From Candidatus Magasanikiibacteriota bacterium (GTDB lineage: Bacteria > Patescibacteriota > Patescibacteriia > Magasanikbacterales > 2-02-FULL-50-9b), in contig CAITMK010000008.1 of the NCBI GenBank assembly GCA_903893485.1, positions 10,612 to 74,611 of the forward strand: a DNA stretch of 64,000 nucleotides. Direction: 5' to 3'. The notes beneath the pieces were generated by a model, which saw only the letters and a list, made by a program, of their open reading frames with translations, had not been told where the DNA came from and did not search any database. Each line of letters opens with the position of its first letter. Within the stretch, counting starts at the first letter, position 1. Positions 1 to 64,000 of the stretch are shown piece after piece. A program made the translations under genes and the position numbers.

Positions 1-243
1 AAGATCTGCGCCGGAGTCATGGTGTTCACGTTGGCCGAAAGGTCCGTGGCAATCGCGGCAATCCGCTGCACCACATAACCATCTTCGGCACGATGATCAA
101 ACACCACGTGGTGAGGACTTCCCACCACGTATTGAGGTGCAGCCCACACCGCCACAAATGTAGCGGCAAAAGCGCACAGTACCATTTTGATCCAGAGCGG
201 CACACGCTGCTTTGGCTCCCTTCTGTCTTCAAACCGGTGCATG
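1..243 (-). CDS. partial CDS (N-terminal part only, runs off the window start); signal-peptide/TM-bearing hypothetical protein; GC-rich cassette-type gene
   Basis: minus-strand ATG at 243..241 preceded by AGGAGG about 6 nt upstream; reads MHRFEDRREPKQRVPLWIKMVLCAFAATFVAVWAAPQYVV... and is open to position 1; GC-rich unlike neighbouring PP2C gene. Confidence 0.4.
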
Positions 244-279
244 ACGCACCTCCTTCACCCCGATATTGCGGCTTGGCCG

Positions 280-308
280 ATGGTAGCACAAAAAACTCAC
301 TTAGTCAA
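280..308 (-). promoter_or_regulatory. sigma70-like promoter TTGACT-N17-TACCAT driving the partial GC-rich gene
   Basis: revcomp AGTCAA at 303..308, ATGGTA at 280..285, exact 17-nt spacer. Confidence 0.4.
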
Positions 309-357
309 CCATTCGAGCCAAAAATAAAATACCAACTAACGTTGAGACCTGATTCAA

Positions 358-1740
358 TTACAACCCTAATACTCGCATAAAAGCGGCATGTAGCTTTTGA
401 TTTTCTTCGCCTTCTGTAATCGTATTTACAAATTGTCGAGCACCCAAAACGTCGGCATGGATCATATCCTCAATATCCTGAAAACGTTTTTTTAAAAATT
501 CTGCTGAATAAGATCGCTGGGAGCCGTGAATCGTTTGGGCTGCATCCAGCGCATCAAATAATTCTTGTTTCGTTTGTACTTCACCAAATACCACAAGACG
601 CGAGGCACCTTTTACATTTAATTCAGTAAGTTGCTCAATTGGTACCCGAGCTTTTTTTAATTCCCCATGCACAATCTTTTGTACCAAAACTCTTTCATCT
701 GCATCCACAGCTTCCATAATGCGCCAATTTATATTCGTACCGTGATGACCCGGCAACTGAATAGTTACAAAATCCCCTATTGCATATACTGGTTCACGCT
801 TTTTCTTTTCAACAACCACTACTGAAATATTATCACCGCCATTCAGTGGTTCCATCATCACAAATCTCTGTTCATCAAAGAGAATTCTAAATTGCGTAGA
901 TGCATTATTACGTGCGTATGCTAATTTAAAAATTTTTTCTTGTAATTCATTTCCATGAAATCTCGCTGCAAGCATTTCAATTTCATATTCAGATACAACA
1001 TCCCATACCCCATCAGATGCTAACACAATTTGATCACCAGGCTGAGAGACAAAAGATTTTTTTTCGGGTGCACTATCCTTAGCACCAAATGCTCCCGTAA
1101 CTACATTATTAAATGGATGACTATAATATTCCCACGGCTTCACCAAGCCAAGTTCAATAAGCTGTTGCACTTTATTTTGCATGCGGGTCGTTCCATCTGG
1201 AAATTTTTTACCACCTCGAACAGTCATCGCCTTACTATCACCCGCAGAAAGAAGTGTTGCAGAATCACTATTCATTTCGAGCATAACACCCGTTGCATAC
1301 GATCCGGGTGCGTGCGACTGAATTGACTGAGTTACATTATCTGCATCAGCATCCAAATTAGGTGTAACCTGACGACCACCTTCCATAAATAATGCGTTTG
1401 CAATCACACTAGCTGTTCGCCCATCCTCGCTACCACCGGCACCATCAATCACGCCAACACGTAACCGATTACCGTTTGTTTGAAGTAGGATTGTATCCTC
1501 ATTTACATCCTTGTACTTCGACCCAGGGCCACCAGCGCTGGTATATGCACTAACTACCGCCCCCGGCACTTCAACAGATTTCCATTCCATTTCTGTGTGT
1601 GAACCGGACATCGTTGCTGAAGTGTATTCACCATACACCAACATATCTTCCTTGCGTGCATCGCGACGATGTGGTCGAGATTTTGAAAAAAAGTGCTCCA
1701 CGTAGCTATTTAAAACTTCGAAATATTGTCGCTCGCTCAT
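358..1740 (-). CDS. PP2C-family Ser/Thr protein phosphatase with about 150-aa C-terminal extension
   Basis: motifs VGVIDGAGG...DGRTAS and LASDGVWDVVS typical of PP2C metal-binding aspartates; start ATG overlaps stop of upstream kinase-like gene (ATGA). Confidence 0.8.
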   Translation of the reverse strand: MSERQYFEVLNSYVEHFFSKSRPHRRDARKEDMLVYGEYTSATMSGSHTEMEWKSVEVPGAVVSAYTSAGGPGSKYKDVNEDTILLQTNGNRLRVGVIDGAGGSEDGRTASVIANALFMEGGRQVTPNLDADADNVTQSIQSHAPGSYATGVMLEMNSDSATLLSAGDSKAMTVRGGKKFPDGTTRMQNKVQQLIELGLVKPWEYYSHPFNNVVTGAFGAKDSAPEKKSFVSQPGDQIVLASDGVWDVVSEYEIEMLAARFHGNELQEKIFKLAYARNNASTQFRILFDEQRFVMMEPLNGGDNISVVVVEKKKREPVYAIGDFVTIQLPGHHGTNINWRIMEAVDADERVLVQKIVHGELKKARVPIEQLTELNVKGASRLVVFGEVQTKQELFDALDAAQTIHGSQRSYSAEFLKKRFQDIEDMIHADVLGARQFVNTITEGEENQKLHAAFMRVLGL

Positions 1741-2711
1741 AGATTATTATTATACCATTGAATCCACATCGCGCGCGCCAAATCATCCCACTCCAAGAAA
1801 CGATCTACGCGTGTACTGCCTTTTAAATAATGTTCTTCCTCAACCCAAAAAGATTTGGTGCGATAAATTACAAATTCCAAAACCCCGGCACGAAATTCTT
1901 CGTCGCTCATGGGCCGCACGGCGCGATATGCTGCCAAAAAATCCCACGCGCGCGCCCATTTTTCTGGCGCGGTACCATAATCAAAACAGGTAATCGTCAT
2001 GGTGCGCACCACATCAAAAGCGGCGGGTTCAAATTGCGTTAGCTCAAAATCAAAGACTGCTTTTACCGCGCCCGCGTCATCAAAAAAAACATTGCCTGCG
2101 TGCAAATCATAGTGCACTAAAATGTTTTGCAATAGTGGCGACGATGCAAATGGCCAATGCGCTAATAAGTCACGTTTGCTTTTTGCAATGCGCAATGCCG
2201 CGCGATTAAATTCCGTTGGATTCGCTGCGCAATCTGCCTCAATAATTACAATCATTTTATCTGCATACGAAATTGCATCTGCAAAATTTACACGCGCAAA
2301 TTTTTTTTCAATGTGGCCCGGCACCGCAACCTCGCCCGCCAAATGTACGCGTGCTAACATTTGCGCAAGCGCGCGCAATTCCGCTGCGCTACAATGTTGA
2401 TCTGGAAATGTGCGGCCCGTAATAAACGGAAACAACGCGTAAAATTTTCCGTCAAATTCCGTAAATGTTTCACCACGTGAATTAACGATTGGCAACACCG
2501 CGGGAATCCCCGCGGCCGCAAAAAAGTTTTTACTTTTATGAATGTCGCTGACCCGTGCCGCATCAAGCGCGGAACGATATTGTTTCAAAAAAAATGTACC
2601 CTGCGCCGCAACAACTCTATAATTTTCACTCAAAAATCCGTGAGTAATTAACTCCACACTCGCCACTTCAATATTATACAGTGCAACAATTGCCTGAATT
2701 CGATCTTTCAT
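1737..2711 (-). CDS. phosphotransferase-family kinase (APH/choline kinase/homoserine kinase II fold)
   Basis: HYDLHAGNVFFDD catalytic-loop motif plus DFE motif of aminoglycoside-phosphotransferase-like kinases; translationally coupled to PP2C gene. Confidence 0.7.
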   Translation of the reverse strand: MKDRIQAIVALYNIEVASVELITHGFLSENYRVVAAQGTFFLKQYRSALDAARVSDIHKSKNFFAAAGIPAVLPIVNSRGETFTEFDGKFYALFPFITGRTFPDQHCSAAELRALAQMLARVHLAGEVAVPGHIEKKFARVNFADAISYADKMIVIIEADCAANPTEFNRAALRIAKSKRDLLAHWPFASSPLLQNILVHYDLHAGNVFFDDAGAVKAVFDFELTQFEPAAFDVVRTMTITCFDYGTAPEKWARAWDFLAAYRAVRPMSDEEFRAGVLEFVIYRTKSFWVEEEHYLKGSTRVDRFLEWDDLARAMWIQWYNNNL

Positions 2712-2879
2712 TCCTTAATTTAGCCACAAAAAATGATATACTGCAAGCCTATGGCCGCAATCTCACATGGGCTTGGGGCGATTCGCGCATATTTTTTCCA
2801 AATTGGATCACACTTGTTTTACTTTATATTACTTGGTTTTTTTGGCGCCGTACTTCCAAACTTCACACAACAAAAAATC

Positions 2880-2908
2880 TTGACAAATAATGCACGCTGT
2901 GATATCTT
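2880..2908 (+). promoter_or_regulatory. sigma70-like promoter TTGACA-N17-TATCTT for the GC-rich coiled-coil gene
   Basis: TTGACA 2880..2885, 17-nt spacer, TATCTT 2903..2908; followed by GGAGG at 2963..2967 and ATG 2973. Confidence 0.5.
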
Positions 2909-2972
2909 TTCAAGTCCATCATGCCAGCGCACATAGGGTGCAAAGGCAGTCCCGATGGACCGGAGGAACCCA

Positions 2973-4429
2973 TGAATGTCACTATTCAGTATTCAGGCGA
3001 TCGCGCCAAAACACGGGGAGTCCATGCGCTCTTTGTGGAACTTTTGAAAAAAGCGGGGCTGCAATCGGCCGACGCAAAATTGACGGTCACCGCAGGTGCC
3101 AAAGGTAGCTCTGAAAAACACGGTATCGCAGGCATCAGCATCGTTTCGCACGAAATCAAGACAACGCTCAAGCTCTGCTTCCAGCCGGAAGGACCCAGTA
3201 GCGCCCGCTACGGCTTTCTGAGCGTGAAAGGCGTCACGAAAAACGACCTGCAAGCGAAGCTTGAAGCGGCCATTGCGTTGGCCGGCGAAGGCACGCCACA
3301 CAAAGCGCGCAAGCGGAAAACACCGGAAGCGGTGGTTGCCATCTTGATCGCTGAGTTCAACAAATCCGGTCGTGAGCATTGGGAAGCGGCGTTCGATCTG
3401 ATCGAAGCGGCTGCCCAAGTCATGACGATCGTTGTCGGGCTGGGGCAATACCGCCACGAAGTTCGGCACGGCGATTTTCACGACTTGCTGGATGACGCGA
3501 CGGAAGTGTGTAGCTTCTTTCAAGTGCTGCACAGCGTCGGGCTCGCCGACAACGTGGATTGCGGCGAGGGCGTGAACGGCGAAAAGCCCATGCGCATCGA
3601 TCTCGACTTCTACCATGAGGTGGCGGCCGAGTTTGCAAAGCGCAAGGCCGCCGATCAGCCGAAGCCCGATGACAATCCGGCACCGACTAACACTGCACCG
3701 CCCGAGGAACCTACGCCTACGATCAGCTACGTTGCGTTCTTGTACAGGCTTTTCCAGGTTGAGCGGTTCCAGGACATGACCACTGCAGAAGTTTGGCGCG
3801 ATCACGGCACGCAACTCGGCGCCGTAAACGGCACAAACGTCCGCAATCACTTCAAAAGTGGCGTCCAAAACGGCTTGTTGATACCGACCGGCGAAGAAAG
3901 GCAGATTCCTCCACAAAACAAGAACTGCACGGTTCGCAAGTTCAATCCGGCATCCGAAATGGTGCAAGGCTGGGCGCGCGAACTGGGCGTGGAGATTCCG
4001 AAGGTGGCTGTGTTGCCGCCCAAGGAAGAACTGCCGGCGCAGGACAAGCCCATCCGCGAGCGAATTGTTGTGCTGGAACTGAGAAAGGAACGGCACTTGG
4101 CCGATGTCCATAACCTCGATGCCGAAGTGCAGAGCCTGACTCAGGCAATCCAGAACATCGAAGCCGCCAAGCAGGAGGCGCTGGCGGAATTCGCACGGCA
4201 AACGACAGAGCGCGAAGAGATGATCCGCCTTCGCATGAGTTTGCGCGCGCCGCTGCTGGAAGAGATTCCGAAGCTGCAAACGCAGATCAGTGCGTTGCAA
4301 GCGCAGGACGAGTCGGCTATCTTCGCCGCCTTGGAGGAAACCGCTCGCCGCCTCGGCATCCCGGTTGACCAGCTTCTCGCCGCCGGCATGAAACGCGTCG
4401 CCCCCGCCGCCCAAGTCCCCGCTGGCTAG
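2973..4429 (+). CDS. hypothetical protein, 485 aa, C-terminal coiled coil; GC-rich foreign-type cassette gene
   Basis: long ORF (track 2921..4429); GGAGG 5 nt before ATG 2973 supports internal start MNVTIQYSGD; C-terminal heptad-like Q/E/L/A-rich segment; no recognisable catalytic motif; both strands open (GC-rich). Confidence 0.6.
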
Positions 4430-4446
4430 CAACCGCCACCAGCAAA

Positions 4447-4506
4447 CGCACCGGAATTCAGAGACCGTACTTCATCTCTGGGTTCCGCGTGCGGTTTTTA
4501 TTTTTG
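4447..4506 (+). terminator. intrinsic terminator (GC hairpin + TTTTTATTTTT)
   Basis: GCACCGGAAT...CCGCGTGCGGTTTTTATTTTT; paralogous to the terminator after purA. Confidence 0.6.
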
Positions 4507-4529
4507 CCAGACGATCGCCCTTCGCCATC

Positions 4530-4558
4530 TTGACATGAATGCTTGTCAGGCTTAAGCT
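4530..4558 (+). promoter_or_regulatory. sigma70-like promoter TTGACA-N17-TAAGCT for purA
   Basis: TTGACA 4530..4535, 17-nt spacer, TAAGCT 4553..4558; GGAGGT 6 nt before ATG 4603. Confidence 0.5.
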
Positions 4559-4602
4559 TATACGCGGCAACACGACTTATTTTGAGTCACGGAGGTGAAG
4601 CC

Positions 4603-5928
4603 ATGCAACTTTCAAAACCAACAACATCTTTGCTCCCCCGCATCGAAAAAATGCTTACAGGCGACCGCACCATTGCAGTCGTTGGCGCGCAGTTTGGCGA
4701 TGAGGGCAAGGGCAAAATCGTCGAATTGCTTGCGCTCTGGGCAGACATCATCGTTCGTTTCAACGGCGGCAACAACGCGGGCCACACCATTTACGTGGAC
4801 AACAAGCCCGAAGTTTTGCACCTACTGCCATGCGCCATCTTCCAACGTGGCAAAATCTGCGTCGTTGGACAAGGCGTGGTCGTTGATCTGGAAGTCCTGA
4901 AAAAGGAACTCGGCCTAGCAAAAGGCCGTGGATCGATCATCCGCATTGATCGGCGAGCACCGGTGATTCTCCCCATCTACAAGCAAATTGATGGTTTGCG
5001 TGAAGCGGCCAATTCGAAAAAGCTGGGAACAACCGGGCGCGGCATCGGGCCGGCCTATGAAGCGCACGCCAGTCGGTATGCGCTGCGCATGGGTGATCTC
5101 ACGAGCGCCTCCCGCATTCGCGAGGCGCTAAATCGTGGCGGCAACTATTATGCGCAATTGTGCGCGGCTGCCAAAAGTCTCGGTGGCACGCCGCAAACAG
5201 AAGATGACCTGGTCAAAGAGCTTCTCGGTTATTCGCGTATGGTCAAAAATCTACTGTACGACACCGTGGAAATCGTGCGCAAAGCATTGGGTACCAAAAA
5301 AATCATGTTTGAGGGCGCGCAAGCCGCACTCCTAGACGTGAATCAAGGTACCACGCCGTTTGTGACATCCAGCTCATGCACCATCGCCGGTATTTACAGC
5401 ACCTTTGGGCAGCTGCCCATTGATCGGGTGTTCGGCGTGGCCAAGGCTTATGTCACTCGCGTTGGCGAGGGCCCATTCCCCTCAAAAATCGTGGGTGAAA
5501 TGGCCCATGCCCTGCGCGAAGCTGGCAACGAGTACGGCTCCACCACCAAACGTCCGCGCGACGTCGGTTGGATGGACCTGTTTGCACTGCGCTATGCGGT
5601 ACAGATGGGCGGCATCACGGACATCTGCCTCACCAAGGCGGACGTGTTGAATCTGTGGTCTCAGCTGCAAGTGTGCACCAAATACATGCACGGCAAGAAT
5701 GTGGCGAAAGAACATCGCCTCATGACCGCCGAGTATGTGAAAGAATGCACGCCAGTGTTCGAAGAAGTTGAAGGTTGGCACGGTGCAAACCTCACCGGCA
5801 TCAAACTCTTCGGGGATCTGCCGCCCGCGCTGCAACAGTACATCCGCGACATCGCTGCGTTCCTGGGTGTGCCAGTCAGTATGATCGGTATTGGCCCGTG
5901 TCACGACGACATCATCTTCCACGGCTAG
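4603..5928 (+). CDS. purA: adenylosuccinate synthetase, GC-rich
   Basis: QFGDEGKGK P-loop, GGNNAGHT, TTGRGIGP, VTSSS, LTKADVL motifs colinear with E. coli PurA; start chosen at ATG 4603 by GGAGGT RBS (track ORF starts earlier at 4543). Confidence 0.85.
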   Translation: MQLSKPTTSLLPRIEKMLTGDRTIAVVGAQFGDEGKGKIVELLALWADIIVRFNGGNNAGHTIYVDNKPEVLHLLPCAIFQRGKICVVGQGVVVDLEVLKKELGLAKGRGSIIRIDRRAPVILPIYKQIDGLREAANSKKLGTTGRGIGPAYEAHASRYALRMGDLTSASRIREALNRGGNYYAQLCAAAKSLGGTPQTEDDLVKELLGYSRMVKNLLYDTVEIVRKALGTKKIMFEGAQAALLDVNQGTTPFVTSSSCTIAGIYSTFGQLPIDRVFGVAKAYVTRVGEGPFPSKIVGEMAHALREAGNEYGSTTKRPRDVGWMDLFALRYAVQMGGITDICLTKADVLNLWSQLQVCTKYMHGKNVAKEHRLMTAEYVKECTPVFEEVEGWHGANLTGIKLFGDLPPALQQYIRDIAAFLGVPVSMIGIGPCHDDIIFHG

Positions 5929-5949
5929 GCCAACTGCCGCGTCCCAGCA

Positions 5950-6016
5950 ATCGCACCGGAATCCTCCAGACCGAACTCTCGTCTGTTGCAGGAATCCGCG
6001 TGCGATTTTTTATTTA
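5950..6016 (+). terminator. intrinsic terminator, same family as 4447..4506
   Basis: GCACCGGAATCC...GGAATCCGCGTGCGATTTTTTATTT. Confidence 0.6.
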
Positions 6017-6069
6017 CATCTTGTTATTTTTAAAAATTCGCGCTACTGTATATAAGCAATTTTGCGCAT

Positions 6070-6717
6070 ATGAATTTTCTGATAACCATTTATCACGGCA
6101 TCATAAATAACTGGGTAACCGCGTTGGCAACACCCCATTTTATTTTAAAATTAATTGCCGCAACCGCGCTTTTTTGCGTAGCACTTTTTACCGAAGTAAT
6201 CGGCGGCGCGTATACCAAAAAAAATACCACCGCACCCTCATTGCCAGATTTAATTTTAGATCGCATTCCCGTACTTAATTTAAATTTTTTATACGTCGAA
6301 ACCATGGGCGCGCTCATGACCATTTTCGGTTTATATCAATTGGCTCATGCAAAAACAGCACCGTTTGTTTTAGCGACCTTATCACTTTTTTCATTAATTC
6401 GCCGCGTGTTTTTAATTCTCACACCGCTGGGCGCACCAAAAGCAATGCCAGCAATTTTTGGATTTAAATCACATCGCACCATTGCGCACAAATTATTTCA
6501 AGGTCACGGCGACTTTTTCTTTTCCGGTCACACTGGCTTGCCATTTTTATTTTTCTTACTCACCCCATGGCCACCGCTTGCGCTGGTTTTTTTAATCGCT
6601 TCAATTGTCATGGGCGTGGCGGTACTTTTTATGCACGTACATTATTCTATCGATGTACTCGCTGCTCCATTTATCGTATACGCAATTTACGCGCTTTCGC
6701 ACGCAGTGTTTACCTAA
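6070..6717 (+). CDS. PAP2-superfamily-like integral membrane protein
   Basis: multiple TM helices; FSGHTG and HYSIDVL resemble PAP2 motifs II/III (PSGH, SRxxxxxHxxxD). Confidence 0.5.
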   Translation: MNFLITIYHGIINNWVTALATPHFILKLIAATALFCVALFTEVIGGAYTKKNTTAPSLPDLILDRIPVLNLNFLYVETMGALMTIFGLYQLAHAKTAPFVLATLSLFSLIRRVFLILTPLGAPKAMPAIFGFKSHRTIAHKLFQGHGDFFFSGHTGLPFLFFLLTPWPPLALVFLIASIVMGVAVLFMHVHYSIDVLAAPFIVYAIYALSHAVFT

Positions 6718-7447
6718 TATATTTTTCCTGTTTTTTGGTAAATGGACGTTTTAAAAATACGGTCCACAAATAATTTGCGCCGTACCGAAGCCCCATGGTT
6801 ACAATTCCCTCGCGCGCAAGGCGACGATTGGATGCGTAAATTGGCAGCGCAAAAGTAAACTTCACCGCACCAAGTGGGTGTAAGCGGCGTGCCATGGCTG
6901 CGTCTTCACCATAAAAATCATACGCAACATCAAAGCCGTCAATTTTTTCGAGCGCGCTACGGCGAATAACATAATTACCACCCTGCAACATTGATGCTTT
7001 ATTTAACAAAAAGCGATTGACCAAATACATGCAGTAACCAACGCTGTAAAAAAATCGAACCATGGCGTTGTATAAAATTGACGTGCCGATAAAAAGAAAT
7101 GGCCCGCTCAGCCCAACCAAATTTTGATCTTTGGTAAACTCTATTAAAACTGTTTCGATCCAATCTGATGGCAATTCGGTGTCGGAATCTACATTCGCAA
7201 TTAAATCGCCCGTGCTCGCCAAAAATCCAGCCTGGCGCGCACGCGAAATGCCTTTTTTTGGTTCATCCACTACACGAACGCCTGGATAGGAAAGCGCGAT
7301 TTCGCGGGTGCGATCGGTGCTTGCATTGTTCACCACAATAACTTCAGCGTCGTATTTTTTTTGATTAATGGCCGCAAAGACAGAATCAAGGCATTTTCCG
7401 AGGTAATTTTCCTCATTATATGCCGGGATGACGAAGCTGATTTTCAT
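6710..7447 (-). CDS. family 2 glycosyltransferase
   Basis: N-terminal ISFVIPAYNEENYL, DAEVIVVNNASTD and DSD motifs typical of GT2. Confidence 0.8.
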   Translation of the reverse strand: MKISFVIPAYNEENYLGKCLDSVFAAINQKKYDAEVIVVNNASTDRTREIALSYPGVRVVDEPKKGISRARQAGFLASTGDLIANVDSDTELPSDWIETVLIEFTKDQNLVGLSGPFLFIGTSILYNAMVRFFYSVGYCMYLVNRFLLNKASMLQGGNYVIRRSALEKIDGFDVAYDFYGEDAAMARRLHPLGAVKFTFALPIYASNRRLAREGIVTMGLRYGANYLWTVFLKRPFTKKQEKYIR

Positions 7448-7524
7448 AAAATATGTTGCATGTATTATACGCTTCTCGAGACCACTTTGGTGCTAAATGT
7501 CAAGCCTTGATATAATCGAGCCAT

Positions 7525-8061
7525 ATGGCTGATACACAAATCGCAGTCTTTGGCGGCGGATGCTTTTGGTGCACTGAAGCTTTTTTTAAAATGCTCCGCG
7601 GCGTTGTTTCGATTGCACCAGGTTATGCGGGCGGCACTACGCAAAATCCAACCTACGAAGAGGTTTGCACCGGCGAAACCGGCCACGTTGAAGTGATACA
7701 AATTATTTTTGACCCCGCGCAAATCACTTTTGAAAACTTATTAGATGTTTTTTTTGCAACACACGACCCAACAACAATAAACCGCCAAGGTAACGATGTG
7801 GGTACACAATATCGATCAATAATTTTTTATACCTCCCCCGCGCAACAAGTTGCTGCAGAAAAATATATTGCAGATGCAAATGCATCAAGCGCTGCAGGCC
7901 GCTCAATTATTACAGCAGTCGAGCCGCTCACCAAATTTTGGGAAGCAGAAAATTACCATCACGATTATTTTGCGCGCAATAAAGATAAACCGTATTGCCA
8001 AGTCGTAATCAATCCAAAATTACAAAAAGCAAAAGAAAATTTTGGAAAATTACTAAGATAA
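7525..8061 (+). CDS. msrA: peptide methionine sulfoxide reductase A
   Basis: GGGCFWC active-site motif near N-terminus; TATAAT 8 nt before ATG suggests leaderless transcript. Confidence 0.9.
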   Translation: MADTQIAVFGGGCFWCTEAFFKMLRGVVSIAPGYAGGTTQNPTYEEVCTGETGHVEVIQIIFDPAQITFENLLDVFFATHDPTTINRQGNDVGTQYRSIIFYTSPAQQVAAEKYIADANASSAAGRSIITAVEPLTKFWEAENYHHDYFARNKDKPYCQVVINPKLQKAKENFGKLLR

Positions 8062-8062
8062 T

Positions 8063-8593
8063 ATGATTGACGAAGTATACGATATTTTCAACGACGCCTG
8101 GGAAAAAATTGGTATGGCAACATGGACCGAAGTGCACGCGCGTGGCCTATTGCATGAAAATGCAACTATTATGATTTTTAAAGACGTCACTAAAAATGAA
8201 TTTTTGGTGCAGCATCGTGGCAGCGGCATGGCACATGATCCAGGAAAATTAACCAACAGCGCTGGTGGCCATTTACTCGCGGGTATGTCGGCTGACGAAG
8301 GTGCGCGCAAAGAACTCCAAGAAGAATTATTTGCAGGCCATGAACTACCAAATATTTCACTCACCAAAATCAAAACTTTTTTAAATGAAGACTTCCCAGG
8401 CAACCGCGAAATTTTAAATGTGTACGAAGGCGTATATCCTGGCCCGTTTTATTTCGAGGAAAAAGAATTAGAGCATCCGCCCGAATGGATGTTGTGGGAT
8501 GATTTGATCACAGACTTGCGTGCACAGCCAGAAAAATATACGCAGGTACTAAAAAATATTTTGAAAGAAGCCTATCATATTTCTCTAAACTAA
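8063..8593 (+). CDS. NUDIX hydrolase
   Basis: Nudix box GGHLLAGMSADEGARKELQEELF. Confidence 0.8.
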   Translation: MIDEVYDIFNDAWEKIGMATWTEVHARGLLHENATIMIFKDVTKNEFLVQHRGSGMAHDPGKLTNSAGGHLLAGMSADEGARKELQEELFAGHELPNISLTKIKTFLNEDFPGNREILNVYEGVYPGPFYFEEKELEHPPEWMLWDDLITDLRAQPEKYTQVLKNILKEAYHISLN

Positions 8594-8595
8594 AA

Positions 8596-8740
8596 GGACC
8601 TACTTTGAGCAGCATCTCGGAGGCGAGCCAGCCGGTTTTTGCCGAAGGCAAAATGGCTCGCCGAGAGCGAGTACCAATTTGGCGCTGGCCAAATTGAGTA
8701 CGTCTGCGAAAAGTAGGTCCTTTTAGTTTTGGGGAGTTTA
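8596..8740. repeat. about 145-bp nested inverted-repeat element at a convergent gene junction (bidirectional terminator or structured RNA/MITE)
   Basis: outer 17-bp stem CTAAAAGGACCTACTTT...AAAGTAGGTCCTTTTAG; inner palindromes GAGCCAGCC/GGCTCGCC and CCAATTTGG...CCAAATTGG; T-rich on both flanks. Confidence 0.5.
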
Positions 8741-10081
8741 CATGATCACGCGCTTGCGACGACCAGGAAAACTTGAGTTGCGACGTGGGCCATTTGAAGG
8801 GCCACCAGCTGAAGCTGGACCACCACCTCCGCCACCAAATTGGCGACGTGGCATAGCAGGGCGACCACCTGGGCGCTGCTGTGGAGGGCGATTTGAATTA
8901 CCAAATGCGCCATGTGGACGATTGCTACCGCCACCAAATCCACCAGTCACCGAAATATCTGGCACATGAGTAATTGGCAATGGCATGCGAATCAAGTTTT
9001 CGATTGCGCGCACATCAGAACGCTGATCTGGTGTTGCAAAAGAAACGGCACGACCCGTGTGACCCGCGCGGCCAGTACGGCCAATGCGATGCACGTAATC
9101 ATCAGATGAATCTGGTAAATCAAAGTTAATAACCATTTCAATTCCCTTTACATCAATACCACGCGCTGCAATATCGGTTGCAACCAAAACGCGATATTTA
9201 CCACGCTTAAAACCTTCGAGCGCTTCACGGCGCTGACCAAGTGAACGATCAGAGTGAATTTCCGCAGCAGAAATATTTTCGTTGCGAAGAGCCATGGCCA
9301 TTTTACGTGCACCATGTTTGGTACGTGAAAAAACTAACACCGCGCCAGTGGTATCAAGCAAAACTTTTCCAAGCAATTTCATTTTGTCATCTTTGTGCAC
9401 AAAAATAATTTCCTGAGAAACGCGATCTGCGGTTGTACCTGGCTGAACTACTTCAACGCGCACCGGAAGCTGCATGTAATTTGCCGCAAGCTTCATGATG
9501 TCTGGTGGCATGGTTGCCGAGAAAAGCATGGTTTGGCGTTCAGCAGCTGGTGGCATTGCCGCAAAAATTTTCTGAATTGCTGGCATGAAACCCATGTCAA
9601 ACATACGATCAGCTTCATCCAAAACAGCGATTGTTACTGTTTTTAAGCTGATGTTGCGCTGTTGCATGTGGTCCAAAAGACGACCCGGAGTTGCCACAAT
9701 TAAACGTGGGCTCTGGCGAAGACGCTGGGTCTGCATGTGCATTGAAGTGCCGCCCATAAGGACAACGCTGCGAATGCCACAACCGCGACCGATGCGTTCT
9801 GCAGTTTCTTCAACCTGGAGCGCAAGTTCACGAGTTGGTACCACCACAAGGGCAATACCGCGGTTTTGCTGCAAACGCTGCATAATTGGTACTACAAAAG
9901 CAAGGGTTTTACCCGTACCGGTTTGTGCAATACCGACCACGTCCTTACCAGTAATACCTGGTGGAATAGCCTGAAGCTGAATTGGCGTTGGGACAGTGAA
10001 CTGTGCCCGATTTAATGTATCTAAAATTGCTGGCGCGATGCCAAGACCGTCAAAAGACGGTTTTACTTCGTTAGGTGTCAT
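8738..10081 (-). CDS. DEAD-box ATP-dependent RNA helicase with Gly/Arg-rich C-terminal tail
   Basis: Q-motif TPIQ, Walker A GTGKT, DEAD, SAT, HRIGRTGR; start chosen at MTPNEV (track ORF starts at 10129). Confidence 0.9.
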   Translation of the reverse strand: MTPNEVKPSFDGLGIAPAILDTLNRAQFTVPTPIQLQAIPPGITGKDVVGIAQTGTGKTLAFVVPIMQRLQQNRGIALVVVPTRELALQVEETAERIGRGCGIRSVVLMGGTSMHMQTQRLRQSPRLIVATPGRLLDHMQQRNISLKTVTIAVLDEADRMFDMGFMPAIQKIFAAMPPAAERQTMLFSATMPPDIMKLAANYMQLPVRVEVVQPGTTADRVSQEIIFVHKDDKMKLLGKVLLDTTGAVLVFSRTKHGARKMAMALRNENISAAEIHSDRSLGQRREALEGFKRGKYRVLVATDIAARGIDVKGIEMVINFDLPDSSDDYVHRIGRTGRAGHTGRAVSFATPDQRSDVRAIENLIRMPLPITHVPDISVTGGFGGGSNRPHGAFGNSNRPPQQRPGGRPAMPRRQFGGGGGGPASAGGPSNGPRRNSSFPGRRKRVIM

Positions 10082-10236
10082 AGGTTTGTTAGTGACTCGC
10101 CTTTCACTCACGTCACTAAACCATGACAAAAAAGAGAACCGAGTCTGTGCGTGCTACGTGCCACGCATTTGTAAGATCAAAGGATACCACGGAAGGTGAA
10201 ATATGTCAATAGCTGTGGTATCATCTAGCCATCCCT

Positions 10237-11616
10237 ATGAAACCTGTCATTATTACTACAAAAGTTTTGATCGGCGTTGCCATTTTACTATGTGCGGCAC
10301 TGTTTCTAGTTAAAATTCCCCGACACCATTCTTTGATAAAACCACCTGTAAAATCGCCTGAAATCAACGTGATTTCAGCAACTTCAACTCCAGAAATCGC
10401 CATAAATGAATACTGGAATTACGCACAATTTCCCAATCGCCACATGTACATCAATAACACTGACAAAGATGTTGTATATGTATTGGATGACGCCGGGAAA
10501 AAAGTTGGCGAATTTTGGGCGAAAGATTTTGGATTTCCGGGATATTTTGAGGTTCGGCAATACAAAGATGCAGCCGGACCAATAGTAGTTCTCTCTTCGG
10601 CAACCGAAACACATGATGGCCTCATGCTTGCAATTGACCCAATTACACCAGCGGTTTTGTGGCACAAAAAAGTTTCTGGCAGTTTTGATATGCCGCAAGT
10701 TCGCGTGCTAAAAGACGGATCGATACTTTTAGAAAATTATGGCAAAGATCCGGGTGTCAACATTGCAAACATAAACATTCGCACCGGTATTTCAAAGTGG
10801 GAAATTTCTGATCCAAATTATTTTGGAATTTATTTTAATGATTACGAAATGCCACCAAATCAAATGCACGTGTTCTCGGGCGGCGTTGGTCAGGGTAACT
10901 GGCAATTTACCTATGTACTTGATACTGAGATTGGAAAAATTATTTCAGAATTTGCCTCGCTCTCAAGCCTATCTGACGGACATGCCAATGCTGATCCTAC
11001 AAAAGATTTGGTATGGCACCCAACAGAAAAGCGAATCGATTTTGTGGAGCGAAAAACTAATTCTGTTTATTGGTCAGCTACGAAAGGTAATGCTCTGTAC
11101 GATCTCTTATCAACAAACGGACCCGGGAACACACAAATATCCATCTTTCCAAATATAATCACCGCGATTCATCATGAGAATAATAAAACAACGCTGAACG
11201 TATTTTCTAATACATCAGTCAAATGGCTTTGGGCAAGAAATTTTGGGAGTGGCGGAAATGATTTAAGTTATATAGATTCTTACAAAAATTTTATTATTAC
11301 AACTGAGCAAAAACCCTCAAAATGCGCGAGCATCTGTGAGCAAAATATATGCCAAGGATTTATTTGTCTCGATGTTCCACCAAGCAATTCGTGTCTTGCG
11401 TGCCGAGCCGATGAAAAAAAAGAATTTGATCACTCAGATTATGGATATGTTGCCTATCGTCAAGACACGGGAGAAATTGTATGGAGTTACTTCACCATGC
11501 TGGACGCGGTAGACTTTGATTGGACAAATGGCATTGTGCGAATAAGCAAACAAGGTGTTGGCAATGAAGCAATGGCAAAAACACTCGACCTCAATACAGG
11601 AGCGCTCATCAAATAA
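10237..11616 (+). CDS. membrane-anchored hypothetical protein, possible beta-propeller (PQQ-like) repeats
   Basis: N-terminal TM helix; repeated WH/W-x-hydrophobic segments; no catalytic motif recognised. Confidence 0.45.
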   Translation: MKPVIITTKVLIGVAILLCAALFLVKIPRHHSLIKPPVKSPEINVISATSTPEIAINEYWNYAQFPNRHMYINNTDKDVVYVLDDAGKKVGEFWAKDFGFPGYFEVRQYKDAAGPIVVLSSATETHDGLMLAIDPITPAVLWHKKVSGSFDMPQVRVLKDGSILLENYGKDPGVNIANINIRTGISKWEISDPNYFGIYFNDYEMPPNQMHVFSGGVGQGNWQFTYVLDTEIGKIISEFASLSSLSDGHANADPTKDLVWHPTEKRIDFVERKTNSVYWSATKGNALYDLLSTNGPGNTQISIFPNIITAIHHENNKTTLNVFSNTSVKWLWARNFGSGGNDLSYIDSYKNFIITTEQKPSKCASICEQNICQGFICLDVPPSNSCLACRADEKKEFDHSDYGYVAYRQDTGEIVWSYFTMLDAVDFDWTNGIVRISKQGVGNEAMAKTLDLNTGALIK

Positions 11617-11633
11617 TCTGCTATAATGAACGC

Positions 11634-12266
11634 ATGAAAAAATTGGCAGCTGCTGTTTTTATTTTTATATTATTTGCTGGGGCAGCGCCAGCTGCTGCGG
11701 CGACTAAAATTTTACCCGTACCATTTACCACGCAAGCTCCACAAAATCAGTGGCGCGTGCAGCCTTTTCAAGACGCCTGCGAAGAAGCAAGTACCATAAT
11801 GGTTGAAGCATTTTATAACGGCACAAAATTAACGCCAGCAAATGTACAGACTAAAATTTTAGATTACGTTGCCTATGAAACCAAAAATTTTGGTTTCCAC
11901 AAAGATACAAACGCGAGCATGACCGAAAAAATGATCAACGAAAAATCTGGATTTTGGGCACATACCGTTGAAAATGCAACTCCCGAAATGATTGAAACGC
12001 AAATTGATGCAAACCATCCCGTAATTTTTCATGCATACACACCAGCGCTGCACAATCCACATTACAAACAGCCCATGAATCCTTATCATGTGTTTGTAAT
12101 TATTGGCTACGATACTGACCGCGGCGATTTCATAACAAACGATCCTGGCACCAACGCCGGAAAAAGTTATCGATACAAAATGACCACGCTCATGGATGCC
12201 AACCACGATTGGATGCAAAAAAATAATGGCACGGGCACGCACAAAGTTTTGTTTACCGAAGAATAA
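11634..12266 (+). CDS. secreted hypothetical protein, possible C39-like peptidase-fold domain
   Basis: signal peptide MKKLAAAVFIFILFAGAAPAAAA; FTTQAPQNQW...CEEAS resembles C39-like (YvpB-type) domains by memory. Confidence 0.4.
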   Translation: MKKLAAAVFIFILFAGAAPAAAATKILPVPFTTQAPQNQWRVQPFQDACEEASTIMVEAFYNGTKLTPANVQTKILDYVAYETKNFGFHKDTNASMTEKMINEKSGFWAHTVENATPEMIETQIDANHPVIFHAYTPALHNPHYKQPMNPYHVFVIIGYDTDRGDFITNDPGTNAGKSYRYKMTTLMDANHDWMQKNNGTGTHKVLFTEE

Positions 12267-12342
12267 AAAAATACCCCTTCTGACTGTCTGTCAAAATTGC
12301 CATTAAAGGCAGGGGGTACTGATAGCCGACCCGATTCGTCAG

Positions 12343-12486
12343 CTAGCGCGACGTAGTAGCTTCTACCGGCACGTGAACGGCCTGAGGCTTCCACGGCTTG
12401 CAGTAGAGAAACGATGCCAGCACAAACACCGCAAGGATAAGGTTGCCGACAGGAACTCGATTTGTAACACCACCATGAGCTCGCAT
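12343..12486 (-). CDS. small hydrophobic peptide (47 aa) with strong SD in a GC-richer mini-region
   Basis: GGAGG 5 nt before ATG (minus 12486); MRAHGGVTNRVPVGNLILAVFVLASFLYCKPWKPQAVHVPVEATTSR; flanked by terminator hairpins at 12270..12330 and 12550..12590. Confidence 0.35.
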   Translation of the reverse strand: MRAHGGVTNRVPVGNLILAVFVLASFLYCKPWKPQAVHVPVEATTSR

Positions 12487-12549
12487 GAGATCCTCCAGAG
12501 AAACGACGTTTGGGATTAAGTTCTTGTCGCAGCATAGCAACAAAAAACC

Positions 12550-12590
12550 TTTCCTCTTGATACTAAGGAAAGGCTATCACTTTTTCGTGA
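12550..12590 (-). terminator. intrinsic terminator of ABC exporter operon
   Basis: CCTTTCCTTagtatcaagAGGAAAGG followed by TTTTTTGTTG on minus strand. Confidence 0.6.
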
Positions 12591-12601
12591 TTTTGTCAAC
12601 C

Positions 12602-14356
12602 CTAGCTCGTCTTCTTCCCGCTCATCAGCATCTCCACCGCATGCTCCATGGAACCTGCCAATGTAATCGTACCGCCGTTCACAAAAAATATTTCGTCTGC
12701 ATTCGCAATCGTGTTTAAACGATGCGCAATTACCACACGCGTTGTTGCCACTGGCAATGCCTGCAAAACTTCTTGCAATAAACTTTCAGTCACCGTATCA
12801 ATGTTCGCAGTTGCTTCATCTAAAATTAAAATGTCCGGGGCACGCAACACCGCACGCATAAATGCAATGAGCTGCTTTTGACCCAAACTCATGCTGTCGC
12901 CAATACCAGAAACTTTAGTTTCCAAACCTTCATCAAATCGTTCGAGTAAATGATCAAGACTTAATTTTTTTAATTCAGCCGCAATACTTTCTTCTGATGC
13001 GCCAACAAAATTCTCGTTACCGTATAAAATATTTTGTTGCACCGTGCCGGTAAACAAAAACGGTTCTTGTAAAATAAAACCAATTTTTTGCGCGCGTTCT
13101 TCTGGCGTGTAGCTGCGAATATCGCGGCCATGCAAATACACCACGCCTTCGATCGGATCAAACAAACGCGCCATGAGCGAAGCGGTTGTTGTTTTACCGC
13201 CGCCCGTTGGCCCCACCAGCGCATAGGTTTTTCCCCGCTGTAAATCAAAATTAACATCTTGCAAAACCGCTGCACCGGTTGGATATGCAAAATGCACATG
13301 ATCAAATTTCAAAACCGATGTTCCATTTACAGCAACATCCGCCACCATAACTGGTAAATCATTTTCCATTTCCAAAATCGCGCCAATACGATCCCAGCCA
13401 GCAAGCGCAACCTGAAAGTTACTCCACAATGCCGCAATTTGACGCAGCGGATTATAGAAACTTACGGCATACGCAAAAAAACTAACAAGCAAACCAACTG
13501 TAAATGCACCGGTACTAATTAAATAAATACCATACACCAAAATTACCAGCTGCGCGAGATTAGAACACAGACCAAATACCGGCGTAAAAATATTATTCGC
13601 GACACCGGCACCAATTGCTGTTTTATAATTTTCTTCGTTCACCGTTTCAAACCGCGTTTTAAAATAATCACGGCGATTAAACGCCAGGATCACTTTAAAA
13701 TTACCAATACTTTCCTGGACTTCGGCGCTCATGAGCCCCAGCGTGGTTAAATTTTCAGAATTTTTTTGTTTCACCCATGGCGAAATTGCACGCGTAAAAA
13801 TAATAAGCACCGCCGCAGGCACCAATGTGGCCACACCAAGCAACGGATTAAGCCATACCAAAAATATACCCGCGCCAATCATGATAAATACACTCCCAAT
13901 AAATTGCATCAGCGTTTGCGCAAAAAATTGATTCAGCGTGTCAGTATCATTATTAATACGCGAAATTAAATCGCCCGCTTTATTTTGATTAAAAAACGCA
14001 ACCGGCAATTCCTGCAATTTTGCAAAAATCGCATTGCGCAAATTAAATAACGTTTCACGACCAACCGTACCCATGAGCCGTGTTTGTAAAAATCCCGCAA
14101 GATATGCACCCAAATAAATCACAAGCAAAATCCCCGACGACACAAACACCGCATGATAATTTTTTCCAACTACCGCACTATCGATGGCGCGCCCCAAAAG
14201 CAGCGGCGCAATCAAGTTCAATGATGAGTTAATAATAATCGCAATGGCACCAAGTCCAAGATTATGTTTTTCTGGCTGCACGAACGGCCAAATTTTTTTG
14301 ACCGCGCCCCACATGCTTAGTTTTGTTTTTGCGGATTCGTTAAGCGCGTAATTCAT
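12602..14356 (-). CDS. ABC transporter, fused permease/ATP-binding subunit (heterodimeric exporter half)
   Basis: six N-terminal TM helices; Walker A GPTGGGKTT, signature LSLGQKQ, Walker B ILILDEATA. Confidence 0.9.
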   Translation of the reverse strand: MNYALNESAKTKLSMWGAVKKIWPFVQPEKHNLGLGAIAIIINSSLNLIAPLLLGRAIDSAVVGKNYHAVFVSSGILLVIYLGAYLAGFLQTRLMGTVGRETLFNLRNAIFAKLQELPVAFFNQNKAGDLISRINNDTDTLNQFFAQTLMQFIGSVFIMIGAGIFLVWLNPLLGVATLVPAAVLIIFTRAISPWVKQKNSENLTTLGLMSAEVQESIGNFKVILAFNRRDYFKTRFETVNEENYKTAIGAGVANNIFTPVFGLCSNLAQLVILVYGIYLISTGAFTVGLLVSFFAYAVSFYNPLRQIAALWSNFQVALAGWDRIGAILEMENDLPVMVADVAVNGTSVLKFDHVHFAYPTGAAVLQDVNFDLQRGKTYALVGPTGGGKTTTASLMARLFDPIEGVVYLHGRDIRSYTPEERAQKIGFILQEPFLFTGTVQQNILYGNENFVGASEESIAAELKKLSLDHLLERFDEGLETKVSGIGDSMSLGQKQLIAFMRAVLRAPDILILDEATANIDTVTESLLQEVLQALPVATTRVVIAHRLNTIANADEIFFVNGGTITLAGSMEHAVEMLMSGKKTS

Positions 14357-16088
14357 ATTGATTGGTACTTTGCTGTGAATTAAAAATTTGTACGTATTCC
14401 GGAGATGTCTTCAATAACTCTGCGTGCGTGCCAATTGCCAAAACTTCGCCTTCCATTAATACAATAATCTGATCGAAATCTTCTACCGGGCCAATTTTTT
14501 GCGTTACCGAAATCAACGTAAGACCGCGATATTCATCGGCCAAGTGCGCCAAAATTTTACGCTCAGTGGAACTATCAACGCGCGCCGTAAAATCATCCAA
14601 AATTAAAATTTTTGGATCAAGTGCAAGTGCGCGCGCCAACATAATACGTTGTTTTTGCCCACCGGATAAACTAGTACCGCGTTCAGAGACCACAGTCTCT
14701 AATCCATTCGGCAACGCATGTACAAAATCAACTAACTCAGCCGCATCAATTGCACGCTCCAAATTTTTTGGCGTTACCACTTCGCTAAATGCAATATTTT
14801 CGCGCACACTCATATTAAAAAGTGCGCTGTCTTGGAACACCGACGCAATACTTTCATGTAATGTATCCGCACTGTACGCCGCAAGCGGCTGACCATCATA
14901 TAAAATAGTACCACTATCAGGAATAATTAATCCGGTAAGCAAATACAGCAATTGCGTTTTGCCTGCAGCAGTTGGCCCAATAATCGCAGTGCGCGTACCA
15001 GCTTTAATACTAAAACTTGCATCTTTTAAAACCGACTTTTCGCCATATGCCAGATTCACATTTTTAACTTCGATAGCACCCGACAACGGCCCCGCTGCAA
15101 AACCACTTGCGGGCGATTCCGGTGCATCGATCACTTCCATAATACGTTCATATGATGCACTTGCCTGCGCAATTACATTACTCATAAATCCAAGAACCAA
15201 AATTGGAAAAATAAGCATCGCAATGTAACTATTAAACGCCGCGATCTGCCCAATGGTCATGCTTCCCTGAATGACAAAGTGTCCACCAAGTGCCAAAATA
15301 GTAAGCGTTCCCAAGCTCGAGATAAACGTAATCGTCGGAATCATCATCGCAAACAATTTAAGCACCTGCATGCCAATTCTTTTTGATTCAGTATTTGCTG
15401 CCGAAAACTTTTTTGCTTCTAAATGTTGCGAATGAATCACGCGAATGAGCGCGGCGCCCAAAATACTTTCGTTAATAACTTTGTTAAGCCAATCAAGCGC
15501 CTCACGCCCTTGAATAAATAATTTGCGCACACGACTAAATACTACAAAAAACGTACCTCCAATAAGTGGAATGATAATCAACACCACGCACGCAAGCCGC
15601 CAATTGGTAATAAGCAACAAAATACTTGCGCCAACAATTAATACAAGTGATGACACAATCGAAACCACGGCTTGTGAAATATATAATTTAATTGAATCAA
15701 CGTCAGCAGTAATATTGGTCAGCAATTTTGCCGAACTTGCACGCTGAATAAATAAATAACTTTGACGAGAAATTTTTGCGGTTACTTGATTGCGCAAATC
15801 ACGCGCTGCTCGTTCTGAAACATACACCTGCGCAATACTTTGCAGCGTCGCAAAAATAAAAACCGCCACCGAAACACTGACAAAAATAATAACTGTGTTG
15901 TACATTTGAAACGTACCCGCCCCATACGCATCAATTGCACGCGCAATTAATTTTGGCAGTGCCAAGTTAATCGCATTTGCAAAAAATGCCAACACAACTA
16001 ACAAAATAATCTGTTTTTTGTAGGGCTTCAGCAACGCGCCCAAATTTGGTTTCGATTTTGGTTTATTCATACAATCTTTTGTCTTCAT
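14340..16088 (-). CDS. ABC transporter, fused permease/ATP-binding subunit (partner half)
   Basis: TM domain + GPTAAGKTQ, LSGGQKQR, ILILDD; 17-nt overlap with downstream partner. Confidence 0.9.
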   Translation of the reverse strand: MKTKDCMNKPKSKPNLGALLKPYKKQIILLVVLAFFANAINLALPKLIARAIDAYGAGTFQMYNTVIIFVSVSVAVFIFATLQSIAQVYVSERAARDLRNQVTAKISRQSYLFIQRASSAKLLTNITADVDSIKLYISQAVVSIVSSLVLIVGASILLLITNWRLACVVLIIIPLIGGTFFVVFSRVRKLFIQGREALDWLNKVINESILGAALIRVIHSQHLEAKKFSAANTESKRIGMQVLKLFAMMIPTITFISSLGTLTILALGGHFVIQGSMTIGQIAAFNSYIAMLIFPILVLGFMSNVIAQASASYERIMEVIDAPESPASGFAAGPLSGAIEVKNVNLAYGEKSVLKDASFSIKAGTRTAIIGPTAAGKTQLLYLLTGLIIPDSGTILYDGQPLAAYSADTLHESIASVFQDSALFNMSVRENIAFSEVVTPKNLERAIDAAELVDFVHALPNGLETVVSERGTSLSGGQKQRIMLARALALDPKILILDDFTARVDSSTERKILAHLADEYRGLTLISVTQKIGPVEDFDQIIVLMEGEVLAIGTHAELLKTSPEYVQIFNSQQSTNQYELRA

Positions 16089-16109
16089 ACGATAGGTTAA
16101 AATAGGCTT

Positions 16110-16160
16110 TTTGTCAATAAAAAAGCGGTACTCATTTCTGGTTCCAGAAACTTTCCCGCT
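16110..16160 (-). terminator. intrinsic terminator after FGase-like gene
   Basis: minus: GCGGGAAAGTTTCTGGAACCAGAAATGAGTACCGCTTTTTTATTG. Confidence 0.5.
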
Positions 16161-16166
16161 TGCACG

Positions 16167-16895
16167 TTACCTCCGATATTGTTGCTCCAAAAACGCCGCA
16201 AGATCCGCCGACAAGCGCGTACCAATCACCGCTGCATCACGCACCCGAAACCGCCGTGCGATTTCAACTTGAATCGCGTTCACGCCAAGTTCACGCGCCA
16301 CGGTGCGCACCGTAAAATTCCCATTCAACCAATCATCTTGTGCTGTTTGCGCCTGTGTTTTGGGCAAAAACACAGAGTAGCCACGCTGCCGAAAAAATTC
16401 TGCAAACGCTTCATCCGGCGCGCCGTGCAAAATCGTTTCACGATTCCCCGTGCCCAGAATCAAATCATATCCATCCCGCGGCGCATACGGCGGCTGATTC
16501 GAAAACCCGTGCACATCAAGCAAAAGCAGTTCCTCCTGCGCCGAGTGACGGAGCATTTGCTGCAAATGCACATAGATTGCACCATGATATTTTTGATACA
16601 ACGCCTCAAACTGGGGCAGCTCAAACGCATCTTCCGGCGCGCGATTGTAATCCAGAAACCTGCGCGACATGAGCCCACGCACCACATTCACCGGATACGT
16701 ACCAATCGCATCGCGCACAATCGGCCACACCGCTCTATCGTGCAAAACAGTTCCGTTAATGCGACGCGGCACAAACGGCTCAAGCTCCAAACCGTGCACA
16801 CCATCGTGCGGCACCGTGATGAGCACCCGCGACGGCGACCGCGCCGCCAGCGTTTGCACATAATTATCAACGCCCACTGCAAAATCCTTACACAT
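16167..16895 (-). CDS. N-formylglutamate amidohydrolase-family (FGase-like) zinc hydrolase, GC-rich
   Basis: VPHDGVHG and LDVHGFS metal-ligand-like motifs; GGAGGT 4 nt before ATG at 16895 (track ORF extends to 16997); antisense ORF 16179..17084 open because of GC. Confidence 0.55.
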   Translation of the reverse strand: MCKDFAVGVDNYVQTLAARSPSRVLITVPHDGVHGLELEPFVPRRINGTVLHDRAVWPIVRDAIGTYPVNVVRGLMSRRFLDYNRAPEDAFELPQFEALYQKYHGAIYVHLQQMLRHSAQEELLLLDVHGFSNQPPYAPRDGYDLILGTGNRETILHGAPDEAFAEFFRQRGYSVFLPKTQAQTAQDDWLNGNFTVRTVARELGVNAIQVEIARRFRVRDAAVIGTRLSADLAAFLEQQYRR

Positions 16896-16934
16896 GCTAA
16901 CCTCCGAAAAGTTGAGAAACAAAAAACGCCCCGC

Positions 16935-16985
16935 AGGGCGCTGAATATCAAAAGCCCTGCGCGTTATTTCGCGCCGGCGTGTGCA
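16935..16985 (-). terminator. terminator-like hairpin in 5' leader of FGase-like gene (possible attenuator)
   Basis: minus: GCGCAGGGCttttgatattcaGCGCCCTGCGGGGCGTTTTTTG located between candidate promoter (17034..17062) and RBS. Confidence 0.4.
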
Positions 16986-17033
16986 AATCCTGACCAAGTT
17001 TTAAAAGTTGCGGTCATTAACATAATTAATGAC

Positions 17034-17062
17034 AGAATAATCTTAAATTGTTCAGCTGTCAA
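17034..17062 (-). promoter_or_regulatory. candidate promoter TTGACA-N17-TATTCT
   Basis: revcomp TGTCAA 17057..17062 and AGAATA 17034..17039 with 17-nt spacer. Confidence 0.35.
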
Positions 17063-17155
17063 ATCATGTTCTATTTGGATATAAATTTAATGCTAAATTA
17101 AATTTTAATTAATTAAATAAAAACGCGCCCCCGACCGTTACAATCGAGGACGACT

Positions 17156-17686
17156 TTACACTGCGCGCGGCCACTCGCCAAATTGCACCCACACCTTTTC
17201 GGCATCCAGCGGTGGTGGGTAATAAAAGCGGCTGCTCAAAGAAATTGTACGCGCAAAACCTTCGTTCACCAGAACCGGCAGCGTGATGTCATCACCAAAC
17301 CGCGGCTCTCGGCTGATGTGACCGATAAGTCGCACGCCGCGCATGGTCTGCACCACAGACTCCAGAAGTGCGGCTTGGATCCCACGACCTGCATACCCAG
17401 ACGCGATCGGCGACCAAACGAGGTGATGTATCGCGGATTGATCTTCGATACGAAAGTACCCGCGCACTATGCCAAATTCAAAAGCATCCATGTTGCGCTC
17501 AAGCAGCGAAAACTTCAAAACAGCGCAGGCTGCGACAAGCACACCGCCCGCATCATGGACCGCATACACTTGCGCATGCGAATTCTGAAAATCGTTGTGA
17601 GGAAAGCCGATGCACAGCTCCGCACACGCATTCCTACCAGCCCACGCACCAACGCGTGAAATCGTAAAACCTTGTGGCATCGCCAT
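17156..17686 (-). CDS. GNAT-family N-acetyltransferase, GC-rich
   Basis: acetyl-CoA binding-type motif VWSPIASGYAGRGIQAALLESVV; GGAGG 5 nt before ATG. Confidence 0.7.
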   Translation of the reverse strand: MAMPQGFTISRVGAWAGRNACAELCIGFPHNDFQNSHAQVYAVHDAGGVLVAACAVLKFSLLERNMDAFEFGIVRGYFRIEDQSAIHHLVWSPIASGYAGRGIQAALLESVVQTMRGVRLIGHISREPRFGDDITLPVLVNEGFARTISLSSRFYYPPPLDAEKVWVQFGEWPRAV

Positions 17687-17785
17687 GTCATCCTCCGTTG
17701 TATCGAACCAATTGGTACGATGCCCTCATAATGCCGTGTTATAAGGGCTCTGTCAACCTATCCACAATTTATAAACACCCAAGGC

Positions 17786-17833
17786 TTGACGATAGAACAA
17801 ACGTTCTCTATAGTAGCTATAGAACATTCGTTC
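17786..17833 (+). promoter_or_regulatory. lexA promoter (TTGACG-N17-TATAGT) with two Cheo-type LexA boxes
   Basis: GAACAAACGTTC 17795..17806 and GAACATTCGTTC 17822..17833 (GAAC-N4-GTTC); -35 17786..17791, -10 17809..17814. Confidence 0.7.
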
Positions 17834-17851
17834 TCTTTTCAAACCCGACCT

Positions 17852-18433
17852 ATGTCAGAAACTTTATTCGATGACCGCAAAAAGTCCCTTATTCAATATT
17901 ACCGCAAACATCATCGTCTCCCCACATACGATGAATTGGTAAACTTATTCGGTGTAGAATCAAAGGGATCTGTACATAAATACGTAGAAAAATTTGTCGA
18001 AGAGGGTTTAGTCGGCAAATCAGAAGGTGGCAAGCTCATCCCAACTACTAAGCTTTACGGTATACGTGTGCTCGGTACGGTTCAAGCGGGTTTCCCTTCT
18101 GCAGCTGAAGAAGAATTAGTTGATACACTAAGTTTAGATCAATTTTTAATTCACCGCCCCGACGCCAGCTATATGCTTACCGTATCTGGTGAATCCATGA
18201 TCGACGCCGGCATCATGCCAGGTGACATGGTAATTGTTGAACGTGGCCGCACGGTGCGCCCTGGTGATATTGTAGTTGCCGAAGTCGACCACGAATGGAC
18301 CATGAAATATTATTTGCGTCGTGGCGACGAAGTTATTTTGCGGCCCGCAAATAAAAAATTTACTGACATTCGCCCACGCGCAGAATTAAATATTGCAGGT
18401 GTTGTCACCAGCGTCATCCGCAAATACAAATAA
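17852..18433 (+). CDS. lexA: LexA repressor (S24 peptidase)
   Basis: N-terminal wHTH; Ser/Lys dyad context GESMIDAGI...RPANKKF; autoregulatory SOS boxes upstream. Confidence 0.9.
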   Translation: MSETLFDDRKKSLIQYYRKHHRLPTYDELVNLFGVESKGSVHKYVEKFVEEGLVGKSEGGKLIPTTKLYGIRVLGTVQAGFPSAAEEELVDTLSLDQFLIHRPDASYMLTVSGESMIDAGIMPGDMVIVERGRTVRPGDIVVAEVDHEWTMKYYLRRGDEVILRPANKKFTDIRPRAELNIAGVVTSVIRKYK

Positions 18434-18434
18434 T

Positions 18435-19757
18435 ATGATTGGCGCATGGGAAACATCCCCACAAATCCAGTCATTTCCTCAAGCAATTTTACATGTCGAC
18501 GGCGATGCTTTTTTTGCCAGCTGTGAAGTTGCACTTCATCCGGATCTACGCGGCCGCCCTGTAATTACTGGCAAAGAACGCGGCATAGTTTCATCACTCT
18601 CCTACGAAGCAAAGGCGCGTGGAATTATTCGTGGTATGACACTTTATGAAGTTAAAAAAATTTGCCCCGACGCAGTCATACTCGCCAGCGACTATGAAAC
18701 TTATTCTCTGTTTTCTAAACGCATGTTTTCAATCATGCGTCGCTTCACCACACAAGTCGAAGAATATGGAATCGATGAAGGTTTTGCAGACATTACCGGC
18801 ATGCGTGGCCCACTTCATATGGACTACGAAGAAATTGCCCGCACCATGAAAAAAACAATCGATACCGAATTAGGGCTAACGGTTTCCATCGGCCTCGCAC
18901 CCACAAAATCACTTGCAAAAATGGCATCAAAGTGGCAAAAGCCGAATGGCTTTACCAGTGTTCCCGGCCGAGCCATCAATGGCTATTTAAGTGTTTTACC
19001 AATCGATAAATTGTGGGGTGTTGGCAAAAATACTGCTGCACACATGTATAAATTAAATATTAATACGGCACTTGATTTTATTAAAAAACCAATAGAATAC
19101 ATCACACAAAATTTTACCAAACCCCATCAGGAAATGTGGCACGAACTACGCGGCACACAAATCTGGCCCGTAGTCACCGAAGAAAAAAATACCTATGCGT
19201 CAATTTCAAAAACAAAGACATTTACCCCAGCATCAGATGATGCCCGTATTTTACTCGCCCAACTTACCCGCAATTTAGAAAATGCTTGCATCAAAGCACG
19301 TCGCCATAATTTAGTCGCCAAACGTTTTACTATTTATTTACGTACACAAGATTTCAAGAGCAGCGCACTTGAATGTAAACTTACGCGCGCAACAAATTTC
19401 CCGCATGATCTACTCCCATACTTACAAAAATTAGCGGCAGATCTCATCAATAAAAATATAAAATATCGCGCAACTGGAATTATTTTATCAGAACTTACTC
19501 CAGAATCAAATATCCAAACCACACTTTTTGAGTTGCCAACCACCATAGAAAAAATGCAACGTATTTATGCTGCCGTTGATCAACTTAGCGCAGATTTTGG
19601 CAAACATGTTGTGCATCTTGGCGGTTCTCAACTTTCATTTACGCGCCCACAATATGCGCCCGGCCGCACACGCGAAACTGCGCGCTCTACCGCACCATTT
19701 CACGGCGAAACTGCTCGTCAACATTTACGTATTCCCCGATTAGCAATCATCGTATAA
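18435..19757 (+). CDS. dinB: Y-family DNA polymerase (DinB/Pol IV-like)
   Basis: ILHVDGDAFFASCE and GIDEGFADITG motifs; starts 2 nt after lexA stop. Confidence 0.85.
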   Translation: MIGAWETSPQIQSFPQAILHVDGDAFFASCEVALHPDLRGRPVITGKERGIVSSLSYEAKARGIIRGMTLYEVKKICPDAVILASDYETYSLFSKRMFSIMRRFTTQVEEYGIDEGFADITGMRGPLHMDYEEIARTMKKTIDTELGLTVSIGLAPTKSLAKMASKWQKPNGFTSVPGRAINGYLSVLPIDKLWGVGKNTAAHMYKLNINTALDFIKKPIEYITQNFTKPHQEMWHELRGTQIWPVVTEEKNTYASISKTKTFTPASDDARILLAQLTRNLENACIKARRHNLVAKRFTIYLRTQDFKSSALECKLTRATNFPHDLLPYLQKLAADLINKNIKYRATGIILSELTPESNIQTTLFELPTTIEKMQRIYAAVDQLSADFGKHVVHLGGSQLSFTRPQYAPGRTRETARSTAPFHGETARQHLRIPRLAIIV

Positions 19758-19766
19758 TAAACCTAT

Positions 19767-20156
19767 ATGCAAAACCTTACCGATGCAGAGTGGAAACAAA
19801 AATTAACACCCGAAGAATACTCAGTGCTTCGCGAAAAAAGTACTGAAGCACCATTTACTGGCGAATATTGGAACACCCGAGAACCCGGCACATACCTATG
19901 TCGCGCATGTGGTGCAGAACTATTCGATGCTGAAACAAAATTTGACGCACATTGCGGTTGGCCAAGTTTCTTCACAGCCAAAGCCGCTGACAAAATTAAA
20001 CTAACACCCGACAACAGTCATGACATGCACCGCACCGAAGTGACTTGCGCCAACTGTGGCAGCCACCTTGGTCATCTCTTCAACGATGGCCCTGAACCAA
20101 CTGGCGAGCGCTACTGTATTAACTCAATCTCACTAAAATTAAAAAAGAGCCCGTAG
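19767..20156 (+). CDS. msrB: peptide methionine sulfoxide reductase B
   Basis: two CxxC pairs (CRACGAELF; CANCGSHLGHLF) and HCGWPSF. Confidence 0.9.
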   Translation: MQNLTDAEWKQKLTPEEYSVLREKSTEAPFTGEYWNTREPGTYLCRACGAELFDAETKFDAHCGWPSFFTAKAADKIKLTPDNSHDMHRTEVTCANCGSHLGHLFNDGPEPTGERYCINSISLKLKKSP

Positions 20157-20172
20157 GCTCTTTTTTAAAAAT
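20145..20172. terminator. bidirectional intrinsic terminator
   Basis: AAGAGCCCGTAGGCTCTTTTTTAAAAA between convergent msrB and nrdA. Confidence 0.6.
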
Positions 20173-20173
20173 C

Positions 20174-22084
20174 TTATTGGCAAACCGCGCATTCCTCATT
20201 CGCAAAATCTCTTTGCACTGCCCGGTTACCATCCACGCGTTCAGCTTCAATTGGCGCCGCACTACGCAGATAGTACAAAGTCTTTACGCCCGCTTTCCAT
20301 GCCAAAAAGTGCACCTCATTCAAATACTTACCACTAATTGGCGTTGGGAAAAACACATTCAGCGACTGCGCCTGATCAATATATGGTTGGCGATCAGCTG
20401 CTTGCTGCACAATTTCGCGCATATTCATTTCGTATGCTGTACGAAAAACCGCTTTTTCTTCATCACTCAAACAATCTAATCCCTGCACACTCCCCTTCAT
20501 TGCAATAACCTCCTTCCAAATTTCTTGATTATTCAATCCCTTTTTTTCAAGCAACTGTTCCAAATATTTATTTTTCACCAAGAAACTGCCCGACAAAGTT
20601 TTTTGCAAATAAGCATTTCCAGAAATTGGTTCAACGCATGGCGTTGTCTCACCACAAATAAATGCAGTACTTGCCGTTGGTTGCACTGACGTAACATAGG
20701 AATTGCGCTGTGTGCCGCCATCAAGTGGCAACCCGCGTTCTTCACCCAACTTTTTCGATGCTGCGCGCGCACTTTCACCAAACTTTTTGAAAATTTCCTT
20801 GTTCACATTACGTGCCAACAAACTTTCAAATGGCAAATTGCGTTTCATGAGAAGTCCATGATATCCCATAACGCCCAAACCAATTGAACGTTCGTGCTTC
20901 ACAGAATTAATCGCTTTTTGATATTCTTTGCTTGGCGCCATTTCGCAAAAAGAATCCAAATTATTATCCAACGCCTTCGCACAAATGTATGTGATGTGAT
21001 CAATCTGATCATTCCATTCGTCCCACTTCTCTAAATTCAAATTACCCAAACAGCAAACCGCGGTGCGCTCCTCATTAGTTGGCAAAACAATTTCGGTACA
21101 CAAATTACTTTGGCGAACAAACAATCCCAAATCTTTGTGATGCTGTGGTACCTCTTTATTCACGGTATCAATAAACACCATGTATGGCTCACCGGTTTCC
21201 GCGCGCGTCGTTAATAATTTACGCCACACATCAACCGCGTTCAAACGGCCGGCAACTGTTTTGTAGTGTGGATCAATCAAATCATATTCGCGATTTTCTT
21301 CAACCGCTTTCATGAATTCATCGGTGATCACGACACCATTATTAATATTCAAACATTTGCGATCTTGATCCGCGCCCGTTGGCTTGCGAACTTCAATAAA
21401 ATCTTCAATATCTGGATGATCAACACGTAAATACGCCGCCGCAGCACCACGACGAATACCGTTGCGCGAAATCGCAATAGTTTCTGAATCCATGATTTTC
21501 AAAAATGGAATCACGCCAGAAGATTTCAAACCACTTGCCTGCAACGGTGCGTTTGAACCGCGCAAAGCTGACCAATCAGTCCCAATACCGCCACCATATT
21601 TTGCCAAAAACGCATTCTCGCGATAAATATCAAAAATGCCTTCCAATGTATCTGGCACCATGTTAAGAAAACATGAAATTGGTAAACCTTTGCTTGTACC
21701 AATATTCATCAAAACCGGCGTCGATGGTGTAAACCACTGACGACTCATAATATCGTACAATTCCTGTGCCAATGCCAAGTCACCGCGACACATACCCGTT
21801 GCAACGCGCGCAAAAAATGTTTGTACATTTTCACAAATCGCATCATTTGCATCGTGCAAAAAATAACGATCGCGTAAATTTTCCAAACCAAAATAAGTCA
21901 TGATGCCATCGCGGCTATGATCAATTACGATTTTTTCTTGCAGCGCACGATCCGCCGTGTAGTGTGGGCAATCCCAACTTCCTTTTCCTTTTGTGGTTTC
22001 CATGATTTCTGCAAGCAGTAAATCGCGAGCCGAACCTAAATCGTTGTGAGACAATGCATCAATGACCGAAGAATAGTTTGCCAT
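20174..22084 (-). CDS. nrdA: ribonucleoside-diphosphate reductase, alpha subunit (class I)
   Basis: NLCTEI active-site motif, YYLRS, C-terminal CxxC tail. Confidence 0.9.
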   Translation of the reverse strand: MANYSSVIDALSHNDLGSARDLLLAEIMETTKGKGSWDCPHYTADRALQEKIVIDHSRDGIMTYFGLENLRDRYFLHDANDAICENVQTFFARVATGMCRGDLALAQELYDIMSRQWFTPSTPVLMNIGTSKGLPISCFLNMVPDTLEGIFDIYRENAFLAKYGGGIGTDWSALRGSNAPLQASGLKSSGVIPFLKIMDSETIAISRNGIRRGAAAAYLRVDHPDIEDFIEVRKPTGADQDRKCLNINNGVVITDEFMKAVEENREYDLIDPHYKTVAGRLNAVDVWRKLLTTRAETGEPYMVFIDTVNKEVPQHHKDLGLFVRQSNLCTEIVLPTNEERTAVCCLGNLNLEKWDEWNDQIDHITYICAKALDNNLDSFCEMAPSKEYQKAINSVKHERSIGLGVMGYHGLLMKRNLPFESLLARNVNKEIFKKFGESARAASKKLGEERGLPLDGGTQRNSYVTSVQPTASTAFICGETTPCVEPISGNAYLQKTLSGSFLVKNKYLEQLLEKKGLNNQEIWKEVIAMKGSVQGLDCLSDEEKAVFRTAYEMNMREIVQQAADRQPYIDQAQSLNVFFPTPISGKYLNEVHFLAWKAGVKTLYYLRSAAPIEAERVDGNRAVQRDFANEECAVCQ

Positions 22085-22096
22085 ATTTTAATTTAA

Positions 22097-23068
22097 TTAT
22101 GCCCAATCATTTACAATAGCGCCTTTTGAATATTCCGTAGCACGGTTTTCAAAGAAGTTTGCGTGTTCTTTTGCATTTACCATTACGTCGAGCCATTCTA
22201 ATGGATTTTTCTGTACGTGATAAATTGGGTCCAAACCCAGATCACCTAATTTACGATCTGCAATATATCGAATATAACCCTTCACCTCTTCTGGATCTAA
22301 GCCAGGAACCGCGCCCATCGAAAAACAGGTGTCGATAAACGCATCTTCCAGACGAACCATCTCGCGACAAGCCTCAACCAATTTTGCGCGCAGCTCTGGT
22401 GTCCACAATGATTTATTTTCAGAAATATAATCGCGGAACAACTGACACACACCACGGCTATGTAACGTCTCATCGCGAATTGACCAGGTAACAATTTGGC
22501 CAACGCCACGAAGCTTGCCCAAACGTGGAAAATTCATGAGAATTGCAAACGAAGAAAATAAACTTACCCCTTCCATGAACCCGCCAAACACTGCCAAGTT
22601 CATCGCTAATTCTTCTGGATGCGTAATATCAAAGTTCTGCAGATACTGATATTTGTTGCGCATGGATTCGTACTGCAAAAACGCAGAATACTCTTGCTCT
22701 GGCAACCCAAGCGAATCATTCAAATATGAATATGCCCACACATGAATACTTTCCATGGCAGCAAACGCCGATAGCATCATTTTAATTTCTGGTTTTGGAA
22801 ACGCAGGAATTAAACGTGTGTTGTAATTATTATTAACCTCCAAATCGCCCTGCGTAAAAAAACGTAAAATCTGAATAATCAGATTTTTTTCTGGTTCAGA
22901 CAATCGAAAACGATAATCATTAATATCTGACTCCATTGGAACTTCTGTTGGCATCCAATGTGCTTGATTTTGTTTTTTGAACAATTCAAAGTACTGCGGA
23001 TATTCAAATGGGCGGTAGACAGCGCGCGGTGTTAAGAGCGAGCAGCTGTTCAATAAGGTGCTATTCAT
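22097..23068 (-). CDS. nrdB: ribonucleoside-diphosphate reductase, beta subunit
   Basis: di-iron/tyrosyl-radical region FAAMESIHVWAYSY; start chosen at MNSTLL (track ORF to 23134). Confidence 0.85.
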   Translation of the reverse strand: MNSTLLNSCSLLTPRAVYRPFEYPQYFELFKKQNQAHWMPTEVPMESDINDYRFRLSEPEKNLIIQILRFFTQGDLEVNNNYNTRLIPAFPKPEIKMMLSAFAAMESIHVWAYSYLNDSLGLPEQEYSAFLQYESMRNKYQYLQNFDITHPEELAMNLAVFGGFMEGVSLFSSFAILMNFPRLGKLRGVGQIVTWSIRDETLHSRGVCQLFRDYISENKSLWTPELRAKLVEACREMVRLEDAFIDTCFSMGAVPGLDPEEVKGYIRYIADRKLGDLGLDPIYHVQKNPLEWLDVMVNAKEHANFFENRATEYSKGAIVNDWA

Positions 23069-23118
23069 ATTTGGAGGAGTGCACGAGCAATTATACGTTG
23101 CAATTGCCAATCTGTGAA

Positions 23119-23158
23119 TGTGGATAAATGGCACATGTTGTGCACAGGTTTATCCACA
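23119..23158. promoter_or_regulatory. inverted pair of perfect DnaA boxes upstream of nrdB
   Basis: TGTGGATAA (23119..23127) and TTATCCACA (23150..23158) flanking a palindromic TGTGCACA core. Confidence 0.5.
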
Positions 23159-23232
23159 TACCACTATATGTAGTGTTTCGACCAAAATTATTGCTTTTGT
23201 CAAAAAAGGGCGTATACTAAAAAAACTCTCTT

Positions 23233-24351
23233 ATGAAAATAAAATTTTTAGCAGTTTTGATAGGCCTTTTTGTGTGGGCAGCGCCCGTTTCAATCGCACA
23301 CGCAGCAACTTCAGTCGCCGCACCAAGCCCAGATGAATACTATAAAGGTACGGTCGTGCACATTATCAAAGAAATCAAAAAACCAGGCACCGAATTATAC
23401 TCTCAAGATGTTGAGGTACGCCTAACCACAGGCCCTGAAACCGACAAACTAGTGCCGCTCAATTACGGCGGTTCAGATGCAATAACAGCCAAACAAAAGG
23501 TAGTCGTTGGCGACAAAGTCGTCATTATTCGTGTGTTAGATGCCACAACCAATGCACCAACCTACTATTTATCCGATTTTGATCGTCTCCCCTGGCTTTA
23601 TGGGTTTATTATTTTCTTTTTTGTAATAGCTTGTATCTTTGGTGGTCGTCGCGGCATCACCTCTTTGGGTGGATTAGTCTCAACGGTCGCAATTTTGCTC
23701 CTATATATTGTACCTCGCATTATTGCGGGCGATTCCCCAGTTACCACAGTACTCATTGGATCAGCTGCGATTATTCTGTTTTCGATGTTTTTTGCACATG
23801 GAATTAACCGCCAAACGGCGGTGGCTGTTGTCAGCACATTTGGCACCATCATTTTCGCAATTGGCTTTGCAGCACTTGCCATTAAACTAGCCCACATGTT
23901 TGGAACCGGCAGCGAAGAGGCTATGTATATCCAGCTTAATAATGCTGGCACGCTCGATGTGCGGGGCGTGCTGCTCGGCGGCATGATTATTGGTACGATT
24001 GGCGTACTCGATGATGTTACGACCGCCCAGACGGCCGCAGCAGCCGAAATTCACGATGCAAAACCAGGCATGCACTTTACCGAACTCTTCACCCGCGTTA
24101 TGCGCGTTGGCCGCGAGCACATTGCATCGCTGGTAAACACTCTTGTTTTAGCATACGCTGGCGCATCATTCCCACTTTTCTTACTTCTTTACTCCACCCG
24201 CGATGCGCAACCACTTTGGGTAGTCTTTAACAGTCAGCAGTTGGCCGAAGAAATCACTAGAACCGTTGTAGGCAGCGTAACTTTAGTCTTGGCCGTGCCG
24301 CTTTCCAGTGCCCTGGCCGCATGGTACTATACACGCCACAACAAAACCTAA
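23233..24351 (+). CDS. YibE/F-family membrane protein
   Basis: signal peptide, soluble N-domain then about 8 TM helices; resembles YibE/F family by memory. Confidence 0.7.
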   Translation: MKIKFLAVLIGLFVWAAPVSIAHAATSVAAPSPDEYYKGTVVHIIKEIKKPGTELYSQDVEVRLTTGPETDKLVPLNYGGSDAITAKQKVVVGDKVVIIRVLDATTNAPTYYLSDFDRLPWLYGFIIFFFVIACIFGGRRGITSLGGLVSTVAILLLYIVPRIIAGDSPVTTVLIGSAAIILFSMFFAHGINRQTAVAVVSTFGTIIFAIGFAALAIKLAHMFGTGSEEAMYIQLNNAGTLDVRGVLLGGMIIGTIGVLDDVTTAQTAAAAEIHDAKPGMHFTELFTRVMRVGREHIASLVNTLVLAYAGASFPLFLLLYSTRDAQPLWVVFNSQQLAEEITRTVVGSVTLVLAVPLSSALAAWYYTRHNKT

Positions 24352-24352
24352 T

Positions 24353-25486
24353 ATGTCTGTATTTGATGAATCAGTCGCATTGCACGAAAAGTTTCATGGA
24401 AAAATTGAACTAACAACAAAGGTTCCGCTTGAAAACATGCACGACTTGTCATTGGCCTACACACCGGGCGTGGCGCAAGTGTGCCGCGAAATTGCCGCAG
24501 ACCCAGAAAAAGCTTACGTGCTTACCCCAAAATCAAACTTAGTCGCAGTTGTTTCCGACGGATCCGCGATTTTGGGCCTTGGTAATTTGGGCGCCGCAGC
24601 TGCAATCCCTGTTATGGAAGGCAAAGCCGCACTTTTCAAAAAATTTGCAGAAATTGATGCGTTTCCAATTTGCTTGGACACACAAAACGTCGATGAAATT
24701 GTTGAAACCGTGGTACACATTGCACCAGTTTTTGGCGGTATCAACCTAGAAGATATTTCTGCGCCCCGATGCTTTGAAGTCGAACGTCGCTTAAAGGCAC
24801 TTTTGCAAATTCCCGTGATGCACGATGATCAACATGGCACCGCAACGGTTGTTTTAGCAGCACTTATTAATGCGCTCACGCTGCGTGACATTACCGCTGC
24901 AGAAACTCGCGTGGTAATTAGTGGCGCAGGTGCGGCTGGCACTGCAATTGCAGAACTGCTTTTGGCGTATGGCGTACAAAATATTATTGTATGCGATAGC
25001 AAAGGAATTATTAGTATTGATCGTACTGATTTAAACGAAGAAAAAATTAGTTTAGCAAAAATTACCAACGCTGAAAAATTATCTGGCGGGCTTGCAGAAG
25101 CTTTACGGGGCGCACACGTATTTATCGGCGTAAGCGCTGCGGGTGCTTTATCCGCTTCACTTATTCCAACCATGGCCGAGCGCCCGATCATCATGGCAAT
25201 GGCAAATCCAGTTCCTGAAATTATGCCAGACGAAGCGCTTGCTGCTGGCGCATTCATTGTTGCCACAGGCCGCTCGGATTTTCCAAATCAAATTAACAAT
25301 GTACTAGCATTTCCGGGCATTTTCCGTGGTGCACTTGATCATCGCGTACGTGATATTACCAACGCAATGCTTGTGCAAGCTGCAAAAAATATTGCGGCTT
25401 GTGTTGCGAATCCAACAACCGAAGAAATTATTCCATCGGCGTTTGATATGTCAGTGGTTCCAGCGGTTGCAATTGCAATTAAATAG
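24353..25486 (+). CDS. NAD(P)-dependent malic enzyme (short form)
   Basis: LAYTPGVA, VVSDGSAILGLGNLG, GINLEDI, Rossmann GAGAAG. Confidence 0.85.
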   Translation: MSVFDESVALHEKFHGKIELTTKVPLENMHDLSLAYTPGVAQVCREIAADPEKAYVLTPKSNLVAVVSDGSAILGLGNLGAAAAIPVMEGKAALFKKFAEIDAFPICLDTQNVDEIVETVVHIAPVFGGINLEDISAPRCFEVERRLKALLQIPVMHDDQHGTATVVLAALINALTLRDITAAETRVVISGAGAAGTAIAELLLAYGVQNIIVCDSKGIISIDRTDLNEEKISLAKITNAEKLSGGLAEALRGAHVFIGVSAAGALSASLIPTMAERPIIMAMANPVPEIMPDEALAAGAFIVATGRSDFPNQINNVLAFPGIFRGALDHRVRDITNAMLVQAAKNIAACVANPTTEEIIPSAFDMSVVPAVAIAIK

Positions 25487-27122
25487 ACTTAACGGCCGTT
25501 TGTAGGCGAGCATTTACACGATCAGCCCCCATAACAGTCATCATTTCATACAAATCAGGCGTATTTGTGCGCTTTGTAAGCGCCATACGCAAAACTCCCG
25601 CGACATCACCAATATGACCGCGATACTTTTCTGGAGCCGCCTTAAAAGTTTTGGTATCAGCAGCAAAACCTTGTACTTCTGCAAATACGCGTAAATTTTC
25701 GAGCCATTTTTCTGCTCCCACGGACAAATCGGGTGCATAATTTTCCAAAACTGATTTTGCAACTTCTGACGATTTCCATTCATATGCATCGGCTACATAT
25801 AATTCGTCAAAGAAAAATGCAAGTTGCGCTGGTGCATCAGACCATTTTGCCAAATCCTTACGACGCTTTTCGTTGTCACGCTCGATTCCCAAAATCGCTT
25901 TAACATATTCTGGTGCCGCTTCAAGGCGCGCACTAAAATCCAAATCAAATTCTGCTGCCCATTTTTGTAGCGCTTCAAAAATTTCATCAACGCTCATGCG
26001 CGCAACGATGCGTTTGCTAATGTCATTTAATTTAACCAAATCAAACAGCGCGCCACTGGTATTTGCTTTTGATAAATCAATTTTAAAATCTGCGTATGGC
26101 GCATCAGGGTTCGCAGCGCGCCAATCTTCAAAACTCGAATTCGCCAAATTTAATAAATATTCCACGACCGCATCTTTTGGATAACCAGCGGCAACGTAAA
26201 AAGCAACATTTGCTTCGGGATCTTTGCGCTTACTCAGTTTGCGGCGGCTTGCGCCATCAACTTTAGTGATTGGCGCGATATGCGCATATTTTGGCAACGT
26301 CCATCCCATACGTGCAAATAATTCTACGTGCAATGGTGCCGACGGCAACCATTCATCACCGCGAATTACCATGGTGGTTTTCATGAAGGTGTCGTCCACC
26401 GCATGCGCCCAATGATAGGTTGGATATCCATCTGACTTGAGCAACACCGCATCCTGATCATTTTCAGTTAACATGAGCTTGCCTTTGATTTCGTCAACAA
26501 ACTGAAATTTCTTAAGCCCATCACCGTTGGCGCGCAAACGAATCGCAAAGGTTTTGCCCGCGGCCAAAGCAGCCGCAACATCATCCGCAGACATGTCGCG
26601 ATGTTTTGCCCAAGCGCCATAATAGCCAGTTTTAATTTTTTGTAGTTCCTGTTGCTCACGAGCTGCAGATAATTCTTCGCCTGTACAAAAACATGGATAT
26701 GCAAAACCCCGGCGCACTAATTCTTTTATGCACGCACGATAAAGTGATAATCGCTGGCTCTGGATATAAGGACCGTATTCTCCAACCTGGGTCATGTCTG
26801 GTAAAACACCTTCATCAACATGCAAACCAAACTTTGCCAAACCTTGAGCGATCAACTCAACGCCGTTTTCAATTTCGCGTTCTTTATCGGTGTCTTCGAT
26901 ACGCAAAATAAAAGTTCCACGGGTTTGATGTGCGATGCGCTCTGAAAAAAGCGCTGCATAAATTGCGCCAATATGTAAAAATCCTGTTGGACTTGGAGCA
27001 TAGCGAGTTACTTCGCAGCCCGCTGCTAATGCGCGTGCTGGCACTGTTGCAAGTAAATTTTCAGGCAATTCCGTAACGTCAGGAAATAAAAGATTGGCCA
27101 ATTGTTCGCTCATATAGGCCAA
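25479..27122 (-). CDS. gltX: glutamate--tRNA ligase
   Basis: class I HIGA (HIGH) and KLSKR (KMSKS) motifs; PSPTGFLHIG. Confidence 0.85.
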   Translation of the reverse strand: MAYMSEQLANLLFPDVTELPENLLATVPARALAAGCEVTRYAPSPTGFLHIGAIYAALFSERIAHQTRGTFILRIEDTDKEREIENGVELIAQGLAKFGLHVDEGVLPDMTQVGEYGPYIQSQRLSLYRACIKELVRRGFAYPCFCTGEELSAAREQQELQKIKTGYYGAWAKHRDMSADDVAAALAAGKTFAIRLRANGDGLKKFQFVDEIKGKLMLTENDQDAVLLKSDGYPTYHWAHAVDDTFMKTTMVIRGDEWLPSAPLHVELFARMGWTLPKYAHIAPITKVDGASRRKLSKRKDPEANVAFYVAAGYPKDAVVEYLLNLANSSFEDWRAANPDAPYADFKIDLSKANTSGALFDLVKLNDISKRIVARMSVDEIFEALQKWAAEFDLDFSARLEAAPEYVKAILGIERDNEKRRKDLAKWSDAPAQLAFFFDELYVADAYEWKSSEVAKSVLENYAPDLSVGAEKWLENLRVFAEVQGFAADTKTFKAAPEKYRGHIGDVAGVLRMALTKRTNTPDLYEMMTVMGADRVNARLQTAVKSI

Positions 27123-27133
27123 TACTACCTGTT

Positions 27134-27517
27134 TTAGGCTGTTTTTACAAGTCTCTTAAAGGTAAGCGGCAAATGCAAAACGTAAGCCAGTAACAACGCA
27201 TTGGTTAAAAACACCAAAACCTCTAAAAATGGAACAGTTTCGCGTAAAATACTGATGAATTGTATAAAAAAATCACCAGTTAATTCAAAATTTTCCCAAA
27301 CAATATTCATGAGCGTTAAAAATTCAGCTTCACTGAGCTTGGTCCAAACACGCATGCCGGTAAAAATTAAATTTATGGACAAAAGCAAAATCACCACCAC
27401 AAAAGGTGTACGAAACTTCAAAAAAACCAGCTGCTTCATGATTTTACCATGTAAGCCTGGCGGGAATTTGATGTTAGCTATTTCATCTATGACCGTGCTC
27501 AATTCCTTTTCTGACAT
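27134..27517 (-). CDS. small membrane protein, possible anti-sigma factor
   Basis: 1-2 TM helices, immediately downstream of ECF sigma gene. Confidence 0.35.
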   Translation of the reverse strand: MSEKELSTVIDEIANIKFPPGLHGKIMKQLVFLKFRTPFVVVILLLSINLIFTGMRVWTKLSEAEFLTLMNIVWENFELTGDFFIQFISILRETVPFLEVLVFLTNALLLAYVLHLPLTFKRLVKTA

Positions 27518-27518
27518 A

Positions 27519-28079
27519 TTATTTATTTTCTATGGCCATTTTTAAAGCCTCGCGCGCGCGCCGTAATTGCGTTTTCACTGTATTTTCGGGCACCTGAAGC
27601 GTTTCCGATATCTCTTCGCAACTAAGTTCTTCCTTGTAAAAAAGTAAAAGCACGTTGCGGTAAGCCGGCTTTATTTTTGCCAGTGCCGCGTTCACATCAA
27701 CTCCTGCCTCTATACTTATATACGTATTCTTTTCATCTTTCGTTTCAAAATTACTTTCTGGATCATCGATGATTGTCATTTCCTTGGCGCCAATGCTTCG
27801 TTTGTGGCGCAAATAATCATAAACGGTGTTGGTGGCAATGGTAAAAAGCCATGTTTTAAATCCACGACCCGCCTCATACTTTGGCAAATTCTTATATAAT
27901 TTAATAAAAATTTCCTGCGTTAAATCCTCAGCATCGTCACCATTTCCAACCATTTGAACAACATATCTAAAAATTTGCTTTTCAAAAAGGGTGAGCAGCT
28001 GTTCAAAAGCCAAAAGGTCGCCCCCGCGGGCGACCTCCAAGATTTTCTCTAATTCGGTCTGAGAAGACTCTTGTTTCAT
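27519..28079 (-). CDS. ECF-type sigma-70 factor
   Basis: region 2 (DLTQEIFIKLY) and region 4 HTH (LSCEEISETLQVPENTVKTQLRRARE). Confidence 0.85.
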   Translation of the reverse strand: MKQESSQTELEKILEVARGGDLLAFEQLLTLFEKQIFRYVVQMVGNGDDAEDLTQEIFIKLYKNLPKYEAGRGFKTWLFTIATNTVYDYLRHKRSIGAKEMTIIDDPESNFETKDEKNTYISIEAGVDVNAALAKIKPAYRNVLLLFYKEELSCEEISETLQVPENTVKTQLRRAREALKMAIENK

Positions 28080-28498
28080 TATGGAGCGGTTGTTGCAGAC
28101 AAAATTGATGTAACCGCAAAGCTACTAATTGCGTACGCAGCAGCAATTACAACTAAACCAATAACTGCATTTTTGATGATATCTTTTGCGGTTTGAACCT
28201 GTTTGCTGTCGCCTTGTGCGGTCATCCATTCAAAACCACCATAAACAGCGAGAGCCAAGAAAATAACACCGAGGAAGCCCAATACGATGTTAATAATACG
28301 ACCGACTAATTCTGGTAACGTAATTGTAGTTGCAACACCTGCCTGACCACCTGCAGCAGCCAAATTATTTTGAGCAGCAGTAACCGGTGAAGTTGGTGCT
28401 GTTGCAGCCTGTGCAAAAGTTGTGCTAACGCTTACTAACATGGTTGCTGCTACGGCTGCAGCTGAAACACCGTATGAAATTTTTTGGATGAGTGTCAT
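28079..28498 (-). CDS. T4SS-type pilin-like protein (TrbC/VirB2-like small secreted membrane protein)
   Basis: signal peptide, two hydrophobic helices, core YGGFEWMTAQGD; family assigned from motif by memory, not computed. Confidence 0.6.
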   Translation of the reverse strand: MTLIQKISYGVSAAAVAATMLVSVSTTFAQAATAPTSPVTAAQNNLAAAGGQAGVATTITLPELVGRIINIVLGFLGVIFLALAVYGGFEWMTAQGDSKQVQTAKDIIKNAVIGLVVIAAAYAISSFAVTSILSATTAP

Positions 28499-28562
28499 AG
28501 CATTTAAATATGAAATTATTATAGCACAATTTTTTGTCCTGTGGATACTATTTTGTCAAACC

Positions 28563-28883
28563 TTAGGGCTGCGGATTCGTAGCGCCCATAATCGCGGTGA
28601 GAATAAAGGTACTGATCGCATACGCTGCCCCAACGATAACCAAACCAATAATAACATTCTGTAATGTTTCTTTGGCCTGCGTCACTTGCTTTGCGTCACC
28701 GCGCGCCGTGAGCCATAAAAAACCTGCATATATGCCATACCCAAAAACGATGAGGCCAATTAAACCCAGAGCAAGACTAATAATATTACCCGCAAGTACC
28801 GGCAAAGCAACGGCAGGTGTGCCATAGCCTCTTGTGCCGGCGGTGTTTACTGATGCTCCTACGTCAGACCAGGATGATGCCAT
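28563..28883 (-). CDS. T4SS-type pilin-like protein (no obvious signal peptide)
   Basis: core YAGFLWLTARGDAKQV plus hydrophobic helices. Confidence 0.5.
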   Translation of the reverse strand: MASSWSDVGASVNTAGTRGYGTPAVALPVLAGNIISLALGLIGLIVFGYGIYAGFLWLTARGDAKQVTQAKETLQNVIIGLVIVGAAYAISTFILTAIMGATNPQP

Positions 28884-28893
28884 ACAGAAATAA

Positions 28894-30303
28894 TTAGCCT
28901 GCCAAACAAGCAGATTTGGTATACCGCCACGATGTCAGTGGGCAATTTTCTTTCGGAACAGGAATTGTACATGAACCAACGCCATTTGGTGTGGTTATGT
29001 GACAAAATATTTTATCCTGACAAAGCGCCGATGTTAATGCAATTGTGTTTGCACCACAAGACGAAGACGCTGCAGCTTTAGTCATGCTTGCACAATTATC
29101 TCCAGTAGGACTAAAAATAACCTGCGTTGAATCATTACTCATACAGTAATAGCCGGTTCCACTAAACTGACAATCTTGTGGACATGTCGCATTTGATTCA
29201 CTTGCACTACACGTGCCATCGCCACACGTATTCGCTGGAACTTGTATAACACCTCCGGTATCTGCATTACACACACTCTGTATCGAGTGTGGAACACCTC
29301 CAGCGGCTGCACAGGCTGATTTAGATACATACATACTGCATCCAACATAACTGCCAACCTGTTTTGTGCAATAGGTAAGATTCAAACAATCTAGCGTTGG
29401 CATTGTTTTGCCAGCAAGATCAGCCGAAACCTGAGCGTCACATTTTGTCTGCGCATCTGCAACGCTTACCGCATTAACCGGCTGTGTACCATACGCATAA
29501 CATGTCGCGGTAAAATCACCAAAAGTTTTTTCTTTGCAGAAGTATGTTGATGATCCGCCACTCCCTGTACCCGAACAATCGCTTGGGCAGCTAGTTACTG
29601 TTTCCGTAGCATCACACGTACCATTATTATTGCAAGTACCGTTTGCTGGTGGTGGAGTTAATACATTACCAGTGCCGGTGCCGGTTAAATCACACTTGCC
29701 GGCAACACCAGCCGCATCAACACCACAATTTGCATCTACACTACATGATTGTCCAGGTTTTTCCCCACCAATACAAGTTGGAAAAGGATTTGCATTTGTC
29801 TGACAATCAACCGGACAACTATCGACAGTTTCCCCGGTATCGCAAGTACCATTACCACAAACCGCTCCTGCGGCAACCGTTGTGGCGGTAGTATTACTAC
29901 TCGCCGTTCCCGAATTAATCGCTGGCGCGACCGTTGAAAATAAAAAGTTAGTAATAACATATGCCGCCATGACCAAAATAATACCGATTGTTGCGTCGAT
30001 AAGCGTATCACGACCTTCGCTAACCGATTTGGTATCGCCGTGTGCGGTCATCCAACGGAACCCACCATACACTGCAAAACCCAAAAACACCAAGCCGGTT
30101 AAACTAAGCGCGATGCCTAAAATATCACCGACCAAGGTTGGCAATGTTTTTTTGGTTGTAACAGCAGTGCTAAAAACGGTCGTGCTCTTAGCGGTTTCAT
30201 CGAGACCAAATGCATCTGCATGTGCCACAATCGGCATTGCGAAAGAAAACATGGTTAATGAAATTGCCAAGGGCGCCAAAATTTTTGCAAATAAACGTTT
30301 CAT
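28894..30303 (-). CDS. pilin-like N-domain fused to a large Cys-rich extracellular repeat region (469 aa)
   Basis: N-terminal 135 aa paralogous to 30383..30817; three copies of C-G-[ND]-G-T-C-[DS]-x2-E-[ST]-x2-[ST]-C-P-x-D-C; many additional Cys. Confidence 0.65.
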   Translation of the reverse strand: MKRLFAKILAPLAISLTMFSFAMPIVAHADAFGLDETAKSTTVFSTAVTTKKTLPTLVGDILGIALSLTGLVFLGFAVYGGFRWMTAHGDTKSVSEGRDTLIDATIGIILVMAAYVITNFLFSTVAPAINSGTASSNTTATTVAAGAVCGNGTCDTGETVDSCPVDCQTNANPFPTCIGGEKPGQSCSVDANCGVDAAGVAGKCDLTGTGTGNVLTPPPANGTCNNNGTCDATETVTSCPSDCSGTGSGGSSTYFCKEKTFGDFTATCYAYGTQPVNAVSVADAQTKCDAQVSADLAGKTMPTLDCLNLTYCTKQVGSYVGCSMYVSKSACAAAGGVPHSIQSVCNADTGGVIQVPANTCGDGTCSASESNATCPQDCQFSGTGYYCMSNDSTQVIFSPTGDNCASMTKAAASSSCGANTIALTSALCQDKIFCHITTPNGVGSCTIPVPKENCPLTSWRYTKSACLAG

Positions 30304-30382
30304 AGAAAAAAATCATCCGGAAGTTTTGCTTCCGGATGATAGTATATCAAACTTTTTCGCTTTTTGACGAGACTTATACACC

Positions 30383-30817
30383 TTATGGTGTTGATGAGGC
30401 GGCAGCTCCGGGCGCAGCAGTATTAAGCGCGGGTGTGATGGTTGTAAAAAGATAATTCGTAACAATATAGGCGGACAAAACCAAAACGATACCAATCGAC
30501 GCATCGATCAATGTTTCGCGTCCTTCAGTGACTGATTTTGAATCGCCACGTGCAGTCATCCAGCGGAAGCCGCCGTATACCGCATAACCTAAAAATACCA
30601 AACCAACTAAACTTAAGGCAACACCTAAAATATCACCAACCAATGTTGGCAAAGATTTTTTAACCGTAACATCTTGTTTAAAAACACCCGAAGCATTTGC
30701 AGTTTGGTCTAAACCGTACGTATCGGCCTGCGCATGTGCCACCAGTGGTGCTGCCATTGTAAAAAATGTTAATGAAATTGCCAAGGGCGCCAAAATTTTT
30801 GCAGATAAACGTTTCAT
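30383..30817 (-). CDS. T4SS-type pilin-like protein
   Basis: MKRLSAKILAPLAISLT signal; YGGFRWMTARGD core; close paralog of N-domain of 28894..30303. Confidence 0.6.
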   Translation of the reverse strand: MKRLSAKILAPLAISLTFFTMAAPLVAHAQADTYGLDQTANASGVFKQDVTVKKSLPTLVGDILGVALSLVGLVFLGYAVYGGFRWMTARGDSKSVTEGRETLIDASIGIVLVLSAYIVTNYLFTTITPALNTAAPGAAASSTP

Positions 30818-30886
30818 AGAAAAAAATCATCCGGAAGGGATCGCCTTCCGGATGATAGTATAGCAAACTGATTTGCTGTGGGGAAA

Positions 30887-31300
30887 TTAAACGCCTGTAA
30901 AACCCGTTGCGCCTGTAACATTCAAGAGTGAACCGATCACAAATGATGAAAGTGCGTAAGCAGACAAGATAATTACAAAGCCGATAACACCAGAAAGCAA
31001 AATGCCTTTTGCAGCATCTACATCCTTTTCGCTACCACCTGAGGTCATCCATTTAAAACCACCATAAATAACCAAAACGATTGCTACAACACCAAGAAGT
31101 GACAAGATAATCTTAATAACAGAACCAACGGTCTGGTATAAGTTGTTCTGACCAAGACCTGCATTCTGTGCGATGGTGTTAAGACCAAGATCGCCAGGAG
31201 CTGGTTGGCCGGTGCTCTGAGCAAAGGCTGGAGTAACAAATGCAGTTGCCATCATGGTAGCTGCGGTAATAAACGATGCGTATTTTGCAATGTGCTTCAT
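30887..31300 (-). CDS. T4SS-type pilin-like protein
   Basis: signal peptide, YGGFKWMTSGGSEKD core. Confidence 0.6.
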   Translation of the reverse strand: MKHIAKYASFITAATMMATAFVTPAFAQSTGQPAPGDLGLNTIAQNAGLGQNNLYQTVGSVIKIILSLLGVVAIVLVIYGGFKWMTSGGSEKDVDAAKGILLSGVIGFVIILSAYALSSFVIGSLLNVTGATGFTGV

Positions 31301-31338
31301 AAGAATAAATTAGATTGATGAAAGTATATCACAGATTA

Positions 31339-32184
31339 TCACTTGGGGATACAACATTTGCGATTTGGGCCACCAGAACACAAACCCGATTTGATAGTTG
31401 AGCTATTTGGACAATCAGCTTTTTGCATACATACGCCTGCCTTACCAGACGCTGGCTGATTACATTTTGAATCATCACCTGAGACGATCAACTTACATTC
31501 TGCGGTATTCAGTGCATATTTAGCGAGCGTACAATTTGTTTTTAAAATTTGAACACCGCAGTTAATACCATCCGCACAATAAATAAGATCATCACACTTG
31601 CCCACAGTTACCTGTCCACTATCAATGCCCGGCCACGCGGAGCATTGTGTTGCCGCATCATTATCATCAACGGCCGTAAGATTTGCTTCTTTAGAACCAT
31701 CATAACAACAATATGCAACTTTTGTAGGGCCGGTCGGCGCTGGCGTTACCGGTGGCGTTGGCAATCCAGTTGCCGCAGGTGGTGGAGCTGCTGCGGTGCC
31801 CGTTCCCGTGGTGTCACCTCCGGCCGTAAGATTCGTAAACAAAAAATTCAAAACCACGTACGCCGAGAACATGACCAAAATACCAACGGTAGACCAAATA
31901 AAAACCTGTTTTCCCTGCTCTACCTGTTTAGAATTACCCATGGAAGTCGTCCACAAAAAACCACCCCATACAAACATTGCAAGTGCAACTGAACCAACAA
32001 TACCAAATAAAGTGTTGATAATTATTTTTGCAATCGATTGCACCGGCGTCTTTTCGCTAACAGTATTGAGCAGCGGATTATAAAGTTTAACCGATGTGGC
32101 ATCCGCCGCATGAGCCAACATTGGCGTGCTTAATAATAAAAAAGCTCCGAAGGTAAGTAATATAAAGGAACGAAAAAATCGCAT
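31339..32184 (-). CDS. pilin-like N-domain fused to Thr/Pro linker and Cys-rich C-domain
   Basis: WGGFLWTTSMGNSKQV core, TGTGTAAAPPPAATGLPTPPVTPAPTGP linker, 12 Cys in C-domain. Confidence 0.6.
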   Translation of the reverse strand: MRFFRSFILLTFGAFLLLSTPMLAHAADATSVKLYNPLLNTVSEKTPVQSIAKIIINTLFGIVGSVALAMFVWGGFLWTTSMGNSKQVEQGKQVFIWSTVGILVMFSAYVVLNFLFTNLTAGGDTTGTGTAAAPPPAATGLPTPPVTPAPTGPTKVAYCCYDGSKEANLTAVDDNDAATQCSAWPGIDSGQVTVGKCDDLIYCADGINCGVQILKTNCTLAKYALNTAECKLIVSGDDSKCNQPASGKAGVCMQKADCPNSSTIKSGLCSGGPNRKCCIPK

Positions 32185-32188
32185 AGCC

Positions 32189-32551
32189 TTATGATAAACT
32201 TCCGAACAAAAAGTTCAGAATAATATATGAAGAGAACATGACCACAACACCGACGGATGCCCAAATAAAAATATGCTTTGCTTTATCCACTTGTTTGGAG
32301 TTGCCCATGGCGGTCATCCAAAAAAACCCAGCCACCACATACATAATCAAAGCGGCCGACCCGGTCAGACTAAAAATTACATTGATCACCATTTTTGAAA
32401 CAGACTGAACGGGTTTATCCAAAGAAACTGTTTTTGCAAGTGGGTTTTGAAGCGGTTCAACGACTTCACCCGCAGCGTGAACAAATAGTGGCGTACCAAA
32501 AAGTAGCAAAGTGCCAAAACTAAGTGCAGCGATATACTGAAAAAAACGCAT
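32189..32551 (-). CDS. T4SS-type pilin-like protein
   Basis: paralog of N-domain of 31339..32184 (AGFFWMTAMGNSKQV). Confidence 0.6.
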   Translation of the reverse strand: MRFFQYIAALSFGTLLLFGTPLFVHAAGEVVEPLQNPLAKTVSLDKPVQSVSKMVINVIFSLTGSAALIMYVVAGFFWMTAMGNSKQVDKAKHIFIWASVGVVVMFSSYIILNFLFGSLS

Positions 32552-32590
32552 AGTAAAATCAGTATATCTTTTTTTTTAGAAATTGACTAC

Positions 32591-33400
32591 TTACTGAGCA
32601 GGCAAACAACACTGCACCGTCGCAGCTCCCGGACAAAGTCCAGATGCAAAGGCGCCATTGCCTCCATTACATGGGGAGCTATTGGATGTACAAGTTCCGC
32701 CAAGTTTTCCGCAAAGCGTGGTTTGTGCCGCAGCCTTTGTTGGAAAACAACATTTTTTACCAGTTGCACACGCGCCATCAATCAAAGTACCAGGACATGT
32801 TGCCGTTGAAACACAATTATTATCAGTTCCCGTAAGAAAACTACATTGCGCGTCGGCAGTGACGCCTGTCATTGGAACAGAAATTGCATAAGATTGTGCG
32901 GCACCTCCACCCGCAGCACCGGCCGCAGCTGCAGGACCAGATGCTTTCGGCAAAAATTGATCCCCTTCTGAACCGACAAATGTTTTTATACCGTATGCAA
33001 TTATTGTATAGGAAGAAAACAAAATAATTAAACCAATAACGCCAGAAACCATTAAATCTATACCCTTTGAAACCATTTTCGAATTACCAGCAGACATTAC
33101 AAAATAAAAACCGCCAACCACAAAGACAACTAATGCCACCGCACCGGAAATGCCAAGCATAAAATTGCCAATGCGCGCCATAACTGATTTCACATCGCCG
33201 AGCGAATAGTCGCGGCTTGCACCATCCTTACATGGTTGCCCAAGCGGCGTGGTTACCGTAGTGCCAGATGCATAATCTTCGGGGCAACGACCAGTTGGAT
33301 CAGGAATTAAACCTGCAGCATGAACAGGCGTTGCGTAAAGCAAGCCGCCCATACAAGCCAATATCGCATAAGTTGCAAAAATCAATTTGGCGCGGATCAT
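32591..33400 (-). CDS. pilin-like domain fused to Cys-rich C-domain
   Basis: VGGFYFVMSAGNSKMV core, Ala/Gly linker, Cys-rich tail ending CCLPAQ (compare CCIPK in 31339..32184). Confidence 0.55.
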   Translation of the reverse strand: MIRAKLIFATYAILACMGGLLYATPVHAAGLIPDPTGRCPEDYASGTTVTTPLGQPCKDGASRDYSLGDVKSVMARIGNFMLGISGAVALVVFVVGGFYFVMSAGNSKMVSKGIDLMVSGVIGLIILFSSYTIIAYGIKTFVGSEGDQFLPKASGPAAAAGAAGGGAAQSYAISVPMTGVTADAQCSFLTGTDNNCVSTATCPGTLIDGACATGKKCCFPTKAAAQTTLCGKLGGTCTSNSSPCNGGNGAFASGLCPGAATVQCCLPAQ

Positions 33401-34827
33401 AGCGTGTCATTTAATCGCACCTGCGCACGATTTACCGCTTTCTGATAAATATCAGTTTCGGTTACGTTTGGATCTGGGTTTGCAAGCTGCGCACGAGCTT
33501 CTTCGATCATATCCGTTAAAATGGTTTGGGCTGCCGCGCTATTTTTACCGTGATACCAAGAGCGCGCCGTAAGATTTTGTTTTGCAAAAGCGCCGAGCTC
33601 AATATCATCTTGCTGTGTTTGAATAATTTCATTCAACGCTGATGTGCGATGCGTTGCGGCCAAATATTTAGTCAACGCGTCTTTATTAGTCGCGGTCTCC
33701 AAAATAAATAACCAAGCGGCATCAGCATTTTTTGATTTTTTAGAAACACCTTCCATCCAATAATTTGCAAGATTAAGCGGCGTGTCACCAACACGTGGAG
33801 TTGGCAGTAGAGCAACTTCAAAATTTAAACGTGGATTTTGAGCCTTAACTGTTGCCATGTCATATGAATAGCCTAGGTAATATGCAACGCGGCCCTGAGT
33901 AAATGCCGCAAGCCCATCACCCATAGTCGGATTCCAGGTGTATGCCTTTTTTGCAGGATTGCCAAAATCCATATAAAAGTGAAGTGCGGCGCCCGCTGGC
34001 GTTTCTTCTTGTGGATTTTGATTTGCTGGAGCAGCGGCAAAAGTAATATTATGTGCGGCGTCAGAAAGTTGCGCACCATTTTGCATCATAAGCGCCAAAA
34101 CAATATCACCCGCAACATGCACGTTTGTGCCAGTTCCCATCGGAATGATCGATTGGGTAATTTTATTATCCGTTGCGCTGATCTTAGTAAGTTTTTCAGC
34201 TTGCGCACGAATCGTTCCCCAATCGGCAGCTGGAGCAGTTACTCCATTTTGTGCAAGCAAGTCGCGATTGAAATACAACGCGAGCGTGTCTACATAAAAT
34301 GGAAGGGCAAAAATACTTTTTTGCGTTGAGGTTGCCGCGGTGGGCAGTGCCATTGAGTCATCTTCAACAACGCGCACAAACTGATCACGCATTTGTTTTA
34401 AGGTAAGCCCTGGGCGTGACTGCATGGAAACCTGTGTTGATGCATTAATACCGCTACCCGTTGTTGTGAAAACGGGATACGAAAGTGTTGTTGGCATTGG
34501 CGCTAAGCGCAACTTATATCCTTCGACCCAATCATTGTGAATGGTGAATAAATCTGGGCCGCGATCTTCTGCGAATGCTTGAAGCAATGCCTGTTCATAT
34601 TCTTCAGGGCGAAACTTACGATATTGAATCGTAATGTTTGGGTGTTTCGCCTGAAACGCTTTAATCAAAATTTGCATCTGGTCCGAGTCAGTAAACACGC
34701 CCCAATATTGGAGCGTGATTGGTTTAGCCTGAGCTGCTGGAACCGCAGGAGCAGAACTTGAACAACCAAGACCAGTTAATGTAAGCATCGCACCAAGTAC
34801 AAAGATCGAAAAAACGCGTTTAAACAT
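33397..34827 (-). CDS. ABC transporter extracellular solute-binding lipoprotein (family 1, carbohydrate-type)
   Basis: lipobox LTLTGLGCSSS; size and aromatic-rich pattern of sugar-binding proteins; start chosen at MFKRVF. Confidence 0.75.
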   Translation of the reverse strand: MFKRVFSIFVLGAMLTLTGLGCSSSAPAVPAAQAKPITLQYWGVFTDSDQMQILIKAFQAKHPNITIQYRKFRPEEYEQALLQAFAEDRGPDLFTIHNDWVEGYKLRLAPMPTTLSYPVFTTTGSGINASTQVSMQSRPGLTLKQMRDQFVRVVEDDSMALPTAATSTQKSIFALPFYVDTLALYFNRDLLAQNGVTAPAADWGTIRAQAEKLTKISATDNKITQSIIPMGTGTNVHVAGDIVLALMMQNGAQLSDAAHNITFAAAPANQNPQEETPAGAALHFYMDFGNPAKKAYTWNPTMGDGLAAFTQGRVAYYLGYSYDMATVKAQNPRLNFEVALLPTPRVGDTPLNLANYWMEGVSKKSKNADAAWLFILETATNKDALTKYLAATHRTSALNEIIQTQQDDIELGAFAKQNLTARSWYHGKNSAAAQTILTDMIEEARAQLANPDPNVTETDIYQKAVNRAQVRLNDTL

Positions 34828-34828
34828 A

Positions 34829-35713
34829 TTAGATTTTGAGATCTCGCAAATATTTTGCAAAATCGGCACCAACTTTTGGATGTTTTAAGCCAAAAGCGAT
34901 GGTGGTTTTAAGATAGTTGAGCGGATCACCTGTAGTATACCAGGTTCCATCGATTGCTTTCGCATACACTGGTTTCTTTTTGGCAATAGTCATGAGCGCG
35001 TCCGTAAGCCAAAGTTCATTATCTTTACCCAAAGACTGTTTTGCCAAAATATCTACAACTTCTGGAGTCAAAACAAAACGGCCAAACTGTGCCAAGTTGC
35101 TTGGAGCGGTACCTGGATTTGGTTTTTCAATAACGGTTTCCAAACGCATTGCGCCATGTAGCATTTTTGCTCCCTTTTTTGGTTTTACCACACCGTACAA
35201 GTGCAAAACTTCCGGTGGCATTTCTTGAACGCCAATAATTGCTGCTGGATGACCTAATTTTTCGTAGGTTTGGATGAGCTGTTTGGTTGCACTTACCTTT
35301 GAATCAACCACGTCATCAGGAAAAACGTACACAAATGGTTCATCGCCAATCAAATTGCGCGCCGCCAAAAGTGGCGTACCGTTGCCGTATGGCATGTCGC
35401 GCGTTTGGCGCACATAATAAAAATGGGCCAAATTGTTGATGTCTTTAAGAAGTTGGAGTTTGTCTTTTTTGCCGGTAGCTTCGAGCTGGCGTTCAAGGTT
35501 TACATTACTATCGAAGTGGTCCTCAATCATGTGATTGCCCTGGCGCGTCACAAAAATAATATCTGTAATACCAGCTGCAACTAATTCTTCCACAACATAT
35601 TGCACCGTTGGCTTGTCCACGATTGGCAACATTTCCTTTGGCTGAGCCTTTGTCGCAGGCAAAAAACGGGTTCCGTATCCGGCAACCGGGATAATAGCTT
35701 TAGTAATTTTCAT
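34829..35713 (-). CDS. galU: UTP--glucose-1-phosphate uridylyltransferase
   Basis: AIIPVAGYGTRFLPATKAQPKEMLPIVDKP N-terminal signature. Confidence 0.9.
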   Translation of the reverse strand: MKITKAIIPVAGYGTRFLPATKAQPKEMLPIVDKPTVQYVVEELVAAGITDIIFVTRQGNHMIEDHFDSNVNLERQLEATGKKDKLQLLKDINNLAHFYYVRQTRDMPYGNGTPLLAARNLIGDEPFVYVFPDDVVDSKVSATKQLIQTYEKLGHPAAIIGVQEMPPEVLHLYGVVKPKKGAKMLHGAMRLETVIEKPNPGTAPSNLAQFGRFVLTPEVVDILAKQSLGKDNELWLTDALMTIAKKKPVYAKAIDGTWYTTGDPLNYLKTTIAFGLKHPKVGADFAKYLRDLKI

Positions 35714-35728
35714 AGCGACGCCAGTATA

Positions 35729-36679
35729 TCACTGGTTGCCGCGACTGTGAAATTTGTCATGAATCTTCTTCAACTGCGGATCCGTCACGTGCGTATACAC
35801 CTGCGTCGTGGTAATTGAAGCATGTCCAAGCATCACCTGCACCGAACGAATGTCTGCGCCGTTGTGTAATAAATCAGTTGCAAATGAATGGCGCAAAACG
35901 TGCGGCGTAATTTTTTTCATGATGCCGGCAACGTGCGCATATTTTTCTACCATGCGTTGCACGCTACGCGGCGTTAATCCTTCCATCACTTTTTTACTCG
36001 TTTTTTCTTTTTCACGGCTCGCGTGCGCGCGATCATGATTCGCAAATAAAAATGGCGACATATCGCGGCGCAACTGCAAATATTTTTTCACCCAATCGCG
36101 CGCTTCAGGTGATACAAAAACCACGCGACGTTTTTTTCCTTTACCAAGCACACCAATTTCTCCACGCGTTAATTCCACGTCATCGCGACGCAACCCCGTT
36201 AATTCTGAAACACGAAGTCCAGTTGAAAATAACAATTCAATTATTGCCCGATCGCGCGCCGCAATTAAATCCGATTCTCCACTTTGCTGTGGCGCCGCCA
36301 AAAATCGTTTTAATTCATCACCCGACAAAAAAGAAACCGTGCGCTGCGGCATTTTACCAAGTTCAACTCGCTCTGCAGCAAGCGTCACAATTTCACGCTT
36401 CGATAAATATTTTAAAAAACTACGTACGGCAATTAAATGATAATTTTGCGTTGATGCGCCAAGTGACTGCCCCTGTTCATCGGTATATCGATGCAACCAC
36501 AAACGAAATTGACGCACCCCTTCGTAAGTAATCTGATCGACATTCGGCCGTTTGTTGGTGACAAAAAATTTTGTAAAGCGGCGCAAATATAATTCGTAAT
36601 TTCGGCGCGTCAGAAGTGATCGATTTTTTTCAATTTCCAAATAATCTAAAAAATCATGCACCGCGATTTCAATGCGCAT
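35729..36679 (-). CDS. xerD: tyrosine recombinase, XerC/XerD-like
   Basis: C-terminal HVLRHSFATDLLHNGADIRSVQVMLGHASITTTQVYTHV (R-H-R-Y catalytic region). Confidence 0.75.
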   Translation of the reverse strand: MRIEIAVHDFLDYLEIEKNRSLLTRRNYELYLRRFTKFFVTNKRPNVDQITYEGVRQFRLWLHRYTDEQGQSLGASTQNYHLIAVRSFLKYLSKREIVTLAAERVELGKMPQRTVSFLSGDELKRFLAAPQQSGESDLIAARDRAIIELLFSTGLRVSELTGLRRDDVELTRGEIGVLGKGKKRRVVFVSPEARDWVKKYLQLRRDMSPFLFANHDRAHASREKEKTSKKVMEGLTPRSVQRMVEKYAHVAGIMKKITPHVLRHSFATDLLHNGADIRSVQVMLGHASITTTQVYTHVTDPQLKKIHDKFHSRGNQ

Positions 36680-37763
36680 ATGCCATTTCAGATTCATCAA
36701 TGAGCGCCGCAAGCGCGCGATGTGGATCTTCTATTGCGCCATCAATCCATGCACGAATAAATTCTGCATTGATAACGGTATGGGGTGTCGCATCAATAAT
36801 TTTTTCAAATTCTGCAGCCGCAATCCAAACACGTATTTCGAGCGCACTATGCGCCGCAACTAATAATGAATATTTTTCGCCCGCATTTTTTTGCGCATCA
36901 TGCATCGCGCGCGTTACCAGCGCCAACTGAAAAGCCGCTTTTTCTAAATTTCGAAGCGCGACTTCCCCGCGCTGCGCACCAGTTGTATAACCTATTTCTG
37001 GCGCATTACGTTGAACAAAAGGATGCCGTCCCGAAATAATTGGTAACGGCCCATCGAAAAGCGCTGCATGATTTGGATGTAAAATTTTAGCACTAAATTC
37101 ATTATTTTTTCTACTCAGGGCAATCAAATCATCAGAAAAATCTACATCTTTTTTTTCAAAATTTTCAGTATGTATATAAGGAAGCAATTTCCCTACCGTT
37201 TTTAAACCTGAACTTGTACTTACAAAAACAGAACCGTCCAAATTTATTAAAATATCTTTTTCACCTGGTTGCAATGTTCGCACACCACTCGGTGTAGCGT
37301 ATTGAAATGGCTGTTCTGCAGAAAATTTTTTAAGTCTTCCGACATATTGCGCACGCGCCTTCCAAAAAATGCCTGCACTACGCAAAAGTTTTACTACAAA
37401 GCCCGCGGGCGTAATAAAAATATTTTTTTCTTGCGGCATTATTTTTTCTCGCCCTACCGCATCAAGCATGGTCCGATCAAAAATTTCTTCTTGTATAATC
37501 TCACCTGCTGAATTAATTTTTCCCGCATATTCAAAATTAAATCCGTTCCAATTGTGGATTGCTTGCGGTATCGCCTCTTTGTACGCAACACGGCAAGTAG
37601 GAATACCCGCATCATCATAACAAATAACCGCATCGATGCGTCCATGCTGAGGCGAAAAAATAAATCGATGTTTTGCATCAGATTGTTCTAAAAGGCCAGG
37701 CTGTGGCCCATCCCATTTAGTTTGTGGAGGTTGTAAAGCAACTGTTGAAAGCATGTCATGCAT
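36669..37763 (-). CDS. hypothetical protein (364 aa)
   Basis: long ORF without recognised motif; overlaps xerD start by about 11 nt. Confidence 0.45.
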   Translation of the reverse strand: MHDMLSTVALQPPQTKWDGPQPGLLEQSDAKHRFIFSPQHGRIDAVICYDDAGIPTCRVAYKEAIPQAIHNWNGFNFEYAGKINSAGEIIQEEIFDRTMLDAVGREKIMPQEKNIFITPAGFVVKLLRSAGIFWKARAQYVGRLKKFSAEQPFQYATPSGVRTLQPGEKDILINLDGSVFVSTSSGLKTVGKLLPYIHTENFEKKDVDFSDDLIALSRKNNEFSAKILHPNHAALFDGPLPIISGRHPFVQRNAPEIGYTTGAQRGEVALRNLEKAAFQLALVTRAMHDAQKNAGEKYSLLVAAHSALEIRVWIAAAEFEKIIDATPHTVINAEFIRAWIDGAIEDPHRALAALIDESEMAYAH

Positions 37764-37937
37764 TATAGCAAGAAATACTTTTTACGCCCATGAAATAAAA
37801 AACGATGGTGGACCTCACCGGACCAAGTTCGGACTCTGATTGAGAAGGCGGTACTGTTCGGACTAGATGAGAAGTGGAAGAAAAGAGCTAACTCTAGGCT
37901 AGGAATATTCAAAAAGCAGAGAAGAAAATGACCCTAA

Positions 37938-38010
37938 TCCGGCAATATGGACCCTACCGGAATTGAACCGGTCGCCTCTTCCATGCCATGGAAGCGCTCT
38001 ACCAAATGAG
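37938..38010 (-). tRNA. tRNA-Ala (anticodon GGC)
   Basis: cloverleaf GGGCCCTTAGCTCATTTGGTAGAGCGCTTCCATGGCATGGAAGAGGCGACCGGTTCAATTCCGGTAGGGTCCA with G3:U70; CCA not encoded. Confidence 0.85.
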
Positions 38011-38505
38011 CTAAGGGCCCAAGAACGCAAAAATAATAACATTCACTTTTTAAAATGTAAAGAAATTATTGTTTGGGAGCACCGCTTATGCGTATTGCTC
38101 GTCGATCAAGAGATAAGATTTGATCTTCAGCATCTTGATATGGTTCTTTTTTTATTAAGAATTTATTCGCAATACGTTCAGCCTTTACCGATTGAGAGGC
38201 GTGCCCCGTATTACTTATCTGTTTTTTATACTTTTTATTTGAAAATTGAAATGGAGCAAGCAAATGAATCGCAAGCCTGCTTAGAAAGCTGTTTTCAACT
38301 TTATTCAGCTGTTTTAATGTGCATTTTTCTTTCATGAAGTTCAGTATAGCATTTGTGCATAACTGTTGATAACTTTGGGGATAAAGCTGTGATTTCTGTG
38401 TGTAAATACTGTTGAAAGTGTGATATAGTTCTATTTGATAACAATAATATATACATTTTTACTTTATGTTTCACGTGAAACATAAGAAAAAATGGTCGAA
38501 AATCT

Positions 38506-38853
38506 ATGGTTTCACGTGAAACATCCCATAACCTATCTGACGATTTTATAGCTGGAATAATTTCGGTTTCAGGTAGTTTTCTTCATACAAAAACTGCACG
38601 CGTAGAACAATTTGGTTTTCAAATAAAAACACCAAAAGAAAACTTTGCGCTTCTTGAAATGATACGACTCAGACTTGGCTTAAAAGGATCCGTAAAAATC
38701 TATTCGGCAGATGGATCAGAATATGCATTACTTATTACAAGATCAAAAAAAGAGCTTTTGAACAAAATAATTCCATTTGTTGAACATAAACTACTTGGAA
38801 TTAAGCTAAATCAATATTTAAATTGGAAAGATAAACTCCAATCTATTTTATAG
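38506..38853 (+). CDS. LAGLIDADG-family homing-endonuclease-like protein, motif acidic residues replaced by Ser (likely degenerate)
   Basis: DDFIAGIISVSGSF aligns to LAGLIDGDGSF motif; downstream FQIKTPKEN...LLITRSKKELLNKIIPF typical of LAGLIDADG fold; sits between two tRNAs. Confidence 0.5.
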   Translation: MVSRETSHNLSDDFIAGIISVSGSFLHTKTARVEQFGFQIKTPKENFALLEMIRLRLGLKGSVKIYSADGSEYALLITRSKKELLNKIIPFVEHKLLGIKLNQYLNWKDKLQSIL

Positions 38854-38962
38854 TTCTGTATAGAACTATAAAATATTCAGGTACAAAATTACTTCTTTAG
38901 CAGATAACGAAAGTTGGACGATGATGTCGTCCAACTTTGGCAAACTATTAAAGAAGTATTTT

Positions 38963-39038
38963 TGGTGCCCCCGAGAGGATTTGAACCTCTATTAACCCCT
39001 TAGGACGGGGCAGTTCTATCCAGTTGAACTACAGGGAC
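38963..39038 (-). tRNA. tRNA-Arg (anticodon CCT), CCA encoded
   Basis: GTCCCTGTAGTTCAACTGGATAGAACTGCCCCGTCCTAAGGGGTTAATAGAGGTTCAAATCCTCTCGGGGGCACCA. Confidence 0.8.
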
Positions 39039-39121
39039 GTGTGGATAACTCTGTGGATTGGGTGTTGATAACCGAACAAAAACCAAACGAAAAACTTTTT
39101 TGTGCTATACTTGTATATACT

Positions 39122-40186
39122 ATGTTGGAAACCGCACTTCTCATCGTTTTTGCCTTACTCATCACTGTTTTGCTTGCACTACTATATCGTTTATACCAGA
39201 AAAATCAAGAGGCTGGATCAGCGCAGACAAATAATCTAGAGCACCGTTTTGAACAGACCATGAGTACCGTATTACAACAACTTAATGCGACAACTCGCCA
39301 AGTAAATGACCGCTTAAAGGAAAATTCAGAGGTCTTACATCGTTCACAGCAAACAATCGGCGAACGCTTAGACAACAGCCAACGTGCATATGCGGCTGTT
39401 ACCAACAAATTATCAGAACTTCAGGAAGCAAACAAACGAATTTACGACGTGGGTAAAGATATTTCATCCCTTCAGGAAATTTTGCGTTCGCCAAAGCTTC
39501 GTGGAACAATTGGTGAATTATTTTTAGGCAACTTACTCGCTCAAATCCTGCCACCAGATCATTACACTGAACAACATCGGTTTCAGAGCGGCGAAGTTGT
39601 GGATGCCGTCGTTAAACTGCGCGACAACATGTTAGTTCCAGTAGATTCAAAATTTCCACTCGAAAATTTTCAAAAAATGTTATCGGCGCCAGAGGATGAC
39701 AAAGAATCCTTCCGCAAAATGTTTGTAAACGACGTAAAAAAACACATCGATAAAATTGCAAAACAATATATTTTGCCGGACGAGGGCACGCTGAATATTG
39801 CGCTCATGTATATTCCTGCGGAAAATGTGTACTACGAAACGATCGTGAAGGGAATTGAGGAAAATGATTTGGTGCATTATGCGCATGCAAAAAACGTAAT
39901 TCCAGTTTCCCCAAACAGCCTTTATGTATACCTGCAAACTATTTTGCTTGGCTTGCGCGGTATGCAAATCGAACAATCAGCACGCGAGATGATGCAAAAT
40001 CTGTCACGTTTGAAAGGCGATCTTGAACGATTCAACGGTGACTATATGCTTGTTGGAAAACATCTGACCAATGCTGGTCGCGCATTCGATGACTCACGAA
40101 AACGCTTGGAAAAATTTGATACGAAATTTGAAAAAGTTGCACAAGTGGAATTAGCAGAGACGCCGATCGTACTAATCGAGGAATAA
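39122..40186 (+). CDS. rmuC: DNA recombination protein RmuC
   Basis: N-terminal TM helix, long coiled coil, C-terminal RmuC-type nuclease-like domain (LNIALMYIPAENVYYE); start chosen after tRNA. Confidence 0.8.
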   Translation: MLETALLIVFALLITVLLALLYRLYQKNQEAGSAQTNNLEHRFEQTMSTVLQQLNATTRQVNDRLKENSEVLHRSQQTIGERLDNSQRAYAAVTNKLSELQEANKRIYDVGKDISSLQEILRSPKLRGTIGELFLGNLLAQILPPDHYTEQHRFQSGEVVDAVVKLRDNMLVPVDSKFPLENFQKMLSAPEDDKESFRKMFVNDVKKHIDKIAKQYILPDEGTLNIALMYIPAENVYYETIVKGIEENDLVHYAHAKNVIPVSPNSLYVYLQTILLGLRGMQIEQSAREMMQNLSRLKGDLERFNGDYMLVGKHLTNAGRAFDDSRKRLEKFDTKFEKVAQVELAETPIVLIEE

Positions 40187-40190
40187 AAAA

Positions 40191-40350
40191 GTTCTGATAC
40201 TGACCACTCATGTGTTGACCTCAGTGCGCACATCGCACACTCCGATGCAATATCCCAGAAAGACCGGGGTGCAAACATGGTTTGGAGTGATTGAGTTAGC
40301 GGTTCCCTTAGGTTAAAAGGCCCGGACAGCTTGTGATCAGTATCAGAACA
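40191..40350. repeat. about 160-bp element bounded by 17-bp terminal inverted repeats (MITE-like or structured ncRNA)
   Basis: GTTCTGATACTGACCAC (40191..40207) vs GTGATCAGTATCAGAAC (40334..40350), 16/17 complementary; GC-richer interior with TTGAC...TGCAATAT. Confidence 0.4.
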
Positions 40351-40400
40351 AATAATAATATCATAAAAAAGAGGCCTTGTCAATATGCGCAAACAAAAAA

Positions 40401-40432
40401 TCCCGGACGCTAGCCCGGGATTTTTCTTTTCG
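40401..40432. terminator. bidirectional intrinsic terminator
   Basis: AATCCCGGacgctagcCCGGGATTTTTCTTTT. Confidence 0.6.
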
Positions 40433-40434
40433 CT

Positions 40435-40695
40435 TTAAAGTGATTTCAACTTTTTAGCTAAGCGTGATTTTAAGCGCGCTGCTTTGTTGGCGTGGATTAC
40501 GCCGCGCTTTGCGGCCTTGTCCAATGCCTGCTGCAAACTACGAGCTGCTGATGATGCTTCAATTTTGTTTTTAGCATCTACTGCAACGCGAGCTGCTTTT
40601 TTCAATTTACGAACACCGTCACGAATTGCTTCGTTGCGGATGAACGCTTTTTTTGACTTACGTAACGCTTTTTTTGCTTGTTCAAGATTTGGCAT
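40435..40695 (-). CDS. rpsT: 30S ribosomal protein S20
   Basis: MPNLEQAKKALRKSKKAFIRNEAIR... typical S20. Confidence 0.95.
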   Translation of the reverse strand: MPNLEQAKKALRKSKKAFIRNEAIRDGVRKLKKAARVAVDAKNKIEASSAARSLQQALDKAAKRGVIHANKAARLKSRLAKKLKSL

Positions 40696-40744
40696 AATTA
40701 TTCAATGGAGAGCATGGAATATGTTTTTGCGTGAGGGAAGCATA

Positions 40745-41707
40745 TCACGCAGCCACAAACTTGTCAATTAGCATGCGAGGGTCCGCGGAACCGTGTTTGA
40801 TGGCGTAATCAATGTCGATCAGCCGATCGTACCACAAAACCAAATCGGCGCGAGCGGCCCGGCGGGCAGCACCAATAATTTTTTTGCCCACAAACGGATG
40901 CACGCCCATTTTTGCGGCGGCGGTTTCTTCGTGCAGGGCGGGGTTATCGGCGATTAAATCATGGGCCTCGAACATGAGCCGCGCCTGACGATGCAACATT
41001 GCAAACACATATACAGGATCATTATCCACGTACCAAACCTGGGCTAACAATTCCATGGCATGCTTTTTTTTGCCCTGAGCCAACTCATCCATGGCGGCAA
41101 AAATTGTGTTTTCAATATCAGGCGTTAAAAAAATATCTAAATCTTTGTCATTGATTGGCCGCGCGGCACCAACATATGCGGTTAGCATTTCAATCAAATT
41201 TGAAAGCTCAAAATTGTTTGCAACGCGGCGAGATAGGGAATCGGCCGCTGAGTTAGTAATTGTCGCACCGCGCGCCGCAACCTCGCGCACAATAAAATCA
41301 ACGCGGTTTTTCCCTTCGAATGCTGCAAATTCCTGAGCAAACTTGCCTTGAGTCAGACGCGCATGCAGCGCTTCGTTAGAATTCTTAGATTTTTTAACTG
41401 GTTCTTCCTCCCACAAAACAATAATTGTGTCTTCCGGCGGTTCATTGTCCAAAAATCGTACGGCAAACCAGGTCAATAATTCTGCATCGCCCAATTCGAG
41501 CATGCGCTCGACCACCACCATGCGCTTAGGAGCCAGAAATGGCGCTGTGAGAAGTTCTGAGCGAATATCCGTCGACTCATTCGCACCCACCACAACTCGC
41601 TTCACGTTGAGGCGCTGAGGGTCTCGCTCGCGATAAAATTTCTCGATGAGTTTATCGAGATGCTCGCGCGAGCGTTTGGTATCGGTACCGTATAAATACA
41701 AAATCAT
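40745..41707 (-). CDS. holA: DNA polymerase III delta subunit
   Basis: MILYLYGTD... N-terminal clamp-loader delta pattern; size 320 aa. Confidence 0.75.
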   Translation of the reverse strand: MILYLYGTDTKRSREHLDKLIEKFYRERDPQRLNVKRVVVGANESTDIRSELLTAPFLAPKRMVVVERMLELGDAELLTWFAVRFLDNEPPEDTIIVLWEEEPVKKSKNSNEALHARLTQGKFAQEFAAFEGKNRVDFIVREVAARGATITNSAADSLSRRVANNFELSNLIEMLTAYVGAARPINDKDLDIFLTPDIENTIFAAMDELAQGKKKHAMELLAQVWYVDNDPVYVFAMLHRQARLMFEAHDLIADNPALHEETAAAKMGVHPFVGKKIIGAARRAARADLVLWYDRLIDIDYAIKHGSADPRMLIDKFVAA

Positions 41708-41735
41708 GGTGGCATCTTACAACATGGGGCGGGGA

Positions 41736-41764
41736 TTGACAAAAAGCCGAATTTCTAATAGTCT
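41736..41764 (+). promoter_or_regulatory. promoter TTGACA-N17-TAGTCT
   Basis: TTGACA 41736..41741, TAGTCT 41759..41764; AAGGAG 8 nt before ATG 41797. Confidence 0.5.
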
Positions 41765-41796
41765 TGCCTCCAGGCATCACACAAGGAGATATTGCC

Positions 41797-42378
41797 ATGA
41801 CAGCAGAACACAATTTCGCAGGCGCATCGAGCGCATACTCACTTGTGGGACGTATCGTCGATATGCTTCACACATGCGCGCAAGGTAGAAAGGCTGCCAC
41901 GCTCATCGAGAGAAACCTCGATCTAATCCACCGTCTACTGCGGACAATCCGCGCGGTTGCCGAACTCGAAGCCGTCGGACCGAACTACGGTAACGATCCG
42001 ATGGAGGTATCGTACACGAGCGCCACCGGCGAGTCTGTGAAAGAACGTGTTTGGCTCGGCGCCATCCGGCTCAGTGACGTTTACAGCGATGCTGGGCGTG
42101 GCCGTTCACTCGACGAATTTAATCCAGAACAAACGCGCACGATGCTGCAATTGCTCGATGTCCGATTCGCAAACGAGCACCACTGGAAAGCGCTCGCGAA
42201 CGAAACGAGCGAGCCGTGGCGTTGGCAACAATACCTGATCTTCGACGACGCACGCATCCTCGTGCCGATGAAGCAGGAAGTCCCCGCGCTGCAAGCACAC
42301 CCATGTACCAACAACACCGTGCCGAACATCGACTTTTACCCCTGCATCATCATCGTGCTGAAGTTGGAGCCGATGTAG
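41797..42378 (+). CDS. hypothetical protein (193 aa), GC-rich cassette gene E1
   Basis: ORF with SD-supported start MTAEHNFAG; no recognised domain. Confidence 0.55.
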   Translation: MTAEHNFAGASSAYSLVGRIVDMLHTCAQGRKAATLIERNLDLIHRLLRTIRAVAELEAVGPNYGNDPMEVSYTSATGESVKERVWLGAIRLSDVYSDAGRGRSLDEFNPEQTRTMLQLLDVRFANEHHWKALANETSEPWRWQQYLIFDDARILVPMKQEVPALQAHPCTNNTVPNIDFYPCIIIVLKLEPM

Positions 42379-42395
42379 CTAGCAGCGAAACATGC

Positions 42396-42452
42396 GGTCC
42401 GTCCGGATCTGAGTCCATCACTTGGGGCTCTCCGGACGGCGTTTTTATTTTG
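42396..42452 (+). terminator. intrinsic terminator, family shared with 43202..43256
   Basis: GGTCCGTCCGGATCTGAGTCCATCACTTGGGGCTCTCCGGACGGCGTTTTTATTTTG. Confidence 0.65.
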
Positions 42453-42466
42453 ACAAGCTATGAGGA

Positions 42467-42495
42467 TTGACAGAAACTGTATTTTGCAGTAGTCT
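42467..42495 (+). promoter_or_regulatory. promoter TTGACA-N17-TAGTCT (paralog of 41736..41764)
   Basis: TTGACA 42467..42472, TAGTCT 42490..42495, both preceded by GATTGACA. Confidence 0.5.
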
Positions 42496-42551
42496 TTTCC
42501 CATGCCTGTAGCAAATTGCTGCACACATCCCAACATCGCGTGAGGCTATCA

Positions 42552-43193
42552 ATGAGCAATCCTGTTTGGCTTTTTCTTCACCACATTCGCCCTTATCTGT
42601 TCGAGGTCGAGACGCTTGATCCGAAAAACCTGAAATCAGTCGCGGCGGCGCTGAACCTTGTCGATCGGTTCAATCAGATCAGTGAGCACGCGCTGCACGA
42701 GCATTTCAGCACCGTCGATCCGAGCGCCAACGATTCGCAGGAATTGCGGATGTTCCACAACTTGTTGAAGTCGCTGCTCGAAGTGATGCCGCGGCACCCT
42801 GAACTGACCGCGACCTACAACAAAGTGTTTGGCGTTTACGTGATGCTGTTCGAACACCAGCACGACGAATACGGCAAGCGCGGCGCTGAGCGGATCGTCG
42901 AGATGCTGAAACCTGAGAACTTTCAACACAACATCGAGGCTTGGCCGATTTACCACAAAGCGATCATCCTCGCCGTGTGGGCATTCGTGAGGCGTGCAAA
43001 GACAACCCTGAGTCCGCACAACGATGATACCATTCCGCTGAAAATCACGGCGGTGGAACTTGTGCTGAGAACGATCGATCCCGACATGTCAGCTGCCGCA
43101 AAGATGAGGCGTATGAGCGAATATGGCCTGGATCATACGTACCGGCTCTACCAGTTTCACCACCATGAATCGGCGAGCACGACGCCGCAGTAG
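42552..43193 (+). CDS. hypothetical protein (213 aa), GC-rich cassette gene E2
   Basis: SD-like GAGG 6 nt before ATG (MSNPVWLF); His-rich C-terminus YQFHHHES; no recognised domain. Confidence 0.55.
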   Translation: MSNPVWLFLHHIRPYLFEVETLDPKNLKSVAAALNLVDRFNQISEHALHEHFSTVDPSANDSQELRMFHNLLKSLLEVMPRHPELTATYNKVFGVYVMLFEHQHDEYGKRGAERIVEMLKPENFQHNIEAWPIYHKAIILAVWAFVRRAKTTLSPHNDDTIPLKITAVELVLRTIDPDMSAAAKMRRMSEYGLDHTYRLYQFHHHESASTTPQ

Positions 43194-43201
43194 TCGAACT
43201 A

Positions 43202-43256
43202 GTCCGTCCGGATTTGAGCCCAGCATTTGGGGCTCTCCGGACGGCGTTTTATTTTA
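43202..43256 (+). terminator. intrinsic terminator; U-tract contains polA stop codon on opposite strand
   Basis: GTCCGTCCGGATTTGAGCCCAGCATTTGGGGCTCTCCGGACGGCGTTTTATTTTAATCC. Confidence 0.65.
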
Positions 43257-45965
43257 ATCCAAATCTGCCCAACTGTTTCCAATCGCACTATCAACTTTCA
43301 GTGGCACGCTCAATTTCGCAACGCCATTCATAATTTCAACAATCTTTGGCGCCAAATCTTTAACCAACTTTTCTTCAATCTCAAAAATCAATTCATCATG
43401 TACCTGCAAAATCATGCGAGCAGGGCAGGCGCGTTCCGCAGCGGTTAGGCTAAACCCAAATCCATATTCGCGCACCAAAAATTCATCAACCGCAATCATC
43501 GCTTTTTTCACAATGTCAGCTTGCGTTCCTTGAATTGGCATGTTCACTGCCATGCGATCTGCGGCGGCGCGCACACCAGCCACGCCGGAATGCATTTCTG
43601 GCATATAGCGACGGCGACCAAACATGGTTTCAACGTATCCATTCTCACGCGCAAATTTTTTAATGCCTTCGACGTACGCTGCAACACCAGTAAACGTTGC
43701 AAAATATTTTTCAATAAACGCGCGTGCCTCACTTTGTGAAATACCCGTGCGCTCTGCCAAACCCCACGCACCCATTCCATACAAAACACCAAAGTTAACT
43801 TCCTTTGCGGAAAAACGCATTTCTTTAGTCACCTGATCGAGCGGCACACCATGAATTTCTGCGGCCGTTGCTTTATGAACGTCTTCGCCTTTTTCAAAAA
43901 TTTCAATTAATTTTTTATCCTGTGCTAAGTGTGCAACAATGCGCAATTCAATTTGCGAATAATCGCACGACAACAATTTGTATCCATCGGCTGCAATAAA
44001 CGCACGACGAATATCGCGGCCCAATTCACTACGCACCGGAATGTTTTGCAAATTTGGATTCGATGATGACAAGCGACCAGTTGCAACAACAACTTGATTG
44101 TAACTGGTATGCACACGACCGTCTTGCGCAATTAATTTTGGCAACGCGTCGACATAGGTCGATAATAATTTTGCAACTTCACGATGTTCCAAAATCGCAT
44201 CAATAATTTCGTGCGTGCCTTTTAATTTTTCAAGTTCGCCGGCGGCGGTTGAAATTCCAGTTTTTCCGCGCTTAATTCCAAATGTTGATAATTTTAATTC
44301 TTCAAATAAAACTTCGGAAACTTGTTGTGGCGATGCAATGTTAAATTCATGGCCTGCGAATCCATACACGCGCGCGGTAATTTTTTCTTGGCGCGCGGTT
44401 AAGTCAACATGTAATTTTTCCAAATATTTTGGATCAACTAAAACGCCATAACGTTCCATGCGCGTGAGTGGTGCAACGAGTGGCATTTCAATATCCGTAA
44501 ATAATGCCATCTGATTTTTTTCTTCCATGTCCGCACCTAATTTTTCTGCGATACGTGCAACACGTGCTGCAGCACGCGCAACAGTTGCACCATCCGCAGT
44601 TGTCCATTCAGCCACCGGCACGTCTTCGCCTAAAATTGTAATCACCAAATTTGGTAAATCATGTGCGCGTGTTCCGGCTTGCAATAAATATGCCGCAACC
44701 ATAATGTCAAAAAACTTTCCCGCAACGGTGATGCCATGCATCGCAAGTTCGTGCATTAATTGTTTAACATCGTGGGCCACAACACCAACGCGCTTATCCA
44801 TAAACAATGGACCGAGCGCATCCCACTGCGATTCCTCGCGCACTTCAACTGCAGCCTGATTGTCGCCATACGAAAATCCAAAGAACGCAACTGATCCTGC
44901 AAACAAATCTTGTTGCGCAACGCGCATAAAATGCACTGCAATTTTTGGTTGGTCTTGAAGTTTTGCAACCAACGCATGTGTGCTTGCTGCATCGCGTGCA
45001 ACAACTATTTTTTTTGCGGGTGTAGATTTTTTTGGTGCTTCTGCAGCTGGCGCATCTTTGCTTCCTGGTAATCGATTTAACAAAGATAAAAATTCAAACT
45101 TTTGCAAAACAGGAAAAATTTCATCGCGTGTAATTCCATCGAATGCGCATTCATCAAAATTAAAATCAATTGGCACATTGCGTACAATCGTAACCAACTC
45201 CTTACTAAGGAGTGCATCTGATTTGTGCTCGAGTAAAACTTTTTGCACACGCGCACTCAATCCTTCTGCAACTTTTTCATGTGCAGCAGCCAACTCCAAT
45301 TTCTCGTATAAATTTTCAATGGTCCCAAAATATTTAATAAGTTCCATGCCTGTTTTTTCGCCAATACCTTTTACGCCTTTAATATTATCAGACGTATCAC
45401 CACGAAGTGCTTTGTAATCGATCATCTGAGGTGGTTCAAAACCAAAACGTTCGTGCACCGCTGCCGCGTCGTAAGTTACGGTGTCATTAATACCTTTGCG
45501 CATGGTGTACACCACGGTATTTTTGTCTACCAACTGAAGTGTATCCATATCACCAGTCACAATAACTTTTTTTGCGTGAGGCGCTTCGGTTACAATCGTA
45601 CCGATCACATCATCAGCCTCAAAACCTTTTTTTTCGTACACCGGAATTTTTGCAGCTGCTAAAAATTCTTTGATAAAAGGAATTTGCGCATACAATTCAT
45701 CCGGTGCTTTTGTACGCGTTGCTTTATATTCTGCATACGCTTCATTGCGAAATGTCCCACCAGCCACATCAAAGGTAACTACCACGTGCGTTGGTTTAAC
45801 ATCTTTTATCGCTTTAAAAAGTGTGGTGATAAAGCCGTACACTGCATTTACCAAAACCCCGTCTTTCGTTGCCAAAGGAGGAATTGCATGAAAACATCGA
45901 TGTACCATTGCGTTCCCATCGATAATCATGAGCTTATTTTCTGAGGTTTTTGGAGTTTGAGCCAT
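43254..45965 (-). CDS. polA: DNA polymerase I (5'-3' exonuclease + 3'-5' exo-like + polymerase domains)
   Basis: N-terminal FEN motifs, Klenow motifs DYSQIELR, RRxAKxxNFGxxYG, QVHDELIFE. Confidence 0.95.
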   Translation of the reverse strand: MAQTPKTSENKLMIIDGNAMVHRCFHAIPPLATKDGVLVNAVYGFITTLFKAIKDVKPTHVVVTFDVAGGTFRNEAYAEYKATRTKAPDELYAQIPFIKEFLAAAKIPVYEKKGFEADDVIGTIVTEAPHAKKVIVTGDMDTLQLVDKNTVVYTMRKGINDTVTYDAAAVHERFGFEPPQMIDYKALRGDTSDNIKGVKGIGEKTGMELIKYFGTIENLYEKLELAAAHEKVAEGLSARVQKVLLEHKSDALLSKELVTIVRNVPIDFNFDECAFDGITRDEIFPVLQKFEFLSLLNRLPGSKDAPAAEAPKKSTPAKKIVVARDAASTHALVAKLQDQPKIAVHFMRVAQQDLFAGSVAFFGFSYGDNQAAVEVREESQWDALGPLFMDKRVGVVAHDVKQLMHELAMHGITVAGKFFDIMVAAYLLQAGTRAHDLPNLVITILGEDVPVAEWTTADGATVARAAARVARIAEKLGADMEEKNQMALFTDIEMPLVAPLTRMERYGVLVDPKYLEKLHVDLTARQEKITARVYGFAGHEFNIASPQQVSEVLFEELKLSTFGIKRGKTGISTAAGELEKLKGTHEIIDAILEHREVAKLLSTYVDALPKLIAQDGRVHTSYNQVVVATGRLSSSNPNLQNIPVRSELGRDIRRAFIAADGYKLLSCDYSQIELRIVAHLAQDKKLIEIFEKGEDVHKATAAEIHGVPLDQVTKEMRFSAKEVNFGVLYGMGAWGLAERTGISQSEARAFIEKYFATFTGVAAYVEGIKKFARENGYVETMFGRRRYMPEMHSGVAGVRAAADRMAVNMPIQGTQADIVKKAMIAVDEFLVREYGFGFSLTAAERACPARMILQVHDELIFEIEEKLVKDLAPKIVEIMNGVAKLSVPLKVDSAIGNSWADLD

Positions 45966-46064
45966 AGTAATGGGTAGTGTAGCAGCTCTTCAGGTATAAA
46001 AAAAGCCCTCAGACCGCCACGGTATTATGGCAGTCCAAGGGGAAGAAAACGTCTGCTGATTGGT

Positions 46065-46859
46065 TCACGAAGCTTCGGGATTCGGCAATTCTTTGTAAAT
46101 CACCCGGACATCATCACGGTCTGCGCCGACAACGTGATATATGGCTTTCAATTGGCCGTCTTTAGCCGAGCAGTACCCACGCAAAATGCCGGTGAGCGTC
46201 TTTGCAGAATCTTCGACTGGCTCAAAAGCAAACTCGGTACCGTATATATTAGACTGCGTAACACGGCCAAAAATGGTTTCACCCTCCGCATTTGAACAAG
46301 CCAAGATTTCGGATCCGTCTTTGCAGGGAACCGTGGCCAAAAATCCGCGCTTAGCGAGCCGCTTGCCCGTTTCTGCCGAATATTTGAGCGCCATCCATGC
46401 GCCTTCAAAACGCCAGAACAGCCGGGTACTCGTTGAACGGATCACCATGCCGTTCACCAGCGTGTAGTCGATCGCCGGCTCATCCCACTTGAGCGGATGA
46501 TGTACGCCCGGTTCGTAACACCGCCTCGCCGACGTATAAGTTCCCAGTCCGGCATACACACGCGGCAAGGCCTGATTACTCAAATCACCAAGAGCGCCAA
46601 CAAGATCGCGCCACACAAGAATGGCTGGCAAGTGATTAGCCTGCACCTTTCCTGAGAGTGTCACGAAAATTTCTGGCGAAAACTCTCCCTTTTGCGGTGA
46701 AATTACAAGCCGAGAAAGTGTCGTACCGGCAAATCCGCGGGGAAGTGCGGTCTCGATAAGCGGCAACAATTGCAACGTCTCCAAACCATCTCCAGGCACA
46801 TTCAAATACAGGCCATGAGCACTCCGCAATAGAGTACCGCCAAATTTTTCCGCTGTCAT
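46065..46859 (-). CDS. hypothetical protein (265 aa), GC-rich cassette gene
   Basis: GGAGG 5 nt before ATG (MTAEKFGG); promoter TTGACG-N17-TATACT at 46901..46929 and 5'-UTR hairpin CCCTACgtgatGTAGGG. Confidence 0.55.
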   Translation of the reverse strand: MTAEKFGGTLLRSAHGLYLNVPGDGLETLQLLPLIETALPRGFAGTTLSRLVISPQKGEFSPEIFVTLSGKVQANHLPAILVWRDLVGALGDLSNQALPRVYAGLGTYTSARRCYEPGVHHPLKWDEPAIDYTLVNGMVIRSTSTRLFWRFEGAWMALKYSAETGKRLAKRGFLATVPCKDGSEILACSNAEGETIFGRVTQSNIYGTEFAFEPVEDSAKTLTGILRGYCSAKDGQLKAIYHVVGADRDDVRVIYKELPNPEAS

Positions 46860-46900
46860 GAATCCTCCAAAAGTGAGCCCTACATCACGTAGGGTCAAAA

Positions 46901-46929
46901 AGTATATCGTTAATTTGCAAATTCGTCAA
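46901..46929 (-). promoter_or_regulatory. promoter TTGACG-N17-TATACT
   Basis: revcomp CGTCAA 46924..46929, AGTATA 46901..46906. Confidence 0.5.
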
Positions 46930-46932
46930 TCA

Positions 46933-47715
46933 TCACAAACCAATTTGCTTTGAAACAGCCCACAAAGAATTAAACATTGCCTGCATTAATTCAAAATGCT
47001 CACGCGACTTAACCACCAAAACAAAACCCGTGTCGCGACTAGAAATATACATAACTTCTTGGTCATATAAAAATACTGTGGTGCGAAAATGTCCAATCAT
47101 TTCTTTTGGAAGTAAACGCACTTCTGCCAAACCCTTGTACGAATTTGCTAAAATTTTTGGTTCCAATTCTTTTTCCCACAAATGGCGCGTGGTAATTCGA
47201 CGCCCCACACGCTCTGCAACATAGCTCGCAGAAAAAGCCTGTCCAACTTGCCAAAAAAAATTATCGTGTGGCGCAATGGAATCAATGTGCCCACTTTTGC
47301 AATAGAGCGTATCCATGATCGCGCGCTTCATTGCATCTTCACCTTGATAATACAAAACGCCCGGCGCACCTTCATGCGCAATATTATTTTTTTTCAGCGC
47401 CGGAATAAGTGCGGTAACTTCATCTGCAAGCGCTGCTAATTCTTGCTGGCGAATTTTCACCATCGCGGACAACGCCTCTGGCGCTTCTGCTTGAAAACGT
47501 TCTGTGCCCTGTGCCATTTGTTTTGTTATAAGTCCACGATCCAATAATTGGCGGAGTGCATAATACACAGTCGGACGTTTTGCTTTCGTGAGCGTAGTTA
47601 ATTCGCGCGGCGTGAGTGCGCCACGTTCCACCAACATTAAATAAAGCTGAACTTCAGAATCTGAAAGACCGAGGTGTAATAAAACTTCGCGATTATTTTT
47701 ATCTAAATTTTGCAT
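46933..47715 (-). CDS. TrmB-family transcriptional regulator
   Basis: N-terminal wHTH LGLSDSEVQLYLMLVERGALTPRELTTLTKAKRPTVYYALRQLLDRGLI; low-GC native. Confidence 0.65.
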   Translation of the reverse strand: MQNLDKNNREVLLHLGLSDSEVQLYLMLVERGALTPRELTTLTKAKRPTVYYALRQLLDRGLITKQMAQGTERFQAEAPEALSAMVKIRQQELAALADEVTALIPALKKNNIAHEGAPGVLYYQGEDAMKRAIMDTLYCKSGHIDSIAPHDNFFWQVGQAFSASYVAERVGRRITTRHLWEKELEPKILANSYKGLAEVRLLPKEMIGHFRTTVFLYDQEVMYISSRDTGFVLVVKSREHFELMQAMFNSLWAVSKQIGL

Positions 47716-47758
47716 AATGAGTGATTGAGTGGTGTTGTCTAAGCATTATTAAAACACA

Positions 47759-47787
47759 TTGTACGGCTTAGGACAACCCGGTATGCT
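47759..47787 (+). promoter_or_regulatory. candidate promoter TTGTAC-N17-TATGCT
   Basis: 17-nt spacer; weaker -35 than other cassettes. Confidence 0.3.
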
Positions 47788-47847
47788 GTGGATATGTGAT
47801 GAGAAAGGCTCATCGCACGAAGAGGAGACAAGCGGTAAAGAGGAACC

Positions 47848-48729
47848 ATGTTCTGTACAAATCAAAAAATCTGGATGAAGCTGTGGGGCGTGCGGGGGTC
47901 GCGCGCGACGGATGACCAAGAAGTCGGTGGCGCTACCACGTGCATCGAAATGCGGGCTGGCAGCAGCACGCGGCTGGTGTTCGACGGCGGTACGGGTATC
48001 ATCGCCTTCGGCAATACGCTGTTTGCAGAGCTTGCCAAGGGTCCGGTGACGGTTCACCTGTTCCTGACCCATCTGCACACGGATCACTGGGAAGGCCTGC
48101 GGTTCTTTGATCCGCTGCATCACCCAAACCTGAAGCTGGTCATTTGGGGCCGAAAAGGGTTGGTGCGGATGCTGCGCAAGCAGATGTTCGACGGCAACTC
48201 CTTTCCGGTCACACCGGATATGCTGAAGGCGGACATCACGTGCATGCTTGTGGAAGATGATGGCGTGTATGTGATTCCGACACCTGAAGGCAAAAACGTC
48301 GTGGTTCACGCGCGTAGCCTGAATCATCCGGGTGGATGCTTCGGCTACCGCGTTGAATACGACGGCGCGAGCGCAGCGATCATCCAAGACCACGAGGAGC
48401 AAATCGAGGATACGCCCGAAGCGGCGCAGCTCGAACGCAACCTGGTGGAATTGGTGAGCGGTGTTGATCTGGTGGCCTTCGAGGTTCAGTACTCCGACGA
48501 CATGTACTTTGGTCGTGATGGTCCGAGCCGCAAGGGTTGGGGTCACGATCGCGTGGGACATGCGGCAAAGGTGCTGGAACTCGCAGCGCCCAAAGCGGTG
48601 AAGATCGTCCACGCCGACCCGGACCGCGGCAACCTGGCGTTCGTTACCACGATCGCCAGCGCGGTGCAAAAAGCCACAGGCATTCCAACCACTCCTGGTA
48701 TCCAGGGTGAAGAGGTGACCTGTGGCTAG
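47848..48729 (+). CDS. metallo-beta-lactamase-fold hydrolase, GC-rich cassette gene
   Basis: LTHLHTDHWEGL (HxHxDH) plus downstream His/Asp ligands; antisense ORF 47749..48669 is GC-driven. Confidence 0.75.
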   Translation: MFCTNQKIWMKLWGVRGSRATDDQEVGGATTCIEMRAGSSTRLVFDGGTGIIAFGNTLFAELAKGPVTVHLFLTHLHTDHWEGLRFFDPLHHPNLKLVIWGRKGLVRMLRKQMFDGNSFPVTPDMLKADITCMLVEDDGVYVIPTPEGKNVVVHARSLNHPGGCFGYRVEYDGASAAIIQDHEEQIEDTPEAAQLERNLVELVSGVDLVAFEVQYSDDMYFGRDGPSRKGWGHDRVGHAAKVLELAAPKAVKIVHADPDRGNLAFVTTIASAVQKATGIPTTPGIQGEEVTCG

Positions 48730-48740
48730 ATGCTCCAGCT

Positions 48741-48798
48741 AAAACCCACGATTAACTACGCATGAAGAATGTAAGTTAATCGTGGGTGTTTTTTATTT
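48741..48798 (+). terminator. intrinsic terminator; T-tract abuts stop codon of SPFH gene
   Basis: AAAACCCACGATTAAC...GTTAATCGTGGGTGTTTTTTATTTAC. Confidence 0.65.
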
Positions 48799-49552
48799 AC
48801 GCGTTATGCTCCTGCTGCATGAAAGTTTTAATATCCTGAATTGTTCCCATGAACTGAGATGGGAAAATAATCGTTGAATTTTTTTCAACGGAAATTTCGG
48901 CAAGTGTTTGCAAGTTGCGAAGCTGCAATGCAATTGGATGCGCCATCATGATGTCCGCAGTTTCAGCAAGTTTTTGTGCAGCAAGCGCTTCACCTTCAGC
49001 GGCAATAATTTTTGCACGCTTTTCACGTTCTGCTTCTGCTTGTTTCGCCATGGCGCGCTGCATTGAATCGGGCAACTGAATATCTTTAATTTCAACGGTA
49101 ATAACTTTTACACCCCAAGGAGTTGTGTGGGTATCAATAAGTGTGCGAATTTCTTCGTTGATTTGTTGCATTTCGGAAAGCACTTCGTCGAGTGCAAATT
49201 TACCAACAATGTTACGCACAGTTGTTTGTGCAATTTGATTAATTGCAGAAGAAACATTTTCGATCACGATAATGCTACGTGGTGCATCAACAATTTGATA
49301 ATACGCAACAGCCGAAACATCGATTGAAACATTGTCGCGAGAAATAATTTTTTGTGGCTGGACCGGCATGGTCATGACACGCATATCAACGCGGCGCATT
49401 TGATCGATGAAAGGCCAAACCATGCGAAGACCCGGCTGTTTTTCGTGGCTAAAACGGCCAAGACGAAAAATAACGCCCCGCTCGTACTGCCGAATAACCG
49501 AAAAGGTGCTGACGATGAGTAAAAAAATGATGATGCCAAAAATATAAAACAT
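48797..49552 (-). CDS. SPFH/band-7 (stomatin/prohibitin-like) membrane protein
   Basis: N-terminal TM, YERGVIFRLGRF, coiled-coil AEAEREKRAKIIAAEGE. Confidence 0.9.
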   Translation of the reverse strand: MFYIFGIIIFLLIVSTFSVIRQYERGVIFRLGRFSHEKQPGLRMVWPFIDQMRRVDMRVMTMPVQPQKIISRDNVSIDVSAVAYYQIVDAPRSIIVIENVSSAINQIAQTTVRNIVGKFALDEVLSEMQQINEEIRTLIDTHTTPWGVKVITVEIKDIQLPDSMQRAMAKQAEAEREKRAKIIAAEGEALAAQKLAETADIMMAHPIALQLRNLQTLAEISVEKNSTIIFPSQFMGTIQDIKTFMQQEHNA

Positions 49553-49604
49553 AGTGCGCCGATTATGGCGCAGCTTTAATAAGCTGTCAAACGCTAAAAT
49601 AAAA

Positions 49605-49680
49605 AAGCGGCCGAAGCGACTCGTTGAAGGTGGGCGTGTTTTGCCTCTTCAGTGAATCGCTTCGGCCTTGGCCAGCTTGG
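49605..49680 (-). terminator. intrinsic terminator of GC-rich gene 49683..50600
   Basis: minus: GGCCGAAGCGATTCACTGAAGAGGCAAAACACGCCCACCTTCAACGAGTCGCTTCGGCCGCTTTTTTATTTTAG. Confidence 0.6.
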
Positions 49681-49682
49681 GG

Positions 49683-50600
49683 CTAGGCCGCGGTCGCGTA
49701 CAGCTGGAGCTCGTCGCGCAGCTTGCCCGACTGCTCCACGCTCAGCACTTCAGCCACGTTGTTGCCGTCGCCGTCGTCCAGGAAGCACGCGATGTTGCCT
49801 TCCGGGCCCGTGGCGCCGATGACCGCGCGAACCGTGCGCTGCTTCTGCTGGTTGTCCAGGATCTTCAGCTCGCCGGCGAGGATGGCCTGCGGCATGACGG
49901 AGAACTCGCCGGCGTCGTTGTACTTGACGAGGACAAAATCACCGGTGTCCGAGTTCAAGCACAGCAGCTTGTCGCCGGTATCGCGCGAGATGCTGGAAAG
50001 CTTGAACTGGCTCGCGGGCGACGGGATCGCGCTGCCGACCAGGTCGATCGACATGAGGATGCTCTCGGCGTCCAGCAGGCTGAGCAGCGGCTCGCCCTCT
50101 TTCGGGCTCTTGTGCAGCAGGACCAGGACGTTGGCGTTGCCGATCTTGAAGACGGCCGCGTCGACGAACTTGTTGTTGACCTCGGGCAAGCCCGGGATCC
50201 AGGACACTTCCTGCACGTTGGCGCCGACGAGGTGCTTGCCGGTGAAGCGGTCGCCGTCGACATTCTTCATGATCTGCTCGACCGCCGCCTTGTCGCCTTC
50301 GACGAAGTGGAAGTTCTTGCCCGCCGTCACGACGTACGAGGACTTGGCCTCTTCGCCGTCGGCGCTCGCGATGAACTGCGAGGACATGACGCACGCCTCG
50401 TCGTCGGCCAGCTTGTATTTCTTGGCTTCCGCGGCGTCGATCAGCTTGACTTCAAACTTGCCGATTTCGTCGCCGACCGCGCGCTTCAGCACGACGGCGC
50501 CGGTGTTCTCGGACTTGGCTTTGACGATGCCGTCGCTGCCGATGTAGGCAAGGCCCATCGTGGTGATGAGCTGGATCATAATCGTACGATTGCTGTTCAT
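49683..50600 (-). CDS. hypothetical protein (305 aa), very GC-rich cassette gene
   Basis: protein-like composition on minus strand whereas the 3-4 overlapping ORFs on other frames are Arg/Ala/Gly-rich GC artefacts; GAGG 4 nt before ATG. Confidence 0.55.
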   Translation of the reverse strand: MNSNRTIMIQLITTMGLAYIGSDGIVKAKSENTGAVVLKRAVGDEIGKFEVKLIDAAEAKKYKLADDEACVMSSQFIASADGEEAKSSYVVTAGKNFHFVEGDKAAVEQIMKNVDGDRFTGKHLVGANVQEVSWIPGLPEVNNKFVDAAVFKIGNANVLVLLHKSPKEGEPLLSLLDAESILMSIDLVGSAIPSPASQFKLSSISRDTGDKLLCLNSDTGDFVLVKYNDAGEFSVMPQAILAGELKILDNQQKQRTVRAVIGATGPEGNIACFLDDGDGNNVAEVLSVEQSGKLRDELQLYATAA

Positions 50601-50700
50601 GATGCCTCGTAACCAGTGGATGCGGCCCTTTCTGAGCCAACATCGGTTTCCCTTATTAGCAATGACGGCCTATCCGCCATCGCCAATCTGAGTGAAAGTG

Positions 50701-50729
50701 ATATTAACGGATTTTCAAAAAAATGTCAA
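50701..50729 (-). promoter_or_regulatory. consensus promoter TTGACA-N17-TAATAT
   Basis: revcomp TGTCAA 50724..50729, ATATTA 50701..50706. Confidence 0.55.
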
Positions 50730-50797
50730 GAGGTGACCGACCCCAGACAAAGCAAACAAAAAACCCACCTTTCGGCGGGCTACATTTATTGGCTATA

Positions 50798-50868
50798 AGG
50801 TGCGAGTGAGAATCGAACTCACGATAGGGGTTTTGCAGACCCCGGCCTTACCACTTGGCGATCGCACC
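50798..50868 (-). tRNA. tRNA-Cys (anticodon GCA)
   Basis: GGTGCGATCGCCAAGTGGTAAGGCCGGGGTCTGCAAAACCCCTATCGTGAGTTCGATTCTCACTCGCACCT; U73 discriminator; followed by terminator GCCCGCCgaaaGGTGGGTTTTTTG. Confidence 0.8.
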
Positions 50869-50895
50869 ATAGCCAACATTCTACCGCAACCGGTT

Positions 50896-53391
50896 TTATT
50901 GGGCAACCCCCGCACCAGCGGTAAATGTAATTTGCTGCGAAGTGGTATTTTGTACAGAATCAACCACCGTCACTTGCAAAGTATGCGCACCTTTTGTTAA
51001 TTCATTTTGCGGAACAGAAATTCCAAATGGGAAAGATGCTGCCGAACCAACCAAATTTCCATCCAACCGATAATCAACATGTGCAACTCCATGTGCGCCA
51101 CCAACATTTACTTGCGCATTTAAATCGCCCGTTATCACATCGCCGTTTTTTGGAGCGGTAACTTCAAGTGTTGGCTTATCACCCGCAACATGCACATCAT
51201 CAAATTGCGTTGGCGGATTTTCAAAACTCAATGCAGTGCCCGTGGCTTTTTGTTTTGCGATCCAATTTTGTACACCTGTTTCCCATGCGGCATATTCTGG
51301 ATTTTGAGTCGGGTCAGCTGGCGGTGGACCTAATGGATTTTCTGGATCCACATAAAACAGAATGTCATGTGGTGGTACAAAAAATTTCTGAACAGTTGTT
51401 TCTGGTGGCGTATTTGGCGTTGCTAATTTTCCAGAAACCGTGTCGATACGAACCGCAAGCGCACCATTCGTTAAACCTTGTAACATTGGATTTGTTGCAG
51501 TGCTTGGTGGTGGCAATGGAAAATCTACCGCGGGTAATTTTTTTGTTACCGCCATCATAATTTGCTGCCAAATTGGTGCCGCAACAATTGACCCGTCTGC
51601 ACCACGCTTCATTGAGGTGTTGTCATTGTTACCAACCCAAACCGCCGCAACAACTTGCGGCGTATAACCAATGGTCCAGGCATCTTTATAATCGTTGGTG
51701 GTACCTGTTTTTACCGCAACCTGACGATCAGGTAATGTTAAAAAGTTCTTAAGTCCAAAAATATATGCGCGAGCTGGATTGTCGGAAAGAACATTAGAGA
51801 TCGTTGCTGCAATTTCTGGTGCGAGCACCTGTTTTGTCGATGAATCGATTTGTGGTGTAACATCATTTCCATTTTTATCTTCAATTTTCAAGATGCCAAT
51901 TGGCTGAACCAAATTTCCACCATTTGCAAATGCAGCATATGCACGTGCATGATCAATCATTTTTACTCCTCCACCACCAAGCACAATTGATGGACCAAAT
52001 TGAGACCGATCTTTAAATGTGCTATATCCAAGACGTTGCGCAAAATCCAACGCACGATCAACACCAACTAAGAAAATTGTTTTAACCGCAGGAATATTAA
52101 GCGAGCCCTGAAGCGCTTGGCGCATGGTCACCGGACCATGTTCTTTTGAATCGTAATTTTGTGGAGAATACGTTTGTGTATCATAAGGGAAATCTGTTTT
52201 TGTGTCATACAAAACAGTTTCGGTTGGAAATCCTTTTTCAAATGCCGCACTATACACAATTGGTTTAAATGATGAACCCGGTTGGCGAATACCTTGAGTT
52301 ACCACATTAAATTGTCCGCCTTGTTTTGGATCAGAAAAATTTCGCGAACCTACCATTGCCAGAATCTGTCCATTTGATGGATCAAGCACTAACGCAGCAC
52401 CATTACTTGCTCCATATTTTTTTTCAGCATTCGCAACACCATTTGCAATTGCTGTATTGGCAGCAACTTGCGCGTCGTAATCCAGTGTTGTAATAACTTT
52501 TAAACCACCTTGATCAACTGTTTGCTCACCGAAAGAATTTACAAGCTGATCTTTGATATACATTACAAAATGTGGTGCCACCGAAGAATCTGTTGCGACT
52601 TTAATATTACTTGTTTGTGCCTTAGCCTGATCACGTTGCGCCGCGGTAATATATTTATCAGCAAACATGCGATCTAAAATATAATCGCGGCGTCCTTTTA
52701 ATAAATCAGGATTTTGCATGTATCGCGTTGGCGCTTGAGGCATTGCCGCAAGCGTTGCAGCTTCTGCAAGTGTTAAATCCTTTGCGGACTTTCCAAAATA
52801 AGCTTGCGCAGCAGATTCAATGCCATAATTTGTTGAGCCGTATGGAATTTCATTGAAATACAATTTCAGGATTTGATCTTTGGTATATACGCGCTCAATT
52901 TGTAATGCCAAAACAGCTTCTTTAATTTTACGAGTAAAAGAATGTTCATCAGTTAAGATCGCATTTTTAACCAACTGTTGTGTAAGTGTTGAGGCACCAC
53001 CCTGACCACTTGAAAGATGCAAAGTGTCCGCAATGATTGCACGTAAAATACTTGTCCAACGAACACCGCTGTGTTCATAAAAATGTTCGTCCTCGATTGC
53101 GATTGTTGATTGCGCTACATAGGGGGGAAGTGTGGCGATATCAACAACGGTACGTTTTTTTTGATCATACACTTCGTAAAGCAAGTGGGTGCCAGTACGA
53201 TCAAACATTTTTGTACTTTCAGCAATCACGCGATCTTGTAAACGTTCAGGGTCTGGTAAGTCGCTTGTGATCCAAGCGGCAAAAATGGTTAATAAAAAAA
53301 AGCCAAAAACTGCAGCTGCGGCTACGGTGCCTAAAATTCGCTTCCAGCCAAAGTGAGCTTTTTTTTGTTTGTTTAAAGGAGTCGTTTTCAT
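50896..53391 (-). CDS. bifunctional penicillin-binding protein 1A (transglycosylase/transpeptidase) with C-terminal Ig-like extension
   Basis: GT51 motifs (EDEHFYEHSGV, QQLVKN), SXXK-type transpeptidase region, N-terminal TM. Confidence 0.9.
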   Translation of the reverse strand: MKTTPLNKQKKAHFGWKRILGTVAAAAVFGFFLLTIFAAWITSDLPDPERLQDRVIAESTKMFDRTGTHLLYEVYDQKKRTVVDIATLPPYVAQSTIAIEDEHFYEHSGVRWTSILRAIIADTLHLSSGQGGASTLTQQLVKNAILTDEHSFTRKIKEAVLALQIERVYTKDQILKLYFNEIPYGSTNYGIESAAQAYFGKSAKDLTLAEAATLAAMPQAPTRYMQNPDLLKGRRDYILDRMFADKYITAAQRDQAKAQTSNIKVATDSSVAPHFVMYIKDQLVNSFGEQTVDQGGLKVITTLDYDAQVAANTAIANGVANAEKKYGASNGAALVLDPSNGQILAMVGSRNFSDPKQGGQFNVVTQGIRQPGSSFKPIVYSAAFEKGFPTETVLYDTKTDFPYDTQTYSPQNYDSKEHGPVTMRQALQGSLNIPAVKTIFLVGVDRALDFAQRLGYSTFKDRSQFGPSIVLGGGGVKMIDHARAYAAFANGGNLVQPIGILKIEDKNGNDVTPQIDSSTKQVLAPEIAATISNVLSDNPARAYIFGLKNFLTLPDRQVAVKTGTTNDYKDAWTIGYTPQVVAAVWVGNNDNTSMKRGADGSIVAAPIWQQIMMAVTKKLPAVDFPLPPPSTATNPMLQGLTNGALAVRIDTVSGKLATPNTPPETTVQKFFVPPHDILFYVDPENPLGPPPADPTQNPEYAAWETGVQNWIAKQKATGTALSFENPPTQFDDVHVAGDKPTLEVTAPKNGDVITGDLNAQVNVGGAHGVAHVDYRLDGNLVGSAASFPFGISVPQNELTKGAHTLQVTVVDSVQNTTSQQITFTAGAGVAQ

Positions 53392-53429
53392 GAAATTTTA
53401 AGAAAGGTGCGCTAGAGCGCAAATACATA

Positions 53430-53458
53430 GTACCAGGAAGGTAGGGGGGTTGACAAAA
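53430..53458 (+). promoter_or_regulatory. native promoter TTGACA-N17-TAATGT for 3D-domain gene
   Basis: GGGTTGACAaaaaggcccatttatggTAATGT about 10 nt before ATG, no SD. Confidence 0.45.
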
Positions 53459-53488
53459 AGGCCCATTTATGGTAATGTATAGACCCTT

Positions 53489-53986
53489 ATGAAACAAACA
53501 CAAATCGGATTGAAACAGCTTAAGTTAGCTGAAAAATTCGTTCTTTGCGCTGTTTTCGCTGCTATCCTCACGATTTCGGGTAAACCAACGGTTGCACGTG
53601 CCGATAGCCTCTTTATTCCATCATTTGAATCAGACACTGCAGCTGCAGCAGAATTGCCAGTGGTTAAGCCACAGGTTGTGACTGTCAAAAAGACAATTAC
53701 CTCTGTTGCAACTGCTTATTCTTCAGATGTTGCTCAAACTGATAGTTCTCCTTTTACCACGTCAAATGGTAAACAGGTATACGACGGTCTTGTTGCAGCT
53801 AATTGGTTGCCATACAACACCAAAATTCGTATGCCTGATTTATTTGGTGATAAGATCTTTACCGTAAACGATCGTATGAATCCACGTTACGACACCGGAC
53901 GCCTTGATGTCTGGATGAAATCTCGTGGTGAAGCTATGGACTTTGGCTTACGCCACGTTCGTATTCAAATCGTTGAAGTTGAATAA
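53489..53986 (+). CDS. secreted 3D-domain protein (lytic transglycosylase-like)
   Basis: signal/TM, C-terminal ATAYSS...DRMNPRYDTGRLDVWM resembling 3D (Asp-Asp-Asp) domain. Confidence 0.65.
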   Translation: MKQTQIGLKQLKLAEKFVLCAVFAAILTISGKPTVARADSLFIPSFESDTAAAAELPVVKPQVVTVKKTITSVATAYSSDVAQTDSSPFTTSNGKQVYDGLVAANWLPYNTKIRMPDLFGDKIFTVNDRMNPRYDTGRLDVWMKSRGEAMDFGLRHVRIQIVEVE

Positions 53987-53995
53987 TTGTAAAAT

Positions 53996-54030
53996 TAAAA
54001 GCACCCCTTTCCGGGGCGCTTTTTTGTTTC
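53996..54030. terminator. bidirectional intrinsic terminator
   Basis: AAAAGCACCCCTTTCCGGGGCGCTTTTTTGTTTC. Confidence 0.65.
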
Positions 54031-54037
54031 AACCTTT

Positions 54038-55156
54038 TTATTGGCGAATAGGCATGATGATATATAAATAATCATCAGCATTTTCTGGCTGAAGCACGCA
54101 TGGCGCCTCACCACTTACAATTTTCAATTTAGCAAAAGGTTCGTCGATTGCCTGAAGACCGTCAACTAAAAATTTATGGTTCAAAATGACGGTATTTTCT
54201 TCGCCCAAACCTTCGACAGCAATATCTGCCGAATGCTCGCCGGCCTGAGAAGAAGCGGAGGTAATATTTAACACCTCTTCTTTTGGATTTACCCGAAGTG
54301 AAACAGCGCTCACACCTTGTGCAGAAAAAAGTGAAGCAGCTTTAATAACTTTTTGTGTTTCTTCTGTGGGTAACTTAACCTCAGCTGTGTGTGTTTTGGG
54401 GATAATTTGTCGGTAGTCAGGATAATTTCCCTCGATAAGACGAGAGAGTAGTGTAGCGTCGCCAATGATGCAAGAAATTTGACCCTCACCGAATGCAATT
54501 GTCACAGGATCATTACCATTTGGAAGTAATCTAAATAATTCTTGCGCGGTGCGTTGTGGAATAATTACACGTACGCTTGGTTGATTACCCCCGTTTAATA
54601 CTTCTACAAGTGCTTCTGATAAACGATAACTGTCGGTTGATGCAAAAATTGCGCGCATTTGATCTGTTGGTTCTGTAAATAAAAGTACGCCCTGGAGTTC
54701 GGGACGAACCTCACTGTGTGAAACCGAAACAAGTACGCGAGACAAAGCCCGTTTTAATCGATCTGAAGGAAAAGTTAATTCAGTTGTTTTTTCAACCAAA
54801 GGAATACTTGGAAAATCCGTGGCGGGAGTGCCCTTCATTTTTGTGCGCTGACGACCAGATTTTAAAATCAGCTCATTACCCTCAAGTTCAAAATCAATTC
54901 GAGCCTCGGCTGGTAATAAAGCAATATACTCAACGAGCGTTTTTGCAGGAACCGTAAAAGCTCCTTCCATTTCAACTTTGCCTCTAATAGATGATACAAC
55001 CGACAATTCCAAATTTGTACCAATTGCTTTGATCCCTGTAAGTTCCGCTACCAACTGAACATTATTAAGAATAGGTAAATGCACTTGCTTACCGGTGATT
55101 GCAGAAACAGCTTGAAGTCCTGTAAGTATGTTTTCTTTTGTACAAGTGAATTTCAT
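54038..55156 (-). CDS. dnaN: DNA polymerase III beta sliding clamp
   Basis: MKFTCTKENILTGLQAVSAITGK start typical of DnaN; directly downstream of dnaA. Confidence 0.9.
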   Translation of the reverse strand: MKFTCTKENILTGLQAVSAITGKQVHLPILNNVQLVAELTGIKAIGTNLELSVVSSIRGKVEMEGAFTVPAKTLVEYIALLPAEARIDFELEGNELILKSGRQRTKMKGTPATDFPSIPLVEKTTELTFPSDRLKRALSRVLVSVSHSEVRPELQGVLLFTEPTDQMRAIFASTDSYRLSEALVEVLNGGNQPSVRVIIPQRTAQELFRLLPNGNDPVTIAFGEGQISCIIGDATLLSRLIEGNYPDYRQIIPKTHTAEVKLPTEETQKVIKAASLFSAQGVSAVSLRVNPKEEVLNITSASSQAGEHSADIAVEGLGEENTVILNHKFLVDGLQAIDEPFAKLKIVSGEAPCVLQPENADDYLYIIMPIRQ

Positions 55157-55240
55157 ATTTGTATATGTATTAAAAGATAGTAGTAATAGTAGGTGTGGTG
55201 CAAAAGTGGATAAGCCCTTTTTGGCCGCAGAGCTTAGCAC

Positions 55241-55416
55241 TTATACCACATTTCCACAGGGGCGTAATTGGTGTGTGTGGATTCTGTAAGGAACGGGGAT
55301 AACTTATTTTTTTGTAAAACCCTGTGGAGTAAGTGTGTGTAAGTCTGAACTTCTCAACATACTGTCCCCAGGCTTTTCCACTGCGAAAACTGCGTTGTGC
55401 ACAGTTTATCCAAAAC
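55241..55416. promoter_or_regulatory. dnaA-dnaN intergenic DnaA-box cluster (oriC part)
   Basis: TGGATAAG 55207..55214, GGGATAAC 55296..55303, TTATCCAAA 55406..55414 and further degenerate boxes. Confidence 0.55.
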
Positions 55417-56868
55417 TTATCCCTGAGTGATGGAATAAAGGCGTTGGCGGATGGCTGCAATATCTTGCTTCAACTTCATATTATTCTCAACCTCTTTAGA
55501 GATTTTTTCGTAGGCATGCATTGCAGTGGTATGGTCGCGGCCGCCAAGCTCCTGGCCAATGGATGGAAATGAGCATTTCAATTCTTCGCGCAAAAGATAC
55601 ATGATAATTTGGCGAGGAAATGAAAGGCGCTTTTCACGGTTGGCACTCATGATTTCGTCAATGCTGATGTCAAAATACTGCGAAATCACCACCACCAAAT
55701 CTTTTGGTGTAAGAGATTTTTTGTAAGATTGATCTTCGTAACCAGTAAGTAATCCCTTTACTGATTCTACAGTCGCCATTTCGTGGCGTAAATCCTGATG
55801 AGCTAAAATTTTGTTAAGCGCACCTTCGAGTTCGCGAATGTTACTTTTAACCAGGGTTGCAACGGTTTGCAAAACGTCTTTGCTAAGCGTGCATTTTTTT
55901 TCCAAACACTTTGATTCAAGGATGGCCACGCGAGTTTCAAGGTCTGGTGATGCAACATCTACGATCATGCCCCACTCAAAGCGCGAGCGAAGACGGTCTT
56001 CAAGGCCTGGAATTGCCTTTGGAGGGCGATCTGAAGTCATTACAATTTGGCGATTAGCCTGGTGCAGCTCGTTAAAAGTGTGAAAAAACTCTTCCTGGGT
56101 TTCTGTTTTGCCTGCAATAAACTGAATGTCGTCTATAAGGAGTAGATCAATATTGCGATAAGTTTCTTTAAATTGTTTGATGCTACCAGAGCGAATTGCG
56201 GCAACAAACTCGTTAGTAAAGCGCTCTGATGAAATATATAAAATACGGACATCAGGGTTATTTGCAGAAATACGATTACCAATTGCCTGTATTAAATGAG
56301 TTTTGCCAAGACCAACGCCACCATATACGAAGAGTGGGTTATAAACCTCACCAGGACGGTTTGCGGCGGCCTGAGCTGCTGCATGAGCCAGCTCGTTTGT
56401 TTTACCTACAATAAAGGAATCAAAAGTATAGCGGGGGTTTAAACCAAATTTGTTTTTAGCTTCAATACGATCTGTAACGCTTGTTTGGCCGTTATGCGTT
56501 GTTGGCATATTACGCATTGGCGTTGGTTGGCGTGGGGCGGAAGAAATATTTGGATTTGCTTGTTGTACGCTTTGCTGATGATTGATAACGCTCTGTGGAA
56601 CCGAAACCTGTGGCTTATTGGTTGTGTCTACGGTAAAAATAATACGCTGAACCGCTTGACCCATGATACGTTCTAAAGAACTGATAATATCTTTGCGATA
56701 TTTATCATCAAGCCATTTTTGAGCCATGGTATTTGGCACTACAATAGTAACCACACCATTTTCTGCGCTTGAAAGGCGGGTTTGACCAAACCACGTTTGA
56801 AAATTGGCTTTACTGATGGAAATTTCGAGCTCGCCAAGTACGGCGCGCCACAGTTCTTGCGGGTTCAT
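55417..56868 (-). CDS. dnaA: chromosomal replication initiator protein DnaA
   Basis: AAA+ Walker A GGVGLGKTHL, Walker B LLLIDDIQF, C-terminal DNA-binding signature. Confidence 0.95.
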   Translation of the reverse strand: MNPQELWRAVLGELEISISKANFQTWFGQTRLSSAENGVVTIVVPNTMAQKWLDDKYRKDIISSLERIMGQAVQRIIFTVDTTNKPQVSVPQSVINHQQSVQQANPNISSAPRQPTPMRNMPTTHNGQTSVTDRIEAKNKFGLNPRYTFDSFIVGKTNELAHAAAQAAANRPGEVYNPLFVYGGVGLGKTHLIQAIGNRISANNPDVRILYISSERFTNEFVAAIRSGSIKQFKETYRNIDLLLIDDIQFIAGKTETQEEFFHTFNELHQANRQIVMTSDRPPKAIPGLEDRLRSRFEWGMIVDVASPDLETRVAILESKCLEKKCTLSKDVLQTVATLVKSNIRELEGALNKILAHQDLRHEMATVESVKGLLTGYEDQSYKKSLTPKDLVVVISQYFDISIDEIMSANREKRLSFPRQIIMYLLREELKCSFPSIGQELGGRDHTTAMHAYEKISKEVENNMKLKQDIAAIRQRLYSITQG

Positions 56869-57036
56869 AGGAGAAGGAGTTACAAAGTGGTGGTACTATA
56901 ACATGAATGCTGCTTGTGGATAAGTGCCTCAAAACGGCAAAAAATGTGTATAACCTGTGGAAAATCTGTTGATAACTTGTGTATGGGTGAGGATTGGACA
57001 AAAAAAAGCTTTTGATGTATGATAAGCCAACTTGAA
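56869..57036. promoter_or_regulatory. dnaA upstream region with DnaA boxes (oriC part)
   Basis: perfect TGTGGATAA 56914..56922; TGTGTATAA 56945..56953; TGTTGATAA 56967..56975. Confidence 0.6.
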
Positions 57037-57186
57037 TATGCCAAAACGCACGTATCAACCTAAAAAACGCAAGCGCGCTAAGACGCACGGCTTTCGCTCA
57101 CGCATGAGCACTAAGACTGGCCGCGCCGTATTGGCTCGTCGCCGCGTAAAGGGTCGCAAGAAACTTACGGTTTCAGAAGAAGCATA
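57037..57186 (+). CDS. rpmH: 50S ribosomal protein L34
   Basis: [49 protein letters not shown]. Confidence 0.9.
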
Positions 57187-57188
57187 AT

Positions 57189-57533
57189 GTGATTACGCGG
57201 GTTTTTCGCGTTACCACAGATAAAGACATCAAACGGGTGTTAAAACTCGGGCGTAGATTTTCTGCGCCCGAGTTTTCGTTACACACTCTTCAAAACACAT
57301 TAAATCACCCACGAATGTGTGTTATTGTAGCTTCGGGGGTTTCCAAAAAGGCGGTGGTGCGTAATCGGCTAAAGCGTCAGGTGCGCGAATCGCTGCGTCT
57401 TTTAATAAAAGAGGGTAAAATTGGGTATACCATTGATATGGTGGTGGTTGTTCGACCAGGTTTTATAAAAGTTGAAGACTCGACACGGCAACAATTTTTT
57501 TCTGATTTTCTCAAAAAAATCGGACTTATATGA
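57189..57533 (+). CDS. rnpA: ribonuclease P protein component
   Basis: position after rpmH, basic 114-aa protein with RNase P motif-like KRLKRQVRE; coordinates from ORF track (GTG-type start). Confidence 0.8.
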   Translation: MITRVFRVTTDKDIKRVLKLGRRFSAPEFSLHTLQNTLNHPRMCVIVASGVSKKAVVRNRLKRQVRESLRLLIKEGKIGYTIDMVVVVRPGFIKVEDSTRQQFFSDFLKKIGLI

Positions 57534-57814
57534 AAGTCTGGGGGCATATAGTCTTTTTTCCACGCGCCGTGGGCATGTTGGCAATTCGTGCGTACCAAAA
57601 AACAATTTCGCCTGATCACGGTTTATTTAAGGCAATGTTTCCTTACGGCTACTGCAAGTTTTCTCCATCATGTAGCCAATATGGATATGAGGCGCTAGAA
57701 AAAAACGGACTTTTGCTAGGAAGTTTGCAGGCACTGTGGCGTATTTTGCGGTGTAATCCATTTTCTAGGGGCGGGGAGGATCAAGTAAAAAAGCTAAAGA
57801 TCAATTTCAAATAA
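57530..57814 (+). CDS. yidD: membrane protein insertion efficiency factor YidD
   Basis: CKFSPSCSQYGYEAL matches YidD CxFxPSCSxY signature. Confidence 0.85.
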   Translation: MKVWGHIVFFPRAVGMLAIRAYQKTISPDHGLFKAMFPYGYCKFSPSCSQYGYEALEKNGLLLGSLQALWRILRCNPFSRGGEDQVKKLKINFK

Positions 57815-58015
57815 TTTTGTGCGGCTTGTTGCGCCACGAACTAAAGTAATACGTTGTTTTGCAATTTTATAATGGGCAGCCAATAGAGCAACAACTTTTT
57901 TTGTAGCCTCACCATCTTCGGGTATCGCGGTCGTATAAGCCTTGAGCTCTGTTGGGCTAATTACAATTATTTTATTTTGCTTTGCACGTGGTGTTGCCTG
58001 CACAGTGATGCGCAT
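57794..58015 (-). CDS. DUF167/YggU-family small protein
   Basis: 73 aa, MRITVQATPRAKQNKII... pattern of UPF0235. Confidence 0.6.
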   Translation of the reverse strand: MRITVQATPRAKQNKIIVISPTELKAYTTAIPEDGEATKKVVALLAAHYKIAKQRITLVRGATSRTKLFEIDL

Positions 58016-58016
58016 A

Positions 58017-58865
58017 TTATTTCTGGTCGCGAATTTTTTTCAGTAAGGCAATATCAGCAGCGATTTTTTCAGGCTCAGTTTCGCAGTACCAATTAATATG
58101 GGCTAACTTTGGGTGATGAACGAGCGCCTTAAACCCAGGTTTTCCAATAAAACCATCGCCTAAGTGTTCGTGACGATCTTTGTGGCCGCCTAATTCAATT
58201 TTTGAATCATTGCAGTGAGACATTTTTAAGCGTTTTATGCCAATAATTTTGTCAAAATCTGAAATTGTTTTTTCAACGGCTTCGGGAGTATGCAAATCAT
58301 AGCCTGAACCAAAAGCGTGCTGCGTATCAAAACAAACATTCATTTTTTGTGATAAAGATTTATCGGAATCGGTGCCATCTAAAATCTCAGCAATTTCTTC
58401 AAAAGTATCACCGATTACCTCGCCGGCACCGGCAGAAATTTCGAGTAATAATTCTGCGCTGCCGGTATAGCCATCCAAAATGCTGCGGCAGCACTCAATA
58501 ACTGAGGCAATTCCAACTTCGCGGCCAACTTCGCGCGCAGAACCTGGGTGAAACATGATATATGAAGCACCAAGCATGCTCGCACGCGACAACTCTTCTT
58601 TTAAAATCCTAACCGAGTTTTTGCGTAGGGCAACTTTGCCTGATGCCAAATTGATGTAATATGGTGCGTGTACCACCCATTCCGAAATTTTATTTTTTTT
58701 GCAACTTGTTTTAAACTGCTCAATTTGATCAGGAAGTAGTTTTGGTGCAGGGCCGCCCTGAGGAGATCTTGAAAAGATCTGAAAGCACTCAGCACCAATT
58801 GCGGCTGCGCGTTCTGGTGCATTTTCGACTCCGCCTGCAATTGATACATGAGCCCCGAACTTCAT
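58017..58865 (-). CDS. nfo: endonuclease IV (AP endonuclease, TIM barrel)
   Basis: MKFGAHVSIAGG N-terminus, HAPYYINLAS, FHPGS, His/Asp/Glu metal ligands; start overlaps NUDIX stop (ATGA). Confidence 0.85.
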   Translation of the reverse strand: MKFGAHVSIAGGVENAPERAAAIGAECFQIFSRSPQGGPAPKLLPDQIEQFKTSCKKNKISEWVVHAPYYINLASGKVALRKNSVRILKEELSRASMLGASYIMFHPGSAREVGREVGIASVIECCRSILDGYTGSAELLLEISAGAGEVIGDTFEEIAEILDGTDSDKSLSQKMNVCFDTQHAFGSGYDLHTPEAVEKTISDFDKIIGIKRLKMSHCNDSKIELGGHKDRHEHLGDGFIGKPGFKALVHHPKLAHINWYCETEPEKIAADIALLKKIRDQK

Positions 58866-59353
58866 AGATCGTAATAGGTTATATAGGGTGATGCCGCAAT
58901 GTTTTCTGCGTATTTTGTAAGGTAAATTTGTGCGCAACGTGGTTGGATGGTGACCAATGAAATGTCAGTGATATCAAGAAGTACGGGGGTGTGCGTGCCA
59001 AACTCTGCTTGCCACTCAGGTGAACTCTCAATACCGTTACCAGCCATAAGTTCGCCCGAGATAACCCCGCACTCATAAAAAAGCTGCGTATGAGTTGCTT
59101 CGGTACCTTTATAGATGGCAGTAAACAAGAGTCGCTGCGGCGTAATAACCAGATTAACTTCTTCTTCAGCTTCGCGCAAAAGAGCAATTTCAGGTGTTTC
59201 ACCATCATCAACACCGCCACCAGGCAAAACATAGTAGCCCTCTGGGTGGTTTTTGGTAATGCGATGAATAAAAAGAATCTTTCCTTCAATAAAAGTAATA
59301 AAACGGACGCGCAAGTCCGTAGCCAGGGCAAGGGAGGTTTCCATAGTGTGCAC
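58862..59353 (-). CDS. NUDIX hydrolase
   Basis: Nudix box GGGVDDGETPEIALLREAEEEV. Confidence 0.8.
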   Translation of the reverse strand: MHTMETSLALATDLRVRFITFIEGKILFIHRITKNHPEGYYVLPGGGVDDGETPEIALLREAEEEVNLVITPQRLLFTAIYKGTEATHTQLFYECGVISGELMAGNGIESSPEWQAEFGTHTPVLLDITDISLVTIQPRCAQIYLTKYAENIAASPYITYYDL

Positions 59354-59401
59354 AGTATAACAAACCTTGATTTATTGCGGAAATTTGGCTATGCTAGACG
59401 C

Positions 59402-60409
59402 ATGAAGATACTTATTGCCACTGGCATTTATCCTCCCGCAACAAGTGGGCCCGCTCAATATGCTGCGGCAATGGAAGACGAGTTTAAAGCGCGTGGCAAC
59501 TCAGTAACTGTTGCTACATTTAGTATTGAGCACAAACTACCAACGGGTTTGCGCCACGTGGTGTATTTTTTTAAAATTTTAAAATCCGCTTACTGCGCGG
59601 ATTTTATTTTAGCGCTTGATACCTTTAGTACCGGATTCCCGGCGGTGCTTGCGGGCAAATTATTTGGAACGCCGGTATTGCTTCGTACTGGCGGCGATTT
59701 TTTATATGAACAATATGTCGAGCGCACAAATGAACCGATAGTGCTTTCGCAATTTTATCTTGCGCCAAAATTAAATAAGAAGGAAAAAATTATTTTAAAA
59801 ATAATTCGTTGGACACTACAAAATGTTTCCGCACTCATTTTTTCTACGGAGTGGCAGCGTGATATTTTTATGAAGCCGTACGCACTTAAAAAACAAAGGA
59901 TTTTTGTGGTGCAAAATAGATTTGATAAAAAAATTTCAAATCTGCCGGCAACTCAGAAAAATTTTATTTTTGCGACCAGAAATATCGCATATAAAAATAT
60001 TTCTAATTTTAAAAAAGCATTTATTGCTGCACAAAAAAAATATCCTGAAATTACACTCGAGATAATTCACGACATGCCGCATGAAAAACTGATGGAAAAA
60101 ATGAAAACTTGTTATGTGGTTGTGATGCCGTCGCTCGGGGAAATTAGCCCCCACGTTATTTTAGATGCGGTACGTGTAAATAAACCATTTATTTTAACGC
60201 GTGAATCAGGCTATGCAGCGCTTTTTCAGGATGTTGGTATTCTGGTTGATCCGCAAGATTGTGTGAGTATGCAGCAAGGCATTGAATTTTTAGCAGAGGA
60301 TACTGCGTATGAAGCCGCGGTACTTAAGGTACAAAATTTTAATGTAATACATACGTGGAGGCAGATTGCCGATGAAATTTTAGATATATACAAAAAAATT
60401 TCAGTATGA
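59402..60409 (+). CDS. family 1 (GT4-type) glycosyltransferase
   Basis: MKILIATGIYPPATSGPAQYA N-terminus and C-terminal GT-B fold; start by in-frame ATG after promoter-like ATGCTAGAC. Confidence 0.75.
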   Translation: MKILIATGIYPPATSGPAQYAAAMEDEFKARGNSVTVATFSIEHKLPTGLRHVVYFFKILKSAYCADFILALDTFSTGFPAVLAGKLFGTPVLLRTGGDFLYEQYVERTNEPIVLSQFYLAPKLNKKEKIILKIIRWTLQNVSALIFSTEWQRDIFMKPYALKKQRIFVVQNRFDKKISNLPATQKNFIFATRNIAYKNISNFKKAFIAAQKKYPEITLEIIHDMPHEKLMEKMKTCYVVVMPSLGEISPHVILDAVRVNKPFILTRESGYAALFQDVGILVDPQDCVSMQQGIEFLAEDTAYEAAVLKVQNFNVIHTWRQIADEILDIYKKISV

Positions 60410-61491
60410 AAGTTTTCATGATTAGTTCCGATGCTTCTATTTTTGATTCGCAAAGTGATGCGCGCTTACGCATGCGAGCTTTGTCTCAAGGGCTTGAAAA
60501 CTTAACGATCGTTGTTTCGACAAAACAAAAATATAAGTCCGTAACTGATGGAGTGGTGCAGATTGTCGCAGCCGCTGGCAGTAACAAATTTTTACGTTTT
60601 GTAAAACTGTGTTTTGTTGCGCATGCTCAATTTAATAAAATCTACGAATTTGGTAATACCGTAATTACCGCGCAAGATCCATTTGAACACGGGTTAGTGG
60701 CAGCACTGCTCGCGATGATAAAAAATGCACCCGTGGAAATTCAAGTTCACACGGACGTCGCAAGCCCGTATTTTAAAAATGAAAATCTATTAAATCAGTT
60801 ACGTGCGTGGTTGGCAAAAATTATTTTGTCGCGCGCAACATATATTCGCGTGGTCAGCGAGTCGTTAAAAAAATCTTTAATAAATGGTAATTTTTTACAA
60901 CTTCCTGAAAATAAAATAAAAATAATACCTATTTTTGTTGATACGAAAAAAATTCAAGCCGCAGTGCCACTAAATTTACAGAATTTTGGACACCCAATTA
61001 TTTATATGGCTTCGCGGCTTACTGCAGAAAAACAAGTAGTACAGGCCGCACGAGTTATTCAAAAAATGAAAGCCCAATTTCCAGATATTGTACTGCTTAT
61101 TAGTGGTGATGGTCCATTAAAAAATGAATTAATGAAATTTTCTTGTGTTACGCTTACTGGCTTTGTGCCAAATGTTGAATCATATATGAAAGGTTCTGAT
61201 ATTTATCTGCTTAATTCATTGTACGAGGGATATGGCCGCACTTTAAAAATGGCATCGGCGGCAGAGGTGCCAATTGTAAGTACGCCGGTTGGAATTGCTC
61301 CAGAAATTATTACAGGAGAAAACGGAATTTTGATTGCAAAAATTGCAAATGATGAGGCGTTGGAACAGGCGCTTATGAATGCACTTCAAAGAAAAACTCC
61401 TTGGATATTTCAAGAAATTATACACGCAGAAGCAGAAGATACTATTACGAAACAGCAATCGCTTTGGCGCGAATGTTTAAATTTACAATAA
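60406..61491 (+). CDS. family 1 (GT4-type) glycosyltransferase
   Basis: E-x7-E-like C-terminal motif region (LYEGYGRTLKMASAAEVPIVSTPVG); overlaps previous GT stop. Confidence 0.75.
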   Translation: MKVFMISSDASIFDSQSDARLRMRALSQGLENLTIVVSTKQKYKSVTDGVVQIVAAAGSNKFLRFVKLCFVAHAQFNKIYEFGNTVITAQDPFEHGLVAALLAMIKNAPVEIQVHTDVASPYFKNENLLNQLRAWLAKIILSRATYIRVVSESLKKSLINGNFLQLPENKIKIIPIFVDTKKIQAAVPLNLQNFGHPIIYMASRLTAEKQVVQAARVIQKMKAQFPDIVLLISGDGPLKNELMKFSCVTLTGFVPNVESYMKGSDIYLLNSLYEGYGRTLKMASAAEVPIVSTPVGIAPEIITGENGILIAKIANDEALEQALMNALQRKTPWIFQEIIHAEAEDTITKQQSLWRECLNLQ

Positions 61492-62640
61492 AATTTCTTT
61501 TGGCTTTGGGCGTGAATTATATTCAGAGGCCATTGAAAATCCATAGGCGCCCGCGTTTAAAATCGCTAAAATATTTCCTTCCTGAATCGGTGGCATTGAT
61601 CTGTTACGTGCAAATAAATCGCCGGATTCGCAAATATTTCCCGCAATTGAAACTACTGTTTCAGGACCTCCAGACACTTGCGACGCATTTACTATTGGAT
61701 GATAGGATCCATACATCGCGGGTCGTACTAAATGATTAAAGCCAGAATTTACGCCAACAAAAATTTTGTATGGCGTTTTTTTAATGTCAGTAACCGTAAC
61801 TAAAAGTGTTCCCGATTCACAAACTAGATAGCGGCCTGATTCAAAAATAATTTCTGGTCGTGAACCATAACTCGCGACAAAATTTTCAAGCGACGCATCA
61901 ATACGTTTGCCAAGTTGTTTCATGTCGAGTGCTATTTCGGTGGGCTGATACGGCACACCAAATCCTCCACCACAATCGATATATTGAAGAGCGGGGAACT
62001 GATGAGCTGTTTCAAGAAGTGTATCGATTGCGCGCATAAAAATATCAGCATCTAAAATGTTTGATCCAATGTGTTGATGTAAACCAATAATTTTTAAGTT
62101 ATTTTTAGCAGCCGCCGCATGAAGTTCATCGAGCTGTGCAATATCAATACCAAATTTACTATCGGGCCCCCCGGTAATCACATGATCGTGATGACCCGCA
62201 CCAATGCCTTGATTTAATCGAACGCCAATTTCTGATCCAGGCTTGATGCGGCCCCATTTTTCAACTTGCCCCAATGAGTCCAAATTTACACGAATATTTC
62301 GATTTGCCAACCACTGAAGTTCAGCCAAAGTGAGATTGCTACAGGTAAAAATAATCTCTTCCGGCTTAAAGCCAGCTGTAAAAGCACGCTCGACTTCGCC
62401 AGGGCTAACTGCTTCTATGCGGGCACCTTCGCCGTGTAATATGCGCATTACGCCATCATGCGTATTTGCTTTACAAGCAAAATGGACATGCATTGGTTTG
62501 TAGGAAATTGAATCCGTAATTGCGTGATACGCGCTGCGAATTTTTGATGCCTCATATACATAAAGTGGCGAGCCATGCGTTGCAACCAAATCGTCTGCAG
62601 ATATATTTCCAAAATAAAGTTTATTTTCGCGGGTTTCCAT
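61483..62640 (-). CDS. lysA: PLP-dependent Orn/DAP/Arg decarboxylase family 2 enzyme (diaminopimelate decarboxylase-like)
   Basis: FACKAN PLP-lysine motif, GGGFG, C-terminal EPGR-like region. Confidence 0.75.
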   Translation of the reverse strand: METRENKLYFGNISADDLVATHGSPLYVYEASKIRSAYHAITDSISYKPMHVHFACKANTHDGVMRILHGEGARIEAVSPGEVERAFTAGFKPEEIIFTCSNLTLAELQWLANRNIRVNLDSLGQVEKWGRIKPGSEIGVRLNQGIGAGHHDHVITGGPDSKFGIDIAQLDELHAAAAKNNLKIIGLHQHIGSNILDADIFMRAIDTLLETAHQFPALQYIDCGGGFGVPYQPTEIALDMKQLGKRIDASLENFVASYGSRPEIIFESGRYLVCESGTLLVTVTDIKKTPYKIFVGVNSGFNHLVRPAMYGSYHPIVNASQVSGGPETVVSIAGNICESGDLFARNRSMPPIQEGNILAILNAGAYGFSMASEYNSRPKPKEILL

Positions 62641-62659
62641 AGTTAATACACTGTATCAC

Positions 62660-62700
62660 AAATTAGAAATAAAAAAATCAGGCCAAGGCCTGATTTTTTG
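62660..62700 (-). terminator. intrinsic terminator
   Basis: AAATCAGGCCAAGGCCTGATTTTTTG. Confidence 0.6.
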
Positions 62701-62710
62701 TGAAAACCAA

Positions 62711-63307
62711 TTAAGCGGCGTTAACTTTTTGTGCTGCAGGACGTGAAAGAATTGGTGTAAGCCAAGCAGTAATTGCAGGATATTCGCTAAGCGAAATTCC
62801 AATCACATCGGCGCGCATTACAATAGATGCGGCCGTAATATCAGCAAGGGTAAATTTCTCTGCAACCAAATATGTTTTGTTTTCAAGCGCCGCATTTAAA
62901 ATACCAAGCCAACGAGGGATTTCTGTGTGTGCGGCAGCAGTCGCATCGTTGTCTGGGGTGTTGCGCCACTTTTGCATAAACAATACCGAGAAAGAATGAT
63001 ACAGGTGAATCACGGACCACAAAGTCCACTGATTAATTAATGCGCGCTCTTCAACAGTTGATCCACCAAGTTGTGGCGCATATTTTTCTACAATGTAATT
63101 CATGATCGCAATAGATTCCCAAAGCACAAAATCACCATCAACTAATGTTGGGACTTTCCCATTTGGATTAAGTGCTAAATATTCAGCAGTTTTGTGACCG
63201 CCCGATGCCATGTCAACGTGAATGTTTTCATATGCAACACCAGCTTCTTCAAGAAGCCACATGCAACGCGCCGCACTCGATTGTTTTGGTCCGTAAATTT
63301 TGATCAT
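62711..63307 (-). CDS. glutathione S-transferase family protein
   Basis: N-terminal thioredoxin-like domain with KVPTLVDGDFVLWESIAIMNYI. Confidence 0.75.
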   Translation of the reverse strand: MIKIYGPKQSSAARCMWLLEEAGVAYENIHVDMASGGHKTAEYLALNPNGKVPTLVDGDFVLWESIAIMNYIVEKYAPQLGGSTVEERALINQWTLWSVIHLYHSFSVLFMQKWRNTPDNDATAAAHTEIPRWLGILNAALENKTYLVAEKFTLADITAASIVMRADVIGISLSEYPAITAWLTPILSRPAAQKVNAA

Positions 63308-63317
63308 ATATTTTTTA

Positions 63318-63971
63318 TTAAACGCGTAAATTTTTTCTGGTGACAAACTGCATGATACCAAAGAACAGGGCTGATACGCCAATAACCACCACTAATGAAA
63401 TAAATGGGTTTGTATCGCTGTATCCGGTGACGGCATAACGAATAATATTTATGTTATGGTGAATTGGATTAAATTGACTTAGAACCGCCCATTTGCCAGG
63501 CAGTGTTGAGATCGGATAAAAAACACCAGCCAAAAAAATCATTGGTTGCATCACGAAAGTGGTCATGAAAGTAAGAGTTTCAAAGTTTTTTGCCCAAAAA
63601 CCAAAACTCACGCCAAGCATACCAAACTCAATACCCGTGAGCCCGATGCCCGCAATTAAATAAGGCCAACTGTGAATTCCAAGACCTGGAATAAACCAAA
63701 CTGTTGCTAAAACCGCAACAAGCAGTGTTAAAAAACCGCGAGTCAATGCAGCGAGCGCATAAGCGACACCAATCTTCCAAGCTTTAATTGGCACCAATTG
63801 CAAATCAATTATGTTTCCAACATTTTTTGAAATGATAAGCGCAAATGAGGGGTTTGAAAAACTACTATTAACCATCATCATGCCGAGCAGACCCACATAT
63901 ACAAAAGTAATATAGGGAAGTGAGTGCGCGCCGTCGGTAATGGTGCGCCCGCCCGCAACGACACCAAACAC
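63318..63971 (-). CDS. ABC-2 type transporter permease (may extend beyond window end)
   Basis: six TM helices, typical ABC-2 membrane pattern. Confidence 0.6.
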   Translation of the reverse strand: MFGVVAGGRTITDGAHSLPYITFVYVGLLGMMMVNSSFSNPSFALIISKNVGNIIDLQLVPIKAWKIGVAYALAALTRGFLTLLVAVLATVWFIPGLGIHSWPYLIAGIGLTGIEFGMLGVSFGFWAKNFETLTFMTTFVMQPMIFLAGVFYPISTLPGKWAVLSQFNPIHHNINIIRYAVTGYSDTNPFISLVVVIGVSALFFGIMQFVTRKNLRV

Positions 63972-64000
63972 GCCTAAATATAGAGCAACTGAAACAATCG

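Follow-up and report, generated by a model that had tools for sequence, protein, structure and literature searches.

Flexible (replacement) genomic islands occupy a fixed site between syntenic core genes, have variable or absent content and atypical composition, and carry mostly genes of no known function. The GC-rich cassettes described here, found in a 64 000-nucleotide stretch analysed as a whole (the window), share these features, with sites at tRNA-Cys/polA and polA/holA, but the units are single genes of 0.6–1.6 kb rather than multi-gene blocks, each has its own promoter, Shine–Dalgarno (SD) sequence and terminator, and the control elements of one slot are conserved between genera. Horizontally acquired atypical genes under amelioration (Lawrence–Ochman type; the 'atypical' class of GeneMarkS-2) are likewise distinct in codon usage, GC3 and dinucleotide signature, and the cassettes are similarly absent from relatives; unlike that class, however, no donor was found for them, two have no homologue in the databases searched, purA is deeply divergent yet GC-rich, and the association with SD-led initiation is without exception in the window. 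Atypical genes are more often GC-poorer than their genome (PMC6028130), whereas the window cassettes are GC-richer. Integron cassettes and CALINs are also short units of mostly unknown ORFs ending in a hairpin with a conserved outer stem and variable centre, and adjacent window cassettes bear similar hairpins; in contrast to integrons, no integron integrase lies nearby, no GTTRRRY core site is present, every cassette is driven by a promoter of its own, the arrays, spread over several loci, never exceed two members, and the hairpins end in T-runs, being ordinary intrinsic terminators. Leaderless-rich genomes (GeneMarkS-2 group C; PMC6028130) have a −10 box a few nucleotides upstream of the ATG, as do about 40% of native genes in the window; the remaining genes of group C are SD-led, whereas here no native gene is (0/48) and SD sequences are confined to the GC-rich class.

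The window derives from an uncultivated Candidatus Magasanikbacteria (CPR/Patescibacteria) bacterium, a lineage sampled as one strain, and has an overall GC content of 44.7%. The cassette set comprised nine complete GC-rich genes and one (c0) truncated by the window start, and was compared with 48 native genes. The reading preferred here, with a probability of about 50%, is that the cassettes are genuine accessory transcription units, each of a single gene and fixed in the chromosome, and that ORF turnover takes place within expression sites that are themselves conserved. The cassettes and the core genes that border the variable slots are as follows.

1–308, minus strand: c0, truncated at the window start; promoter 280–308, SD GGAGG 249–253, ATG 242, first 80 codons 3–242.
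2880–4505, plus strand: cA; promoter 2880–2908, SD 2962–2966, ORF 2972–4429, terminator hairpin and T-run to 4505.
4530–6015, plus strand: purA cassette; promoter 4530–4558, SD 4591–4595, ORF 4603–5928, terminator to 6015.
16116–17062, minus strand: cC; promoter 17034–17062, SD 16901–16905, ORF 16167–16895, terminator to 16116.
17115–17756, minus strand: cD; near-consensus promoter 17728–17756, SD 17692–17696, ORF 17156–17686, terminator to 17115.
40745–41707, minus strand: holA, native leaderless core gene, one border of the E slot.
41736–42451, plus strand: E1; promoter 41736–41764, SD AAGGAGA 41783–41789, ORF 41797–42378, E-type terminator 42397–42451.
42467–43255, plus strand: E2; promoter 42467–42495, SD GTGAGGC 42540–42546, ORF 42552–43193, E-type terminator 43202–43255.
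43254–45965, minus strand: polA, native leaderless core gene separating the E slot from the tRNA-Cys slot.
45996–46929, minus strand: cF; promoter 46901–46929, SD 46864–46868, ORF 46065–46859, terminator to 45996.
47759–48798, plus strand: cG; near-consensus promoter 47759–47787, SD AAGAGGAA 47838–47845, ORF 47848–48729, terminator to 48798.
49596–50729, minus strand: cH; promoter 50701–50729, SD CGAGGC 50604–50609, ORF 49683–50600, terminator hairpin 49609–49667, T-run to 49596.
50798–50868, minus strand: tRNA-Cys(GCA), conserved left border of the tRNA-Cys/polA variable slot.

Coordinates and gene order of the first-pass annotation were corrected: the starts at 2973 and 243 were moved to 2972 and 242, and the gene order, given as polA before E1 and E2 with holA after them, is holA, E1, E2, polA, cF, trmB, cG, SPFH, cH, tRNA-Cys.

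Pfam families were matched by 3 of 13 cassettes (window and contig L056 combined), compared with 18 of 20 native genes tested. The full c0 gene (L056:3994–5640; 548 aa, GC3 0.70, SD ΔG −13.4) has no Pfam family, and the 485-aa cA product, with a coiled-coil C-terminus, matched no family in Pfam, NCBIfam, viral or plasmid searches. PurA is an adenylosuccinate synthetase (PF00709, E = 7e-133). The cC product gave a weak FGase-like match and that of cD (176 aa), which is transcribed divergently from lexA, faint GNAT-like hints only; no family match was obtained for E1 (193 aa) or E2 (213 aa). The cG product is an MBL-fold hydrolase. For cF (264 aa) a homologue search of 5.8 billion proteins was empty, and for cH (305 aa) homologues were absent both from these and from 1.84 billion representatives.

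In composition the two classes are discrete, as had been predicted for this low-GC genome, with GC3, codon usage and dinucleotide signature all separating cassettes from native genes. The nine complete cassettes have a GC content of 0.52–0.63 and GC3 of 0.53–0.92 (mean 0.67), and the native genes 0.31–0.49 and 0.18–0.51 (mean 0.37, s.d. 0.06), respectively (Mann–Whitney p = 2e-6); cH, at 0.92, is the extreme. TTA accounts for 0 of 250 leucine codons in cassettes versus 412 of 1463 in native genes, while amino-acid composition is almost alike. The GC-normalised dinucleotide signature of the cassettes deviates by δ* 0.123, against 0.034 ± 0.012 for size-matched native subsets. Antisense ORFs remain open throughout the cassettes, in agreement with the remark that both strands stay open.

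Translation starts divide in the same way. Anti-SD pairing of ΔG ≤ −5.7 kcal/mol was found for 9/9 complete cassettes and for partial c0, against a chance rate of 14% at internal ATGs within the same cassettes (p = 2e-8 for 9/9), and an SD motif for 0/48 native genes (Fisher p = 1e-10), which bears out the claim that native genes are SD-less. Since the SD is present on cassettes and missing from natives, cassette translation would begin by SD pairing, unlike that of core genes. The assertion that every GC-rich gene carries GGAGG stood for the presence of an SD but not for the motif, which is exact in 6/10 (c0, cA, purA, cC, cD, cF), the variants of E1, E2, cG and cH being those listed above. 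A TANNNT box ending 4–12 nt upstream of the ATG, also anticipated for native genes, was present in 19/48 of them versus 11.6% of internal ATGs (p = 7e-7) and in 0/9 cassettes, whose leaders measure 32–138 nt.

The promoter motif TTGACD-N17-TANNNT occurs 15 times in the window against 1.5 expected; eight matches belong to cassettes and seven to native genes, so that it represents the host consensus. It had been ascribed to each cassette, but cD and cG have near-matches only. At the 3′ end, 9/9 complete cassettes have a hairpin (−13 to −38 kcal/mol) followed by a T-run, with 14/48 native genes having a terminator hairpin ≤ −15 kcal/mol; the T4-7ATTT tract that the first-pass annotation gave to all is exact in 7/9. 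Cassette ends interlock with their neighbours. The E1 −35 overlaps that of opposite-strand holA, the cC terminator extends into the −35 of a native ABC transporter gene and that of cF into the polA promoter, and the stop codons of polA and SPFH are indeed located inside adjacent T-tracts, overlapped by the E2 and cG terminators (ending at 43255 and 48798). The cH promoter immediately follows the tRNA-Cys terminator. Leaders commonly carry 5′ hairpins, as in cF and cG; the 138-nt cC leader contains a terminator-like hairpin (16925–16942), and the 100-nt cH leader is structured (fold z = −4.35). The cA and purA terminators have a matching outer stem (alignment A6), and their promoters have only the −35 consensus in common.

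Relatives at 66–69% PolA identity retain the core order dnaN-PBP-tRNA-Cys-[gap]-polA-[gap]-holA, tRNA-Cys follows the PBP gene in L007, L008, L009 and L013, and gap positions are kept between genera. At the syntenic loci of these relatives, of which the four closest were compared, no window cassette protein has a detectable homologue; the informative cases are the five encoded in the 41.7–50.8 kb region (E1, E2, cF, cG and cH). The corresponding gaps hold other GC-rich SD-led ORFs (Pfam family in 0/10) or, as the suggested search for vacant gaps showed, are empty, in L013 between tRNA-Cys and polA and in L009 between polA and holA. The window, L009 and L007 have in common a conserved promoter directly following the tRNA-Cys terminator (slot A; alignment A7). 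From the atypical composition, the lack of homologues in relatives' syntenic loci and the empty gaps, the accessory nature of the cassettes is supported; a foreign origin is possible.

Conserved ends are clear for one slot only, polA-holA (the E slot). A 33-nt promoter block of the window matches its L013 counterpart at 91% identity, and the terminator 3′ arm with its T-run does so at 22/22 nt; the E1 promoter and terminator are conserved in both L013 and L007. In the window promoter and terminator are tandemly duplicated, the E2 promoter being a copy of the E1/L013 promoter and the E1 and E2 terminators 89% identical over 54 nt, and E1, E2 and L013_12881 show no mutual similarity. Judged from these alignments, the E-slot promoter and terminator are older than the ORFs they flank, and are conserved between genera. 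Such ends around unrelated ORFs suggest ORF replacement by recombination.

Alternatively, the cassettes may form a resident second class, genes of long standing in the lineage whose evolution outpaces homology detection and in which selection or local bias, rather than foreign origin, holds GC3 high and the SD in place; the bias could serve stable leadered mRNAs, which the leader hairpins and strong terminators resemble, or a separate SD-dependent translation regime. We regard this as possible but clearly the less probable account. In its favour, SD-led genes exceed native GC3 at each native level sampled (L014, 0.46–0.53 versus 0.30; window, 0.53–0.92 versus 0.37; L008, 0.66–0.93 versus 0.54). 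PurA, with closest homologues at 45% identity, groups with three distant genomes (45–49% identity; genome GC 45–68%) in which it is likewise preceded by an SD, followed by a terminator of its own and higher in GC than the adjacent genes; the same architecture at this distance suggests long residence, not recent import. True slot orthologues in two relatives (L007_8994 and L009_9022) are 27–30% identical where core proteins of those genomes reach 69–74%, so slot genes are able to diverge very fast. Finally, cH and L008_772 agree in slot, size, GC1/2/3 (GC2 0.36–0.37, GC3 0.92–0.93) and lysine-rich make-up (K/(K+R) 0.72–0.77), a resemblance that fits in-situ maintenance better than import. However, similarity between same-slot ORFs stays within noise, cA and purA share a terminator module although no common ancestor is possible, and uniform divergence after duplication does not give E1 and E2 terminators at 89% identity with unrecognisable ORFs. 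The deviating dinucleotide signature and the non-uniform favoured leucine codon (CTG in the window, CTC in L008) also argue against it, and a within-genome GC3 difference of +0.3 to +0.55 far exceeds the known effects of selection or biased conversion.

Recent acquisition from a physical host of high GC content, with refitting by local promoters, one of the two explanations first offered, is unlikely. Most cassettes do follow the GC1/GC2/GC3 relations that a 52–59% GC genome would show, they are compositionally atypical and absent from relatives, cH adjoins a tRNA gene, and cG has homologues at 32–35% identity on plasmids of Hyphomicrobiales (GC-rich Alphaproteobacteria). The proposed search for a donor lineage nevertheless returned none, the closest homologue of any cassette tested being at most 45% identical and cH and cF having none; the E-slot promoter and terminator predate the ORFs; the lysine-rich make-up of cH, like that of L008_772, lies beyond anything seen in 61 ORFs taken from real high-GC genomes; and neither mobility genes (integrase, transposase) nor flanking direct repeats adjoin the cassettes. 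What survives of the acquisition claim is thus accessory, atypical genes of possibly foreign origin, without the high-GC host and the refitting. The other explanation, an engineered or synthetic series, to which an assembly chimera of two organisms may be added, has a superficial basis in the modular order of promoter, RBS, gene and terminator and in the GC3 of cH, which is close to saturation, as in designed, codon-optimised parts. It is extremely improbable, and was dismissed: at least four independent environmental metagenome assemblies (ENA, Logan) carry the window at 99.8–100% identity with identical cassette/native junctions, so the window is neither chimeric nor engineered; moreover, unrelated projects yielded Magasanikbacteria MAGs of related genera with the same SD/GC3 association, and terminators run into native stop codons and promoters.

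Under the preferred reading of ORF turnover inside conserved expression sites, core genes of the clade have AT-rich synonymous sites and SD-less starts, many right after a −10 box, and each cassette combines a host-consensus sigma-70 promoter, a 32–138 nt leader, an exposed SD, a GC3-rich ORF, mostly without a recognisable family, and a strong intrinsic terminator. ORFs would be replaced or added by recombination through the conserved regulatory ends, the E1-E2 tandem pair resembling the product of a single or unequal crossover, and would be drawn from a GC-richer, SD-using gene pool, although their GC-richness could reflect either such a foreign pool or in-situ maintenance. For the organism, the cassettes would probably serve accessory functions that are niche-, host- or phage-related.

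Gene starts were set by inspection and each gene was then scored, the GC-rich single-gene units (cassettes c0, which is cut by the window start, cA, purA, cC, cD, E1, E2, cF, cG and cH) beside 48 low-GC native genes that include polA, holA, lexA and dnaA. Mean GC of the window was 44.7%, with sharp islands reaching 52–63%. GC3 was 0.53–0.92 in the GC-rich genes (nine complete and the one cut by the window start) and 0.18–0.51 in the native genes (Mann–Whitney p = 2e-6). None of the 250 leucine codons in the cassettes was TTA, against 412 of 1463 for the native genes; the ATC fraction was 0.70 against 0.20 and the CCG fraction 0.57 against 0.17; amino-acid composition was near-identical between the two groups. 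The GC-normalised dinucleotide signature gave a delta* of 0.123 for the cassettes against 0.034. The first-pass annotation had expected two discrete classes by GC3 and codon usage, and these are what GC3, the TTA counts and delta* returned; the cassettes are distinct from the host genome in composition and codon usage, a property by which genomic islets are recognised. Atypical in the opposite direction was a free-standing LAGLIDADG homing-endonuclease ORF of 115 aa at 38506–38853 (+), with GC 0.31 and GC3 0.18, flanked by tRNA-Ala(GGC) at 37947–38021 and tRNA-Arg(CCT) at 38963–39038; neither rRNA nor an intron host was detected for it.

Pairing to the anti-Shine–Dalgarno (SD) sequence reached dG <= −5.7 kcal/mol in 9/9 complete GC-rich genes, and an SD motif preceded 0/48 native genes (Fisher p = 1e-10), as had been claimed for the latter. 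Within these cassettes only 14% of internal ATGs have an SD-like match in front, against which 9/9 gives p = 2e-8, so the SD is not explained by GC content. GGAGG had been described before every GC-rich gene; an SD was present in all, but the exact motif in 6 of 10 cassettes, and GGAGG was not enriched across the whole window (43 matches, 41 expected). No rRNA gene was found within the window. Native ATGs had been said to lie often soon after a −10 box, and a putative box (TANNNT ending 4–12 nt before the ATG) was indeed found for 19/48 native genes against a control rate of 11.6% (p = 7e-7), while cassette leaders measured 32–138 nt. The promoter TTGACD-N17-TANNNT, previously assigned to each cassette, was enriched tenfold but is the host promoter consensus, because 7 of its 15 sites precede native genes; cD and cG carried near-consensus forms only. 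A predicted hairpin of −13 to −38 kcal/mol with a T-run followed 9/9 cassettes and 14/48 native genes, few of the latter because most lie in operons, and the cassette ends, a GC-rich hairpin and then a T-run, have the sequence features of intrinsic (Rho-independent) terminators. The motif SSSTTTTNATTT was ruled out as a cassette-specific terminator tail, since it was not specific. Two coordinates in the first-pass annotation were each corrected by one, and its gene order proved garbled.

Individual features noted at leaders, intergenic regions and starts.
16906–17033 (−): leader of cC, 138 nt, with a terminator-like hairpin (16925–16942) and U-run immediately before the SD.
17690–17850: two GAAC-N4-GTTC palindromes (LexA-box-like) between cD and the divergent lexA-dinB operon (17852–19757).
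28894–31300 (−): tandem paralogous ORFs with repeated flanks (30218–30323/30732–30837 and 30329–30361/30845–30877), termed pilins in the first-pass annotation, from which that family label is taken.

The hairpin in the cC leader may be an attenuator; Rfam gave no match to riboswitch or leader RNA families, this leader included. With two LexA-box-like palindromes lying between it and lexA-dinB, cD may be under SOS control. In the tandem ORFs the hairpin CCGGAAG...CTTCCGGATGATTTTTTTCT ends right at the ATG, which puts an element resembling a terminator directly against the start codon.

The link between SD and GC3 is a property of the clade, because strong-SD ORFs were GC3-enriched in 16 further Magasanikbacteria loci: the median GC3 excess was +0.12 for 23 strong-SD ORFs and 0.00 for the 177 lacking a strong SD (p = 3e-6), and canonical, properly spaced SDs in those loci marked GC3-enriched genes in every case. 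Just left of the window, in an assembly that overlaps its start (L056), a DpnI-like gene (L056:2888–3322, −) had GC3 0.22, far under the native genes. The SdpI-family gene beside it (L056:2263–2877, −) had GC3 0.61 yet no SD, and is an exception to the rule unless its start was mis-set.

PolA assigned the window to Candidatus Magasanikbacteria. The four closest MAGs (loci L007, L008, L009 and L013) showed 66–69% PolA identity, and no relative above 66% was found in JGI metagenomes. Since the same DNA was recovered, 99.8–100% identical, from several independent ENA and Logan assemblies spanning all three cassette regions, an assembly chimera is excluded, and the engineered or synthetic insertion series offered in the first-pass annotation is untenable. 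L056 reached 5.4 kb left of the window and contained the complete c0 gene (548 aa), along with another three genes that are GC-rich and SD-led. Across the other assemblies of this species, 8 SNPs were seen in 31.5 kb; in a co-occurring variant strain (4.6 kb) the sole differences were T66A and R54G in cC (nonsynonymous; window 16700 and 16736), which are too few to interpret. At 54038–58016, dnaN and dnaA are followed by a 1.15-kb stretch (56869–58016) with a single 114-aa ORF at an ORF list minimum of 100 aa, and cumulative GC skew had its minimum near 52–53 kb; a replication origin nearby is probable.

The core order dnaN, small ORF, PBP, tRNA-Cys, gap, polA, gap, holA, rmuC was conserved in the relatives, and the content of the two gaps was compared.

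Gene counts in the two gaps of the conserved core.
tRNA-Cys to polA (cF, cG and cH in the window): window, 5; L007, 2; L008, 2; L009, 2; L013, 0.
polA to holA (E1 and E2 in the window): window, 2; L007, 1 small ORF; L008, 3; L009, 0 (34 bp); L013, 1.

To the question raised earlier of whether these gaps are empty in relatives, the answer was yes for L013 (tRNA-Cys to polA) and L009 (polA to holA), and window cassette proteins gave no tblastn match (E<1e-3) in any of the four loci over the 38–56 kb region; absence from the same position in close relatives, a further islet property, was thus found for this region. In the relatives, different GC-rich ORFs with an SD in front occupied these gaps; they resembled those of the window in size and orientation, and none belonged to a Pfam family. 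Orthology was examined for the same-slot pairs of cH with L008_772 and L009_7882, and of cF with L007_8994 and L009_9022: hhalign gave E = 0.06–0.2, Smith–Waterman z of 3–5 lay inside the spread of 120 control pairs, and jackhmmer returned weak reciprocal matches only. Six-frame similarity of slot DNA was discarded, as it consisted of compositional artefacts in wrong frames. A trmB-like gene (46933–47715) and an SPFH/Band_7 gene (48797–49552), both of native composition and without SD, also lie in the tRNA-Cys to polA slot. Because both are missing from that slot in 4/4 relatives (SPFH had no detectable homologue in the four loci), the slot takes up low-GC genes too.

In the polA–holA slot the cassette promoter diverges from holA and reads GGATTGACAAAA, with the holA −10 on the opposite strand. 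It was kept in the window (before E1), L013 and L007, with a second copy before E2, and the spacer AAACTGTATTTT was common to the E2 and L013 promoters. The terminator CCGTCCGGAT...TCTCCGGACGGCGTTTTTATTT followed E1, E2 and the L013 gene, its outer stem conserved and its centre variable; the 3' arm was identical at 22/22 nt between genera, and the E1 and E2 terminators were 89% identical over 54 nt. No mutual similarity was detected among E1, E2 and L013_12881, the ORF in the L013 slot. Likewise cA and purA, which cannot be homologues, share a terminator outer stem around differing centres; the proposal that their promoters are mutual copies was dropped, the −35 consensus ATCTTGACA alone being common. 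After tRNA-Cys, a terminator and then a C(T/C)TTGACA promoter of the first slot gene were conserved in the window, L009 and L007. That non-coding ends outlast coding sequence argues for ORFs having been replaced or added inside a conserved frame of control elements. The proposed mechanism is one crossover with a circular or sister copy that has the same ends, which would yield exactly the E1–E2 tandem.

A Pfam match was obtained for 3/13 cassettes and 18/20 native genes tested. PurA is a clear adenylosuccinate synthetase, its best matches 45% identical; cC is weakly FGase-like and cG is an MBL-fold hydrolase with a weak MBL match, and beyond these, searches of Pfam, NCBIfam, PHROGs and PADLOC with the cassette proteins returned faint noise only. 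No family was found for c0, cA, cD, E1, E2, cF and cH in these databases or, where tested, PDB; PDB sequence searches with cG, cC and cD, viral-contig scans with cA, c0, E2 and the E-type hairpin, and plasmid tblastn with cC, cA, cD and c0 gave no match. Among 5.8 billion proteins cF and cH matched only themselves, and cH did so again when 1.84 billion representatives were searched exhaustively with phmmer; AlphaFold2 without alignment gave pLDDT ~35 for both proteins. Full-length homologues of cG, 32–35% identical, were found on plasmids of GC-rich Alphaproteobacteria (Hyphomicrobiales), the closest annotated one on a Phyllobacterium plasmid (NZ_CP104972.1, 275236–276066) near a Crp/Fnr regulator, a metallophosphoesterase and an adenylate/guanylate cyclase; this neighbourhood and a weak NCBIfam match (E = 7e-4) are hints of a role as cyclic-nucleotide phosphodiesterase. 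Public gene calls were split on cH, two assemblies giving 314 aa (+) at 49668–50612 and two 305 aa (−) at 49683–50600, and single-model gene finders therefore mis-annotate such genes; GC3 periodicity and the predicted promoter, SD and terminator support the − strand.

The GC-richness of the cassettes has two live explanations. Origin in a foreign gene pool, with transfer from a high-GC host as proposed in the first-pass annotation, is in line with their distinct composition and dinucleotide signature, with the proteobacterial relatives of cG and with codon preferences that vary among cassettes; by our own reckoning from published GC1/GC2/GC3 relations, most cassettes also fit a genome of 52–59% GC. 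Transfer stays live but no donor lineage or phylogenetic incongruence was found, the closest matches being self-matches for cH and cF, <=45% for purA and 32–35% for cG. The cH gene adjoins tRNA-Cys; tRNA-fragment direct repeats were sought around that slot and none was found, and the sole tyrosine recombinase, Xer-like (35729–36697), lies >5 kb from any cassette.

Maintenance of the composition in situ, also live, draws on purA, which groups with genes of three distant genomes (L055, L062 and L063) at 45–49% identity, a divergence at which synonymous sites should have drifted to host composition; in all three, purA has an SD and a terminator of its own and exceeds its neighbours in GC. It draws also on cH and L008_772, which occupy the same slot in the same orientation, are close in length (305 and 296 aa) and have GC1/2/3 of 0.60/0.36/0.92 and 0.64/0.37/0.93 and K/(K+R) of 0.77 and 0.72, which places both outside the range of 61 ORFs of real high-GC genomes (minimum GC2 0.38, maximum K/(K+R) 0.59). 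Slot genes can moreover diverge extremely fast, since the orthologues L007_8994 and L009_9022 are 27–30% identical and core proteins of those genomes 69–74%.

The closest concepts for the cassettes are the replacement flexible genomic island and the horizontally acquired atypical gene. As in replacement islands, non-homologous content occupies the same site between conserved flanks across genomes. Unlike islands or atypical genes, the cassettes are single-gene and self-contained, have a GC above and not below that of the genome (compare PMC6028130), show an all-or-none tie to SD use, the other genes of the genome having none, and include one slot framed by control elements conserved between genera. 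Integron cassettes (CALIN) were ruled out: the hairpins end in GTTTTTA T-runs and not the attC core GTTRRRY, no integron integrase is adjacent, and in place of one promoterless, co-oriented array there are cassettes with individual −35/−10 promoters, spread on both strands over at least five loci. In their apparently leaderless starts the native genes are like GeneMarkS-2 group C, for which a −10 box ~6–12 nt before first operon genes is typical, but those inside operons have no SD either, against the group C prediction that leadered or operon-internal genes use one. No paper in the library searched connects SD use in CPR with leaderless genes and with GC-rich ones.

The earlier observation is thus confirmed and extended. 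Its boldest reading, to which we give a probability of roughly 12%, is that cells of this clade run two separate gene-expression systems, an AT-rich, SD-less core and a GC-rich, TTA-free, SD-only set, the second turning over fast, expressed from stabilised monocistronic mRNAs and housed between conserved promoters and terminators, at sites open to unrelated ORFs. Were this true, the whole accessory set would be switchable by way of the ribosomes' state or the supply of tRNA, for instance between free-living and host-attached life, and, more speculatively, cassette genes would be expressible in an SD-using, GC-rich host. What goes beyond routine horizontal transfer is the all-or-none link of SD and composition, and the fact that in one slot promoter and terminator are conserved across genera although the ORFs inside them are unrelated. 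Should the GC-richness be kept in place and not imported, it would be an unusually strong gene-class-specific synonymous composition for a bacterium, and also a handle on translation start in CPR. A large part of bacterial diversity belongs to the CPR, whose accessory genes are for the most part functionally uncharacterised. For this clade, a simple rule read from sequence (SD, leader and high GC3 versus none) splits a fast-turning-over set from the conserved core, and genes of host or phage interaction would naturally be sought in that set first.

What the first reader, a model, noticed from the sequence alone, without database searches (positions are those of the whole stretch)
2880..6016. 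Foreign cassette pair: 485-aa coiled-coil protein of unknown function followed by a stand-alone purA
A GC-rich unknown protein with a C-terminal coiled coil has its own promoter and terminator. It is followed by a separately promoted, canonical adenylosuccinate synthetase. The two terminators are paralogous, with GCACCGGAAT...CGCGTGCG then T-tract. 

If the host is a reduced Patescibacteria-like genome, de novo purine synthesis is usually absent, so an acquired purA that converts IMP to adenylosuccinate would be a notable metabolic patch. Otherwise the pair could be a phage or defence-associated nucleotide-modifying module. A PurZ-like role is disfavoured, because the catalytic Asp in GDEGKGK is retained.
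Basis: partly seen in the sequence, partly recalled or inferred. Interest (0 to 1): 0.7.

Follow-up and report, generated by a model that had tools for sequence, protein, structure and literature searches.

The report
Acquired purA beside orphan DNA-binding gene
In the chromosome of a tiny Patescibacteria-type bacterium sit two self-contained, unusually GC-rich genes, a very divergent but apparently working adenylosuccinate synthetase (purA) and an orphan winged-helix/coiled-coil protein; both look horizontally acquired, are probably not a functional pair, and belong to a wider set of such islets in this genome.

Summary
Window 2880-6015 holds two monocistronic units, each with a TTGACA-N17-TANNNT promoter, a GGAGG ribosome-binding site, an ORF and a hairpin plus T-tract. 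They are ORF485 (2972-4429) and purA (4603-5928).

- **Composition:** GC is 57% against 45% for the window, GC3 is 0.69 and 0.65 against 0.30-0.44, and codon usage is foreign.
- **Terminators:** the two share an identical stem base, one bulged C and the same tail.
- **Host:** a chromosomal Patescibacteria stretch, with dnaA/dnaN nearby. One neighbour gene is 70% identical to a Magasanikiibacteriota MAG.
- **purA:** it keeps the catalytic and substrate residues checked and passes one NCBIfam PurA cut-off. It fails the PurZ model. No protein found is more than 46% identical.
- **ORF485:** it has three distant relatives among 1.8 billion representatives. None lies next to purA. A low-confidence model shows a winged helix followed by a helix of about 100 residues.

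No defence, phage or plasmid link was found. The island is one of several: nine genes in the window share this GC3-rich codon class, including a second pair with paralogous promoters and terminators.

The most likely reading is horizontally acquired, autonomously expressed islets, with purA as an IMP-to-AMP patch. Its partner purB could not be checked. Interest is moderate.

The parts
2880..2908 (+). Promoter-like site P1 (TTGACA, 17 nt, TATCTT, with TG before the -10) for ORF485
   Evidence: The motif TTGACA-N17-TANNNT occurs 12 times in the window against 0.73 expected.
2962..2966 (+). Shine-Dalgarno GGAGG, 5 nt before the ATG of ORF485
   Evidence: Read directly from the sequence.
2972..4429 (+). 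ORF485, an orphan 485-aa protein. Residues 1-228 form an N-terminal alpha/beta region, 229-249 a Pro-rich linker, 253-338 a winged helix, 359-461 a long helix, and 465-475 a short conserved C-terminal helix.
   Evidence: GC3 is 0.69.
4447..4505 (+). Terminator-like hairpin T1 plus T5-A-T5 tail
   Evidence: (-29.7 kcal/mol, z -5.4).
4530..4558 (+). Promoter-like site P2 (TTGACA, 17 nt, TAAGCT) for purA
4591..4595 (+). Shine-Dalgarno GGAGG, 7 nt before the ATG of purA
   Evidence: Read directly from the sequence.
4603..5928 (+). purA, adenylosuccinate synthetase, 441 aa, with an N-terminal extension of about 20 aa
   Evidence: GC3 is 0.65.
5951..6015 (+). Terminator-like hairpin T2 plus T6-A-T3 tail. 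It is a paralogue of T1, with the same stem base and the same bulged C.
   Evidence: (-28.6 kcal/mol, z -5.7).

Best explanation
Two independent, horizontally acquired, self-expressed gene units lie side by side in a Patescibacteria (Magasanikbacteria-like) chromosome.

**Unit 2 (purA).** It encodes a catalytically competent, GTP-dependent adenylosuccinate synthetase that converts IMP plus aspartate to adenylosuccinate. Together with an adenylosuccinate lyase encoded elsewhere, it would let the cell make AMP from salvaged IMP, hypoxanthine or guanine nucleotides. The chemistry is inferred from conserved residues. The physiological role is inference.

**Unit 1 (ORF485).** It encodes a lineage-restricted protein whose winged helix and roughly 100-residue helix suggest a dimeric or oligomeric DNA-binding protein, either a regulator or a nucleoid or segregation-type factor. 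This is inferred from a low-confidence model. It has no required link to purA.

**Origin.** Both units come from the same GC3-rich gene pool as seven other genes in the window. The most plausible source is a GC-richer Patescibacterium or one of its extrachromosomal elements, because the units already use the host's promoter consensus and Shine-Dalgarno sequence. The shared terminator reflects common history, not joint function.
For: **Composition and codon usage**
- The GC and GC3 jumps coincide with the promoter and terminator edges.
- RSCU correlation of ORF485 and purA with the native gene pool is 0.10 and 0.32. With the other GC-rich islets it is 0.79 and 0.72.
- Native genes show the reverse pattern, 0.76 and 0.08.
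- The highly expressed native gene rpsT has native GC3 of 0.36.

**purA looks functional**
- D13, K16, N38, H41, T128/129, R131, R143, Q224, V273, T300/301, R303, R305, K331, D333, G416 and P417 are all conserved in the alignment to the Yersinia pestis PurA chain 3hid, numbered as E. coli PurA; S414, also checked, is replaced by Gly.
- NCBIfam NF002223 scores 429.9 against a cut-off of 402.

**No close source is known**
- The best of 5.8 billion protein clusters is 45-46% identical. The top hits are a median 55% identical to each other.

**ORF485 is independent of purA**
- An exhaustive phmmer search found only three relatives.
- Each relative is a stand-alone promoter-ORF-terminator unit in a different neighbourhood.
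- Two of the three are also GC-rich islands in their own genomes.

**Winged helix**

**Host**
- The APH neighbour is 70% identical to a Candidatus Magasanikiibacteriota MAG.
- The window carries dnaA, dnaN, polA, ribonucleotide reductase and four T4SS-pilin-like genes.

**Literature**
- Genomic islands and individual transfers make up as much as 13% of Patescibacteria genomes. Most occur between Patescibacteria and include nucleotide-metabolism genes (PMC12455944).

**Possible strain variation**
- Contig ends in independent assemblies fall at the island edges, 2779-2823 and about 6003-6021.
Against: - No integrase, transposase, tRNA gene or flanking direct or inverted repeat marks the island.
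- No donor was identified. Unameliorated composition implies recent arrival, yet nothing similar has been sampled.
- ORF485 relatives are only about 30% identical, yet two of them are also GC-rich islands. A simple 'recent transfer from one donor' does not explain this.
- purB and other salvage genes were not seen. Only about 71 kb of the genome could be read.
- The TIGR00184 PurA model is missed narrowly (377 against 395.6).
- The ORF485 model is weak: mean pLDDT 67.5, pTM 0.31, built from a four-sequence alignment. The N-terminal half has no fold match.
Confidence: 0.6

Rival explanations
1. The two genes form one functional module, for example a phage-derived or defence-associated nucleotide-modifying system in which ORF485 directs or regulates a PurA-like enzyme.
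For: The genes are adjacent, on the same strand, of the same composition, and have paralogous terminators.
Against: - Each gene has its own promoter and terminator.
- The three ORF485 relatives have unrelated neighbours and no purA.
- ORF485 has only weak coiled-coil PADLOC hits (JetC, ZorB) and no PHROG hit. It has no relatives in IMG/VR, phage or plasmid collections.
- PurA keeps Asp13 and fails the PurZ model (PMC12884076).
Confidence: 0.05
2. The genes are long-standing native genes. Their GC3-rich codon usage is maintained by selection, for example for expression level or mRNA stability, and not by foreign origin.
For: - They use the genome's own promoter consensus and Shine-Dalgarno sequence.
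- ORF485 relatives that have diverged to about 30% identity are still GC-rich in two other genomes. This suggests the composition is maintained over long periods.
Against: - rpsT, a highly expressed native gene with the same promoter type, has GC3 of 0.36.
- Most genes of this codon class are orphans without Pfam matches.
- ORF485 is absent from almost all sequenced Patescibacteria.
- The nearest sampled relative shows no synteny at this locus.
- Third positions rise in both C and G, which indicates a general shift and not codon-specific selection.
Confidence: 0.12
3. The islets are cargo of a cassette-capture process. Circular or linear promoter-ORF-terminator cassettes integrate by recombination at terminator hairpins, leaving the hairpin duplicated on both sides of the newcomer, either Campbell-type or integron-like.
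For: - Two of three adjacent GC-rich pairs have unrelated ORFs followed by paralogous terminators. These are T1 and T2 here, and roughly 95% identical terminators at 42.40-42.45 and 43.20-43.25 kb.
- T1 and T2 keep an identical stem base and bulged C, while their inner stem differs.
Against: - The third adjacent pair (16.2-17.7 kb) has unrelated terminators.
- No recombinase is adjacent. The only tyrosine recombinase is Xer-like and 30 kb away.
- No attC core sites (RYYYAAC / GTTRRRY) are present.
- No further copies of the hairpin were found elsewhere. Matches in public contigs were chance hits without T tails.
Confidence: 0.1
4. The island is an assembly chimera or contamination from a GC-richer organism.
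For: The composition switches abruptly, and some assemblies break at the island edges.
Against: - The junctions on both sides are spanned at 99.9-100% identity by contigs from several independent assemblies and assemblers.
- Promoters of the host consensus sit exactly at the unit starts.
Confidence: 0.02

Closest known systems
Bacterial adenylosuccinate synthetase PurA (Pfam PF00709; NCBIfam NF002223)
   Same: The match is full length. The P-loop GDEGKGK is present, along with His41, Gln224, Arg143, Thr300/301, Arg303/305 and the guanine-specific TKxD motif.
   Different: - It is at most 46% identical to anything found.
- It falls just below the TIGR00184 cut-off.
- It has an N-terminal extension of about 20 aa, and carries G302K, R306D and S414G.
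- It sits as a lone GC-rich unit with no neighbouring purine gene.
Phage PurZ (2-aminoadenylosuccinate synthetase)
   Same: It belongs to the same superfamily. The PHROG family that purA hits (phrog_1211) is annotated with that name.
   Different: - Asp13 is retained, whereas phage PurZ always has Ser (PMC12884076).
- The PurZ model scores 97 against a cut-off of 300.
- No datZ, mazZ or dpoZ-type neighbours are present.
- The best IMG/VR relative is 33% identical.
Genomic islets and phage 'morons': autonomous promoter-ORF-terminator units of deviant composition. HGT islands are already described in Patescibacteria (PMC12455944).
   Same: Each gene has its own promoter and terminator. Composition and codon usage differ from the neighbours. 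The cargo is largely orphan genes.
   Different: They lie in a chromosome near the replication origin, not in a prophage. They are GC-richer, not AT-richer. No mobility genes or repeats are present. The comparison with morons rests on my own knowledge of that concept.
Integron gene cassettes (ORF plus 3' attC hairpin)
   Same: Tandem unrelated ORFs are each followed by a related imperfect hairpin with a conserved base, a variable centre and an unpaired base.
   Different: Every unit has its own promoter. The hairpins end in T-tracts like intrinsic terminators. There are no attC core sites and no IntI.
Winged-helix DNA-binding proteins with a dimerising helix (PadR, MarR, replication terminator protein RTP, TubR)
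   Different: There is no sequence-level match to any family. ORF485 has an extra 230-residue N-terminal region of unknown fold, a helix of about 100 residues, and a conserved C-terminal LG(I/L)xVxxLL motif.

Membership tests
PurA (adenylosuccinate synthetase) | Passes curated family HMM thresholds | tested here: met
   PF00709 scores 443.8 bits against a cut-off of 27. NF002223 scores 429.9 against 402. TIGR00184 is narrowly missed at 377 against 395.6.
PurA (adenylosuccinate synthetase) | Catalytic Asp13 and His41, P-loop GDEGKGK, and the IMP, aspartate and GTP ligand residues (E. coli numbering, from established PurA structural literature) | tested here: met
   D13, K16, N38, H41, T128/129, R131, R143, Q224, V273, T300/301, R303, R305, K331 and D333 are all conserved. 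S414 is replaced by Gly.
PurA (adenylosuccinate synthetase) | Enzymatic conversion of IMP + Asp + GTP to adenylosuccinate, with a partner PurB in the same genome | not testable with these tools
   Only about 71 kb of the genome could be read, and it contains no pur genes.
PurZ | Asp13 replaced by Ser (or Gly), plus a PurZ-specific HMM match | tested here: not met
   Asp is retained. NF038379 scores 97.1 against 300. The residue criterion comes from PMC12884076.
Intrinsic (Rho-independent) terminator | Stable GC-rich hairpin immediately followed by a U-tract, downstream of a stop codon | tested here: met
   The hairpins fold at -29.7 and -28.6 kcal/mol, with z -5.4 and -5.7, followed by T5-6 tails. 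Actual termination was not tested.
Genomic island / horizontally acquired islet | Deviant composition and codon usage relative to the host genome | tested here: met
Genomic island / horizontally acquired islet | Mobility signatures: integrase or transposase, tRNA target, flanking repeats | tested here: not met
Genomic island / horizontally acquired islet | Variable presence among close relatives | tested here: inconclusive
   Contig breaks fall at both island edges in independent assemblies. No empty site was recovered. The nearest sampled relative is not syntenic.
Integron cassette array | attC sites with R''/R' core sequences and a nearby IntI integrase | tested here: not met
   No RYYYAAC or GTTRRRY cores are present at the hairpins. 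The only tyrosine recombinase is Xer-like, at 35.7 kb.
Anti-phage defence systems (PADLOC) | Match to a known defence protein model | tested here: not met
   Only weak coiled-coil hits to JetC and ZorB, at E about 1e-3.
Patescibacteria (CPR) host | Nearest relatives of the flanking native genes are CPR genomes | tested here: met
   The APH neighbour is 70% identical to a Candidatus Magasanikiibacteriota MAG. This rests on a single gene. Four PF18895 pilin-like genes are consistent with it.

The most novel reading that the evidence does not exclude
The nine GC3-rich promoter-ORF-terminator units in this window are cargo of an unsampled GC-rich gene pool that circulates among Patescibacteria. 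That pool could be an unknown plasmid, virus or other extrachromosomal element. The units would enter chromosomes by recombination at terminator hairpins, which would explain why unrelated neighbouring ORFs carry duplicated terminators. On this reading, purA is a metabolic gene carried by that pool and ORF485 is one of its own DNA-binding maintenance proteins.
Probability: 0.1. Interest if true: 0.7.

Novelty: new member of a known kind. Interest (0 to 1): 0.35.

Why it matters
Patescibacteria are thought to depend on partner organisms for nucleotides (own knowledge). A recently gained, self-expressed purA would be a concrete example of horizontal transfer restoring one step of purine interconversion in such a reduced genome.

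The wider pattern also matters. About 13% of this stretch is GC3-rich, mostly orphan, autonomously expressed genes with no identifiable donor. That points to a gene pool feeding these genomes that current databases barely sample.

ORF485 defines a very rare uncharacterised protein family, with four members among about 15 billion predicted proteins. HGT islands in Patescibacteria are already documented (PMC12455944), so this case extends known biology and does not overturn it.

Tried and rejected
- **Donor search by terminator sequence.** I scanned IMG/VR and JGI metagenome contigs for GCACCGGAAT-N20-50-CCGCGTGCG. The 128 matches read were chance hits in GC-rich DNA, none with a T-tail.
- **Empty-site search.** I used the flanking APH gene in GTDB genomes. 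It gave one relative at 70% identity and no synteny.
- **Exact look-ups of flanking proteins.** These returned only the same genome. A 33-nt divergent end on one contig (L004) looks like an assembly tip and matches nothing else.
- **Profile search with the four-member ORF485 alignment.** It added no new members.
- **Family searches for ORF485.** Pfam (whole protein and per domain), NCBIfam, PHROGs and PADLOC gave nothing for the ORF485 sequence, and a profile of the four-member alignment found nothing meaningful among PDB sequences.
- **Fold searches.** These recognised only the winged helix. The afdb50 library was unavailable.
- **Synteny between ORF485-family loci.** An apparent large-ORF plus glyoxalase neighbourhood was tested by BLASTP and rejected.
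- **Rfam on the island.** No riboswitch or ncRNA was found.
- **Extending the genome downstream to look for purB.** Only short contigs were returned.
- **Literature.** No paper linking Patescibacteria and adenylosuccinate synthetase was useful.
- **Missing self-hit for PurA.** This is explained: its 90% cluster is represented by a 148-aa fragment.
Full report
**1. What is in the sequence**

The window averages 44.7% GC, but 3.0-6.0 kb is 57%. The rise begins near 2900 and ends near 6000.

Two ORFs on the + strand fill this stretch:
- ORF485 runs 2972-4429, with its ATG 5 nt after GGAGG.
- purA runs 4603-5928, with its ATG 7 nt after GGAGG.

A 479-codon antisense ORF across ORF485 is a by-product of the high GC. 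The + strand frame has the ribosome-binding site, the promoter, the terminator and protein-level homologues.

GC3 is 0.69 and 0.65, against 0.30-0.44 in the nine flanking genes.

Each ORF is preceded by TTGACA-N17-TANNNT, at 2880-2908 and 4530-4558. This motif occurs 12 times in the window against 0.73 expected by chance, so it is this genome's promoter consensus.

Each ORF is followed by a long bulged hairpin and a T5-6 A T3-5 tail, at 4447-4505 and 5951-6015.
- Folding energies are -29.7 and -28.6 kcal/mol, with z -5.4 and -5.7.
- The two hairpins share CCAGCAAnCGCACCGGAAT on the 5' side and TCCGCGTGCG plus the tail on the 3' side, including one unpaired C. Their inner stems differ.

Promoter and terminator activity are inferred from sequence only.

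**2. The locus is real and chromosomal**

The same arrangement is found at 99.9-100% identity in at least five assemblies from different samples and assemblers.

The window carries dnaA and dnaN (54-57 kb), polA, class I ribonucleotide reductase, gltX, lexA/dinB-like genes, rpsT and four T4SS-pilin-like genes.

The neighbouring phosphotransferase gene (APH family, 1737-2711) is 70% identical to one in a Candidatus Magasanikiibacteriota MAG. That taxon belongs to the Patescibacteria and Parcubacteria groups. The host assignment rests mainly on this one gene.

**3. purA**

- The protein matches PF00709 end to end (E 7e-133). It passes the NCBIfam PurA equivalog NF002223 (429.9 against 402) and narrowly misses TIGR00184 (377 against 395.6).
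- In the alignment to the Yersinia pestis PurA structure chain 3hid, numbered as E. coli PurA, the residues known from the PurA structural literature are conserved: Asp13, Lys16, Asn38, His41, Thr128/129, Arg131, Arg143, Gln224, Val273, Thr300/301, Arg303, Arg305, Lys331 and Asp333. Ser414 is replaced by Gly.
- The PurZ model scores 97 against a cut-off of 300. A recent survey reports Asp13 conserved in 99% of the PurA group and replaced by Ser in all phage PurZ (PMC12884076).
- I conclude that this is a normal, GTP-dependent adenylosuccinate synthetase.
- It is unusually isolated in sequence space. The best of the 120 top hits is 46% identical, while those hits are a median 55% identical to each other. 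The best IMG/VR relative is 33% identical.
- No other purine gene lies in the 64-kb window or in the 7 kb upstream.

**4. ORF485**

- No Pfam, NCBIfam, PHROG or PADLOC family fits, either for the whole protein or per domain. A PDB sequence search with the four-member alignment profile also gave nothing meaningful.
- An exhaustive phmmer run over 1.84 billion representative proteins found three relatives, at 31%, 32% and 31% identity. One of them is a 173-aa fragment.
- The alignment shows three conserved features:
  - a core around W..AFDL...VVGL..YRHE(V/L)R;
  - an FNP motif in the central domain;
  - a C-terminal LG(I/L)xVxxLL motif.
- An AlphaFold2 model built from this four-sequence alignment is of modest quality, with mean pLDDT 67.5 and pTM 0.31. 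Its layout is:

| Residues | Predicted element |
|---|---|
| 1-228 | alpha/beta N-terminal region |
| 229-249 | disordered Pro-rich linker |
| 253-338 | three-helix plus beta-hairpin domain |
| 359-461 | one continuous helix |
| 465-475 | short terminal helix |

- The long helix has a modest heptad signal.
- My reading is a dimeric or oligomeric DNA-binding protein of unknown target. This is inference.

**5. Are the two genes a functional pair?**

Probably not. The three ORF485 relatives sit in three different neighbourhoods:
- next to an ABC transporter and an IS30-like gene;
- next to an HD-domain gene and a receiver-like gene;
- next to a small coiled-coil gene.

None is near purA. Each relative is again a stand-alone unit with a TTGACA-N17-TAnnnT promoter and a hairpin plus T-tail. 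No phage, plasmid or defence link was found.

**6. The wider pattern**

Per-gene GC3 and codon usage split the window into two classes. Besides ORF485 and purA, seven genes are GC3-rich:

| Coordinates (strand) | Note |
|---|---|
| 16167-16997 (-) | FGase-like |
| 17156-17686 (-) | no family match |
| 41794-42378 (+) | no family match |
| 42552-43193 (+) | no family match |
| 46065-46898 (-) | no family match |
| 47848-48729 (+) | metallo-beta-lactamase fold |
| 49683-50600 (-) | GC3 0.92 |

- ORF485 and purA correlate with the pooled codon usage of those seven at 0.79 and 0.72. With 35 native genes the values are 0.10 and 0.32.
- Native genes give the opposite picture, 0.76 with the native pool and 0.08 with the islet pool.
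- Most of the seven have no family match.
- Six of the twelve perfect promoter motifs precede genes of this class.
- The pair at 41.8-43.25 kb repeats the architecture seen here: unrelated ORFs (BLASTP E 0.42) with paralogous promoters and roughly 95% identical terminators.
- A third adjacent pair, at 16.2-17.7 kb, has unrelated terminators.
- rpsT is a highly expressed native gene with the same promoter type, and its GC3 is 0.36. This argues against high expression as the cause of the GC3 bias.

**7. Interpretation**

The simplest account is horizontal acquisition of autonomous expression units.
- Patescibacteria genomes are reported to carry many islands and individual transfers, amounting to as much as 13% of genome length. 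Most transfers occur within the group and include nucleotide-metabolism genes (PMC12455944). The GC3-rich class here is also about 13% of the window.
- The use of the host's promoter consensus and Shine-Dalgarno sequence, together with the CPR-restricted distribution of ORF485, suggests a GC-richer Patescibacterium or one of its elements as the source. Names of Magasanikbacteria MAGs indicate GC values from about 33% to 56%. This step is inference.
- Contig ends at 2779-2823 and about 6003-6021 in independent assemblies hint at strain variation, but no empty site was recovered.

**8. What remains unexplained**

- There are no mobility genes or flanking repeats.
- No donor is known, even though the composition is unameliorated.
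- ORF485 relatives that have diverged to about 30% identity are still GC-rich islands in two other genomes. This suggests a persistent GC-rich pool rather than a single recent donor.
- Terminators are duplicated around unrelated ORFs in two pairs. Recombination at terminator hairpins would explain this, but I could not find further copies to test the idea.

**9. Verdict**

The 'foreign cassette' reading is supported, and the PurZ reading is excluded. The 'functional pair or defence module' reading is not supported, and the 'metabolic patch' reading is plausible but untested.

The finding is a new, divergent member of known kinds: PurA, and horizontally acquired islets in Patescibacteria. It comes with a very rare uncharacterised winged-helix protein family. 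Interest is moderate.

Noticed in passing
window 41736-43255: A second GC-rich cassette pair. Two unrelated orphan ORFs (41794-42378 and 42552-43193; BLASTP E 0.42) each sit behind GGATTGACA-N17-TAGTCTT and in front of roughly 95% identical hairpin terminators (GTCCGTCCGGAT...CTCCGGACGGCGTTTT).
   Followed up: partly
window 16167-17686, 46065-46898, 47848-48729, 49683-50600: Five more GC3-rich genes share the codon usage of ORF485 and purA. They are FGase-like, a metallo-beta-lactamase fold, and three orphans, one with GC3 of 0.92. All but the FGase-like gene are followed by a strong hairpin terminator, and three of them have a promoter-like site of the host type upstream (two exact motif matches). 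Together with the two pairs they make up about 13% of the window.
   Followed up: partly
window 40186-40383 (-): A perfect promoter motif (TTGACA-N17-TATTAT) is followed by a roughly 160-nt region closed by a 16-bp terminal stem and a U-tract (MFE -54.9 kcal/mol, z -3.8). It has no ORF of note and no Rfam match even at E 5. This is a candidate unnamed small RNA next to rpsT (40435-40695, -).
   Followed up: partly
window 28894-33400 (-), terminators at 30306-30374 and 30820-30877: An array of four T4SS-pilin-like (PF18895) paralogues. Near-identical terminators (ATCATCCGGAAG...CTTCCGGATGA plus T7) follow two of the paralogues (after 30383-30817 and before 28894-30303). This is a native-composition example of duplicated terminators.
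   Followed up: no
window 35729-39038: A Xer-like tyrosine recombinase (35729-36712) lies near tRNA-Ala and tRNA-Arg. Between the two tRNA genes is a 32.5% GC stretch (38-39 kb). This may be an AT-rich integrated remnant.
   Followed up: no
L006 11702-11806 (locus of the ORF485 relative P0122): The gene after P0122 begins like an IS30-family transposase (my reading of the N-terminal sequence, not tested). All three assemblies that carry P0122 end close after it, at most about 235 nt downstream, which suggests a repeated mobile element beside that family member.
   Followed up: no
L004 1-33 (contig ERZ18662466 scaffold_15168), joins the window at 2777: One assembly has 33 nt of unrelated, partly palindromic sequence (GATGGCAGACTTATGCATGCGTGCATGCAGATT) to the left of the island edge. 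It is probably an assembly tip, but it could be an alternative junction.
   Followed up: partly
window 12571-12599 (-) and 40739-40767 (-): Perfect promoter motifs sit in unexpected places. One is downstream of the ABC-transporter gene, pointing towards the 3' end of the C39-peptidase gene. The other is inside the 3' end of holA and drives rpsT.
   Followed up: no

What the first reader, a model, noticed from the sequence alone, without database searches (positions are those of the whole stretch)
41720..43262. Tandem pair of unknown genes (E1, E2) with paralogous promoters and near-identical terminators
Two adjacent GC-rich ORFs of 193 aa and 213 aa have no recognisable domain. Each has its own GATTGACA-N17-TAGTCT promoter; the unusual -10 box TAGTCT is shared by both. 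Each has its own terminator of one family, GTCCGTCCGGAT(C/T)TGAG(T/C)CCA....TTGGGGCTCTCCGGACGGCGTTTT(T)ATTTT. 

Duplicated regulatory modules around two unrelated-looking proteins suggest a two-component accessory module built from repeated parts, for example a toxin/immunity or defence pair. The E2 C-terminus is His-rich, with HHHES and HEH, so it could bind metal.
Basis: partly seen in the sequence, partly recalled or inferred. Interest (0 to 1): 0.75.

Follow-up and report, generated by a model that had tools for sequence, protein, structure and literature searches.

The report
Two orphan genes in cassette slot
Two real but function-unknown genes, each with its own promoter and terminator, sit in a gap between two DNA-replication genes that related uncultured groundwater bacteria fill with zero to four different genes framed by the same promoter and terminator, so this is a variable accessory-gene slot and not a demonstrated toxin or defence pair.

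Summary
E1 (41797-42378, 193 aa) and E2 (42552-43193, 213 aa) are GC-rich ORFs, each with TTGACA-N17-TAGTCT and a strong hairpin plus T-run; the two terminators are 89% identical over 54 nt. Both look coding: GC3 is 0.66/0.71, both have Shine-Dalgarno sites, and strain SNPs lean synonymous.

Neither matches any Pfam, NCBIfam, PHROG, PADLOC, PDB or phage entry. The protein databases hold only the same population.

The host is a Magasanikbacteria-like CPR bacterium. The genes lie between holA and polA, which abut each other in three relatives. Other relatives hold 1-4 promoter-ORF-terminator cassettes there, with mostly unrelated ORFs: soluble proteins, small membrane proteins and one PBECR3 nuclease-like protein. 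The terminator hairpin is conserved with compensatory changes and was found only in this slot.

E1 has one remote homologue, the first cassette of L107. E2 has only a weak, unproven link to another slot family.

Best reading: two autonomous, moron-like accessory cassettes stacked in a hypervariable slot. The toxin/immunity or defence-pair idea is not supported, because the genes are separate transcription units, are not conserved as a pair and sit among housekeeping genes. Function remains unknown. Interest is moderate.

The parts
41714..41742 (-). holA promoter: -35 TTGTCA (41742-41737) and -10 TAAGAT (41719-41714). The -10 ends 6 nt before the holA ATG (41707), which suggests a leaderless holA mRNA. 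Its -35 overlaps the P1 -35 on the opposite strand.
   Evidence: Consensus scan. CATCTTAC...GGATTGACAAA is conserved next to holA in 11 relatives.
41733..41765 (+). P1, promoter of E1: GGA-TTGACA (41736-41741), 17 nt, TAGTCT (41759-41764).
   Evidence: Same position and motif next to holA in relatives.
41797..42378 (+). E1 CDS, 193 aa, with SD AAGGAG at 41783-41788. Soluble, pI 5.7, predicted alpha/beta. One remote homologue, L107 cassette 1.
42393..42452 (+). T1, intrinsic terminator of E1: two-tier hairpin (outer stem CCGTCCGGA/TCCGGACGG, inner stem GAGTCC/GGGCTC) followed by TTTTTATTTT. It starts 15 nt after the E1 stop.
   Evidence: 64.4 bits; -27.8 kcal/mol, z -4.3. Covariation.
42464..42496 (+). 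P2, promoter of E2: GGA-TTGACA (42467-42472), 17 nt, TAGTCT (42490-42495). A vestigial TTGACA formed by the T1 tail sits at 42444-42449.
42552..43193 (+). E2 CDS, 213 aa, with SD-like GAGG at 42542-42545. Soluble, all-helical in a low-confidence model, His-rich (16 His). It is a polymorphism hot spot in the population.
43198..43257 (+). T2, intrinsic terminator of E2, a paralogue of T1. It abuts the polA stop codon (43254).
   Evidence: 64.2 bits; -29.4 kcal/mol, z -5.3.
40745..41707 (-). holA (DNA polymerase III delta), the left border of the slot.
   Evidence: Pfam PF21694 and a source name.
43254..45965 (-). polA (DNA polymerase I), the right border of the slot.
   Evidence: Pfam 5'-3' exonuclease and DNA_pol_A domains.

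Best explanation
E1 and E2 are two separate, monocistronic accessory genes stacked in a hypervariable cassette slot between holA and polA of a Magasanikbacteria-like (CPR/Patescibacteria) genome.

Each cassette is self-contained. It has a sigma-70-type promoter of the genome's own kind (perfect TTGACA, 17-nt spacer, loose TAnnnT), a Shine-Dalgarno site, an ORF of about 200 codons with foreign-looking codon usage, and a strong two-tier intrinsic terminator that insulates it from the neighbouring replication genes.

The promoter/terminator frame is native to the slot and under selection. P1 shares its -35 with the divergent holA promoter, and the terminator keeps its structure through compensatory changes. 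The ORFs between them are replaced or diverge beyond recognition from lineage to lineage.

Inferred, not shown:
- The two-cassette state arose by stacking a second promoter-ORF-terminator unit. This happened either by tandem duplication of the frame or by recombination with a relative's slot, using the conserved flanks as homology.
- The GC3-rich ORFs probably come from higher-GC relatives.
- The proteins are soluble cytoplasmic proteins of strain-level accessory function, most likely binding or conflict-type roles and not metabolism. They act independently, not as a toxin/antidote pair.
For: - Architecture: repeats and hairpins. The promoter type is 16-fold enriched in the window and sits before genes.
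- Coding status: GC1/GC2/GC3 is 0.61/0.41/0.66 for E1 and 0.58/0.34/0.71 for E2, against GC3 0.35-0.41 in core genes. Alternative frames are full of stops. Both have SD sites.
- Strain variant L004 has 13 SNPs, all within E2. Seven codons carry a synonymous change and four a non-synonymous one.
- E1 is homologous to L107 cassette 1, also the first cassette next to holA: Smith-Waterman 66 against 30 +/- 4.7 in 2000 shuffles, BLASTP E 5e-5.
- Slot variability: polA abuts holA in L009, L106 and L108. There is one cassette in L008, L105, L111, L112, L114, L115, L109, L010 and L013, and four in L107.
- The slot ORFs are mutually unrelated by BLASTP, and some have 3-4 TM segments where E1 and E2 have none.
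- Frame conservation: a covariance model of the terminator hits every training copy, all of them in the slot, at 40-68 bits. The only hit that was not in the training set, the L105 slot, is weak (23 bits). Nothing else in 224 kb scores better than E = 0.06.
- The outer helix is 99% paired, and 4 of its 9 pairs show double compensatory changes.
- The terminator is 58-81% identical between genomes whose four-fold degenerate sites in holA are only 36-44% identical.
- Cassette ORFs are GC-richer than their flanks in 7 of 7 relatives.
Against: - No expression data exist, so promoter and terminator activity are inferred from sequence only.
- Function is unknown. There are no homologues with annotation, and the AlphaFold models are poor (pLDDT 41 and 61). 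Structural matches are generic helical solenoids or noise.
- The closest sampled relative has only 68% holA identity, so orphan status partly reflects sparse sampling.
- Homologues can also be missed through miscalled genes. L107 cassette 1 was not called as a gene.
- If E2 really is related to L010_x and L107 cassette 3 (profile p about 0.009; hhalign P 0.046), then an E1-like plus E2-like pair recurs in L107. That would leave room for a functional link.
Confidence: 0.65

Rival explanations
1. E1 and E2 form a functionally coupled two-gene conflict system (toxin/immunity, toxin-antitoxin or anti-phage defence).
For: - Two adjacent small accessory genes of unknown function with atypical composition.
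- The equivalent slot in L107 holds a PBECR3 nuclease-like gene, at 29.7 bits against a cut-off of 30. Conflict-type cargo therefore does occur here.
- E2 is a polymorphism hot spot.
- L107 may hold both an E1-like and a weakly E2-like gene.
Against: - Each gene has its own promoter and a -28 kcal/mol terminator lies between them.
- No PADLOC, Pfam or PHROG hit.
- Housekeeping neighbours, not a defence island.
- Most relatives carry a single, different gene or none.
- L010 has its family without an E1-like partner.
- Both proteins are about 200 aa, soluble and near-neutral in pI, unlike typical small antitoxins.
Confidence: 0.08
2. E1 and E2 are ancient tandem paralogues. One cassette (promoter, gene and terminator) duplicated, and the coding parts diverged beyond recognition while the regulatory parts stayed conserved.
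For: - T1 and T2 are 89% identical, closer to each other than to any other genome's copy.
- P1 and P2 share GGATTGACA and TAGTCTT.
- The proteins are of similar size.
Against: - No protein similarity: BLASTP E 0.4, and 1392 of 2000 shuffles score at least as well by Smith-Waterman.
- Different predicted secondary structure, alpha/beta against all-alpha, though both models are low-confidence.
- E1 groups with L107 cassette 1, while E2's only hint is to a different family (L010_x and L107 cassette 3). Both families lie side by side in L107.
- Short in-register DNA repeats between the two ORFs fall in different reading frames (read from the sequence).
Confidence: 0.12
3. The slot is a dedicated cassette-capture platform. 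The conserved hairpin is a recombination site, analogous to attC, at which promoter-ORF-hairpin units are inserted or exchanged by a recombinase, and it acts as a terminator only secondarily.
For: - Arrays of 1-4 cassettes, each ending in a structurally conserved but sequence-variable hairpin found only in this slot.
- Terminator subtype does not track ORF family. L010_x has a GGATCGAGTC-type hairpin while its homologue L107 cassette 3 has the ATTGAATCATAAC type, which it shares with unrelated L111 and L115 ORFs.
- A tyrosine-recombinase gene lies about 5 kb away.
Against: - No recombinase is adjacent to the slot.
- Each hairpin is followed by a T-run and sits 8-15 nt after a stop codon, as an ordinary intrinsic terminator does.
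- There is no GTTRRRY-like core site.
- Cassettes carry their own promoters.
- Exchange by homologous recombination through the holA and polA flanks explains the pattern without a dedicated mechanism.
Confidence: 0.07
4. The ORFs are chance open frames in GC-rich non-coding DNA and no proteins are made.
For: - GC-rich DNA has few stop codons.
- The protein databases hold no homologues outside the same population.
- AlphaFold confidence is low.
Against: - Codon-position GC periodicity, and 4-14 stops in five of the six frames (2 in one reverse frame of E2) against none inside the called frame.
- SD sites at the correct spacing.
- SNPs in E2 biased towards synonymous changes.
- A significant remote homologue of E1 at the same position in L107.
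- Promoter and terminator bracket each ORF exactly.
Confidence: 0.03

Closest known systems
Phage 'morons' (independent promoter-gene-terminator units inserted between conserved phage genes; Cumby, Davidson & Maxwell 2012, PMC3594210)
   Same: An autonomous transcription unit with its own promoter and factor-independent terminator. GC content differs from the neighbours. It is present between two genes that are adjacent in related genomes, and the cargo is an accessory gene of unknown or host-benefit function.
   Different: - It lies in the chromosomal core (holA/polA) of a CPR bacterium, not in a phage or prophage. There are no phage homologues.
- The promoter/terminator frame is conserved across lineages around different ORFs.
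- P1 is shared with the holA promoter.
Integron gene cassettes (ORF plus structured attC hairpin, in arrays)
   Same: Arrays of small, mostly orphan ORFs, each followed by an imperfect hairpin whose structure is more conserved than its sequence. Cassette number varies at a fixed site.
   Different: There is no adjacent IntI or attI. The cassettes have their own promoters. The hairpin is followed by a U-tract like an intrinsic terminator, and there are no R'/R'' core sites.
Replacement/additive flexible genomic islets between core genes (pan-genome hot spots)
   Same: A fixed location between conserved core genes with strain- or lineage-specific gene content. An allele mosaic in E2 suggests recombination.
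   Different: It is very small (0.6-2.5 kb). It has no tRNA or integrase anchor. A reusable promoter/terminator frame is conserved.
Type II toxin-antitoxin or toxin-immunity pairs
   Same: Two adjacent small accessory genes.
   Different: They are not co-transcribed. There is no family match. Both proteins are about 200 aa. They are not conserved as a pair.

Membership tests
Moron (phage accessory transcription unit) | Own promoter upstream of the gene | tested here: met
   TTGACA-N17-TAGTCT lies 26-50 nt upstream of each SD/ATG, and it matches the genome's enriched promoter type. Sequence level only.
Moron (phage accessory transcription unit) | Own factor-independent terminator | tested here: met
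   Hairpins of -27.8 and -29.4 kcal/mol followed by a T-run, 8-15 nt after the stop codons. Covariation across genomes.
Moron (phage accessory transcription unit) | Inserted between genes that are adjacent in related genomes | tested here: met
   polA abuts holA in L009, L106 and L108.
Moron (phage accessory transcription unit) | Base composition differs from the surrounding genes | tested here: met
   GC3 is 0.66 and 0.71, against 0.35 for polA and 0.38 for rmuC.
Moron (phage accessory transcription unit) | Resides in a phage or prophage genome | tested here: not met
   The neighbours are rmuC, rpsT, holA and polA. No phage or IMG/VR relatives. No significant PHROG hit.
Integron gene cassette | Adjacent IntI integrase with attI and a common Pc promoter; cassettes themselves promoterless | tested here: not met
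   The slot is bordered by holA and polA. Each cassette has its own promoter. The nearest tyrosine recombinase is about 5 kb away and was not characterised.
Integron gene cassette | attC site with R''/L''-L'/R' arms and a GTTRRRY core | tested here: not met
   A hairpin is present, but the conserved ends are CCG...CGG followed by CGTTTTTATTT. No GTTRRRY core.
Type II toxin-antitoxin / toxin-immunity pair | Two genes co-transcribed as one operon | tested here: not met
   Terminator T1 and promoter P2 lie between E1 and E2. Sequence inference; no transcript data.
Type II toxin-antitoxin / toxin-immunity pair | Homology of at least one partner to a known toxin, antitoxin or immunity family | tested here: not met
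   No Pfam, NCBIfam, PADLOC or PHROG match below E = 0.01. No PDB sequence match.
Type II toxin-antitoxin / toxin-immunity pair | Conserved co-occurrence of the two genes | tested here: inconclusive
   Outside the same population, the only E1 homologue found is L107 cassette 1. L107 also has cassette 3, whose link to E2 is weak (p about 0.009; hhalign P 0.046). L010 has that family without an E1-like gene.
Rho-independent (intrinsic) terminator | GC-rich stem-loop immediately followed by a U-tract, downstream of a stop codon | tested here: met
   The simple scanner missed them because the loop exceeds its 8-nt limit: the loop itself forms an inner stem.
Rho-independent (intrinsic) terminator | Termination activity in vivo or in vitro | not testable with these tools
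   No transcript data were available.

The most novel reading that the evidence does not exclude
In Magasanikbacteria the holA-polA gap is a dedicated, expression-ready cassette platform. A fixed promoter and a slot-specific structured hairpin frame interchangeable orphan genes, which are captured, stacked and swapped between lineages. The hairpin may serve as the recombination point. This would give these reduced-genome symbionts an integron-like way to diversify host-interaction or conflict proteins without an integron integrase.
Probability: 0.1. Interest if true: 0.75.

Novelty: new variant of a known kind. Interest (0 to 1): 0.45.

Why it matters
CPR/Patescibacteria genomes are small, and roughly half of their genes have no known function. 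How they gain and test new genes is poorly understood.

This locus has a fixed site between two essential replication genes. A conserved promoter and a conserved, covarying terminator bracket ever-changing orphan ORFs, and the units can be stacked. It is therefore a tractable example of modular gene turnover in such genomes. It also gives a rule for finding more accessory cassettes: search with the terminator model next to holA.

For E1 and E2 the practical message is cautionary. Duplicated regulatory parts do not imply a coupled two-gene system.

Tried and rejected
1. Domain searches of E1 and E2 against Pfam, PADLOC, PHROGs and NCBIfam gave only noise.
2. A word-indexed homologue search for each protein and an exhaustive phmmer search for E2 against 1.84 billion representatives found only the same population. 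The other E2 hits, at E 1e-5 to 1e-3, are multi-stretch matches in very long proteins and were treated as compositional.
4. PDB sequence search found nothing.
5. tblastn against phages and an IMG/VR scan found nothing. The terminator pattern was absent from viral contigs.
6. The single metagenome scan, using a degenerate terminator pattern, returned 91 loci. All were unrelated generic GC-rich terminators from other organisms. The pattern was too generic and the scan was effectively wasted.
7. Rfam gave no family over the region.
8. E1-E2 paralogy was rejected.
9. Homology of E2 to L010_x and L107 cassette 3 is unresolved:
   - My visual 'YGL' motif was not supported by a two-sequence HMM or by hhalign (P 0.046, probability 1%).
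   - A sum-of-pairs profile test gave p about 0.009.
   - The pairwise registers are mutually consistent.
   - I leave this as a hint only.
10. A diversity-generating retroelement as the cause of the E2 SNP cluster was rejected. The substitutions are not adenine-specific and no reverse-transcriptase gene appears among the genes called around the slot.

Full report
**1. What is in the sequence**

The region lies between a DNA polymerase III delta gene (holA, 40745-41707, minus strand) and DNA polymerase I (polA, 43254-45965, minus strand). On the plus strand there are two ORFs. E1 is 41797-42378 (193 aa) and E2 is 42552-43193 (213 aa).

Each ORF is preceded by GGATTGACA-N17-TAGTCTT, at 41733-41765 and 42464-42496. 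Each is followed by a 54-nt element, at 42397-42450 and 43202-43255, and the two copies are 89% identical. Both repeats are far beyond chance.

The 3' elements fold into two-tier hairpins of -27.8 and -29.4 kcal/mol (z -4.3 and -5.3). Each is followed by a T-run and starts 8-15 nt after the stop codon. The simple terminator scanner missed them only because the 'loop' itself is an inner stem.

E1 has an AAGGAG Shine-Dalgarno site 8 nt before its ATG. E2 has GAGG 6 nt before its ATG.

**2. Are the promoters special?**

TTGACA-N17-TAnnnT occurs 12 times in the window against 0.73 expected. Eleven of the 12 lie just upstream of ORFs in the right orientation. This is therefore the genome's own promoter type: a perfect -35 and a loose -10. 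TAGTCT is within its normal range.

P1's -35 (TTGACA) overlaps, on the other strand, the -35 (TTGTCA) of the holA promoter. The holA -10 (TAAGAT) ends 6 nt before the holA ATG, so holA is probably leaderless.

The promoter resemblance is therefore partly consensus. The extra shared GGA and the trailing T suggest that P2 is a copy, but only the terminators are unambiguous paralogous copies.

**3. Are the ORFs genes?**

Yes, most likely.
- GC by codon position is 0.61/0.41/0.66 for E1 and 0.58/0.34/0.71 for E2.
- All other frames contain 2-14 stops.
- Core genes have GC3 of 0.35-0.41, so the codon usage of E1 and E2 looks foreign.

The same locus occurs in seven further metagenome contigs of one population, at 99.5% identity or more. 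In the one variant contig (L004), all 13 differences fall inside E2 and none fall in holA or E1. They cluster at codons 63-84 and 158-170. Seven codons carry a synonymous change and four a non-synonymous one. This pattern fits a coding gene that is a hot spot of allelic recombination.

**4. Homology and structure**

No domain library gives a credible hit. The 5.8-billion-sequence search returns only the same population for both proteins. An exhaustive phmmer search for E2 against 1.84 billion representatives does the same. PDB, phage and IMG/VR searches are empty.

The single-sequence AlphaFold models are poor. E1 has pLDDT 41 with mixed alpha/beta. E2 has pLDDT 61 with ten helices. The structure matches are generic helical repeats or noise.

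Both proteins lack hydrophobic segments. E2 has 16 His in 213 residues.

**5. The comparative picture, which changes the interpretation**

holA relatives identify the organism as a Magasanikbacteria-like CPR bacterium. The nearest sampled relatives are only 59-68% identical in holA.

I examined the polA-holA gap in 15 relatives.
- **Empty:** L009, L106 and L108.
- **One cassette:** L008, L105, L111, L112, L114, L115, L109, L010 and L013.
- **Four cassettes:** L107.

The cassette ORFs are nearly all without Pfam domains and are mutually unrelated by BLASTP. They include:
- soluble proteins of about 160-213 aa;
- small membrane proteins with 3-4 predicted TM segments (L114, L115);
- one PBECR3 nuclease-like protein, at 29.7 bits against a cut-off of 30.

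Despite this variety, the cassettes share one frame. GGATTGACAAA sits next to holA. The terminator is of one family: an outer stem CCGnnnGGA/TCCnnnCGG, an inner stem, then CGTTTTTATTT.

Evidence that the frame is conserved:
- On an alignment of 12 copies the outer helix is 99% paired, and 4 of its 9 pairs show changes on both sides. Every shuffle and slide control scores lower.
- A covariance model built from the 12 copies finds them at 40-68 bits. It also finds the L105 slot terminator, which was not in the training set, at 23 bits. Nothing else in 224 kb of window plus relatives scores better than E = 0.06.
- The terminator is 58-81% identical between genomes whose four-fold degenerate sites in holA are only 36-44% identical. 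It is therefore selected or exchanged, not merely inherited.

Terminator subtype does not follow ORF family. In several cassettes the T-tail runs straight into the next TTGACA. Examples are TTTTATTTTGACAAGC at window 42441 and similar junctions in L107 and L115.

Cassette ORFs are GC-richer than their flanks in all seven relatives tested.

**6. Relatives of E1 and E2 within the slot**

E1 is significantly similar to the first cassette of L107, which is also next to holA. The ORF there is 211 aa with a GTG start.
- BLASTP gives 31% identity over 94 aa, E 5e-5 pairwise.
- The Smith-Waterman score is 66, against 30 +/- 4.7 (maximum 51) in 2000 shuffles.
- That ORF had not been called as a gene in its source, which explains why the protein search missed it.

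L010_x and L107 cassette 3 are homologous to each other (E 5e-6).

E2's link to that pair is weak. Pairwise p is about 0.04-0.05 with mutually consistent registers. The profile test gives p about 0.009. A small HMM and hhalign are not significant. I treat this as unproven.

E1 and E2 are not similar to each other.

**7. Interpretation**

The evidence best fits two autonomous, monocistronic accessory cassettes stacked in a hypervariable slot. Each is insulated by a strong terminator from the essential genes on either side. The closest described concept is the phage 'moron': its own promoter and terminator, deviating GC, and present between genes that are adjacent in relatives (PMC3594210). Here, however, the unit is in a bacterial chromosome, and the regulatory frame is reused around different ORFs.

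The following steps are inferred, not shown:
- Stacking arose by duplication of the frame or by recombination with a relative's slot.
- The ORFs were imported from higher-GC relatives.
- The proteins act independently, in strain-specific binding or conflict-type roles.

The toxin/immunity or defence-pair reading is not supported, for four reasons: separate transcription units, no family matches, a housekeeping context, and no conserved pairing. It cannot be excluded outright while E2's relationship to L107 cassette 3 is unresolved.

**8. Verdict**

Their function is unknown. The interesting part is not the pair itself but the conserved promoter/terminator frame around interchangeable orphan ORFs at one chromosomal site in a CPR lineage. 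It is a new variant of known kinds (morons, flexible islets, cassette arrays). Interest is moderate.

Noticed in passing
L010 about 9205-9095 (-), L011 about 7560-7450 (-), L115 about 125-20 (-): A conserved small structured RNA candidate of about 75 nt lies inside the same polA-holA slot of three relatives. It has its own TTGACA-N17-TAnnAT promoter and a T-run. The core is GGGCCTCCGGAYGGTTGC, enclosed by a helix with 3 compensatory pairs among 3 sequences (RNAalifold -33.3 kcal/mol). No Rfam family matches it, and it is absent from the window.
   Followed up: partly
window 40190-40383 (-): A strong promoter (TTGACA-17-TG-TATTAT, 11 of 12 matches) is followed by about 170 nt without an ORF, ending in a T-run. 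It lies between rmuC and rpsT and may be an unannotated small RNA. Only sub-threshold Rfam hits.
   Followed up: partly
window 41705-41742 (-): holA seems to be leaderless: the -10 TAAGAT ends 6 nt before the ATG. Its -35 TTGTCA is the mirror of the P1 -35 on the other strand, giving back-to-back promoters that share one near-palindromic -35. CATCTTAC is conserved next to holA in nearly all the relatives examined.
   Followed up: partly
window 42738-43061 (E2), compared with L004: In a strain variant, all 13 SNPs over 2.6 kb fall inside E2, in two clusters (codons 63-84 and 158-170). holA and E1 are identical. This suggests a mosaic, recombining allele.
   Followed up: partly
L010 about 7880-8860: A copy of about 170 nt of the polA 3' end flanks an inserted 213-aa gene on the polA strand (7961-8602). 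This looks like an insertion at the polA 3' end with duplication of the target.
   Followed up: no
L107 2599-3036 (-): The fourth cassette of the L107 slot encodes a 145-aa PBECR3 (Barnase/EndoU/ColicinE5-D/RelE-like) nuclease-like protein. It scores E 6.6e-7 and 29.7 bits against a cut-off of 30, is AT-rich, and has a different terminator.
   Followed up: partly
window 46065-46898 (-), 47848-48729 (+), 49668-50612: There are further GC-rich stretches or ORFs in the window. One is a 277-aa ORF without a Pfam hit just upstream of polA. Another is a metallo-beta-lactamase-fold gene with GC3 0.70. The ORF upstream of polA also differs in length among relatives, so other gaps in this neighbourhood are variable too.
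   Followed up: no
L109 1570-2139, L112 5379-5855: The holA-rpsT gap also holds lineage-specific small ORFs in some relatives: 189 aa in L109, and 62 and 93 aa in L112. It is empty in the window.
   Followed up: no
window 38337-38700, L001 2710-3057: A small LAGLIDADG-domain ORF (115 aa) and tRNA genes lie between the recombinase-like gene and rmuC. The LAGLIDADG gene is conserved in several relatives.
   Followed up: no
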